DNA of 60,502 bases from Geosiphon pyriformis uo1 (GCA_016748015.1 JAAOMT010000529.1:348287-408788); one strand, 5' to 3'; positions 1-60,502 are shown, numbered from the stretch's first letter. Numbers and translations: made by a program. Notes: generated from the letters alone by a model not told the origin.

Positions 1-594
1 ACAACAGGAGTGAATATTCTTTTTTATCACTTATGAAACTAATATTATTAATCTCATTCTAAAGTTTAAAAGCTATGACATTTGATCAATATTAGATCTA
101 TTAAAAGTTGTCTAAATAGAATAGATAGTAAAATAAATAAAGTTTAAACAAGAGTATATAATACATTCTAACTTTTTTAACTCTTACTTTCAGGTAAATA
201 TACTAATTCTTTTAAAAGTAAATTAAGATAAAATAAAATTTTAATATATTGTATAACATTTAAATCAATGAATTATTCAATATAAAAATAGATAAACTAA
301 CCTTTAGAAAAATCAACCATCTGTGCAGTTAAAAGACGACCTGTATAAACTGCTCCTGGATGAATGCGCGTTGTTGAGTAATTTGTTGTAGAATCTTTCT
401 TCAACATTTCTCTTACTTATTTATATGATTCTACAAAATCAGAATTCCAAACCTCAAATTCCTTAAACTTCTTTCCAAGTTCAAACGCAGTAGGACGATT
501 CTCAGGATTAACATCCCAACACTTTACAATTATTTCAGCAATAGAAGGTTGAATAAATGGGGAAGTAATTTCAGGTCTAATACCATTTAAAATA
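1..594. repeat. Near-identical inverted repeat of 10295-10889 (3' part and downstream flank of kinase K3); runs off the window start
   Basis: The reverse complement of 1-60 matches 10830-10889 exactly. The match continues through introns and coding sequence with a handful of substitutions and one indel. Confidence 0.95.
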
Positions 595-1658
595 GCCATA
601 ATAAGAATATAATTATGAGAAGAATCATGAAAAGGAAGCTTTCCTGTTGCTAATTCCCATAATAACATTCCACATCTATAAATATCACCAGCCAAAGTAA
701 ACTTTTCTCCACTTAAAACTTCGGGTGGAATGTATGAAGTCACTACATATATCTTTTTTTCCTTCGCGTCTTTTTTTGTTGTTATGTCTATTGCTGTTGC
801 TTCATTGTTTACTGGTTGACATAATCCCAGGTCTCCTATTCTTGCTTTATTCCCATGATGAACCATACCAGAATAATTAATTAATTTAAGTCCATTGGCT
901 ATATGACGCGCGATTGATAACTTTCCCAACCAATAAATAGAATGAAAATTTGTTGATAAATATTTTCGGATGTCTCCATGTTCGGCAAACACTATCACAA
1001 TTCCATACTCGAGTGTTTCAGCGTTTTGCGTAATCCCAATATTGAAGAGACATAATAACCTACATACCCACCGTTATTAATAAACATAGCTCTCTGAATA
1101 TTTAACTATCAACACAATATAAGAAAGTAAATAGATAATAGAATAAAGTGAATAAATAATAGGTTAATTAAAAATGAATTTTATATAAATAGTAATAATA
1201 ATAGTTTTTTTTACCTCTTTAAACACTTCTGAGCTGTTCGTTTTTATGATTTTTATTGCTACATCTTCTCTTCTCTATCTTTCATATTCCATTGAGCCAT
1301 GATGTTTTATACCTTCTATATCAATTAATCCATCAATTAGGATTACTTTACAAATTATACCGAACCCTCCTTTAGCAATTTCGTTGATATCCAACAAACT
1401 CTCCCATGGAATCCATTCATAGTAATTCAAATAACCATTATATATTCTATGTTCACCTTCATTATTAGGCGGAATATAGATTGGGTTCTTAATCATTTCA
1501 TAAACTACTTTATTGCCATTTGAAAAGTCGCGGTAAGGTTTTTCAAAAAATATGAACTGGCATGCTCTATAATAAATATTACTATAATTCTTTTTAATAC
1601 ACTCTTGACAAAATTCACATAGGTTGCAATCATGAGTCTCTGAACGTTTTTTTAACAT
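101..1658 (-). pseudogene. TKL-family protein kinase pseudogene (copy K1)
   Basis: Same exon structure as the intact paralogs (exon 1 1658-1215, exon 2 from 1105). Defects: in-frame TAG at 1277-1275 (MEYER*RREDVAIK), a 1-bp deletion near 1036, loss of the catalytic loop (GMVHHGNKARIGDLG instead of HRDLHSGNILQ...GDLG), and TAC>TAA at 419-417. Confidence 0.9.
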
Positions 1659-2690
1659 GGTTTGTTTAGAAAGTAATTTTTTAAAAGTGGACTTAGTATT
1701 TATGTTATTTCTCTGAGTTCACATACTAAAAAAATCTTTAAAAAAAATGTTATACTGAATAGGTTTGAGTAACTTTACAAAGGAAAATGCTAATTGTTCG
1801 TGTTCTAGTTGTTATTGTTATTGTTGTTGTTATTTTTATTGTCGTTTTTATTGTGGTTATTGGAATTATTCGATTAGATAATAAGACAAAAAGACAATTA
1901 TGTTTAAAAGATCTTTTAATAAATGTGTTAAACTTAAATTAAAAACCATTATTACATGGGAAAATTCAAATTGTATATTTCACTCTATGATAAAGCTTTA
2001 AAAAATATATTACTGGTATATATAATACCCAGTTATTTTTTTTTATTTTTACCAAATTAAATATATAAGCAATTTACTAAATTTGAATGTCTTTTTTTAG
2101 TCTAAACTTTCTAACAACTTAATTACAGTTCTAACGAAAAATAATAGGGGTAATACTGTTATCAGAATTTATCCCGTTTCAAAATTCAGGTCGATATGTA
2201 AATGTCACATTTGTTTACCACTAATTTCAGCAAACCTCCAATTTATTCCCACCGCCACTAATTTTATTTTATCCCTTATTCTAGCCAGAACTTATACCTC
2301 TACCATTAAAAATCCTTGCGGAGAACCAATTGCAATAGGCGCAATTATAAGATATAAAAAAATAAATTAAAATTTGAAATATATTTTTTAACTTAATATG
2401 CTCCTTTAATTAAGCTTTATTTCATTTACTAACAAATCATAGGTTTTGAATAAGATAAAAAATAATAAGTTTTTTAGTGCATAATCAATTTTTATTAAAT
2501 TTTTATCATTTATTTGTCAATACCAATAAGATTAATTGTTATAATTTACTAAATTTAAGTATAACAATTATTTAATATAAATTAAAATGTATAATATTAT
2601 TAATTTATGTTTTTAACTATTATTTTATTTGTTAAATAAAAAATCATTTATAATACTTAATAGATTAAATAAAAATTGTTTTTTTTATTT

Positions 2691-3040
2691 ATCTGGTTGA
2701 ACATGATTCACATAAAATACTATTTTTTTATAAATTTCCCGCGAAATCTAGTCATAATTATTAAAAAAGTTGAAAAACAAAAGTTTTCAATTTCATCATT
2801 TTTTAAAAAATTTTAACATTAAGAAAAATTAATTATTATATTGCGTTTTTGAAAAATTCTCAAAAATTTTTTTAATTACAAAATATAACAAATTTTATAA
2901 ATGAATTTTAAATTTTAAATTTGTAATCTCTAAATAACAAAAATAATAAAAAATGAAAATTAACTTTTATTAAATCACTTTATGAGATTCTCTGAAATTA
3001 AGATATAATAAAATATGGTTATATTTTTTAAAAAATAAAA
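2691..3040. repeat. Dispersed AT-rich repeat, copy 1 (direct copy at about 11881-12140); likely a non-autonomous TE remnant
   Basis: ATCTGGTTGAACATGATTCACATAAAATACTATT...AAATCTAGTCATAATTA and TTTTTGAAAAATTCTCAAA...TTATGAGATT align colinearly with 11881-12140. Confidence 0.7.
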
Positions 3041-3951
3041 AATAATAATTAAATGTAATTTTATAAAATTCTTTATTAGAGAACAATTTTAATTTAATTA
3101 ATTATTTTTTTAATAAATATTTTTAATACCTTTGATTAATAGATAAAACTGGGGTTAAAATAAATAGGCTAAATTTTTAGAAATTTGAAACTAAACAATA
3201 AAAACTTAATAGGTTTTATAAATCTTCATGATAATAATTTTTAAATAAAGACTTCAAATTGAAAGTTATAGCTAATTCGAAATATTAATTTAAAAATAGG
3301 TTTTGAAATTTATTAAACTGAGAGTATTATTTTATATTAAAGAATGTATGTTAAATTTTAATCAAATTTAAAATTTTATGATTATTGGATATTTGTTCTG
3401 ATAAACGACAAAATTAAGAATTTATAAATAAAGAATTAATTCGTTTAATAAATATCTTAATCGAATATAGAGAAAATCAGACAAAAAAATTTAAAGCGGT
3501 CTTTAATAAACTTTTCTGCTTTAGTATTAGGCAAACTAAAATAATAAAATTTGTTTTTTGTATCCCTATATTGATTTTATTTAGACTCTTAATATGTAAG
3601 TGATAGCTTATTTAATTTTCATGGTTCACCCGAGCCCTAAATCATTTATTAGTATTATTGTTGTTGTTACTATTGTTCCAAAAATAAATTGAAATACTTG
3701 TTTAGGAAACATAACATAGAGACTTGTTTGGCGTTTTTCTGTATTATAGCTACTAAATTTATTTATAGATAAAATTTGTGAATGAATAGTACTTTGATGA
3801 ATATGATTTGTTATCATAGAGAAACAGTATAAATAGGGACTCCGCGTTTAAATAATTACTTTCTAAACGCACTATTAATAGAAGCTTTACAAAAGCCCTC
3901 AAGAATTATAACCTATTCATATTTTATACATTATCCACAATTATACACATT

Positions 3952-5582
3952 ATGGAAAACAAAGAAATTAAAAGAACTCGTCCAAATGCTCATGATTGCA
4001 ACCTGTGCAAAGAATGTCAAGAGTCTATTAAACACAATAAGAATAATTATTGTAGAGCATGCTGGTTCATATTTTTTGAAAAACATTATCGCGACTTTTC
4101 AAGCGGCAATAACGAAGTTGATGAAATAATTAAAAATCCAATCTATATTCCACCAAAGAGTAATAGTATTTTTGATGGTGGTAGTTTGAATTATTATGAA
4201 TGGATTCCATGGGAGCATTTGTCAAATATTGCGGAAATTTCCAGAGGAGGATTCAGTATAATTTATAAAGCAACCCTAATTGATGGATTAGTTGATGAAA
4301 AGAGTATAAAACATCACGGTTCAATGGAATGTACAAGGGCAAAAACTAATATCTTTAGAGAAAAGATTAATGAAGTAGCAATAAAAATTATAAAGAACAG
4401 CTCAGAAGTGTTTAAAGAGGTAAATAAACTTTTATTATTAATTCATATTTACTTATTATCTATTTACTTAATTTATCTTTTTTTTTTCACACTGTGTTGA
4501 TAGTTAAATATTCAAAGAGCTATGTTTATTAAGAATGGTGATAAATACATCAATAATATCTCTTCAATGTATGGAATTACGCAAAACGCTGAAACACTCG
4601 AGTATGGAATTGTGATGGAGTTTGCCGAACATATTTATCAACAAACTTTCATTCTGTGAGTTGGTTAGAAAAGTTATCGATCGCGCGTCATATAGCCAAT
4701 GGACTTAAATCGATTCATTCTTCTGATATGGTTCATTGTGACCTACACTCGGGCAACATCCTACAATTAAATGATGGGGATGTAAATATTGGAGACCTCG
4801 GATTATGTCGACAAGTAAACAATGAAGCAACAACAACAATAGATACAACAACAGGAAAAGCAACAAAGGAAAAAAAGATATATGGAGTGATACCATACAT
4901 TCCACCAGAAGTTTTAATAGGAGAAAAGTTTACTTCGGCTGGTGATATTTATAGTTTTGCCATGTTATTATGGGAATTAGCAACGGGAAAGCCTCCATTT
5001 CATGATCGTTCTCATGACCACCTTCTTATAATGGATATTTTGAATGGGGCTAGACCTAAGATTACCTCCCCACTTATTCCACCATGTATTGCCGAAATTA
5101 TTGTAAAGTGTTGGGATGTTAATCCTAAGAATCGTCCTGCTGCCAAACAAGTTAACGAGGCGTTGTGGGAACTTGGAGAGATCTATTGGAATTCTACAGA
5201 AAAGTCTAAACAGTTTTTAGAATCAGAGATATACGTGTTTGAAATGTTAATGAACGACTCTACAACAACAACAAACCCAACGCATATTCATCCAGGAGCA
5301 GTTTATACAAGTCGTCTTTTAACTGCACAGATGGTTGATTTTTCTAAAGGTTAGTTTATTTAATTTTAAATAATTCATTAATTTAATATTATATATTGAA
5401 ATTTATATTAATTTACTTTCCTTTACTTTTTAAAAGGATTAGTCTATTTGCCTGATGGTAATAAAAATTTTTACAATATCTAATTTATATATATGCAATT
5501 TTCTAATGCTTATTTATTTTGCTGTATATAATAATTAGCCGACTCTTACGCCCGATTCAATAAAAATATGATTTATACTTGA
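3952..5582 (+). pseudogene. TKL-family protein kinase, frameshifted (copy K2)
   Basis: Exons 3952-4419, 4504-5349, 5437-5457 and 5539-5582 (GT/AG). A 16-bp deletion at about 4632 relative to paralogs (GAACAT[GGTGACATGAGAAAAT]ATTTATCA) shifts the frame to a TGA. The catalytic loop reads HCDLHSGN. Confidence 0.88.
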
Positions 5583-6599
5583 TTTTAATTTGAAAAAGCC
5601 AGGTTAAATGAATTTATAGATAATTTTAAATATGGTATATCTAAATATATTTTAAATATGTTGAGCATATAATAAAATTATAAGTAAATTTCAATTGTTA
5701 TCTCATTGATTTAGTAATTGCTTGAAATATGATTTTGTTTTAAATAAAAATTTAATTGAAAAATTGTTTAAATGGCTCAATTAGTTTAAATTTTAATGTT
5801 TAAATTAATAACAACTGTTATTGTAAAATAAAATTAATTTTAAATTGTTTAATTTATATTGAAAAAAAAAATAGATTTTATAAATAAATAAATAAAGAAA
5901 ATTCCATTCGTTTTGTTAATTTTAAATCATCAGTCTTCGCAGAAACTACCGGATTTCAGATGTTTATTATTTTAGCCGCCCACACAAGCTTCCCGCAAAC
6001 GTTATTTTATAGTTTAAAATTTTATAAGATTACTAATTTTTATTAAAGTTTCTTAATTTATATAAGAATAACGATATGTTTACATTTTAAAAAATGTAAA
6101 ATAAACAAACAAACAAACAAACAGACATGATAAATTGCAGAATCAATTTTTTTGAAAAATTCAAATGATTTTTTTTTATATCTTAATGAGTAACCAACCA
6201 CATTTCAAATTAATTATCTGTTTGACTAATATATTGATACCTTATTTTTATTAATAAAATTTGCATAGAAATGATTTTAATAATTTTTATCAGAAATAAA
6301 AATAAAAACTTGATGAGCTTTTCATTTTAATTTTTAAAGCTCAATAAGTTTTCTAATCTAAAATTTTCTTTTAATTTTAATATTAAATATTTGTAAAAAA
6401 AATATATAATAAATCAAATAATGATTAATTTTAAATTATTTTTATTATAGTTTTATAATAGCTATAATAAATAGTAAATAATTGCACATAAATTTGACAT
6501 TTTTAACTATTTACATTCACTAATTTTGTTGAAAAGTAAAATCAAAATTATTATATTAAAAAAAATCATTTGATATTTTACTTTTTTGCAAGCTTGAAA

Positions 6600-7460
6600 A
6601 ACGACTTGATATACTGCACCTAGACCATTATTATTCCGTAGGTTTTTAACGTTTTTTCTACGTGGTTTTCTTATTATTTAAGGGGTAAACTGTCAGTTTT
6701 AGACTTTTTCATTAAACATCGCAGCATTAAGACGATTCAATAAATTGAGATTTCAACACTTTTCAATGAGCTTAGCAATATCAGGTGGAATAAGAGAGGA
6801 GATTATTTAGTTTTTTTTTTATCATGAGGATAGCATTATAAGAATAATTATCAAAAAAAGGCCAATTTTCATAATAACACGCTAAACTATAAATTTCATT
6901 GGCTATTGTGAACCTTTTTCCTCTTAAAACCTATATTGAATCATCCCAAATATATTTTTACCCTTTTTATTATCGAGTTTTTAAGTTGACTCAATCCAAG
7001 ATTTCAAATTATTGGATAAATTATGCATGAAATATTTAGCCTATATGCAATACTAAATGTTATTGCATTTTATGAGACAAAAGAATAGAATAAATATTTG
7101 GTATAATTCATTTTATACAGAGCTATAGGCTATGTCTTCAACTTAAGCTCTTTAAAAATTTATTTATGATAATTATAAAAATTAACGTAATAAATAAGTT
7201 TTGAACTTTGGTAAACATTCTTAAAGAGTTTATCACTATTTGCAATGATAGATTCAAAAATTCTATAGCAACCTAATCTTTAATATATATATATATTTTC
7301 CAGGAGGTGTATAGTATCTGAATAAAGATTATATAAATTAGATTTTGGGATTGTTTTAAAAGTCTTTTATTCTAAACTTTGTTAAAGAAATCATCACTCA
7401 CTCAAATCTCTAACTCAAAATAATATATATAAACTTTGAAAGGATTTCACAATGAGTCGC
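6600..7460 (-). pseudogene. Heavily decayed TKL kinase paralog (copy K9)
   Basis: Minus-strand remnants include KNIFGMIQY..VLRGKRFTIANEIYSL, ISSLIPPDIAKLIEKC*, GAVY..SR and FKEL, with many stops and indels. The 5' boundary is approximate. Confidence 0.7.
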
Positions 7461-8430
7461 AGATGGTATCATTAATTAGTATCCATACAAAAGTATTAAT
7501 GATTGAAATAACAATGAGTAACTATATTCTTATTATATTCTTGCTATTTTTAATATAAAACAAGAATTAAAGTTGAAACCTTAATTAGCGATACAAAAGA
7601 CAATATTAAGTAATTCAAGTAATCATAATTTAAAAACTTTTTCCAAATGAATTGACAATTAATTAAATTTAATATCTAGCGTATGTTTATTGATCGTAAA
7701 ACAATATTATAAAGAAAATAAAAACAGCAAACAAAAAAAAATCATATAAAATTAAAATTTTAAAAATATATTGTTAATATAAAATTTTATTCAAATTCAT
7801 CATTAAGAAAAAGTTAATAAAATTATATTAAAATTTTAATTTATAAATAATTTATTTATTTATTTAAAATTTTTTTTAGAAATATTAAGATTTTATTAAA
7901 ATATTTTTATAAATACTATTTCATTTTCAATCTTTCAAAATCAAATTTAAATTGAATTTATTAATCAAATCATATTATATACGAATATAATATGATTTTG
8001 AAAAAGCACTAAATAATTTACATTAATATTTTGTAGATGTTTTTATTTAGAAAAAAATTATTTGAATCAAAATAAATAATATTTTTAAACGTCAACAATA
8101 TATTAGTTTTATTAAATTTATAATGAAACAAAAATATTTTTTTATTTTATTTTATATGAATAAATTTTTTATAAAATTTACTAATATAATTAAGATCTTT
8201 TAATTTACCATAATTTTATAATTATTTTGAAAAGTATATTTTTTAAAATATTAATACTTGAATTAATAAAATTAAAACAATAACTTTTTAAATAGATAAT
8301 CTCAACTGAAACATTATACATTGTTTTATCAAATGATTGTGTAATTCCCAAAGAATAGTTAAAACTTTAGTTTTATTATTATCTCTTAGTTCTAAAGATG
8401 ATAAATTATGACCAATTTGATAATTTTTTG

Positions 8431-8678
8431 GTTCAGCGAGGCGTTGACTTCGGGAAAGGGTGCTGATGTGGCTTCAGCTACGATCTTTTGGTTGCCCAAC
8501 TCTAAGTTGAGGACTGAGTACGAGAGAAGAGAGGTCCGATTGTGTCGGACCTTGGGATTTCTCTGAATCTATCTGTATAGTGTAGCCTTGACTGGCTCGA
8601 GTGGCTGGTCACATTCTAAATTGCGCCTAATTTGTAGGCTGTGTACGTTTAAGTAGCGGTTGGGCCACACTCGTGAAC
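8431..8678. other. 248-bp GC-rich island with imperfect terminal inverted repeats and internal hairpins (solo-LTR/MITE-like insertion or structured RNA)
   Basis: Roughly balanced base composition inside very AT-rich DNA. The ends GTTCAGCGAG and CTCGTGAAC can pair. Hairpins: AGGTCCGA-ttgtg-TCGGACCT (8532-8552) and GCCTA-atttg-TAGGC (8625-8639). Confidence 0.5.
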
Positions 8679-9145
8679 GTATAATGATAATAAAATTTCA
8701 TAAGAACAAAGATTCTTCATGATCCGAAAGTTTACTGTTAAAGCATTCGAAGTTAATTTAAAGAGAAACCGAGAGCTAACAAATAAAAGTGACCATTAAT
8801 AAAACTTTTCTGTTTTAGTGCTAAAAAAACCACAATAACGATAAAATTAAAATTAAATTTATAATTTCAAAATTGGTTTAATATTTAGAAAAGTCTTAAC
8901 ACAGTATCCAAGTAATTTTATGTTCCACACGAACCCTAATTTGATTTATTGTTATTGTTCTACAAAGAAATTGAACTGGTCATTTAACAATGAGACAATC
9001 AGAAACTCTTTAGTATTTTGTCTACTATTGCAAACCTATTTGTTATAGTGTGCAAACGTAAAAGAAACAATATCAAATAAAGCTTTAAAGAAACCTCAAG
9101 AATAATAACTTATTCCCTTTTTATCATTTGGCCTTTATTCACACG

Positions 9146-10789
9146 ATGGAAAACAAAGAAATTAAAAGAACTCTTCCAGTGACTCATGATTGCAATTTGT
9201 GTGAAAAATGTCAAGAGAGTATTCGAGATGGATGGAATAAGTGTAATGCATGCAAATTCATATTTTTAAAAAAACTTTATAAAGACTTTTCAAGCGGCAA
9301 TAAAGAAGTGGATGAAATAATTAAGAATCCAATCTATATTCCACCTAAGAGTAATAATAAATTTGGTAGTGGTAAAGTTAATTACTATGAATGGATTCCA
9401 TGGGAGGGTTTGTCGAATATCAAGGAAATTGCTAAAGGAGGGTTCGGTATAATCTATAAAGCAACCTTAATTGATGGATTAATTGATGTAGAAAGTATAA
9501 AACATCATAGTTCAATGGAATATAAAAGAGGAAGAACTAATAACTTTGAAGAAAAGATTGATGAAGTAGCAATAAAAATTATCCCAACCAACAGTTCAGA
9601 AGTGTTTAAAGAGGTAAACAAAGTATTATTATTTATATTTAGTTCACATTTAATTATTTCATATTTTACCTATTATTTATTTACTGTATATTAACGTCTA
9701 TTATTTATTCTATTATCTATTTATTAATTTATGATTTTTTATACTCTATTGATAGTTAAATATTCAAAGAGCTATGTTTATTAATAATGATGAACGCTTA
9801 TGTCGTATCTCTCGAATCTATGGGATTACGCAAAACGCTGAAACACTCGAGTATGGAATTGTGATGGAGTTGGCTAAACATGGAGATATGAGAAAATTTT
9901 TATCAACAAATTTTCATTTTATGAATTGGCGTGATAAGTTAATGATCGCGTTTCGTATAGCTGAAGGACTTGAATCAATTCATTTTTCTGGTATGGTTCA
10001 TCGTGATCTACACTCGGGCAACATCCTACAACTAACTAATAAATATATAAATATTGGAGACCTCGGATTATGTCAATCTATAAACAATGAAGCAACAACA
10101 ACAACAACAACAGAGAGAGCAACAGAAAAGAAAAAGATATATGGAGTGATTCCATACATTCCACCAGAAGTTTTAAGAGGAGAAAATTTTACTTTGGCTG
10201 GTGATATTTATAGTTGTGGAATGTTATTATGGGAATTAGCAACAGGAAAGCCTCCTTTTCATGATCGTTCTCATGACTACCTTCTTATAATGGATATTTT
10301 AAATGGTATTAGACCTGAAATTACTTCCCCATTTATTCAACCTTCTATTGCTGAAATAATTGTAAAGTGTTGGGATGTTAATCCTGAGAATCGTCCTACT
10401 GCGTTTGAACTTGGAAAGAAGTTTGAGGAATTTGAGGTTTGGAATTCCGAGTTTGTAGAATCAGATAAATACATAAGAGAAATGTTGAAGAAAGACTCTA
10501 CAACAAATTACTCAACAACGCGCATTCATCCAGGAGCAGTTTATACAAGTCGTCTTTTAACTGCACAGATGGTTGATTTTTCTAAAGGTTAGTTTATCTA
10601 TTTTTTGTATTGAATAATTCATTGATTTAAATGTTATACAATATATTAAAATTTTATTTTATCTTAATTTACTTTTAAAAGAATTAGTATATTTACCTGA
10701 AAGTAAGAGTTAAAAAAGTTAGAATGTATTATATACTCTTGTTTAAACTTTATTTATTTTACTATCTATTCTATTTAGACAACTTTTAA
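9146..10789 (+). CDS. Intact TKL-family protein kinase with Cys-rich N-terminus (copy K3)
   Basis: Exons 9146-9613, 9756-10587, 10682-10702 and 10779-10789 join in frame. Motifs present: KGGFG, VAIK, HRDLHSGN, GDLG, YIPPE, DIYS, CWD..PENRP. The N-terminus (CxxC..DFSSGN..VDEII..EWIPW) is typical of the expanded Glomeromycotina TKL kinases. Confidence 0.92.
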
Positions 10790-11787
10790 TAGATCTAATA
10801 TTGATCAAATGTCATAGCTTTTAAACTTTAGAATGAGATTAATAATATTAGTTTCATAAGTGATAAAAAAGAATATTCACTCCTGTTGTTGCTGCTTTTT
10901 CTAATTTAATGTTTCATTGTTTGCTCGTTAAATTAATCCAATTTTATGCAGTAGCTGATGAAATAATTAAAAACTAATGTTTGTTATTTTAATTGAAAAC
11001 TATTATTTAAAGCGTAAATTAAAAAAAATGGTATATATAATCAACATAAAAATTTATTAATTTGTTTAAAGAAAAAAAAGCAATCAAGAATTTTTAATTA
11101 ATTTGTCTACTATTAATTTGTTATTTTTAAATATGTTTTTTTTTACAAATATAATTTTTGAGAATAAATAAACCATAAATATTAAGAATTAGTCATAATA
11201 ATCTATTATCTTTATTATTTTATTCTTTTTATTATTGAATTTTTATATATATATAATATAATTAAATATATTAAACAAAAAACATTATCAATTTTGTAAA
11301 AAAATAATAATCCAAATTAAAATTTGCAAATAAATTAATCTATATATTTTATATTAGTTGGTTTTTTATCTACTGCTCTTTTATTATTTTATTTTACAAT
11401 TTCTGTAATTAACTCTTAAATGATAAATTTGTAAAACTTTTAAAGTAAAAAATTATTTTATTTATATACAAAATATTTCACGAAAATATAAATGAATTTA
11501 AATTTTTTAGTTTGAAATATTAAAAAACAACAACTAAAAATACACCCTATAATTCTTACTTTTTAAATTTCCCAAAACATAATAAATGCTACTAAACTAA
11601 TAAATTAAATTATAACATTAATTCAAGATATTGTTTTTCTCTGATACAATTGAATAATTTGTAATGTTTTTTTTCGAAATATCTAATTTCAAGTTTTTTA
11701 ATTATAAATAAAAATTATTTAAATTTTTAAATCATTTTTTAAATTCGAGATTTAAAATTTAACTATTGAAAAAAGTTGAAGCTGTTA

Positions 11788-11860
11788 CGCCTGAAATAGA
11801 ACAGTTTAAGAAATCAAATAAATATGTTGAAGAATAATTCGACAACGAATTATTCAATCA
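11788..11860 (+). pseudogene. Isolated ~70-bp fragment of the kinase C-terminal tail
   Basis: CCTGAAATAGAACAGTTTAAGAAATCAAATAAATATGTTGAAGAA...AATTATTCAAT matches the reverse complement of about 49995-50075 (K8). Confidence 0.6.
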
Positions 11861-11880
11861 ACTGAAAATTGGTTTTTATT

Positions 11881-12140
11881 CATCTGGCTAAACATGATTC
11901 CAATAAAATACTATTTTCTTATAAATTTTCCACAAAATCTAGCCATAATTAATTTTTGTGTTGCTTTTTTGAAAAATTCTCAAAGCTTTTTTTGATTATC
12001 AAAATATAAAATTTTAAATTTGTGATCTTTAAATAATTAATAATAATAATAAACAGTAAAGATTTAGTTTTATTAAATTATTTTATGAGATTATTTGAAA
12101 TTGAGATGAAACAAAAATGTGACTTTTCTGAAAAAATAGT
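11881..12140. repeat. Dispersed AT-rich repeat, copy 2 (see 2691-3040)
   Basis: Colinear similarity to 2691-3040. Confidence 0.7.
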
Positions 12141-13979
12141 CATTTTTATTTAAATAATAAAAATTAATAATTTCATGAAATTTCAAACTAAATTAAAATA
12201 GTGGTCATATTTTAATTTAATAATTCAGAATCATTATTTTATATATTTGTTTTTGAGATAGACAAATAATAAAGACTTACATTATTTTATACATTTATAA
12301 AAGGACATTTTTGATTTCTTTAAAACATTAAAGTTGTAAATAAATTAAATAAAATCTAATTAAAAGCATAATAAATTAGAATATATTTCTTCAATTTATA
12401 TTTGCTTTTATATATTAATAATTTTATAATTATTTCATGAGGTTTATTAGATTCATTTTAATATGTTAAATGTATTTTTAATAATTAAGTTATTATAACG
12501 ATATTCTTACACATTTAAAACATAATATATAAAGTTATGATAAAAAAATTATTTTAAAAAGTAAATCAATTTAGGTTTAAAATAATTTGACAGATAAAAT
12601 AAATGAAAGTTAAATTGTCTTAAAAGTTTTTCTTATATATTCTTGATTTCATTCATCGCTTGATGTTTTCTTCTTTGCTTGTTTCTTTGTTATTGAAACA
12701 AAATCTAATTTCGTTTTAAGAAAAATTAAAACATATTAAATTAGAATATTTTTTATAATAACACACTAGTACAATAGAATCAGAAAGTTTATAATTTATT
12801 TATCAAAAGAAAAGAATAGATTAAGATATTAATACAACTATTAAGTTTACCTTATTTTAAATTGAGTTAACATTTAAAATTAATGAGGCCAAACAGGGAA
12901 TCAGATTTGGCACTGATTGAAAAATCGGTATTAAAAAAAAATTTGATATTAGTGAAATATAGTTTAATAAAAATATTATTAAAATTAAAATAAGTATACT
13001 ACTCTTATAAAATAAATTTACTTAATATGTTAATTAAATTATTTTTTATTTTCATAATAAAAATAACAAAAATTTTTAATTAGGTTTTTTTAATTAAATC
13101 TAGTAATTTCGACAATGATATTCAAAAATAAAGTTAAATTATTTTTTGAATTATTATTTTTTTTTTTACATAAATTGAATTAATTCTACAAATATTTGCC
13201 AAATAATTTTAATTTAATTATCTAATTTGAGTTTTTTTGGTTAATTTTAATAAATTATAATTTTAAAAACTAATATATGTATTTATTTGGATAAAAGTGA
13301 AATGTAAAAAAAATATTATTATTACATATTTATTTACAAATTTATAAATTTTTAAATTTATAACTTATTGAAATAATATTAATTGCTAATTTTTTACATA
13401 ATTGGATTTCCAATTTTTTGTTTATCTTCTTTTTTAGATTGCTTTAATTTTTTTAATTTAACTTGTAATAATATTATTCATAATAATAATAATATTTTTC
13501 TTTTCTATTTATAAGAAAATATTAATTCAAATATAAATAGAGCCAATTTTATTATTTCATAGTAGCTCTCAGTCTTTAACTTATTTATATAATTATGCGT
13601 AAATTTTTCAATAATAAGCTATTTTTAAAATAAATAAAAACTCTTTAAATGTAGCTTTTTAACTTTAGTTTTATCTTGACTTATAATACGATAAAGACTT
13701 TTATCACGATTTAACTTTTATCTATAAATTTTAAATTTTTTTAATATAGTGAAATAATTTAATAAAATTTATTATTAATACGATTTATAAATTAATAAAG
13801 GTTATCGAAAATATATAACTTATGAAAAGATAATTCATTGAACCGAAAATTAAGATGATGGATCATGTTTAAATTTATTAAGAATCATCTAAAAGTTAAA
13901 GACAATAGATAGTAAAAGAAATAAGTATTAAACAAGAGGATAAATTTCATTAATAATTAATATAGATATAATTACTTAC

Positions 13980-15197
13980 CTTTAGGCAAATAGACTAATT
14001 CTTTTATAAAGTAAAGTAAATTGATGTAAAATTTTAACATCCCAACACTTTTCAAATGAGTTCGGTAATATAAGAGGGAAGGTAGTCTTAGGTCTTTAAG
14101 TATTTAAAATAGCCATTATAAGAATATGATCATGAGAAAAATCATGAAAAGGAGGCTTTCCTGTTGCTAATTCCCATAATAACATGGCAAAACTATAAAT
14201 ATCACCAGCCACAGTAAACTTTTCTCCTCTTAAAACTTCTGGTGGAATGTATGGAATCACTCCATATATCTTTTTTCCTTTGTTGTTGTTGCTTCATTGT
14301 TTGTAGGTTGACATAATCGGAGGTCGCAAATTCGTGTGTTAGATGTCATAGATTTATATTGTAGGATGTTGCCCGAGTGTAGGTTACGATGAACCATACC
14401 AGAGTCATGAATTTCTTCAAGTCCTAAAGCTATTTGAAACGCGATCGTTCTTTTTTCTGTGAAACTTATAGAATCTATAGAATGAAAGTTTTTTGATAAA
14501 TATTTTCGCATATCTCCATGTTTTGCAAACTCCATCACAATTCCATACTCGAGTGTTATAGTGTTTTGCGTAATCCCCAATATTGAAGAGATACAACTTA
14601 AATACCCATACTTAATAAACATAGCTCTTTGAATATTTAACTAACAACACAATGCAAAAAAGTACATAGATAATATACAGTAAATAAATAAATAAATAAA
14701 AGGTAAATATGAATTAATAATAATACTTTTTTCACCTCTTTAAACACTTCTTCACTGTTCGTTTTTACAATTTTTATTGCTACTTGCCGCTCTCCATATC
14801 GTTGATATACACCATTACATCTTATACTATGTTTATTAATTTGTCCATCAACCCATGTTGCTTGATAAATTATACCGAACCCTCCTCTAGCAATTTCGTT
14901 AATATTTGACAAACGCTCCCATGAAATCCATTCATAGTAATTAACTCTACCATTACTATAATTATTTTTAGGTGAAATATAGATTGGATTCTTAATTATT
15001 TCATCAATTACTTTATTGCCGGTTGAAAAGTCGCGATAAAGTTTCTCAAAAAATATGAATTTGCATGCTCTACACAAATTATAATCCTTTTTAACGCTTT
15101 TTTGACACAAATCACATTGGTTGCAATCATGAGCATATTGACGAATATTCTTAACATAAGCTTCAGAGTGCATTTTTTTAGTTTGAAGATTCCCCAT
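13980..15197 (-). pseudogene. TKL kinase pseudogene (copy K4), with catalytically dead motifs
   Basis: Exon 1 is 15197-14736 and exon 2 starts at 14640. Motifs read HRNLHSGN and CDLR. One A is missing from the A-run at about 14271-14276 (frameshift). The C-terminal part of exon 2 is deleted: the sequence jumps from CWDV at about 14036 into intron 2. Confidence 0.88.
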
Positions 15198-15632
15198 CGT
15201 GAATAAAAAGTGAATAGGTTATTATTCGAAAAAGTTTTTTAAAAGCTTTATTTGATAGTATGGTTAGATAGTAATTATTAAAGAGGGGAGTTCGTATTTA
15301 TGTTTTTCTCTAAGTAGTTATAATACGTAAATTACGCCAAACAAAGTCTCATCATTATGTTGCCTAAATGAGCTGTTCAATTTCTTGTAGAACAATAACG
15401 ATTTAGGCTTTGTGTGAAACATAAAAGATATTGTAGTACTAAAAATCATTGTGCACCAAAACAGAGTCAATAAATTGATTTGTTACACTATGCGAACATA
15501 GAAGAAACAACATAAGTAAGAACTCGCCTTTAGACAAATAACTTTCTAAACCTACTATCAAATAAACCTTTAAAGAAACCCTCTTTGAATGATAACCTAT
15601 TCCCTTTTTATCCTTTGGCCTTTATTCACACG

Positions 15633-17314
15633 ATGGAAAACAAAGAAATTAAAAGAACTCTTCCAGATGCTCATGATTGCAAGCTCTGTAGAAGATGTCG
15701 ATGGAATATTAGACTTAATAATGATAATTTGTGTCGGGGATGCCACTTCATATTTTTTGAAAAATTTTATAAAGACTTTTCAAGCGGCAATGAAGTAGTT
15801 GATGAAATAATTAAGAATCCAATATATATTCCACCTGAGGGTGAAGATGAATATGGTAAAGTGAAATACTATGAATGGATTCCATGGGAACGTTTGTCGA
15901 ATATCCACAAAATTGCTAGAGGAGGGTTTGGTATCATTTATAAAGCAACCCTAATTGATGGATTAATTAATGCGAGGAGTATAAGATGTAATGGTAAATA
16001 TGAAAGTGAAGGAATAGATAGAGAATTAGCAATAAAAATTATACCAACGAACAATTCAGAAGTGTTTAAGGAGGTAAACAAACTATTATTATTTATATTT
16101 ATATTTTTTTCACATTTACCTATTATTTATTTATTTACTGTATATTATCGTTTATTTATTTATATTATTTGTTTACTTTTTTATACTGTATTGATAGCTA
16201 GCTATTCAAAGAGTTATGTTTACAAATAACAATGGGTATTTAAGATATATCTCTTCAATGTATGGGATTACGCAAAATGCTGAAACACTCGAGTATGGAA
16301 TTGTGATGGAGTTTGCCGAACATGGTGACATGAGAAAATATTTATCAACAAATTTTCATTCAACGAGTTGGTATGATAAATTATATATCGCGTCTGATAT
16401 AGCTGAAGGACTTGATTCAATTCATTCTTCTGGTATTGTTCATCGTGACCTACACTCGGGCAACATCCTACAATATGTGAAAGATGAAGTGACTATTGGA
16501 GACCTCGGATTATGTCAACCAGTAAACAGTAAAGGAACAACAATAGACGCAACAACAGGAAAAGCAACAGAGGAAAAAAAAGAAATATTTGGAGTGATTC
16601 CATACATTCCACCAGAAGTTTTAAGAGGAGAAAAGTTTACAGACAAGGGTGATATTTATAGCTTTGCCATGTTATTATGGGAATTAGCAACAGGAAAGCC
16701 TCCTTTTCATGATCGTTCTCATGACCTTTTTCTCGTGATGGATATTCTTTATAATGGTATTAGACCTAAGATTACCTCTCCACTTATTCCCCCTTCTTAT
16801 GCTGAAATAATTGTAAAGTGTTGGGATGTTAATCCTGAGAATCGTCCTACTGCCAAAGAAGTTGTGCGTAAGTTGTGGGAAAATAAGATTTCGGAGCCCG
16901 AGTTTTTAGAATCTGATAAATACGTGTTTGAGATGTTAAAGAACGACTCTACAACAACAGCAAAAACAACAACAACAACAACGTGCATTCATCCAGGAGC
17001 AGTTTATACAAGTCGTCTTTTAACTTTGCAAATAATTGAAGAGACAAAAGGTTAGTTATCTATTTTGTATTAATTAATTTATTGATTTAATTATTATACA
17101 GTATATTAAAAATTTATGTAAATTTACTTTACTTCTTAAAAGAATTAGTATATTTGCCTGAAGGTAAGAAATTACAACTATCGTTAATCATTAATCATAA
17201 ATGAAATTTATCCTTTTGTATAATAACACTTATTTATTTTACTATCAATTATATTTAGACGAATGGGTAAAAGAAAGTGGGGAAGGAGACGACACTACAA
17301 CAAAAAACCTTTAG
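15633..17314 (+). CDS. Intact TKL-family protein kinase with Cys-rich N-terminus (copy K5)
   Basis: Exons 15633-16073, 16198-17050, 17143-17163 and 17259-17314 join in frame. Motifs present: RGGFG, LAIK, HRDLHSGN, GDLG, YIPPE. Confidence 0.92.
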
Positions 17315-17340
17315 AGAGATTTTTAAAATATAATCAAACC

Positions 17341-17430
17341 CTCGATAACAACAACGCCAACGCGCATTCATCCGGAGCAGTCTTTACAAGTCGTCTTTAA
17401 CTGCACAGATCGTTGATTTTTCAAAAGTGA
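17341..17430 (+). pseudogene. Degenerate duplicate of the kinase tail (TTTPTRIH.GAVFTSR..TAQIVDFSK)
   Basis: CGCGCATTCATCCGGAGCAGTCTTTACAAGTCGTCTTTAACTGCACAGATCGTTGATTTTTC matches 10519-10582 with small deletions. Confidence 0.75.
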
Positions 17431-20072
17431 TAAGCTTTATAATTGATTAATCTATAAGGTAAATTAATAGGCTAACTTTCTTTTATTGAATTTTCAAATA
17501 GACTTTATCTACCTTCCGTAAAATAGTATCTTTTATACTTAAGAATTGTTATTAATTTTTAATATATTAAAGTATTTAGACTTTATTTTATTTTTTAAAA
17601 TCGCTTATCATCATAAATGAGTGGGTTCCAACTATATATACGTACATAGTTTAAATACATGTTCTAAGGTAAAAGGGGATCGTGCGCTTTTTACACGTGA
17701 ATAGCCACTCCGGTAAATTTTACCTATTCAAATAAATTTATTGCTTGAAGAGTAATTAAAATTATCTAATATAGAAAAGTCATGTTCATCAATTTAAATA
17801 TTAAACTTGAATTAACATTGTGATTTTAATATCGATTTAAATACCAATGTTATATGATAAATTCCAATGAACATTGTTATTTACATACTTGATTTGATTT
17901 ATTAAAGGTTGAGCATTAACCCTATATGAATTAAAATTAAATATTAATATCAATTTTATCAAATAATCTATTCAACTTATGGTACTTTAATGTAAAAAAA
18001 AAACTTAACTATTTCTCAAATATATTTTTTATAAAAAAAATAATCTCAATATTCGGTCATTAAATTTTATAATCTTAATAACTAATGATTTTAAAAATAA
18101 ATCTTTGAGTCAAAAGATGTTTAAATCAAACTTGATTCATAAAAACTTTTTTATAAAAATTAAAATACAACTATCTTTTGATTTATTTTTTAAAAACACA
18201 AAAATTTTAAAAAAAAATTCAGCTTTAGATCTTAATATGCGTAAAATTGAATTTTTTTTTTGAATAAAAATTTTAAACAACCAAAAAGAGGAATAATAAA
18301 TAAATCAATTTCGGTTTTTTGTAATCAAAACAAAAAATTTTTTTTTTTTTAAAAAAAATATTCATCGCTATCTTGTTTAATTTGTTTTTCAGCTAACAAT
18401 TAATCTAATATTTAATTTTAACCAGCTATTTATAAGTTTTTTAATATTTTAACATTATTATTAATCATATATTTTTTTATTTTATTAACATTTTCTTTTA
18501 ATTTTTACTTTGGTTTTTTGTTATAATAATATATATTTATATTATTATTTTTTAAATTTTATTTTTTAGCTTAGTTTATACCCTTGCATTAGACATAAAT
18601 GAAAAAATGATTAATCAAATGTTTTTTAACAAAATAATTAGTAATTATATTCATTTTTGATTTTAAAAGTATTTTAATAAATTAGAATAAAAATAACAAA
18701 TTAAATTAAATTAATTTTACAATTTGTAATATAATATATATTCTTAATTGACAATTAACCAAAAATTAAAAACTAAATTGGCAATCATAAATGAAATTTG
18801 TCAACTTTTTATACATTTTAAAAAAAATTTTTTGATTGGTAAACTTTGATCAAAATTTCCGAGTTTTTATTTTATTGCTACAATAAAACATAGGTCTTAT
18901 TTTTCAAATTATTTTTTTATTCTTAATTTTCCAAATTTAATTTTAAGAATAAATTTTGTTCACAAAAATTTAATTATTATCAGCTTTGAAGAAAAATATA
19001 AATTTTTTCAATTGCATTTTATCTTGTTTTAATATAATTTATTAAATTCAAAAAACTTTGAAAACTCAAACTACAATATTTTCAGTAGCTATCTAGCATT
19101 CAAAATTTACAGCCTTTTCTTTTTACCAGTGATAACTCCAGTGTGGTCAAAGCCTAAGAAATGGTCATTGGTTCTTTACAGAAATTCAGGCTTTTAAAAA
19201 CTAGTGAAGCAAAATTAAAGGGTTTTATAACTATAGAAGATATTAATTTCTACCAATGGAACTACAGCGTCAGATATATTTTTATAATTATACTAGTCTC
19301 TTTTTAGAGGTGAATTGAAAGATATCACTTATCAAGAAACAACAAGGAAGCGATAATGAATAAATATTATTAAGAATAATAGAAAACGAATTTTAATACT
19401 GATTCGGGATTTAATGCTCCAAGAAAGACTCCTTAAAAAGCTAGAAAAACCCATGGTGAACAAAGCAAAAATTGAGGAAATAGGAAATTGGGTTTAAGAA
19501 ATGACTTTTAACTTCAATAATAGTTTTTCTTTTGGGAATTCAATATTAGAATCTATAATTTCTATTCAGAAAGAAAATTTTCACCTTTGCACTGGATAAA
19601 ATAATATTTAAATAAATCCCTTCAATTAGAGAATGAAACGGTAAACCCGAGTTAACGTTTCAAATCGACTTGAAATTTTAATATATATTCAAAATTTGGG
19701 AATTAGGTAAAATCTTCTGGCAAAAAAAATAGTCCTAATATGAATAAGAAAAACCCTTTATCTCTGCATGAAATACTTGAAAATAAGCTCCTGAAAATCT
19801 TTTCGCAGGGAAAAATCTAAATTCTAATGCGGTGCAGTGTTACTAGGCGGGTGAGGTGCACTTTGATTTTTCTTTGATTCGTTATCTTGAAAATTTGATG
19901 GTCAAACTTTATTGCTTTTGTAGTGTGACAAAATTGTAACAATATAAAAAATCAATTCTTCCAAGTAAAGGAGGAATCTACCCTTATCGTACTATTTAAA
20001 AGAGGTATATATCACATTCCTCAAACATTCCCATCTAAAGTTGGAATATTTTAATTCATCATCTTTTGGAAA

Positions 20073-21594
20073 ATGGAAAAGATTTTGAATTTTCGTGATG
20101 TAGGTAACACCATCTTTGAAAATAATAAACAAGGAAGAACCAGACTTGGTCAAAGTTCGGGGAATTGGTGGGCAGAAATGAAAATTTTAAAATCTGTATT
20201 TTCTTCAAAGGCCAATGATGAACTTAATGAATTTTATCACCTAAATTTTAAAATTAAGCATAATAAAGCCAGGTGTACTTTTCCGTGGAGCACAACCAGG
20301 TTAGGAAAATAATTGAAGAGTCTTTGAACCGCTGAGGAAAAAAATCGTTTTACTACCTTTTGATTAAACTTTGATACAGATGAGACTTCACCATCAGATG
20401 CTCAAAAGTTTATCGAGCTGGGTATTCGTACGATTATAGATTTGCGTAGTGGGTGAGTTACTTTCTCTTTTTTGTACAAAGTTTATCTATTATTACTTGT
20501 GAAACAAATTTATATAATCAAATTCTTTTCTTCGAAAACCTTTCAACTTCTTTTTACTTGATATTTAGATACGAAAATGTCAAACCACATATTTTGGCCA
20601 AATTATACCCGACAGTACCTATTTTAAATGTAAGTACTGAAAGCCTTTGATGATTTTAAATATTTGCTTTCTTTTTTTTAAAATAATTTTTTGAAAATTC
20701 GGTAAAGACGACCGACAAATTTAATGATGATAAGACATATAATGAGAAAAACAGTCGAAAAACGATAAAAATTTGTCTGGCTGGGAGAAATTATCAACGA
20801 ATGGTACTTGCGAACTCTAGTTGGCCAATTTCATTGTAGGTTTATTTATAATATCTAGCCTAGCAAAAATCTTTACGCTAAAAATTCTTTTATAAATATA
20901 TTCAAATAAACCTCTTGCCAAGTTTTAATATTTGTATATTTTATAGACAGGTTATTGGCTATTACTTAGTCTGTAACAAACAAATGGCTGCAAAAACTAT
21001 TGGATCTAAAGTTATTTCGCCTATGGGTTTGGGTGAAATGTACTCCAGTTTTCTCGAAGGCTGTCATGATGAAATTCGTGAGGTTAGAATTTTTACTTTG
21101 TTTTGTGAAAATTTTCAAGAACCCCGGAAAATCATCCATGACGCTAATTAACATTTTTAGATTTTTGAAATTATGATTGATTGCGAAAATTTTCCCATGT
21201 ATGTCCACTGTGCTTATGGGAAAGATCGAACGGGGTTTATAATTGGTAGGGTCTCTTAATTTCATTGGAGCGTTTTATTTTATTTATTTTTTTTTACTGA
21301 ATTCTTGATGTGATATTTTTAGCTCTTGTGTTGTCACTTTGTGGAGTAGACGACGAAATCATTATTCAAGACTATAGCATATCACAGGAAAACCTTAAAT
21401 CCTGGCGTGCGCGAATTGTCAAAGATATGGGAAAATTAGGTTTATCTGAAGATTTTGCAATGGCCAAACCTGAAGCGATGCATGAAATGTTAATGAATTT
21501 AAAAATAAAATACGGTAGTACTGCAGATTATTTGTCGTCGATTGGATTTTCAGTTCAGAAACAAAACCTATTGAAAAATTACCTTTGTAAATAA
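20073..21594 (+). CDS. Protein-tyrosine/dual-specificity phosphatase (PtpB / Y_phosphatase3-like), multi-exon
   Basis: Spliced exons give NFRDVG, IKPGVLFRGA, LGIRTIIDLRS, the active site PMYVHCAYGKDRTG (about 21195-21235), IIQDYSIS and KYGSTADYL..IG. The first donor site is uncertain. Confidence 0.88.
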
Positions 21595-22762
21595 GAATTT
21601 TGTATCATGATTGAAAAATTATTATTTTTTAATTTTACTGCAACTGAAATAATTTATCCCCCTTTCTTGAATAATAGCTAATTCATTAAATAAATGCCTA
21701 GAAAATTTTTTTGCAAGTTAATTCCTTTCCTAGGTATTTTGGAAATAAATTTAAAATGAAAGGAGAGAAATTAAACTTTGATTTTTGACAAAATCCGATT
21801 GAATTCATAAAATCTAAAAAGGGGCATTTCCACCAACTTTGATTGATTACATAATATATTATTTTTATTTAGTTTTTGAGAAGTTTAAAGTTCATATTTG
21901 AAAGCTTCACTGGATTGTGGACGTCACGCGATCCGTACTTGCCAGTGACTGAGTATATGCAAACATGTACATCATGAACCTATCCTAACAAAACAATTAT
22001 GAAAGACTATCCACTAAATGCGCACATTAATGAAAAAGGCAAGTACATGTACTAATAATTAGGGGAATCAAAAGCTTAATTCGGGATGGTAAAACTCTTG
22101 CATTAATTTAGCTTTTAGAAAATTTGAACGAGATCTTAATCCTTGTGAACTTTGAAACAAAAATCTTATATAGATATCTAATTTTTAGTATATAGATAAA
22201 CCGGGTTTTGAAACATAAAAAATTTTATATGATTAATCACATTATGTCACCAATATGAGTTTTTGAAAGTGTTCTCTAATGGCCTTGATATTAATTCTTC
22301 ATGACGAAATTTCAACACTTTCATCAATATATATGATCAACTAATAAATAGGACATTTGGATGTATAGGGAAACTTAGTATAAGATATTTGTTTTGTTTT
22401 CCAGATAAATAATTTTATGCATGAAATGGAAAAAGAAGAAATTTTTATTACAATATTTTTTTCCTGATTCGGTTTCTATTATATATATATATATTTATTT
22501 ATATATAATTTTTTTTCTTTTAAATCAATTTTTGGCAACTTCAAATTATCTTTAATTTTTCTTTATGCTACTTTATATTTTATATATATTTTTAAATTTG
22601 GTTTTTGAAAGAATCATCGATATTCATATATTTTTTAGTAAATTTCTGTGTTACATAATTAAAGCAAAAAATAACCTCAAGAATACAAAATGAAAAACAA
22701 AAAATATTTTAATAAGAAAACAGAAATAGCATTTTTTTATTAGTTGATTTCATTTTTTAGTT

Positions 22763-22798
22763 ATTCTATTCTATTCTATTCTATTCTATTCTATTCTA
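22763..22798. repeat. (ATTCT)n pentanucleotide microsatellite, about 7 copies
   Basis: Tandem ATTCT units are visible directly. Confidence 0.9.
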
Positions 22799-23640
22799 AC
22801 TGAAATTCATAGTAAAATAAATAAAAATTTAATGAAACTCTTTTTCTGAGTCATTTTAAAATTTTAACAAAATGTAATTATTTGAGGAAAAAAAACCCCC
22901 CGTTATTTTGGTTGATTTTCTTGATATATATATATATCCTCTTTTTATTTAAATTTTTTATCCATAGATTTTTCTGCAAATATAATTCATAAGAATATTT
23001 TCAAATGTTGTTTATTATTATTTATAACAGGAAATTGATATTTTGATCTTCTATTTAAAATTTAGAGAAAAATTAACAACGTAAAAATTTTATCATAATC
23101 AAATTCATTTGTTCGAATTATGTTTTGATGAATTTTTGATTATTAAAAAAATTATTCATTTTTATCTTGGCAAATTCAACCCATATTTCAAGACAATTTC
23201 AAAAATAGGTTTTGTTTTCAAGTGTATAAATGAATAAAAATTTTTATTGCTTGAAAATCATTTTCAACCCCATTTTCCTACTTAAAATCAATGATATTCT
23301 CGATAAAATATCCAACATCAGAGATCCTCCTATTGATAAAGTTTTGTAATAATTTTTAATTAAATGGAACTTTTTTGTAGACCGAAGCATTGGGCAATGT
23401 TTTTTGCAAGATAATTTTGTAACTACTTGAAAAATAATCATAATGATTTAGTATCCATCGTATTAAAACAAGAAACTTGATTTTCTGTTAATAATTTAAT
23501 CAAAAGATATATGTAACATCAGTGGCCTACATACAGGTTTAACCGAGTCTATAAGTTGCATGGGTTTTGGTAAGTCAATATATTCTACTAATCCTCTGAA
23601 TTAAATTTTCTAATCTATAAACTCAGCACGATAACTTTTT

Positions 23641-27607
<3,967 letters not shown>

Positions 27608-28309
27608 GACTTCAAGAGACGATCAACAAAACTATCTATTTTGATTAAGGATTTGAATAATATTCAGAGCAAGAAAAGGTTGATACACTTACATGATTTA
27701 GTTTATCAACAAGCTTTATTTACACCTAACATTGCCATTGAGAATTCTGTAAAATTCGAATGATCCCAATATTCTGATTTAACAAAATTAGTCTGATACC
27801 TACAGTCAGAAAATTTATTTTTCAATCTAAAATAAGGCTGAAAATGGCGAAAGCTCAAATGGGAGGAATCGTCGAACCACATTTAAGACATAAATGCAAT
27901 TTCAACGTTACACACAGTGATTGTGGCTGCAAGCCACCTTAAAATCTTATGAATCAAATTTAAAAATACACGAAATTTATTATCTTTTACATTATGTTAA
28001 ATATTTCACACAATTCTGTATTTGGTGCCATGGATTTAATCTATCAATGTTGATTTCTCAAAAATGAGCGACTATAATGGAAGAAAAAGACCAATAAACT
28101 TCCTTATTTGAATGGATTTCAATTTAAGGATATTAAAATTTGAAGCATCATATTTCTTCCTTGAATAGGTTTTTGCTTAGATGGAGAATTCTCAAAAAAT
28201 TGGCCATTAACCTATGCGTTCATCTTCAATTTATATAATTTTTTACGCAGCTTTCAAAAGAAAATCTAAAAGCTCCAGTTCCTGATTCAGTTCTTAAGCT
28301 AAATCGTAA

Positions 28310-29449
28310 TTATTTGATCCCAAAAAAACTCGCAGCATATATTTCATCAACCAATTCTTTATCGGCACTAGCAACAATGTTTCGCCAACTTGCCCCTTTT
28401 CTGATTTCTTCCCAATGATCAGAGACATACTCTAAGGCCACGTTTTTTAACCTGGAATTCCCAGTTTGCCATGCAAACAGCAAAACTTTATCCCAATTGT
28501 CTATTGTCCTCGCCAAAAGTTTCATTCTTCTTTCCACTACTTTCTGTAAATCTTCAATTCCCATCATGTCAGCTTTTTCATGTATTTCAACAATAATATC
28601 CAGAAAAAGATCCTCCTTAAGGATTCCAGTATATAGAAAATCTATCACTGCACGGAAAGCAGTATAAGAAAAATCTTTGATGGGAATTGTGGAGAGTCTT
28701 GTCTCCCTAAATCCACCTGTTAGAAGAGTTTTAAAGTATTCTGAGGCAGTTCCAATTACGAGCCGATGAGCTTTGATTATTGAACCACAGTCCAAGATGA
28801 ATTCAATATCACAAAACGTTTGGTCATTCAAATAATCGGCACTAGATTTTGGAAGCGGTGTTTGTTGAGCTGTAACTGCAATTGGAGAGTTTGAACTTGG
28901 ATTTTCCTTCATTATTTGCGGTTCAAATGTCACACGCATTACTAAATCAATAGGCTTTGTCCTTGTGTCGTCAGTATAAGTAAAAATATCACTCAAAGCG
29001 GCAAATTTCAAGAATCGATGATGATAGCTTTGTCCACCATGAAAAAAAAAGGTTGCTTTTTGTAAAGAGCGAGAAGCAATCAAATCAAATTGCAATTCTG
29101 GATCTTGTCGATCACTAACATGATATAATTCCATGGTATAACTAACAAAACGTGCTTTGATTCTCTTATCAACCTCGTACTTTGTCTGGTAGCCAATTAA
29201 CATTGCTGCAATATGGTTTGGGTTTTTGATTGTGCCTGTTGGCCAGATGCCCAGTCGCCATAGATCTGAGGTCTCTAATGGGTCAAAGTCAGCATTTGAC
29301 GACGATTCGATCTGCCGAGGTGTTGAGAATGTTTCGCTGAGAATAGGACTATTATTGAGGATTCGTTCGTGATAATGCTGGAAATCACGAAGTTGCCAAT
29401 TAAAAACGAAAGTATTTGAATGATTTAATCTGCTATTTGGTGATTGCAT
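28310..29449 (-). CDS. BTB/POZ-domain protein with MATH-like N-terminus (single exon)
   Basis: FCDIEFILDCGSIIKAHRLVI..ASEYFKTLL..GFRE..FRAVIDFLYTG is a BTB signature. The N-terminal FNWQLRDF...SETF...WRLGIWP is MATH-like. Confidence 0.85.
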   Translation of the reverse strand: MQSPNSRLNHSNTFVFNWQLRDFQHYHERILNNSPILSETFSTPRQIESSSNADFDPLETSDLWRLGIWPTGTIKNPNHIAAMLIGYQTKYEVDKRIKARFVSYTMELYHVSDRQDPELQFDLIASRSLQKATFFFHGGQSYHHRFLKFAALSDIFTYTDDTRTKPIDLVMRVTFEPQIMKENPSSNSPIAVTAQQTPLPKSSADYLNDQTFCDIEFILDCGSIIKAHRLVIGTASEYFKTLLTGGFRETRLSTIPIKDFSYTAFRAVIDFLYTGILKEDLFLDIIVEIHEKADMMGIEDLQKVVERRMKLLARTIDNWDKVLLFAWQTGNSRLKNVALEYVSDHWEEIRKGASWRNIVASADKELVDEIYAASFFGIK

Positions 29450-29893
29450 TTTTAGGCGATTTTAAAATAATAAGTCGGTTGTGGTTTTAATTTTTTGAGT
29501 TAGAATCCTGCTTTGGTTATTATCATAACAGGTAATACCAATGATTAGCAGGTTTTTTCTTCCCCGATCTCTGTTGAAAGTGGACCAAATTGAATTATCA
29601 TCATTCGCCGACTTTTTCCGTATCACTGATCTCCTAAATTATTCACATGACAGTAGCACTCTAAAATACTATTTGGCGTTAACACTGATTGAAAAATGAA
29701 TTTTTAAAAACAGACAAAACAATAAACAAATGATAACCGATAACATTTCAAAAAGATCCGTCTAGTGTCTCATTTGTGAAATCGTTGTCGAAAGATTCCA
29801 CGTTTTGAAGATTAGATGCATCAGCCCTATATAAATACCTCAATTGATTTTTCTTCAAGGTTCAGCGAAATTATCATTCAATAGGCTATAAAC

Positions 29894-31636
<1,743 letters not shown>

Positions 31637-33352
31637 GACTGAGCTGAATATACAAAAACTACTTGAAAATTCAATCTGCTCTAACGATTGATAATAAAGG
31701 TCAGTATCAAATCATTTTTATTTGGTCAGATGTAAAACTTCATACCTTATTGTCAAGTAAACATACGATATCACTTTTTAAAACGAAATATTTTTTACGA
31801 GAAAAAATGACAGAATGAAGACTTTTCAATTATCCATAATTTTAAGATAAAAAAGTTTGACAAGCGAAAAAATATGAAAAAGGGTCTCGCAAATACCTTA
31901 TATTCACGTTCTTTGAAACACCGGAAGTTCAGTTGTTTAAAGCAAATAAAGTATTAGTAAAACTTTGTTGAAGATATTAAAATTTTATAAATCAAAATTT
32001 TCCGGCCTATACTGATATTTTCCACAAAATAAAAACTTTCAAGTGAAGCTAAGAATCAGTAATTAGTCAGATGTTTTAATCACAATTGAAAGAATTAGAA
32101 TGATTCGAAAGAGAGGCATTTCGAGAAATAAGTGAAATTCGTAGATACTCTGCTAATTTGGTCTAACAATTAGCTATTTTAAGATTTCCTCATATTTGAA
32201 ACGCAAGTCATCAAATGTTTGGATGCTGCCTCCACTAATAAAACATATATGATTTGTCCTATTGTTATTTCAAATCTTTCATATGGGCCCACTTTCTATC
32301 AATAACATAGCAATTATGATCCTTTGACTCCTTTCAACAGCGAAAATTTTAAAATACATTGGACATTACATTTTTGATATTCATCACTAATTTTTGGAAA
32401 TTTGAAAATGACTTAAGTAAAATCCTGAATGGTGGTATAAAAGACAACTTTCAATTTGATCCATGAACCATTTCGTTCTTACGATTGATGATTTAGGTGA
32501 AAGATGGAAAGATTTTTACTCTATAAAGCTACTTAATTATCACTTTCACTCTCGTAAATTAGATTAAGAAGGACAGAAACGACACATATTTCGCTCTACT
32601 TCTCATGAGAATCCTATAAAAGAAATTTCAGGAGACTTGACCAAACACATGTATTTTTTATCGAAATTTTTATTAACTCATCATCATTGGATTTTTTATT
32701 TCAGCCGTTTTCACCACCTCCCAGTGTTACCACATAAAATTTTTGCCTATCGATAAAAATACTGATTAGTTGTCTGGTATTACTTATTATTTGCCGTCGC
32801 CGTTTCCCTAAAAAAATAAGTGATAAAATCATTGTTCGCTTTATTATTCTTGATTTTCTCTCTTCCTCTCCTTTGCCATTTATCAGCCTATAAGCCAGAT
32901 CTTTTGATTTTAGACTTATTTTTCAACTATCATCATTATTCTGAATCTCATGTACATAATGAATTTGAATATTATTTTAAAAATTAACCTGAGAAAAAAA
33001 TAAGATAACATTACCTTATGCTCTAAATGTTTTACAAATAATTTTTGGGACTAGTTAAATTGGTTCCTAAAGTCAAAATTAAATTATTTTAGAAAATATC
33101 TACTTCTTTTCCGATATTAAAATTAATTTTCCGAAATTACTCAACGAAAATAAAATTCGAAAGCTTCCATTTTGGAATTTAGCAATGTAAAATTTCTTGC
33201 ACCTGAATTTTTTGCTATCATAAAGAAGCCTAGTTAAAAGAAAATTCTGGGAAATCCTCAAGGATTATAAATCATAGAATTTACAAGGTCAAAATCCTTT
33301 TCCAAAATTGATAAATAATAATGTTTCAGAGTTCAGTCTGAGCATTTCAAGT

Positions 33353-34741
33353 CTACCAAGGAGATGATTCTTTTCGTCTTATGGGGTTCGATAGGTCATT
33401 TGGTGATAACCCAGTGCTAGAATAAGAACTATTTGTATAATGACTTTCGTACTCGCCGCTCGGCCTCGGTGATGGGTAAGTGACTGACCTGCTTTCATAC
33501 TCAATACTGGATCGTTGTGAGCCAGGATATGTAGCTGAACGTGTAGTCAGGGGTACATCCAATCCTATAATCGAATCTATGTTGACTTTTAAATTGTTTC
33601 GTCGCCGGTGATTCCTCGATTCTTCGAATTGGGTTCGTCCACGTTCTGACATATAAAAATGGTGGATTTTAATATGAAATAAAATAAAATATCATAAACT
33701 CAAGTGGCCTGAGTACCTTGTATATGAGATGCGATATCGGTGGAAAATGCATAATCTAATGCAGTCCAGCCAGCCGCGTTTTTAACAGCGAAGTGAATAC
33801 CGCGTTCGATCAGCAATGTTACCGCCTATAGTTATTTATTTGTAAATATTTGCCCGGATATCTAAACATTATGATTCTTATTTTGCGCGAATAAAGCAAA
33901 CCTCAGTTCGATCCCAGGCAGCCGCACTAAAAAAAAAATTTATATGTTTGAAAGTTCAAGTTTTGAGCAATATATGGAGATATAAACATAGCAAACATCC
34001 CCTCAACTTACTAATGTAACGCAGTATTTCCTTCATAATCTGTTTGATTTATATCTACACCACATTCCAACAACCACTAGTTGAGAAAGAATTAGTAAAA
34101 AATGATTCACTCTCTGCTAACTTTTACTATTGATACAAATACCTTCATAATATCCATATATTCTTTTTGGGCAGCAAAGATTAAAGCAGTTTGACCCTTT
34201 TTATTTCCCATGTGAATACTATTCGGAAAAAAGCTGGTATATATTTTCATTATCTACAAAAGGAGTTTCGATTAACTCTAGATATTTTTCCGAATAAATA
34301 TAAGTCTTCAAAGTTACCTCGAGATAATTGTACTTTGCAGCAATCATCAATACCGTATTATTTTCAAAGTCCTAGGATTCAAAAGTTATATATAGTATCG
34401 AACTTGAAACTCTTGGGTTATTAAGAATTTTCAAAACATACTTTAGATACTTCGTGTTGTTCGTGACCAGCGTTCAACAAGAATTCGACAGTATGAGCAT
34501 GCCCACTCCTAGTGGCATACATCAACGTAGTCCTAAAAGAGAGAATTTAAGAAAGTTTTCAATTTATATAATGTAAATTTTAAGGACCTCTTGAATATGA
34601 TGAAACCTGAAAACATTTCACATACCAACCATTCTCTGGATCTGGATTTTGTAAATTTGTTTTAAGCATTAGACGTTTGATAAGGTCAATACTACCTTCA
34701 CAAGCAGCCCGCCTTAAACGATTTCTTTCTTCTACTGGCAT
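33353..34741 (-). CDS. Ankyrin-repeat protein, Avo2 (TORC2 subunit)-like, multi-exon; missed by the ORF track
   Basis: ATG at 34741 gives MPVEERNRLRRAACEGSIDLIKRLMLKTNLQNPDPENGW. Next come TTLMYATRSGHAHTVEFLLNAGHE, GNTALH and KNAAGWTALDYA. The last exon is the 33353-33652 ORF, entered at ..CAG|AACGT. Confidence 0.8.
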
Positions 34742-35782
34742 ATTTTTAAATCTAAACTCAAAAAAGAAAATTCAAAATTGGTGGTTGAACGTAATCAAAG
34801 AGCTAGTAATGTCAAAGAGGTAAAAGGAGAGTTGTTTTTCACCAGAAAATTGATGATTGCCTTTTCACTGTAGTTGGCTTTAGAGTTTGCTCAATTGAAA
34901 CGATTGCTGATGAATAAAGGTTATTTGAATGAAATAAATAAAAAATTAAGAGTTTGGGATAATAATATTAATGCAATAAAACTTCCGATCAGTAATAAAG
35001 ATAATACATGCACATTGAAAGGTTTACTAAAATGGGAAACTAAGTTGAGATTTACAAAAATTTCTGCATTGTACAATGTTCGACAAGTCAAACAGCAATA
35101 GGTTGACCCCTGAGTGCTGATAATTTGTCGCGCCCAATCCCGAACTTCTAAATTCTTAATATTTCAGACTGTAGAATTTCAAATTTCTGTTGCTTTTAAT
35201 ATTACATGGCGGATAAAACTTTGCTGGTCGATAATCATTGAGGATCACTATGGAGTAAAAAAATTTTCGAGCTCTATATTTTTCATTCCAAGGGGAAAAA
35301 ATAAAAATAAATTTACATCTTCTCTTTAGTAGGCCAGGCCGTTCAACGTTCTTTTAAACCATCAATTTCAACACTCGACTTTTCAAGGAATGAGAGATTT
35401 TGCATTTAAGTCCTTTGACCAATTCAAATTGAATTCATAATAAAATTAATATAACTCAAAAACAAATATTTTACGAGTATTTATTTAAGCAAAATGTACG
35501 AAATGAAAATCTATCTCCCAAATTAAATTTAAGTTACCAAAGTTTAATAAGGATGCTCATAAATTTTACTAAATAAGTAAAATTTGGCATTCTGAATTCT
35601 TAAGAAACTAATCTGTTTTTAAATTTACTATTGGAAGTAACAAAATTCAGCTTTAAAAGTAGGAATTTCATATTATTTAGAGGAAATTTTTTTAAAAGCT
35701 AGCTAAAAAAATTGTATTTTTGATAGCTTATTAAAATAAATCTTTCCGTTAATAGATCAAGGAAATGGTAAATTATTTACTT

Positions 35783-38419
35783 TTACGATTGTCCTTTGTT
35801 ATATTTGCCTAAATCAAGACCAAGCTGACGATAATAATCATTATCTAACCATTCTTTTTGAAAATTTTGGTACTGCTTCAATATCTCTTTCGGAGTAAAT
35901 TTTTGATTTTTTGGTTTCTGAAGAGTGTTGGATAGGACATGATTTTGATTTGATTTGTTATTTTGCCGCGTGTTAAAATCTTTATTATTTTCTACCTTGC
36001 TTAAGATTGATTTGTTCGATGAAAGTTTATTATCGGAATAACAATCATCGGCATCTAATCCTTCTTGAAGGCTCAACTCTTCACAAAGAGCCATATGGGC
36101 TATTTCCAAAACTTCTTCGATAGAACTATCTTTCCTGCGCTTGGTGTCAGCAATAAATGAATTTTTAATTACAGTAGGAGCAGGAAGGAACGGGTCAGAG
36201 TGACAACCATCATTTGAATATTCGCTACTTTCCAAGGCTTCATCAATCAAGCCTTTCTGCGCAACTTCATTGCTCAGGAACTGGGTATCAGTTTTTTGCA
36301 TGTAGGATCCTTGCATTTGCGTTCTTTTCAAAATATTTTTACTGGATTGCTTGTTTTTTTGGTGAACTTCTTGTTTCAAAGTGAATGACGCCTTGTAACT
36401 TTTTGGATGGATTTGAAAAATATCCCACTGCCAATTCCGACTACAATTGTATTTTTTTGCACATGAAGCCTTCTTCATCTTGAGCTGTTTTTTATTATTT
36501 CCTCTTTTTACTCGAGGTTTAAATTTTCGAAAAACTTTTGACGCGAGTTTCCTGGCCGCAATATAGCTTTCCTCCGCTTTAAAAAAAGAGCCAGGCTTTG
36601 GCTCCAAAATAACAGCAGACTTTTTATTGCTGTCATCTGTTATCCATGAATAAACTTTTGTATACGTCTTTTGAGTAATGACATCAAAATTGATGCCAAC
36701 TGCTTTGATTAGTTTTTCAAAAGTCAAATACTGAGGCAGAGTGATCATAAGCTTGTTGCCGTTGTAGCCTTGGCGTTTTAGAAAATCGTCATAAACGTCA
36801 TATGGCATTAAAAATCCTATCATCGCGTGGATTTCTCTTTGAGCGGTGAGATGGCTATTGTGAGGAGATAGTTTGATTGGAGTAATTTCAATTGCTCGAT
36901 ATCGTAATAATTTGTCTTCAACAAAGATAATTTTGGTATCGGTTTTATCAGCAATTCTTCGAAGTTCAGAGTCATCAATTTGTTCTGAATTTATTTCTGT
37001 GGGAATTGGAATTTTCAAGTTAAATGAGAGATGTTTTTGAGATGGGATAAGCTTTTCCACCTGACGGGCCGCATTTTGAACCTGCTCCTGATCAATGTCT
37101 GGGTTGATGACGGACTTCGTCAAACTGCGTATGACTATAAAGTATTCTGTATAGTTTGATTTTTGAGTTTTTTTGAGAGTTGATTTAAGGCGAATTTTGG
37201 TTCCTGATGCCTTAGCTATTTCTTGAAGCCGTTTATAGCCGTGACTTTGCTTAAAGAAATTCACACATTTTTTGGGAATCGGTATGGTAATTTTGAATTT
37301 TTTGCTAGCTTTTTGAGAAAATTTTGACTCAACGTGTATTTCTTTGTTTTTCATTTTATTGGATTCCAAGAGGCATTCTTTATTTTCTTCAACTTCGTAA
37401 TGGGACGATTTGGTTGTCAATGTAAATTCTGTTTTTCCTAAGTCGTTTATATCATTCAGAGAATGTGTAGGTGAATTTGATAAAGAATTTTTTGATATCA
37501 AATTAGATGATCTTTGGATTGTATCTAAATTTTCATCACTAATTTTTATTGAATGGTTTTTCATTTTAATAGAATCGAACGGTGGTAAAAGAGAAAACTC
37601 TGAATTTGAAGTCAATCCAGATACTGAAGTGGATGAATTTTGAGCAATTTTTGCATCCAGGGTTAATTGTGATGGCGAGATTATTGTTTCCTGGTCAAGG
37701 TTATATTTTTGTACAAGGGATTTTTCCCCAGTTGTTTTTTCTCGAGGATTTTCCACAAAAAGCTCAATGTTGGGCGATCTAGTCAGAGATGGTTGGAATT
37801 GATAAGAGGTTCCAGGAGAAATACACTCATCTGATTCAGCATCGCCTACTTGTGAATCTTGACTATAATCAGGCGGGATGGTAAGGACCCTATCACTGTT
37901 TTGTGATGAACCTTCAACCGCCTCAAATTTTTGACTTTCAACATAATCAAACAATATTTGAATTTGGGAGACTGCGTCTGCAACTAAATCAACTGGAATA
38001 TCCTCATTCCTTCTTTTGCTTTCAATGACAACATATGGTCTATTTTCGTATCTCCGAATCCGTAATATGGTTTTGGTTAGTTGGCCAATCTCCTCCAAAC
38101 GATCTCGCGCATAATAGGAAAATTTGGCGAGACTAATAGAATCTGGGGGTTTTACATGATTTGTAGATCCACTCCAATTTCTAAATAAATTTTCAAGCTC
38201 CAATTTAGTTTTGATTATTTGCTGAGCAGTTAAAGGTTTCGATAAATTTTTGTGTGGTGATATGATGATTCTTGGCCAGTCATCAGTGGATGTAAAGTGT
38301 AGACACGTGCTTGTCCTATTCGCAATACGGCGAAGATTTTCCCACTTTTTCTCCTTTAAACAATGTGTCCCAACGTCAATTGGGATTTCCATAATTTCCT
38401 CATAGCCGATATTTTGCAT
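35783..38419 (-). CDS. Intronless multi-KH-like (degenerate) putative RNA-binding protein, paralog of 44373-46631
   Basis: Repeated units (IPI..........L..IA..(S/T)GTKI). It aligns to the 44373 protein from MQNIGYEEIMEIPI (ATG 38419; the ORF is open to 38545). It shares the C-terminal WLDNDYYRQLGLDLGK. Confidence 0.75.
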   Translation of the reverse strand: MQNIGYEEIMEIPIDVGTHCLKEKKWENLRRIANRTSTCLHFTSTDDWPRIIISPHKNLSKPLTAQQIIKTKLELENLFRNWSGSTNHVKPPDSISLAKFSYYARDRLEEIGQLTKTILRIRRYENRPYVVIESKRRNEDIPVDLVADAVSQIQILFDYVESQKFEAVEGSSQNSDRVLTIPPDYSQDSQVGDAESDECISPGTSYQFQPSLTRSPNIELFVENPREKTTGEKSLVQKYNLDQETIISPSQLTLDAKIAQNSSTSVSGLTSNSEFSLLPPFDSIKMKNHSIKISDENLDTIQRSSNLISKNSLSNSPTHSLNDINDLGKTEFTLTTKSSHYEVEENKECLLESNKMKNKEIHVESKFSQKASKKFKITIPIPKKCVNFFKQSHGYKRLQEIAKASGTKIRLKSTLKKTQKSNYTEYFIVIRSLTKSVINPDIDQEQVQNAARQVEKLIPSQKHLSFNLKIPIPTEINSEQIDDSELRRIADKTDTKIIFVEDKLLRYRAIEITPIKLSPHNSHLTAQREIHAMIGFLMPYDVYDDFLKRQGYNGNKLMITLPQYLTFEKLIKAVGINFDVITQKTYTKVYSWITDDSNKKSAVILEPKPGSFFKAEESYIAARKLASKVFRKFKPRVKRGNNKKQLKMKKASCAKKYNCSRNWQWDIFQIHPKSYKASFTLKQEVHQKNKQSSKNILKRTQMQGSYMQKTDTQFLSNEVAQKGLIDEALESSEYSNDGCHSDPFLPAPTVIKNSFIADTKRRKDSSIEEVLEIAHMALCEELSLQEGLDADDCYSDNKLSSNKSILSKVENNKDFNTRQNNKSNQNHVLSNTLQKPKNQKFTPKEILKQYQNFQKEWLDNDYYRQLGLDLGKYNKGQS

Positions 38420-40461
38420 TGGTGTCTTTGCAAAATAAAATTGCAAAGCGCAAATGAAATATTGGAAAGAGTACGTTGTGCGTGAGAATAAATTCCGTGT
38501 ACAGTTTTCAACGGGTGTGTGACCGTTCTTATGCATTGTTGACATTTTATCGTGAATGGTTAGATTATCTGATCAGTTATTTCATGAATCACAGAAAATA
38601 TTGCTGATCAAAATAGCTCTCTGATTTAATTTTTAAAAGGAGTATTCTAAAACTCATTCACATTGCTAAAGTATCCCATAAATTTGAATATATACTTTGT
38701 TATTATTTTTTCCATTTCCGATTTTATAAAATGAAAACATTGAATTGACAGGAATGTAGGTTCAAGTAAACTATCAATTTTGAGGTAAAATAATGTGGAG
38801 AACTTATTCTTGCTGAAACGTTAAAGGATATATTAAACTATGAATAAATTGAAATCATAATAAAACTTAAATCACAAAACACTTTACCTACAAAAAGACG
38901 AACGAAATAATATGAGCTTTGAAATAATGCTCATTTATGAGTTCATCGATCTGAATTTGGAGCTTAATCAGTTTGTTAAAAATATCAAATAAACAAAAAT
39001 TTCAGAGGGCAATACTTTTTAGCATCTAAAGTTTTTTATGTATTCTTCGTTAGCTTTGAAAACATCTAACATAATACTAATAGATTGAACATTAATTTTA
39101 TCTTTTATAAATTTTCACTACTATTATTATTGCCTATAAATGATTATAAGTTTTTAATATGAGACAGTCCAAAATATATTTTGGTCATAATATATATTCG
39201 ACTTATATATTACACAAGATTGTATTTCAATATTTGTTGATACACTTTTTTATTTGTTTTTCATTAATTTACATAAATATTATATTATTTTTAATAAAAA
39301 CAGCAATAATAGTAAGTCTAAAAGTTCAAAAATAGCTTGGTTCTTATATAAGATTATATTTTTAATCCTTTTTTATATTATATAGAAATAACTAATTTTT
39401 GTTATATATAACTTATGGCTAAAATATTTTCTAATTAAACTATAAAAATATTTAAATTTTAAATAAAAGTTACTTATTTTCAAATTGTTAAAATATTAAT
39501 AAATAATTTATAATATTTTAATTACAAATACAATAAATAATTACTTAATTAAATATCAGTAAAATAAATTTTTTTAATTTTTTATGAATTAATTTTACAT
39601 AATATTTATTTTTAGTACTAATAAATAAATAGATTTTATAAAATTAACAAATAAACAATATATAAATATATATTAAATGTGAATTTATTTATTTAATTGA
39701 ATTTTTTTATTAAAAAATAGTTTTTTAATTATTATTTTTGCGTATTTATTTGTATTAATTTAATATATTCAAAATTTTATTAGTGGTTGAAACTTAAAAA
39801 TAAATTCAAGTAAATATTTTTAATAATAATATATTAAAATTCTTATATAAATTAATAAATTAAATTAAAATTTTTTTTTTATGCTTTATTTTTTTAAAGC
39901 TTTTAATTAATTAAAAGCTTTAATTATTAAATTATAAAGCATAATTTAAACATTTTTTAATAAATAAAATAATTATTAAATTGAGATTTTATTAATGTAA
40001 CATGTAAAATTCATATTTAAAAAAAATAAATATTTAATAAATAAGTTAAAATATATAAAAACAAAAAAACTTAATATATTATAACCATAAAATCTTAAAT
40101 CTTAATAATTCTATAAAATAAAAAACTGCTTTAGTTGCTTTTTGCCTATTATTGGCAAAATAAATTTACAAATATTTTTCAACACTAAAAACTTAATGCT
40201 AATAATTTCTCTACCTAATGTAAAAAATTATTTTTTAAAGCAGAAATTTTAAAAATTTTGGTCAATTCTGATAGGCTTAAAAAAAACTCTAATAAGGAAA
40301 TGAATGTCCGCATAAACGTACTAAAATCACATTACATAGTTCTTCCGGCATCATCTACGATCATTACCTAATGAGGAAAACATCCTTTGATAAGTTTGAT
40401 TACGGAGTTTATTATTTATAACCATTCTAGATTCCAAAATTAGCATTGTAGTACGACCACT

Positions 40462-41670
40462 ATGGCTTCTAATCTTCCCCAGCTATGTCTTGACGAAATC
40501 TTTGTAAATTTGGCTGCTGATACGGTGTCCTTATTTTCATGTCTTAAAGTAAATCGGCACTGGTGTCGAGCAGCTGTCAAAACTTTGTGGCGAGATCCTT
40601 TATCATTAAAGTCACGCAGGAAGCTTTCCTATCCACTTGCACTTTGCCTCGATGATGAAGATAAGCGCCAACAATCAGAAAAATTGCTCTATAAGCAACC
40701 CTTGTTTCGCTATTTAGCATTCATCAAAACTTTAGATCTGCCCTTATTGGTTAGTGCTACCATTGGAGCAGATTTCGGTGATTTGAATTTTAATAAAGCC
40801 GAAGCCAATTTACCTTTGGTTAAAGCCATACTTCACAAAAAGGTCACAGGAGATGACCATGGCGTTCTCACCACACTCAATCTGGATTTCATGGTTTCTA
40901 CAGTGAAAGAACAACGATTCTTGAATCGTCGGTTTTCTATTAAAGCATCAAATTTTACTGCAGACGATAGTTATATTTTGTTCAACTTACCTAACGCTTG
41001 GATATCACTCTCAAATCTACGAAGCTTGACGGTCTGTGACAAGAATTCATTCCAGATTCTCTGTTTAGCTTCTCAAATAAGTCCAAATATTTCAGAACTA
41101 TATATTAGTCTATATGTTGAAAATGAAATTTTGAATAATAAGGAGTTATGTGGAATTTCATCATTACTTCCTCTTCTTCAATCTTGGCCTCAACTCTCTA
41201 TTTTATCTTTCGCTGAGGGCGTGAATCGCCCTTGGGATCATACTATGATGATAGCGGATGATTTTTTGATTGGTCTTGCAAAATTTCTCCCACCAAATAC
41301 CTTTGAACACTTAATACTTGACGCTAAATTCAGCTTTACTGCATCAGCTTTGGCAAAATTTTATGAGACAATTGAAGCGAAAATTAGAAGAATCTCGCTT
41401 CAAAAAGCACATCGATTACAGGACGAACATCTTGAAATCTTCTGCATCCACGCGGAAAAGGGTTTGATTGAGCTTGATATCTCATCTTCAAAATGTATAA
41501 GTGAAGAAGCTTTGTCCGAAGCGTTAATTTTTATACCAGTTATTCATCTCAATTTAGAAGAACCAACTACAGATTATGATAGCGATCCTAATTACGATAC
41601 TGAATGGCAAGATCAGTATAATGACTTTGAAGAAACTTATGGTCCGCTAGATTTTCTAGACTTACTTTAG
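40462..41670 (+). CDS. F-box / RNI-like LRR protein (single exon)
   Basis: N-terminal LPQLCLDEIF..L..D..SLFSCLKVNRHWCRAAV..LWRDP and PLFRYLAFIKTLD are typical of Glomeromycotina F-box proteins. A leucine-rich region and an acidic tail follow. Confidence 0.85.
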   Translation: MASNLPQLCLDEIFVNLAADTVSLFSCLKVNRHWCRAAVKTLWRDPLSLKSRRKLSYPLALCLDDEDKRQQSEKLLYKQPLFRYLAFIKTLDLPLLVSATIGADFGDLNFNKAEANLPLVKAILHKKVTGDDHGVLTTLNLDFMVSTVKEQRFLNRRFSIKASNFTADDSYILFNLPNAWISLSNLRSLTVCDKNSFQILCLASQISPNISELYISLYVENEILNNKELCGISSLLPLLQSWPQLSILSFAEGVNRPWDHTMMIADDFLIGLAKFLPPNTFEHLILDAKFSFTASALAKFYETIEAKIRRISLQKAHRLQDEHLEIFCIHAEKGLIELDISSSKCISEEALSEALIFIPVIHLNLEEPTTDYDSDPNYDTEWQDQYNDFEETYGPLDFLDLL

Positions 41671-42164
41671 AGTCATTCCTCTTCTCTATCAGATGGATCG
41701 TGCGCTTCGTTAAGTCTAAAAATTTCAATCCTCGCTTAAGGGTAGTCTAAAAAAGGTTATTCGGTTTTAAATGAAAGATCTTCATTTAACGTTAGACTTT
41801 AATTATAAATATGCCTATGGCAATGCAATGCTCTTTCGGAACAGGTAGGAGGTGTAACAATATTTCTGACGAGTTATGTATTTATCAAATATTAAATAAG
41901 TGAAACTGAGAATGATTCTTAAATTATAAAGTAACTTTTATGCAAAAGATGAGGAAATTCAATTTTTCAATAATTCTCTGCATTCAAAATAATGAACGTC
42001 CAATTTGGCTGCAATTTAATTCAAAATACTGATATCTTTTGCATCATGTAAATCTGCTAATCTGAGATGCGTGATACTGTAGATCTCTGATCCCAAATTA
42101 AATCAGCAGGGAGAAATTTCTTTGAAACTTAACCCTAAAATTTTCAGAGTGCAACTGAACGACA

Positions 42165-43563
42165 ATGAGAACACCACCGAGGAGAGAATACCAATATCAT
42201 CGAATTATCGGGGAATGGTATGAACGGAACGCTAATCGTAAAGGATGGCTTAATAAAAATGGCAGTATATTTCCAATATCGGTGCAAAGCTTGTGTGATT
42301 ATATCCAACTCAAATCGGCTCGTTGTGAAATTTCAACAATTCTGAGTTATGTGAATGCACTGGGAAAATATCAAGCAGATATGTACCATGTTTACTCAAA
42401 TTGGGATAATATTCGATATCATCCTGAAGTTCAGAATACTCTGACACGTTGTGCCAGAGAAAAAAGGCATTTACAAAAGCAACAGGACGAAAGCCATTGT
42501 AGACCGAAGAATGTATCAAATTTGGCAGAATCGTCTACTTCTGCAAGTGAACAGGCTTCAGGAATTCCAGGTGAAAATTTCAAGATGCCCTTACTAGATT
42601 GTAATATGAAGGGTATAGAGATAAACGATCAAATATCTCATCATGAACGTCGAGCAAAGAACAATTATGCCGATATTTTTGAATTGAATGGGCGGGAATC
42701 TGAACGCAGAGGTTAATATTCTGAAATATGAAACAATTTCAAATATCTGATTTTTATCAAAACTTGATATTTTCTAGGAAAAGGGGATGCCTTACTAAAG
42801 AGAAACCCAAACTTGAATAAAAATCAAAAAAATCCTTTCGCTTATAGTCCAGAGAATGAGGTCTCTTTATACCAAAGCCGAATGCTCATTAAACCTCCAT
42901 TCAGTAAGGGAAACACTGATGCAATTGGTGATTATTCAACACTGAAATATTTCATAAAGTCTCAAAGCGAACTAATAGATTTACTCTACCAATCATACAA
43001 AGATGAAAATTCCATTCCGACTTTAACAACCAATCCAAGTATTCCCGTTGTAAATCTTATTGAGGACAATAATCCCGTCCATCCAAAATCTTTAATTCCA
43101 ATTAAGATTGAAGTCCTTCCTAGTGCTACCCCGCTACTGATGAAATATGCTAATGGGAATGAAGTTGGTATCAAAATCACAAAGAAAATTTTCCAAACAC
43201 ATATCTCTATATTAATTTCATAACTTTCAACTATAGTTTGAACTATTGCGCTTCGATGTTTTGACGCTTACTTATTTGACAGTTCTCAAATCCAAGTATA
43301 CGGGTAACTGCCCACACCATCCTGCTGGTTGTTATCCTTTAGACCAGGATCGCCATATGATTTTGACCCCACGAATGTTTAAAGATTGGGCTATGTTGAT
43401 GGTAAGTAAACTCCTCCCTATGGCATGTATATAAAATTTTTGGTCATGTTTTTTACTTTAGGCTGCTGATGATGCCGACAACCGAGTAACTAGAGAAAGC
43501 CTTCCACAATTTCAAGAAATGCCAGAATTTTGGGTGGACCATGCGGTTTATATTCAAGAATAA
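42165..43563 (+). CDS. 4-exon protein with an N-terminal tyrosine-recombinase core-binding (integrase SAM-like) domain and a C-terminal Cys/His motif
   Basis: Exons 42165-42711, 42778-43163, 43237-43401 and 43462-43563 join in frame. The N-terminus (Y..II.EWYER....GW....IFPISVQSLCDYI.......STILSYVNAL..Y......W..IRYHPEVQNTL) resembles the CB domain of DIRS/Crypton recombinases, judged by eye. The C-terminus has CPHHPAGC...HMILTPRMFKDWA. Confidence 0.7.
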
Positions 43564-44372
43564 ACCACAATTTGGCCATTCCAATATTTCAACTTTAAAG
43601 CTTTATTCTCTATAGAATTTTTTCAGTATTAATCTGGTTTTAGAGCTCCAATATGTCAAATTTTGAGGGTTTGCTACTCATTTTATATTCCTTCGGCTTC
43701 AACAAAATCGATAGAAATCTAATGTAGGATCGCCTAAAATGAAGTAATGATTAAAAATGTCTATAGAAATTTTTTTGAAAAAGAAAACATTAAATAATTA
43801 GCAGCTTGGTAATGCGAACTTTATTATTAAGCAGCCTTTTCCACGAAACCAGAAAACGTCAATCAGGAAGTTTTTTTAAAAAATGCATTTCTCTTGTGAG
43901 GAAAATCAGTGGGCTTCGGAAAATATTTTGGAAGATGTACATATATCTGTTTTAGATATTCAGTATCGTTGACCGATTCAGGAGAAAGTTATTGCTCTCA
44001 TTAACTTTTTGGGAGGTTTGTCGGGGACGGTTTACTCAAAGGAGTTCTTTGGGTTTCAAAGATTAAAAATCTATCTCTCCATTTGAATCAGCGATGTTTA
44101 TCACGATTATCTGATATCTGTGAGCTTTCGAAGTCATATTTTGGTTAGTTAATTAGATTGATCACGATACGCCCAACACATTATCTTTCTTAATAGGCTA
44201 CCAATTTAAAATTAATTTTAAGGGGCCCAAATGTATTCAATCTTTTTACTGCGGAACAGAATTTAAAATCTGGAGCTGTATCTTAGTTTACAAATTTTCC
44301 CACGTTCAAAAATATCTTTTGGTTCCCAAGGAGAAACGTTAAGATTCAAAGCGGAATTGACAAAACCCGATA

Positions 44373-46631
44373 ATGAGTGCAGCAGAAATTTTTGAGATAC
44401 CGATAAGCGTTCCAATTGGTCTCTTGATGGGAAGACAGGGTGAAAATCTACGTCTGATACGTGAAAAGACTAATACATGGATCCAATTTTCACGTAAAAA
44501 CAACTGGCCAATCCTTACTTTAAATCCTAAGAAAGGATCAAAAGCATTATTGACACCGGAACAGATCCAAGATACAAAGGATGAAGTTGAGAAATTGTTC
44601 AAGGATTTGAGCCGTAATACCAGCTCAGTTAAGGCACCAAAATCTATTGACTACGCAAAATTGAACTTTTATGGCAAGGCTGAATTGAATGATATTGCAC
44701 AAAAAACTGAAACTGTCCTTTCCATACGTCAATACCAAAATAATTCTTACGTTCTAATCGATAAAAAGAAAACCAGTCATGAATTATCGAGAACGACCAA
44801 GAGAAAAGTAACTCAAGAAATTAAGAAAATATTTAACCATATCGCTCAACAACCAGCGTTAAGCGACGAAAAAGTTCCACAATCAATTAAATTGCCTATA
44901 ATTGAAATTAAGAGTGACTCGAGCACATATTCTGACACTAGCACTTTTGTTGGGTCTAATTCATTTGGTGAGATATCACACGGGAAGCTTCAATTTGGCC
45001 TTTCTTCTAAGATTTCTATTGAAGAAAGATCTTTTTTAAATGAAGGAGACTATAAAGAACAAGTTTCTTTCAATGCAATGAAAATGAACCACCTAGAAGG
45101 AATTGCGGAAGACTATATCGGATCTGGTAAAGAATTTAAAGTTATTAGCAACATGGAATCGACATATTCAGCGGATCCAATTGGTATTTCCAAAAACATC
45201 GAAGAAGCTACAATTTCTTCCCAAGAGCAGATTTCATCTATCATAGATATGACGAAAGATAATGATATTTCGCAACCCTTGGAGAAAACTTCTGAAATAA
45301 TTTTTCCAATTCCCGTTCCATTTGACCAAATATTCCAAGGAGGTCAACGGCCATATGAACTTCGTCTTATTGGAAAAGTGACCGATACCAGAATTCGTGT
45401 CATCACAAAAGCTTCGCGAAATTTGGAATCTAATGATTCTATGACACAAATGATTGTGATTGATAACCTTCCAGATGCCATTTCTGATATTCCACTTAAC
45501 GAAAGACTTCATATGTCCGCAAAGAAAGTTAGGGAATATCTTTTAAATCAAAGGGAACTCTTAGTTACAATAAAGATTCCTGTTCCGAAAGAATTACCAT
45601 ATAATGGCATTAATCCTATAGAGTTGGAAAAAATTGCCCAAGATTCTGGAACTTATATAAAATTTAGTGAATTGGAAGGTCGCAAAATTCGTGGAATTGA
45701 AATTCGTCCTAGTTGTGCACCCCATGAGAAAAATTTGGAGTATGCCCAAGAGAGAATTCATGAAATGCTTCGCAAAGTCTTGTTCATTGAAGATTGTGAC
45801 AAAGATTATAGTTTAAACGATGCGACAATTATTATTGGCATACCTCGAGCTTCCGATTTAATGCTGCTCTTGAAGAGTAGTGGAATACATTTAGATATGG
45901 TCACTAGAGCAAGTGAAACCATGGTCTATGCGTGGAAAATCGACCCATTTAAATTATCTTGGATAAAACTTGTCTCCAAAAAGCGATCAGGGTCAATAAA
46001 AAAAGATTTCAATACAGCAAGGCGAGTCATTGAAAATCTATTTGGTGATAAAGGTATTCAATTTCAATGGCAAGAGTCTACCTCTTTGAAACCCTTAGTT
46101 TCGCGCCCAGTCTGGAAAATTGAGGATAATGAGACAAAAGTTGAAGCAAATATTAAGGAAGCAAGATTTTTTCGAGAGGAGAGCGATATTGATCCTTGTA
46201 AATATAATGAAGAACCCTTGTTACCTTCTAATAACCCAAGAACGTATCAGCAGGACCTTATTCATTCGGACAGCGAAAAGCAATCAGCTTCTTCACGTAT
46301 TTCTAACACTAAAGAACCTGTCATTCAAAAAAAAATACGCAGAGTTTCAAAAGGCCAATCTAGCAGACACCAGCACCTGGATATGCAGACAAAGAAAGAA
46401 ATAGAGACTGATCACTCAGACTCGGTTATTAGACAGCCACTGCTTTTAGACAAGGAAATATCTATAAGCACAGATGAAATCGATGTGAACAAAAGGTTTG
46501 CCGGAAAACCTATTAGATACTCTGCGAAAGAAATTGCGAAAAGGTGGTCTCAATTTCGGAAAGGTTGGCTGGATAACGATTTTTATCGACAGCTAGGATT
46601 GGATTTAGGAAAAACGAGTATCCAAAAGTAA
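44373..46631 (+). CDS. Intronless multi-KH-domain putative RNA-binding protein
   Basis: EIPISVPIGLLMGRQGENLRLIREKTNTWIQF is a type-I KH motif with a GxxG loop, followed by several degenerate KH-like units. C-terminal WLDNDFYRQLGLDLGK. Confidence 0.82.
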   Translation: MSAAEIFEIPISVPIGLLMGRQGENLRLIREKTNTWIQFSRKNNWPILTLNPKKGSKALLTPEQIQDTKDEVEKLFKDLSRNTSSVKAPKSIDYAKLNFYGKAELNDIAQKTETVLSIRQYQNNSYVLIDKKKTSHELSRTTKRKVTQEIKKIFNHIAQQPALSDEKVPQSIKLPIIEIKSDSSTYSDTSTFVGSNSFGEISHGKLQFGLSSKISIEERSFLNEGDYKEQVSFNAMKMNHLEGIAEDYIGSGKEFKVISNMESTYSADPIGISKNIEEATISSQEQISSIIDMTKDNDISQPLEKTSEIIFPIPVPFDQIFQGGQRPYELRLIGKVTDTRIRVITKASRNLESNDSMTQMIVIDNLPDAISDIPLNERLHMSAKKVREYLLNQRELLVTIKIPVPKELPYNGINPIELEKIAQDSGTYIKFSELEGRKIRGIEIRPSCAPHEKNLEYAQERIHEMLRKVLFIEDCDKDYSLNDATIIIGIPRASDLMLLLKSSGIHLDMVTRASETMVYAWKIDPFKLSWIKLVSKKRSGSIKKDFNTARRVIENLFGDKGIQFQWQESTSLKPLVSRPVWKIEDNETKVEANIKEARFFREESDIDPCKYNEEPLLPSNNPRTYQQDLIHSDSEKQSASSRISNTKEPVIQKKIRRVSKGQSSRHQHLDMQTKKEIETDHSDSVIRQPLLLDKEISISTDEIDVNKRFAGKPIRYSAKEIAKRWSQFRKGWLDNDFYRQLGLDLGKTSIQK

Positions 46632-48639
46632 CGCATTGTGGTACAATTAAAGAATTTTGTTTCTGTCCAAAGGGGCAATTTTAAATGTCTAAATTATCTT
46701 TATTTTAAAAATTTTGTCAATAATTTAAGTTTTTTTTCTTGAAGCTGAAATTAATAATATACCAAATATTAATTTTCAATTGGAGTATTAGTTTCAGTAT
46801 TTAACTTGTAAATTTGAATCTAAATCAATATATTTTAATTATAAAGCTTAGTTACCGCTGAATAAAGAAAATGTATATTAGAGTTGGATATATAAAAAAT
46901 AGGTAATGAGAAAATTTTTATGAAAAAATCGAGTTTTAAAATAAATTACGCTGAAACAAATTGCAGCGGCAATCGAAATATATTTTTAAAAATATAAATT
47001 CAAGACGGGAACAAAAATTTCTTTCATGAAATTTTATTATTGTTAATAAATTTATATCCATTACTCATTATAGAGATAATCAATTTGAGGTATTTAAATA
47101 GCAAAATTAGATTTTTCGATCCAAAACTATTAAATATTGGTGATTGTTATTTCTTGCTGCCAAAAACTGCTGGACAAAGAATCTGAACAGATTATTAAAT
47201 ATGCATATATTCTAAATAAATTCGAAAACTATTAAATATTCTTTCTTTGTATATCGAGTAATCTGGGTAAGAAGTCCAATTTAAAGAATTAAAAAGATAT
47301 TGTGTCTCAATGAACTTTGCAAATTTCACAAATCCATCAATATGGTATTAAAATGAAGAGTTCAGAAATCCAAAATTATTCTTTTGATCAGAATATAAAT
47401 TTAACTTTTAGATTCGGCTCACAAGTAAATATGATCTGCATTCTTAAGCGTTTAAAGTTGGCCAATTGCAATCAGTAAAAGCATATTTTGATTTCAATCG
47501 TTTTTCAAAAAATTGACTATAAATGAGTTTATTCCAGTAAAAAATTTTGTGGATTATTTAAAATAGAGTCCTTACATTTTTGTGAGAATAAAGGAAAACT
47601 TCTTTTTTATGACTGCTCTATAAAGAACTGTTTATCATTCCTATCAAAATATTCTAGGCGAAAAATACTTAACTTAAATAAACTTGGATTTTTGACAATT
47701 CATTATATTCAGCCAAAAATAAACTAATATAAATAGACTATTTTACTTTTCTAATTAAAATAAATATTTTCCACATATTTTAAATGATTGAAAATTTTTT
47801 ATTGGAATTTTGGTTTGAGTAAAAGTTTATTTTGTTTGCTCGAAAAATTTTGAAAATGGATCTATTATTGAAACATTATTTAAGAGCACATTCCAAACTT
47901 TATATTTTGAAATCATCAATTAACAAAATTTAATTTTTTTTGAAATTTTAATTCTGTAAGTAAAGAAACATTTTTACTTAATGAAATAAGTTCGTGCTAA
48001 GGAAAGGGTTTCGTTTTAAATACAACTTCGCAGATATTAAACATATTCTGATGAGATTATTTCTTTCAAAACAAAAAAACTTTTTATTTATATTTAGTAA
48101 GAATGTTCTTTTAAACCCAGCCATTAAAAAAAAGGATTATTAAAAACCAAATATATTTCATTTCAAAATGGAATTAATGATCAAAGTGAATTATTTTGTA
48201 AACTCTTTAATTAAAATCTTATAATCAAATTTTTGTTTTGTAAAAGTAATGCTTTCAGAAATTTTTCCTTCTTTTGACTGCCCAATTCTTAATTACAATT
48301 GTTGAAAAATTACTATCTTTGCTTTTCAATTTCAGACTAATAAAATCAAGAAAATTTTCATTTGAGAATACCTAATCGAAGTATCAAAACTAAATCACTG
48401 CTCTCTTAGAGCAGCCTTAAGTTCTCCTAAAGTCTTTAGAGAAACTTCGGGTTTTCAGATATTAGTTTCCAGATATTTTCTATAGGATTAAAAGTTCGTG
48501 ATCAATGCATACTTTTGATTTTTTTATTTGCAAACCATTTCACAACTTCATTTGCAGTATAAATTGGTGTATTATCTTATTGAAACACTAAGTTATTTTA
48601 CTAGAAAAATTCACGACAAAAAAATTCCTACTTACCTAG

Positions 48640-49171
48640 CTATTGGCAAGCATGAACTGAGGCACTATTTTGTAAAATGGTAAATATATATTTTGGTAAT
48701 ATTTTCTTCTCATCAAGTTACTCGTTTAATTGCTTAATTTTTTAAAAGAAATAACTTTTTTACTGCTATATGGAATCGAATTCCTGCATCATGAAGTATT
48801 ATTCCAGATTTTTAAAAAAATCACTCAAGCTCTAAATTGTTAACAATATCACAAAGTGGCTTTTCATATAGTGTATTTTTTTGGTTTGTTTTGTAAATCT
48901 TCTATTTTTTGATCCTTTTGTATTTAGCTAGGAGCCGTCATATTGTTGTGAGGTCGCACTTTATTTTCTTCGCAACTTTCTTAGGACTCATAATTTTAAA
49001 AAAGAACCAGTATTTTGCCTTTATCAATATCGGTTAGCTGCATCATATTTCCTCCAACAAATGTATAAACGTTGAAAAAAATAATAAACAAAGAATTGGG
49101 ACCACTAAAAAAAAGTTTAAATGAGAAAATTCTTGCTGATCTGGTTAGTCACGTTACCTCAGAGGGGACTG
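48640..49171 (-). mobile_element. Tc1/mariner transposon remnant (one end plus decayed N-terminal HTH)
   Basis: The minus strand reads TA|CAGTCCCCTC at 49173-49162 (TA target plus CAGT terminus). It is followed by MMQLTDIDKGKILVLFKIMSPKKVAKKIKCDLTTI*RLLAKYK. The far boundary is approximate. Confidence 0.7.
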
Positions 49172-49928
49172 TACATGTATAAGGTTTTTTACAAAAGACC
49201 AGTCAAAGATTTTTATTCAACCACATTCATTACCTTTAAAACAAAACTTATAACTCCCTGTGCAAGTTCATTATAGCTTAAAAGAAAGTTAAAAAAGCCA
49301 TTTCATTATAATTTCACCAGATTTGATGATTAAAATCTAACCATTAAAATGATATAAAAGCAGAGAATCGGATATTTTTCCCCATCTAATTATGAAATTA
49401 ATTACAACTTTCTTTGGAATATTAATCCAATTTTGAAAAGTGTTTTACATAATAATTAGCTTGTCATCATTTGTCAAAAACAAAAATAAGATATTCTTCT
49501 TTACTATAGAAAAATCTAATCTATAAAAAATCTTTGGGCATGTGATAAGTTTGATTTTTTACTGCGATACCAGTTTTTCAAGTTATTGAAAACAAACCAA
49601 AAAGCCATTTCATTAGAATAAAATTTCATTTTAATTATTATTTTAAGTTTTTGCACCTTTTTTTTATGTTTTCTATAAAAATTGGTGTAACTAATATTAG
49701 TTTTTTTATCTTTATGAAATGAATCTAAAATCATTATAATTTAAAATATATAATACACTTTATTATGAGTGAATTATATTTATCAAAAGTTTTCTAAATG
49801 TAAATTCTTTAAAATTTCTGAAATATATACATAAATTCTGTTTTGAAAATATCATTTAAAAAAAAGTGAGCTATGATGAATCAAAGAATTAATCAATATA
49901 AAAACTTTACTAAATTAGATAAACTAAC

Positions 49929-50305
49929 CTTTTGTTTCTTGAATCATTTGCAAACTTAAAAGAGGACTTGTATAAACTACTTTTGGATGAATGTATTGAA
50001 TAATTTGTTGTTGCATCGTTCTTCAATATTTCTTTTACATATTTATTTGATTCTTTAAACTGTTCTATTTCAGACGCATTAGATTCATGCAGTTCTAAAT
50101 CTTAATAAGTTCCCCCAAATTCTTTTCAACTCTTCGGCAGTAGGAAGATTCTTAGAATTAGGATCCCAACACTTTTCAATGAGTTTAGCAATTGAAGGTG
50201 TAACAAGTGGGGAGGTAATCTTAGGTTTAGCCCCATTTAAAATAGCCATTACAAGAAGATGATTATGTTTACGATCATGAAAAGGAGGCTTTACTGTTGC
50301 TAATT
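49929..50305 (-). pseudogene. 5'-truncated TKL kinase C-lobe fragment (copy K8)
   Basis: Reads LATVKPPFHDRKHNHLLVMAILNGAKPKITSPLVTPSIAKLIEKCWDPNSKNLPTA...HPKVVYTSPLL..QMIQETK, ending at the conserved AAAG|GTTAGT donor. Confidence 0.88.
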
Positions 50306-51760
50306 GCTAAAATTAATAAACAGGTTTAACTATAAATGACTCAAGTGGCTATAATGCACAAAGAGGCCAAACAAGTTTGCCTAATAAAATTTAAACGTAA
50401 TACGACGCCTGACCATTTTGTTTATCCACAAGTACTTTTGGCACATCACTCAAACCTCTAACTTAAAAATAGTGCTGGGAATGATTTCACTATAGGTTAC
50501 ACAGATTTCTATGCCTAAAATTGTATTAATGGCTGAAATAAAAATTAGAGTTTAAACCCTAATTTGCGATAAAAAAAATCAATTATCATTTGATCAATGA
50601 TCAAATTAAACCTATTTCTGTCTAAATTTCTTTGAAAAAATCAAGGACATATTCATATTAAAGTAATAAATATGTAGTATATTTTAAAGATTTTTTTAAA
50701 TAAAAAATAACTGATTAATTTTGAAAATTATCATTGTAAAATAAAATGAAAAACGAAATAAAGCCAGCATCAGTTAAATAATTTTAAAAAAAATTTGGTC
50801 TATCTAATTTGAGTTATTTTATTTAATTAAATAATATCATAAATTTTAAAAATGGATTGATTAAATTAATTTTTATAAATCATACATAATTTGTTATGTT
50901 TAACATAAAAATTCATTTTCGGTTAAATGTTTCAGTTTCTAATTTTTTTAAAAATCGAATTTAAAAATTGTTAATATTTCAAAAAATCCTTTATTTAAGT
51001 ATAATGTAAATTGAATAATTTTAAAATATATTTCTTGTCTAATTAATTTTTTTTAAAAAAAAAGCAAAACAACAAGTTTGGAAGTTTCAACTGAATAAAT
51101 CTTAGTTCTAAAGATGATAATTATTAAGGTGAATTTAATATTTTTTAAATAATACTACACACTTCGGCTTAACAGAAAACAAGTTTGAATTGCAGATATT
51201 AAAATGGTAAATTAGCGGCCAATTTTTTGATAAAATAGAGTCACATTACTTAATCAATTTGAAATTTATACCGCCCTTATTTAAAAGTCTCTAATTAGTT
51301 TGTTTTATAAAAAATATTTTATAGATGATGTAAGAGAAGAACTTCCTTTCATATCTAAAATTTTGATGTATGAGTTCAAATTTAGTTTAGAGAGAAACTG
51401 AAGAGCTAATAAAAACAAAGAAATTAATGTTTTGGTGGATCATCCCACAAAGCCTAAATCGTTTTTATCATTATTATTGTTGCTGTTCTATAAATAAATT
51501 GGAGAAACGTGTTTGGCGTTTTTATTTATTATAGCTACTTAAAATTTATTCATATTTAGTATGATTTGTAGCTGATGAATAAGGTTGAGAAATAGATTTG
51601 TTACACTATGCGAACATAGAAGAAACAACATAAATAAGAACTCGCCTTTAGACAAATAACGTTCTAAACGTACTATCAAATAAACGTTTAAAGAAATCCT
51701 CTTTGAATAATAACTTATTCACTTTTTATCCTTCTTTATCCTTTGTTCTTTATCCACATC

Positions 51761-53284
51761 ATGGAAAATCAAGAAATTAATAGATATCGTCCAGATGTTC
51801 ATGATTGCAACGAATGTAAACGGTGTCAAGGATGTATTAAAAATAATCGTAATAATAATAATTGTAGAGCATGCTGGTTTATATTTTTTGAAAAACATTA
51901 TAAAGACTTTTCAAGCGGTAATGACGAAGTTGATGAAATGATTAAGAATCCAATCTACTTTCCACCTAAGAAGAATAATTATGAGGGTAGTTTGAATTAC
52001 TATGAATGGATTCCATGGGAGCGTTTGTTGAATATCAATGAAATTGCTAGAGGAGGGCTCGGTATAATTTATAAAGCAACCATAATTGATGGATTAATTG
52101 ATGAGCGTAGTATAAAACATCATGGTGAGATGGAATATAAAAGAGGAAAATTTAATGAAGATGAAGAAAGGATTGATGAAGTAGCAATAAAAATTATCCC
52201 AACGAACAGTTTAGAAGTGTTTAAAGAGGTAAACAAACTATTATTATTTATATCTATATAAAATTAATTCATATTTATCTATTATTTATTCATTTATTTA
52301 CTGTATATTATCTATTTATTTTTTTACAGTTAAATATTCAAAGAGCTATGTTTATTAAGAATGGGTATTTTGGTTATGTCTCTTCAATATTGGGGATTAC
52401 GCAAAACGCTGAAACACTCGAGTATGGAATTGTGATGGAGTTTGCCGAACATGGTGACATCCGAAAATATTTATCAAAAAACTTTCATTCTATAGATTCT
52501 ATAAGTTTCACAGAAAAAAGAACGATCGCGTTTCAAATAGCTTTAGGACTTGAAGAAATTCATGACTCTGGTATGGTTCATCGTAACCTACACTCGGGCA
52601 ACATCCTACAATATAAATCTATGACATCTAACACACGAATTTGCGACCTCCGATTATGTCAACCTACAAACAATGAAGCAACAACAACAAAGGAAAAAAA
52701 GATATATGGAGTGATTCCATACATTCCACCAGAAGTTTTAAGAGGAGAAAAGTTTACTGTGGCTGGTGATATTTATAGTTTTGCCATGTTATTATGGGAA
52801 TTAGCAACAGGAAAGCCTCCTTTTTATGATCGTTCTCATGACCTTTTTCTCGTGATGGATATTCTTTATAATGGTATTAGACCTAAGATTACCTCTCCAC
52901 TTATTCCCCCTTCTTATGCTGAAATAATTGTAAAGTGTTGGGATGTTAATCCTGAAAATCGTCCTACTGCCAGAGAAGTTTATGAGATGTTGAATGAGCT
53001 TACGTTTTCGGAGTCCGAGTTTTGGGATTCAGATAATTACGTAAAAGAAATGGTAAAGAACGACTCGACAACAAATCATTCAACAACAACGATAACTCAC
53101 ATTCATCCAGGAGCAGTTTATACAAGTCGTCTTTTTACTTTGCAAATAATTGAAGAGACAAAAGGTTAGTTTATCTATTTCGTATTGATTAATTTATTGA
53201 TTTAATTATTTTACATTATATTAACAATTTAATTTATATCAATTTATAAAAGAATTTGTTTATATGCCTGAATATAAGAGTTAA
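51761..53284 (+). CDS. TKL-family pseudokinase with intact ORF (copy K6)
   Basis: Exons 51761-52228, 52330-53164 and 53253-53284. The third donor is mutated GT>AT, so it reads through to EFVYMPEYKS*. Motifs are GGLG, HRNLHSGN (catalytic D>N) and CDLR (DFG-equivalent G>R). Confidence 0.85.
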
Positions 53285-55300
53285 AAAAGTTAGAATATAA
53301 TTATATACTCTTATTTATTTTATTATCTATTATATTTAGACAACTCTTAATAGATCTAATTGTGATCGCTCATCTTAATTTTCCATTCGTGAATTATCTC
53401 ATTTTTAAGCTCTATAATGAGATTATTATGTTTATTAAATTCATTTCAATATATATTCTTTTATTAATTCATTATAAAGAATATTCTTCACATCTAAATA
53501 ATAATATTTTTTAAAACTAATTTATAAGTAAATTATATTGGAAAACAATTTATTAAAAATTAATAAAATAATAAATTTTTAAATAAATATAACAATCTAA
53601 AAATATCGAATAATCAAAATAAATAAGTAATTTCTAAGAAATCTGCAATCTTTAAAATAAAGCTATAGTTTATAACTTTATAGTTTATTGCTAATAAATC
53701 AATAAAAAGTTTTTTTCCTGCTGAAGGTATAGTCCAACCACAGACTATTTTCTTAAGACACATTTATCATACATTAGACGTGTATCGTAAATAAACCGCG
53801 CGTAACCAGCCGCTCAACTACTCTTTAGCAAATTTCCGATTGGATACTAGTTTCAAAAATTCATCTCCAAAGATGTTACACTGTTTGAAGCGGCTTGCGT
53901 ACGCCCATGTCGCATAAATATCCAAGCCTCAAAAAAAGTTTTAATTATTAAATAATTAAATCCAAATTTTTTTTAGCAATAATTAAATAAATTAAATTAA
54001 TTTATTTAGAAAATGAAAATTTAGAAAGAAATTAAACTAATGAATTTAAAATTTAAAATTTGTTATAAAATTTATATTTTATCTAAAAAAATTCAATTAA
54101 ATATTAAAACCAAATTTATTTAACAAAGTTTTATAACACATTTTGAAATTTTAGGTTATTGTATTTTTATATAATTATCATATGTTAATTTAATATTAGT
54201 AAAACAAATTTTTAGTATAAATTGTTTTTATTTTATGTAAATAAATTAAAATACAAATTTAAAATAAAATTACTATATTTTAAATTGATAAAAAGATTGT
54301 AGATAATTTAAATTAATGAAAAAAGCTTTAGATAATTTAAAAATAAAAATATCAAAACAATTTTAAATATTTATTGAATCGATTTTCGTTTCAAATCTAT
54401 TGATAATTATCTAAAATATTAATTTTTTTGTAGAGTAATAAATTAATAACCTAAGGTTATTTAAAAAAAATAGAATAGAAGTTTATAAATTTAAAAATTA
54501 AAAATTTTTACATTTTTTTTAAGAACTTAATAAATTTACTTAGATAACTTAAAATCTAAAATATAAATATTTCTTTATTTGTTATTATTATATTTTGAAT
54601 ATTAAAATTTAATAAACATTTAAGAATTATTTTTAAATTAGATGAGATTTAAATTTTCAAAACTATTCTATAAAATACATTAATAAATAAATATTTTATC
54701 TTTTAATGTGTTGGTAGCCAATATTTTCGAATGTTTCGAAAGAGTTAAGGAATAGCTTTTGAGCAATATTTTAGGGTAGAATCGCTGATTCTTGACGGAT
54801 ATAATATTGTCCAATCGTTTTTGATATTTCTATCGTAATTTTGTTTGGGCAACTATTTCTTTTTCGGTGTTTTCTGTTGTGTTTTATCTTCAACTTTTTG
54901 AACTGACCTCTCCTTCAATAATCTATTAAAACTTATTACCGTGTTTTATATTAGACGAAGACATTTCTTGACTATAATTGTGCAAATGTGGAAGGAAAAT
55001 ATGTTTCAAAACTTGTAAAATTATACAGGACAAATAGTTTGAAATGTAAATTATTTGATAATAGAATCGTAAAATTTTTAAAAGTATACTTCAGAATATA
55101 CTTTATTAATTAATTCAAATTGAGCTTTGAATTTTCCCATTGTAAAAAACTAAAATTAAGGCTAGCTCGCAAGATAATTTGAGAATAAAAAAAATTATAT
55201 ATGCCTATTTAGATTTAAATCTCAATTAACAAGTTTTATGTTAGACACTCAACATAAATATTTAAAAATATTAAATGTTTTATCAATATTTTTACAGAGG

Positions 55301-56650
55301 CTAGTTTTTATTTTTAACTTCACGATTACAACCACCATTTTCGGTCAGTTCATTCAATGCACCATAAGTTTCTGAATTGAAACCCTGCAAATATTTTTGA
55401 CTCAAGAACTGAGAAAGCAATTTAACTTTTCTTTTCAAAACTTCAATCTCATTCATTTGAACTGCAGGCGACGGAGTCGATTCCAATCTCTCATTTGAAT
55501 GACTCATCGTATCAACTCCCAACATCAAATTATTGTTTAATTCCGATAACGGAGAATGAGATGGTGATCGATCAATTTTGAAACATGGAACATCAACATT
55601 TTGTTGGGCCGAAGTTGGAGAAAGATCATGTAAAATGTCTGCGCGTTTAGACTTTGATTTTTGGCGGTTTTTCTTGGCGTCAGGGGAGCTTTGGAGAAGA
55701 TATTGTTGGATTATGCCCCAAGACTTAAATTTTCCATTACCAAAAAGAATTAGCCATATCGCAGAAATAAAGGTCAACAAGCCACCAACAGATGCAATAA
55801 AGTCAACCCAATTATAAGCTCTCTTTTCTGTATATCTTGTGACCTTGAAAATAATATGAAATTTTATTTAATCATTAATTGAGGTGTGAGATAAAGATCT
55901 ATCATAGAAACTTACCAAAAAATCGATTGGAAAATAAATAATCTCACATATTAGAAATCCTGAAATATCCAGAGACTTTTCATGCTGAAACTTTTCACTC
56001 TCTTTGTACCAGTGACTATTTCCTTCTACATCAATCCTCTCAATCGATTTGAATGTGAGCTTATGCAGCTCACCGTCACTTAATTTGAATGTCTTCCCGT
56101 CTTGATAATTGTCAATTCCTACATATGTAGTATAAAATAAACCAATTGAATCTTTCAAAGGAGTTTGTCGAATTAGATTACGCCAAAATCTGATTCTAAT
56201 CGATTCTATTCCTTCTCGTTTATAAATTAATTTCGAGTCATTTGATTGCTGAAATAATAAACATGGAACTGGATATTCTTCACGAGGTTCGAATTTAACT
56301 CTTGTAGAATTTGATGCTGTCCCATTCATAAAAATATAATCGGAGGCTATATTATTATCCGCAATTTGATATTCTATTGTCACTTTTTCTATGGCCGTTT
56401 CAAATTTTTGCGAGTCCTTTCGATCAAATACGCAAATGTATGCGTCTGGAACTGGAATACCATTGATATATTTATTATTAAGTAGTGAAATAGATATTAA
56501 TGGCTCTTGGTTGTTAAATAATTTTTTAAAGTTTGGGGTTGAGACGATGATAATGATTGCACAAAGAGTGGTGGAAACTAGAAGACGAATTCCTAGTTCT
56601 GGATTTCGTTTTAAGTAACCTATTTTTCTAAAAAGCTTTGAAAAAAACAT
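55301..56650 (-). CDS. Two-TM membrane protein with a large extracellular loop (ENaC/ASIC-like topology), paralog A
   Basis: Exons 56650-55916 and 55843-55301 join in frame. TM1 (IRLLVSTTLCAIIIIVS), then GIPVPDAYIC, then TM2 (WVDFIASVGGLLTFISAIWLILFG), followed by GKFKSWGIIQQY. Confidence 0.82.
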
Positions 56651-57419
56651 AATTTTCAAAGATAAAATAAAAAATATTTTCTAGCACTAAATGGAATGAA
56701 TATAAATTTGGAAATGATATTGAAAAAAAAGACTAATATGTCTGAAAATAGATGAATATAAGGAAAATTAAATTCTTGCTTAGTTTTGTAGATAGGAAAA
56801 AAACTTGAACCGATGAGTAAAAAAAATGCTTTACTAAAATTTTTTTATCAACATAGAGATGCTAATATTTCTCATAGAGGATTACAATGGCATGATTATT
56901 TAGTTTATTATTTTTTGTAAGTTTTAAACTTGGAAATGGGCTTTACTATAGATAAATTATGGATAATCAAAAGTTCTTTCGGGATTTTGTAAACCAACTA
57001 AATAAACCAAACGAGGATAAAATTAAATAAAATCTAAAGAAAATAATCATTATAAATATTTTTACTTTGAGGTAGCATTAAAAATTTTAAAATAAACCAT
57101 TTTTTGGTGATAATTGTTCCAGGAAATATCTTAAACTACTTATCATTAATAACATTCATTTTCCATAAATAAAAATTTAGGTAAACATTCATAAACAGAT
57201 TCAATCGATACACCGAGTAGAAAGTATTGGTGGAATGATTGATCTTTGGAATTTATTTGCTTGTTTTTTTTAAAAATTTGACCAAAAAAACATTTCTATC
57301 AAATTTTCCTTTTAGTTATAATTTTTTTTTTGAATTTTTAATCTCTTGAATATAAAACCCAATTAGTCAAATTCCATCTGTTAAATTTTCATTTGTCCTC
57401 TCACAATTTTAAATTTAAA

Positions 57420-58839
57420 ATGAGTGTTCTTCATTCGCTTCCAAAGTTAAACGCTGAACTAATAATTCGCCTCATATTTGGTCTCAGTATTTTCTCAATA
57501 ATCGTCGCCATGACAATTCCTACCTTTTTCAGAGTTTTCATATATCAAGACCCCTTAATTTCAATCTCTATAAACCACAATACATCAGAAAGTGGTATTC
57601 CAGTGCCAAATGCCTTGCTCTGTCTAAATATGATAATATTCCCTTATTTGAAAAATATAACTGTTTTGAGTGGACAAGATATTCTTTTTGGTTCTATTGA
57701 TCTAGAGGATAATGGAAGGTCATCAAATGAGACAAGATTGGTCTTACGAAAAATAGGTAGAAAGTTTAAATGTTTAGCTTTTAAACCTGAGAGTTCTCTG
57801 AAATACTATCAAGAAGCTGTGGATTTTGTTCAAATAATATTTTATTACAGAAATGAGTACGAAAGTAAAATAAATTATTTTCAGGAAATATGGAATGAAA
57901 TGTGGAAGAATGAACAGTTTGGATTTGTATGGGTTACATATGATTCAGTTAATGGCACTTATCAAGAGAGAGAATCAATTAAAATCAAACCAAATCAACT
58001 TACTGCTATCACCTTAAATCCGACCGAAAGAATAGATGTGAACGGAAATAGTCATTGGTACAAAAATGTTCCCGATAATTTTAAAGAAGACCCAATCCCA
58101 GGATACCCTTTTAATTTAGTTGAAGTTTGGATTTATCCGATTAATTCTTTGGTGAGTTTTCAAATTTAGATTGATGAAAATTCAGAAAAATTGACTATCC
58201 AATTTTTTAATGACTTTTTTATACATATAATTATAGGTAACACAATACACGGAAAAAAACGAGGTCACTTGGATTGATATTTTTACTGATGTAGGTGGTT
58301 TACTGGCGTATGCTTCCGGAGTATGGATAATATTATTCGGTCGTGGACGTTTTAAATCATGGGGTTATATACAACAATATATTCTCAAAACCGCACCAAA
58401 TGCTAATATACGAGGGCAAAAACAAATCAAAGGTTCACCAATATTACCAATTGAAGACTTTAAAAAGAATCTCTATTCACCAAGCGAAAATTCTCAGAGT
58501 GATACTTTAAGTAGCGTCACCACGTTTTTGTCTACCTCTAACTTTGGTGAACCTTTCCAATGCAACTTTGATAGTATCAATGAGAAGTCTAGCATTAAAG
58601 GTGAAAGTTCATACTCAGAAAAAAATCTCCAGTCTTGCAATCGCTTACCAAAAATAGTTTTAGATTATGAAAATAGTCATGAACGAATGTTTACAGATGA
58701 TTTACAGGTATTGCAAAGGAAAGTGAACTTGATTGAAAAAATGTTATGTCAAGAGTATTTAGAAGGATTTGGTTTAGAAACTTTTGATAAGATGAATCAG
58801 ACTTTTAATAGTGAAAAATTACCTGAAGTTAAGTTTTAA
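57420..58839 (+). CDS. Two-TM membrane protein with a large extracellular loop (ENaC/ASIC-like topology), paralog B
   Basis: Exons 57420-58151 and 58237-58839 join in frame, with the same intron position as paralog A. Motifs GIPVPNALLC, ERIDVNGNSHWYK and WIDIFTDVGGLLAYASGVWIILFGRGRFKSWGYIQQY. Confidence 0.82.
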
Positions 58840-59559
58840 AAGCTACTTATTTTTACTTAATATATTTCAAATAAATAATTCAATTTTTAAAATTATAATT
58901 TTTAAGTCGTAATGATTCCAAAACAAAAGGGAGTAAAAATTAGAAAGATCATAATAACAATTAATATTTACATACAGTTAAGGTTTTTTTTGAATACAAT
59001 TAAGTGAAAATAAGAATTTTAACGTTTTAGACATATAATCAATGAAATATTTGGGCATAAATCCTTCGAAAAGCTAGAATTTTACCTAAAATCAGACAAC
59101 TATGTTCAAAGATCTGATAATTTCTAACTATATTTCTTTTATATATTTCTTAAAAAAGAAATTTGACTGGTTTTTCAAGAATTTAAATAAATTTTTAAGT
59201 GTAAATAAAAATTTTGAAAAATTAGTCTGAAAAACTATTAACATTCTCTTTTCAAGTCACAAACATTAATAAATTTACTGCTTATTTTTATATCTTTTTT
59301 TTTGATTTGACCAACTTTAAGATTTATTTTTACCTTTTTCAAATATAATAAATAATGAAAAAATTTCTGTTCCACGAACTATCTCGGAAAATTAGTTCGG
59401 CTAGGGCCGGAAATTGCAGAATTTTATTTGATTGGTTATTAAAAAACGTGATACGTTTTAATTATGTGTTTAATGTAATTTTTATCCGTTACCTGAATAT
59501 TTAAAATAATAAAGTTAGGTAATTAAATAAAGAAAATGTATGAATAAAAAACGCGTAAA

Positions 59560-59860
59560 TACTTAGCATTTTGACAAGTTGTGCTATTATGCCCTGGTTG
59601 ACTGCATCTACCACAGGTTTATGTACGTAATTTTCCTTTTTTTTCAGTAATAGATTTATAACATTTGGTTTCTGGGCATTTCTTTCATCGTAAAACTAGT
59701 GAATTTTCAATTGGTCCAGATCCATTTTCCTTGTTTGCATTATTAGCTTGGATTTCAGAGGGTTCTTAAAGATTTCGATTTTGCATTGACCTGGTAAGTG
59801 TAGCTGCTATTTTTTTATGCCGATTAATGAACTCTTTTAACCATGACAACATTTTATCAT
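59560..59860 (-). mobile_element. Decayed MULE/FAR1-like transposase C-terminus with zinc knuckle
   Basis: The minus-strand frame reads ..IENSLVLR*KKCPETKCYKSITEKKGKLRT*TCGRCSQPGHNSTTC. This is a decayed RxKGRP motif plus a CX2CX4HX4C knuckle, typical of MULE transposase tails. Confidence 0.7.
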
Positions 59861-59865
59861 GATTA

Positions 59866-60502
59866 TAAAAATTATAAAAACGAGCAGTCCAGAAGTGTTT
59901 AAAGACGTAAACAAACTAGTAATATTAATATTTATATTTAATTCATATTTACTTATTATTTATATATTTACTGTATATTATCTATTTATTTCTATACACT
60001 GTGTTGATAGTTAAATATTCAAAGTGGTATGTTTATTAATAAGGGTGGGTATAAAAGTCGTTATATCTCTCCAATATTGGAGATTACGCGAAACGCTGAA
60101 ACACTCGAGTATGGAATTGTGATGGATTTTGCCAAATATGGTGACATGCGAAAATATTTAGCAAAAAATCTTCATTCTACGAGTTGGCCTGATAAATTAG
60201 AGATCGCGCAAGATATAGCTTTTGGACTTGATTCGATTCATTCTTCTGGTATGGTTCATCGTGATCTACACTCGGGCAACATCCTACAATATGTGAAAGA
60301 TGAAGTGACTATTGGAGACCTCGGGTTATGTCAACCTACAAACACAAACAATGAAGCAACAACAACAGAGGAGAAAAAGATCTATGGAGTGATTCCATAC
60401 ATTCCACCAGAAGTTTTAAGAGGAGAAAAGTTTACAACAGCTGGTGATATTTATAGTTTCTCCATGTTATTATGGGAATTAGCAACAGGAAAGCCTCCTT
60501 TT
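59866..60502 (+). pseudogene. 5'-truncated TKL kinase (copy K7); exon 2 is open to the window end
   Basis: Only KIIKTSSPEVFKD of exon 1 remains, then an intron, then exon 2 from 60011: LNIQSGMF...HRDLHSGNILQYVKDEVTIGDLG...YIPPE...ELATGKPP. Confidence 0.85.

Follow-up and report, generated by a model that had tools for sequence, protein, structure and literature searches.

Interlocus (ectopic) gene conversion is known from plant NLR clusters, Xa21-type receptor-kinase clusters, primate KIR/MHC genes and opsin/RH duplicates, and the mosaics of VSG and var genes are analogues of a selected, diversity-generating repertoire. The kinase expansion of Rhizophagus irregularis, a member of the Glomeromycotina, falls largely in the TKL group. 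The expanded kinase repertoire of this fungus amounts to 2,533 members (PMC10234402). Mosaicism between copies was not found in the accessible parts of the published descriptions of the Glomeromycotina kinase expansion, and literature searches returned no earlier description of mosaic kinases formed by gene conversion in these fungi.

The window, by which the whole stretch analysed is meant, is the final 60.5 kb of contig C609 of Geosiphon pyriformis, a Glomeromycotina fungus that harbours a cyanobacterial symbiont and is not a root-colonising AM fungus. Homologues from Rhizophagus, Diversispora and Gigaspora have the same layout as the kinases encoded here, namely an N-terminal CxxC...CxxC module, then a TKL kinase domain, and the motif AVYTSRL at the C-terminus. 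The very high copy number is likewise shared with the kinase expansion of the Glomeromycotina. Unlike in the other genera, this subfamily was expanded within the Geosiphon lineage: the approximately 100 annotated Geosiphon proteins of the family, retrieved by a protein search in which a single Geosiphon assembly is represented, are 47-74% identical to each other and only 38-49% identical to the homologues of other Glomeromycotina.

Kinase copies and the predicted protein

A TKL kinase gene of three exons was detected in the window by tblastn and nhmmer, in the form of seven copies and two fragments, with ordinary single-copy genes between the kinase copies:

300-1688, minus strand: K1, a pseudogene that has lost its catalytic loop and, by a separate deletion, 1 nt, with stops in the frames of both exons
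3904-5354 (listed also as 3952-5354), plus strand: K2, in which exon 2 has lost 16 nt and is frameshifted
6583-7017, minus strand: degraded kinase fragment, part of the C-lobe (nhmmer score 76)
9146-10592, plus strand: K3, intact copy, G9A89_008320 (P0011)
14033-15236, minus strand: K4, pseudogene truncated at its 3' end (G9A89_008321, annotated with 273 aa)
15633-17055, plus strand: K5, intact copy, G9A89_008322 (P0002)
49924-50344, minus strand: Kf, decayed 3' kinase fragment (tblastn, nhmmer)
51761-53284 (listed also as 51761-53169), plus strand: K6, intact three-exon copy, G9A89_008332 (P0001, 444 aa)
51761-52228, plus strand: exon 1 of K6
52229-52329, plus strand: intron 1 of K6
52330 to about 53164, plus strand: exon 2 of K6
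about 53252 to 53284, plus strand: exon 3 of K6
59865-60502, plus strand: K7, partial copy interrupted by the end of contig C609

The frameshift of K4 is caused by an A-run that is one A shorter than in K6. Genome-wide, at least 45 copies were found at the DNA level (at least 75% DNA identity), a set drawn from 332-341 first-look candidates. The expanded unit measures about 2 kb and comprises three exons, and whole-gene alignments between copies gave identities of 73-83%. Intron 1 has preserved its GT..AG ends in 45/45 copies, while stops or frameshifts were found in 13/45 (~29% broken). A transposon-carried gene (Pack-type element) was rejected, as the units are not flanked by terminal inverted repeats; around K3 and K6 the search for such repeats or element ends gave only AT-rich chance matches with 70-80% complementarity. 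No special sequence features were seen flanking the units.

Exon 2 matched PF07714 (PK_Tyr_Ser-Thr) at 3e-37 in K5 and 5e-35 in K6, and PF00069 passed too. The curated kinase profile threshold was exceeded, which places the family in the protein kinase superfamily, TKL group. Among the intact copies, the exon-1 motifs RGGFGII, VAIK and EVFKE were found in 24/38, 33/38 and 30/38, and the exon-2 motifs HRDLHSGN, IGDLGLC and PYIPPEV in 24/31, 26/31 and 29/31, respectively. The family consensus retains the G-loop, VAIK, HRD and the D of DFG. K6 and K4 are exceptional, with HRN and CDLR where the family has HRD and GDLG; thus K6, the best mosaic, lacks the catalytic Asp. The AF2 model (pLDDT 85, pTM 0.87) gave RIPK1, RIPK2 and RIPK4 as top Foldseek matches, followed by TrkA, MLKL, Roco4 and BRAF. 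The encoded protein is read as a RIPK-like TKL kinase of the cytoplasm that carries a CxxC...CxxC module in its N-terminal part and the conserved motif IHPGAVYTSRL in its C-terminal part. Its predicted fold resembles that of RIPK kinase domains (Foldseek E ~1e-15, TM 0.76-0.83 on target). It differs from the solved TKL kinases (RIPK1, RIPK2, RIPK4, MLKL, Roco4, BRAF) in sequence, the identity being 20-25%, and in its catalytic loop HRDLHSGN (HRN in K6) and the DLG at the DFG position. Unlike the RIPK family, the Geosiphon kinases carry extra N- and C-terminal modules and have no death, CARD or RHIM domains.

Shared tracts and mosaic copies

The following stretches are shared between copies at much higher identity than the 73-83% of whole-gene alignments (80% for K4 and K6):

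14147-14508, minus strand: K4 side of the K4/K6 block, 362/362 identical plus one indel
52462-52824, plus strand: K6 side of the same block, in which the alphaD-alphaE region and the catalytic loop lie together with the activation segment and the loop that follows NILQ
52765-52972, plus strand: full extent of the K6 tract matching K5, 205/208
10290-10889, plus strand: K3 tract, inverted relative to K1 (599-1), 98.2% over 600 bp
9468-9622, plus strand: K3 tract shared with C609:215915 on the same contig, ~142 kb away, 153/155
9563-9787, plus strand: K3 tract shared with C694:67850 on another contig, 220/229, crossing intron 1 (segment tree 100/99)
15189-16361, plus strand: K5 tract of ~1.17 kb, present also in the pseudogene C624:341294 of a different contig, in pieces of 296/296, 681/692 and 121/121
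60236-60324, plus strand: K7 tract shared with K5, 87/89

The K4/K6 block (362/363, counting the missing A) occurs at 100% in exactly two places in the assembly, with no further match above 85%. Downstream, K6 52828-52980 is identical to K5 at 151/153 positions, and the K4 and K5 tracts overlap where K4, K5 and K6 are all the same. The closest relative of K6 exon 1 is K0, located just outside the window, with 86% identity by blastn and 90% over aligned columns. The K3/K1 tract spans the C-lobe, the tail, intron 2, exon 3 and the 3' flank, and K3 10601-10889 is also identical (289/289) to the flank of C609:41674. The tract between K5 and C624:341294 extends from the 5' flank through exon 1 and intron 1 into the first part of exon 2, whereas the remainder of the gene is 83-90% identical. 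Hence, the tracts are not restricted to coding cassettes; 5' flank, introns and 3' flank are included. The pseudogenes K1, K4 and C624:341294 are tract partners, and no direction of transfer was detectable in the tracts that involve them. In K4 and C624:341294 the inactivating indels fall within the shared stretches and therefore give no clue to the direction.

The excess of shared runs was evaluated by a GENECONV-style permutation test (2000 permutations, correction over all 990 pairs). The K4-K6 run extends over 162 consecutive polymorphic sites, as against a maximum of 134 in the 2000 permutations. With the mismatch-tolerant score, 13/990 pairs were globally significant, nine of the 13 between different contigs. 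Global P was < 0.002 for K5-C624:341294 and K4-K6, and 0.016 for K1-K3; the zero-mismatch test gave P = 0.028 for K5-K6 and P = 0.043 for K3-C694:67850. Many shorter C-lobe 'tracts' lie within a closely related subclade, where purifying selection could suffice. Segment trees placed K6 successively as sister of K0 (100/98), K4 (100/100) and K5 (100/99), and AU tests rejected the alternatives (p = 0.003, 0.008, 2e-6 and 5e-5).

An earlier note on this DNA had claimed that the nearest relative of a copy changes along the gene. This is borne out by the permutation test, the segment trees and the AU tests; the GENECONV-type and tree-based checks, of the kind that it had suggested, reject a single congruent tree. 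Its description of K6 as equal to K4 in the catalytic block except for one A, and as near-identical to K5 in the C-lobe, agrees with the figures above, as do the K7 sequence in common with K5 and the 3' end that K1 has in common with K3. Three further blocks that it had read as swapped into K6 reflect family background instead: exon 1, described as K2-like, is 81% identical to K2 and equally to K3, with K0 closer; the 3' flank, described as K3-like, is only 80% K3/K1-like; and the promoter is 94% identical to that of K5, yet 88-92% to many others.

Variable segments and selection

Strong variability was found in the Cys spacers, the linker after IYIPP (the IYIPP linker) and the beta2-beta3 insert. 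It was found likewise in the loop between alphaC and beta4, at positions in alphaD-alphaE, in the turn that follows NILQ (beta7-beta8), in the activation segment and in the C-terminal tail. The earlier note had described five such segments; their strong variability was confirmed but their number was not, the beta2-beta3 insert, the alphaD-alphaE positions and the C-terminal tail being additions. Among intact copies, the loop after NILQ is unique in 31/31, the activation segment in 29/31 and the IYIPP linker in 37/38.

Purifying selection acts on the kinase core (dN/dS 0.12-0.46), and values for the loops are about 1, clearly higher only in the IYIPP linker. Loop omega was 0.8-1.9 by NG86, with confidence intervals that include 1. 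Tree counting gave 2.15-3.06 for the IYIPP linker (P = 3e-4 to 3e-8), which is indel-rich and of low complexity, 1.3-1.43 for the well-aligned alphaD-alphaE helix (P = 0.016-0.06), and approximately 1.0-1.4 for the other loops, with intervals including 1. The linker value is ambiguous, because misalignment of its N/D/K-rich, AT-biased codons yields the same signal. The site-wise test returned no site that was significant after multiple-test correction. Loop dS (0.3-0.9) is higher than the dS of the blocks and also higher than the intron p-distance (0.18). Neither this excess nor omega > 1 in the IYIPP linker and alphaD-alphaE is predicted by relaxed constraint, and both leave room for selection that maintains loop diversity. 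The variable segments seem to be weakly constrained loops or exposed positions, and diversifying selection may act on some of them.

Origin of the mosaics and comparison with known systems

The best explanation is probably a lineage-specific kinase expansion with birth and death plus repeated ectopic gene conversion, to which a probability of about 0.8 was assigned. Birth and death would involve duplication, dispersal and the breakage of ~29% of the copies. Non-allelic (ectopic) conversion would copy tracts of ~90-1200 bp from paralog to paralog, and because of it the copies, otherwise 15-25% diverged, are patchworks with a shifting closest relative. The conversion would be of a generic homology-directed type: the tracts have their ends in the most conserved blocks, continue through introns and flanks, and connect inverted, tandem and unlinked copies, pseudogenes too. 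Variable segments would move as passengers, with new loop combinations as a by-product.

That paralogs were collapsed, chimerically joined or mis-polished in a repeat-rich draft is very unlikely, even though the assembly counts 792 contigs, the contig stops within the most conserved block of K7 and the lone K4/K6 difference concerns a homopolymer A, as is typical of sequencing errors. The read-depth check covered the K4/K6 tract alone and gave a unitig depth of 157-163 for the block vs 76-90 in the single-copy flank (Logan unitigs, which are short and end at the block edges). Two-fold depth and two assembly occurrences indicate that the reads hold two copies, and this argues against an artefact in the block. 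Any pairing of the four diverged flanks leaves two genes with an identical core on a ~20% diverged background; moreover, polishing reads with 80% identity do not mis-map, K6 would require two switch errors in succession, and the pattern is seen again in at least 13 pairs on many contigs. Pointing the other way, the 3' part of K6 has double depth although the assembly contains it a single time, which means that one copy or more is absent or was collapsed. Chimeric genes could also stem from unequal crossing-over or from partial duplication of segments, with each junction a reciprocal exchange or a duplication breakpoint; one breakpoint could account for the single K5/C624:341294 block (5', from flank into exon 2), and likewise for the single K1/K3 block (3', into the flank). 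However, diverged sequence lies on both sides of K4-K6 52462-52824 and of the two K3 tracts, 9468-9622 and 9563-9787. Such internal tracts need two exchanges, as would be expected of conversion. Single crossovers between inverted (K1/K3, K4/K6) or other-contig partners would also invert or translocate the intervening DNA, and the DNA between kinase copies carries ordinary single-copy genes. Chimeras of this origin were considered highly improbable.

The earlier note had seen in the locus segmental conversion that recombines immune-like cassettes. Segmental, non-reciprocal exchange that moves loop-bearing blocks is well supported, given the permutation tests, the incongruent segment trees, the 20-25% divergence flanking the tracts and the continuity into introns and flanks. 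The immune or non-self-recognition function finds no support in any of the results. A selected diversity-generating repertoire, in which conversion, partly from pseudogene donors, would shuffle hypervariable surface loops for non-self or symbiont recognition, appears very unlikely on the analysis as a whole. It would fit the uniqueness of the loops, the transport of whole variable segments by the tracts, the pseudogene partners, the omega values of the IYIPP linker and alphaD-alphaE, the nearness of the predicted fold to RIPK immune kinases, and a loop dS above intron divergence, as expected if selection shields old loop alleles from homogenisation. Nevertheless, the tracts extend beyond cassettes into introns, promoter and 3' flank, transfer shows no visible direction from donor to expressed acceptor although pseudogenes take part, ~29% of the copies are broken, and K6 has no catalytic Asp. 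Furthermore, the top omega signal lies in the linker where misalignment can mimic it, omega is ~1.0-1.4 in four of the named loops, with intervals including 1, no site survives correction, and the family has no recognised ligand-binding domain. Nothing found supports a dedicated immune-like system, and the locus is a clear case of ordinary gene conversion between duplicates.

The Geosiphon kinases resemble programmed conversion systems, such as chicken Ig V pseudogene conversion and the VSG mosaics of trypanosomes, as well as fungal NLR repeat shuffling, in that blocks with variable segments are copied and pseudogenes are partners. They differ from such systems in that the Geosiphon data show no expressed acceptor site, transfer direction, somatic variation or dedicated cis element or enzyme. 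Compared with the families shaped by interlocus conversion, this one encodes a fungal cytoplasmic TKL kinase without a recognised ligand-binding domain and has partners on other contigs too. It shares with them the short non-reciprocal tracts, the mosaic genes, the incongruent segment trees and the pseudogene partners, as well as tract ends in conserved stretches, so that conserved blocks are homogenised and divergent islands persist.

Kinase genes of the window and their products

The window is AT-rich (GC 15-37%) and constitutes the final 60.5 kb of contig C609, in an assembly of 128 Mb and 792 contigs of Geosiphon pyriformis, the Glomeromycotina fungus that hosts Nostoc. Kinase copies were located by tblastn and with an nhmmer profile.

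Kinase copies (window coordinates, strand; K1-K7 and the fragments by tblastn and nhmmer) and parts of the K6 gene
300-1688, minus strand: K1, broken
3904-5354, plus strand: K2, broken
9146-10592, plus strand: K3
14033-15236, minus strand: K4, broken, 3' end missing as well
15633-17055, plus strand: K5
51761-53169, plus strand: K6
59865-60502, plus strand: K7, cut by the contig end
6583-7017, minus strand: decayed kinase fragment
49924-50344, minus strand: decayed kinase fragment
3.5 kb upstream of the window: K0, a further kinase copy
51761-52228, plus strand: exon 1 of K6
52229-52329, plus strand: intron 1 of K6
about 53252-53284, plus strand: exon 3 of K6

The contig stops at position 408,788 (window 60502), inside K7 and in the block best conserved across the family. 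As this is also the end coordinate of the window, K7 is truncated by the contig end, and the kinase family evidently breaks the assembly. According to the annotated proteins, each gene has three exons: exon 1 terminates at EVFKE, intron 1 measures 75-158 nt (GT..AG in 45 of 45 copies examined), and exon 2 is followed by a short second intron and a tiny exon 3. The family set comprised 45 copies, a part of the family, drawn from 60 genome loci and the window; single, unjoined exons were used in the searches, and spliced sequences are the database's own models. Stops or frameshifts were found in 13 of the 45 copies. The copy C624_341294, on another contig, carries a 1-nt insertion and a 14-nt deletion, both within the tract that it has in common with K5.

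In the protein search K6 exon 2 matched G9A89_008332 of Geosiphon pyriformis at 100%. Exon 2 was assigned to PF07714 (3e-37, Pfam), while the N-terminal 95 and the C-terminal 50 residues matched no Pfam family. The AlphaFold2 model of the annotated K6 protein, built on a family alignment of 61 sequences, reached a pLDDT of 85 and a pTM of 0.87, with disorder confined to the activation segment (residues 269-275) and parts of the tail. Its nearest Foldseek neighbours were RIPK1, RIPK2 and RIPK4, then TrkA, MLKL, Roco4 and BRAF, which indicates a TKL-type kinase. Within the N-terminal 95 residues H14, C16, C19, C35 and C38 are nearly invariant. They belong to a module found in all copies (K6 residues 14-62; window 51761-52000) that reads H-x-C-x2-C ... 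C-x2-C followed by SGN..D..I, is modelled confidently (pLDDT 79-95) and is kept in homologues from Rhizophagus, Diversispora and Gigaspora. This module probably binds zinc, as a domain packed against the kinase. At the other end, the motif IHPGAVYTSRLL follows a hypervariable Thr-rich tail in all copies (K6 53110-53166); it is conserved across Glomeromycotina genera and modelled as a beta-strand at residues 423-428.

The catalytic loop of the family is HRDLHSGN, with His where most kinases carry Lys or Ala-Ala-Arg, and the DFG position is DLG; a whole subfamily with such an active-site signature is unusual. The block common to K6 (52560-52680) and K4 (14290-14410) encodes HRNLHSGN and ICDLRLC in place of the family's HRDLHSGN and IGDLGLC; HRN also occurs in one other copy, C525:5663. 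With HRN replacing HRD, intact K6 is left without the catalytic Asp, and its sequence suggests that it is probably a pseudokinase.

The 24-47 kb part of the window holds ordinary genes (a DPP IV/S9 peptidase, a BTB protein, a lyase, an F-box protein and a KH protein). A 920-aa ORF at 35783-38545 on the minus strand had no Pfam match at E <= 0.001. Two paralogous gene pairs in divergent arrangement, at 55301-56659 (minus) and 57393-58839 (plus), were likewise without Pfam matches; their 263-aa and 258-aa ORFs have ...ERIDV.GNSHWYK... in common, and their downstream ORFs ...LQRKV.L...L.QEYLEGF....

Shared tracts and tests of mosaicism

The earlier note had described K6 as a patchwork of its paralogues, and the internal blocks were confirmed. 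At 52462-52824 K6 agrees with K4 (14147-14508) in 362 of 362 positions plus one missing A, with only 80% identity between the two over the whole gene. The C-lobe at 52828-52980 is identical to K5 in 151 of 153 positions; the full tract, at 52765-52972, scores 205/208. The 3' end common to K1 and K3 (K3 10290-10889 against K1 599-1) was recovered at 98.2% over 600 bp; beyond the stop codon it continues across intron 2 and exon 3 into the 3' flank. The sharing between K7 (60236-60324) and K5 was likewise found, at 87/89. The outer parts of K6 fared less well: exon 1, claimed to be K2-like, has the same 81% identity to K2 as to K3 and is closest to K0 (blastn identity 86%, 90% over aligned columns). 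The K3-like 3' flank (80% to K3 and K1) was graded weak, as was the K5-like promoter, which is 94% identical to K5 yet 88-92% to many other copies.

Sliding-window nearest neighbours among 45 copies revealed tract partners outside the window too. Over the remainder of the gene, K5 and the pseudogene on contig C624 are 83-90% identical.

Tracts shared with copies outside the window (window coordinates)
15189-16361: K5 against the pseudogene on C624, in pieces of 296/296, 681/692 and 121/121, reaching from the 5' flank through exon 1 and intron 1 into the beginning of exon 2
9563-9787: K3 against the copy on C694, 220/229
9468-9622: K3 against C609:215915, 153/155
10601-10889: 3' flank of K3 against C609:41674, 289/289

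In a GENECONV-style permutation test (all 990 pairs, 2000 runs), K4 and K6 had 162 consecutive polymorphic sites in common against a permutation maximum of 134, rows in that run involving terminal gaps of truncated copies (K7, K4, C788_707932 and others spanning to column 1849) being artefacts. When terminal gaps were scored as missing and a mismatch-tolerant score was applied, 13 pairs were globally significant, 9 of them on different contigs. Global P was below 0.002 for K5-C624_341294 and for K4-K6, and 0.016 for K1-K3. Pairs from a tract census were discounted as conversions, the census being dominated by the conserved C-lobe within a closely related subclade.

Trees were computed for five segments with IQ-TREE. 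The sister of K6 was K0 in exon 1 (support 100/98), K4 in 52462-52824 (100/100) and K5 in 52828-52980 (100/99). In the K4 block, AU tests rejected K6+K0 (p = 0.003) and K6+K5 (p = 0.008). For the K5 block the rejected grouping was K6+K0 (p = 2e-6), and for exon 1 it was K6+K5 (p = 5e-5). A single congruent tree was rejected.

Variable segments and selection

Entropy and gap profiles reproduced the five variable segments that had been proposed and added a beta2-beta3 insert, certain positions of alphaD-alphaE and the C-terminal tail. Diversity is extreme, nearly every variant being unique among intact copies: 31/31 for the loop after NILQ, 29/31 for the activation segment and 37/38 for the linker after IYIPP (the IYIPP linker).

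Selection estimates by segment
Kinase core: NG86 dN/dS 0.12-0.46
Variable loops: NG86 dN/dS 0.8-1.9, intervals including 1
IYIPP linker: omega 2.15, P = 3e-4 (tree counting on local trees)
alphaD-alphaE: omega 1.43, P = 0.016 (tree counting)
Activation segment: omega 1.44, P = 0.06 (tree counting)
Other loops: omega about 1 (tree counting)

None of 528 sites survived multiple-test correction. When the equal rates were replaced by a mutation spectrum derived from introns, the omega of the IYIPP linker rose to 3.06, so that correction for AT bias leaves the signal standing. This linker is rich in indels and in N, D and K, and where AT-biased codons are misaligned in it, nearly all the differences they show are non-synonymous. 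Positive selection was not accepted from its omega, since low-complexity codon misalignment suffices. The best hint of diversifying selection, a weak one, comes from alphaD-alphaE, a well-aligned helix. Synonymous divergence is higher in the loops (0.3-0.9) than in the conserved blocks (0.07-0.26), and it is also above the intron p-distance (0.18); loops that escaped homogenisation, turnover of indels or misalignment could account for the excess.

Origin and meaning of the mosaics

That assembly itself produced the mosaic blocks is very improbable. The K4/K6 block occurs at 100% exactly twice in the assembly, the next best match being 85%. Its depth of 157-163, against 76-90 in the single-copy flank, comes from short Logan unitigs of the same organism that break at the block edges (one starts at 52464) and leave the junctions unbridged; this read-depth check covers the K4/K6 tract. 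Public runs containing the stretch were limited to such unitig sets, from two studies, with no RNA or long-read set among them. The doubled depth implies that the reads hold two copies of the block, and any pairing of the diverged flanks with it leaves two genes with an identical core in a background diverged by about 20%.

The 3' end of K6 (52952-53327) had a unitig depth of 167-190, about twice that of the single-copy flank, and is present at 100% once in the assembly (next best 82%). It seems that a twin copy is absent from the assembly or collapsed in it, perhaps the 3' half that K7 lacks there.

The gene conversion proposed in the earlier note is supported by the tracts, the permutation tests and the tree incongruence. 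Since the tracts cross introns and flanks, the events took place at the DNA level and were not confined to coding cassettes; internal tracts with diverged sequence on both sides need conversion or a double exchange, which single crossovers do not provide. Some partners are inverted (K1/K3, K4/K6) and some are divergent neighbours; others lie far away on the same contig or on different ones. Packaging of the units by transposons was rejected, no terminal inverted repeats flanking them. Together these features fit ectopic gene conversion in its standard form, within a family evolving by birth and death.

The suggested immune-like system was not borne out: tracts lie outside coding cassettes too, and loop omega is mostly about 1. 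A wider reading is that the family, over 100 RIPK-like kinases whose N-terminal module resembles a zinc finger, is maintained as a combinatorial repertoire in Geosiphon, perhaps in Glomeromycotina generally, in which ectopic conversion, pseudogenes included, would reshuffle loops diversified by selection. We consider this unlikely (probability about 0.08). If true, it would be a recombination-driven recognition or signalling set in a fungus without known sex, serving, for example, in hyphal compatibility or in the sensing of symbionts.

The results document, with statistical tests, that dispersed paralogues in a Glomeromycotina genome frequently recombine ectopically, in a lineage where sex and recombination are debated. 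Member genes of the large kinase expansions of Glomeromycotina do not evolve independently; when recombination is left unmodelled, gene trees, orthology calls, duplication dating and dN/dS scans for such families are misleading. Draft assemblies also break or collapse within these kinase genes.

Kinase expansion in Glomeromycotina is established, with 2,533 kinases in R. irregularis (PMC10234402). A literature search found neither gene conversion nor mosaicism reported for kinases of Glomeromycotina. Homologues in Rhizophagus, Diversispora and Gigaspora have the same architecture (CxxC...CxxC module, kinase domain and C-terminal AVYTSRL motif), but their identity is no more than 38-49%, against 47-74% for about 100 Geosiphon proteins; the expansion is therefore lineage-specific. 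Mosaic paralogues arising by interlocus conversion are classical in plant NLR and receptor-kinase clusters and in KIR, MHC, opsin and RH genes.
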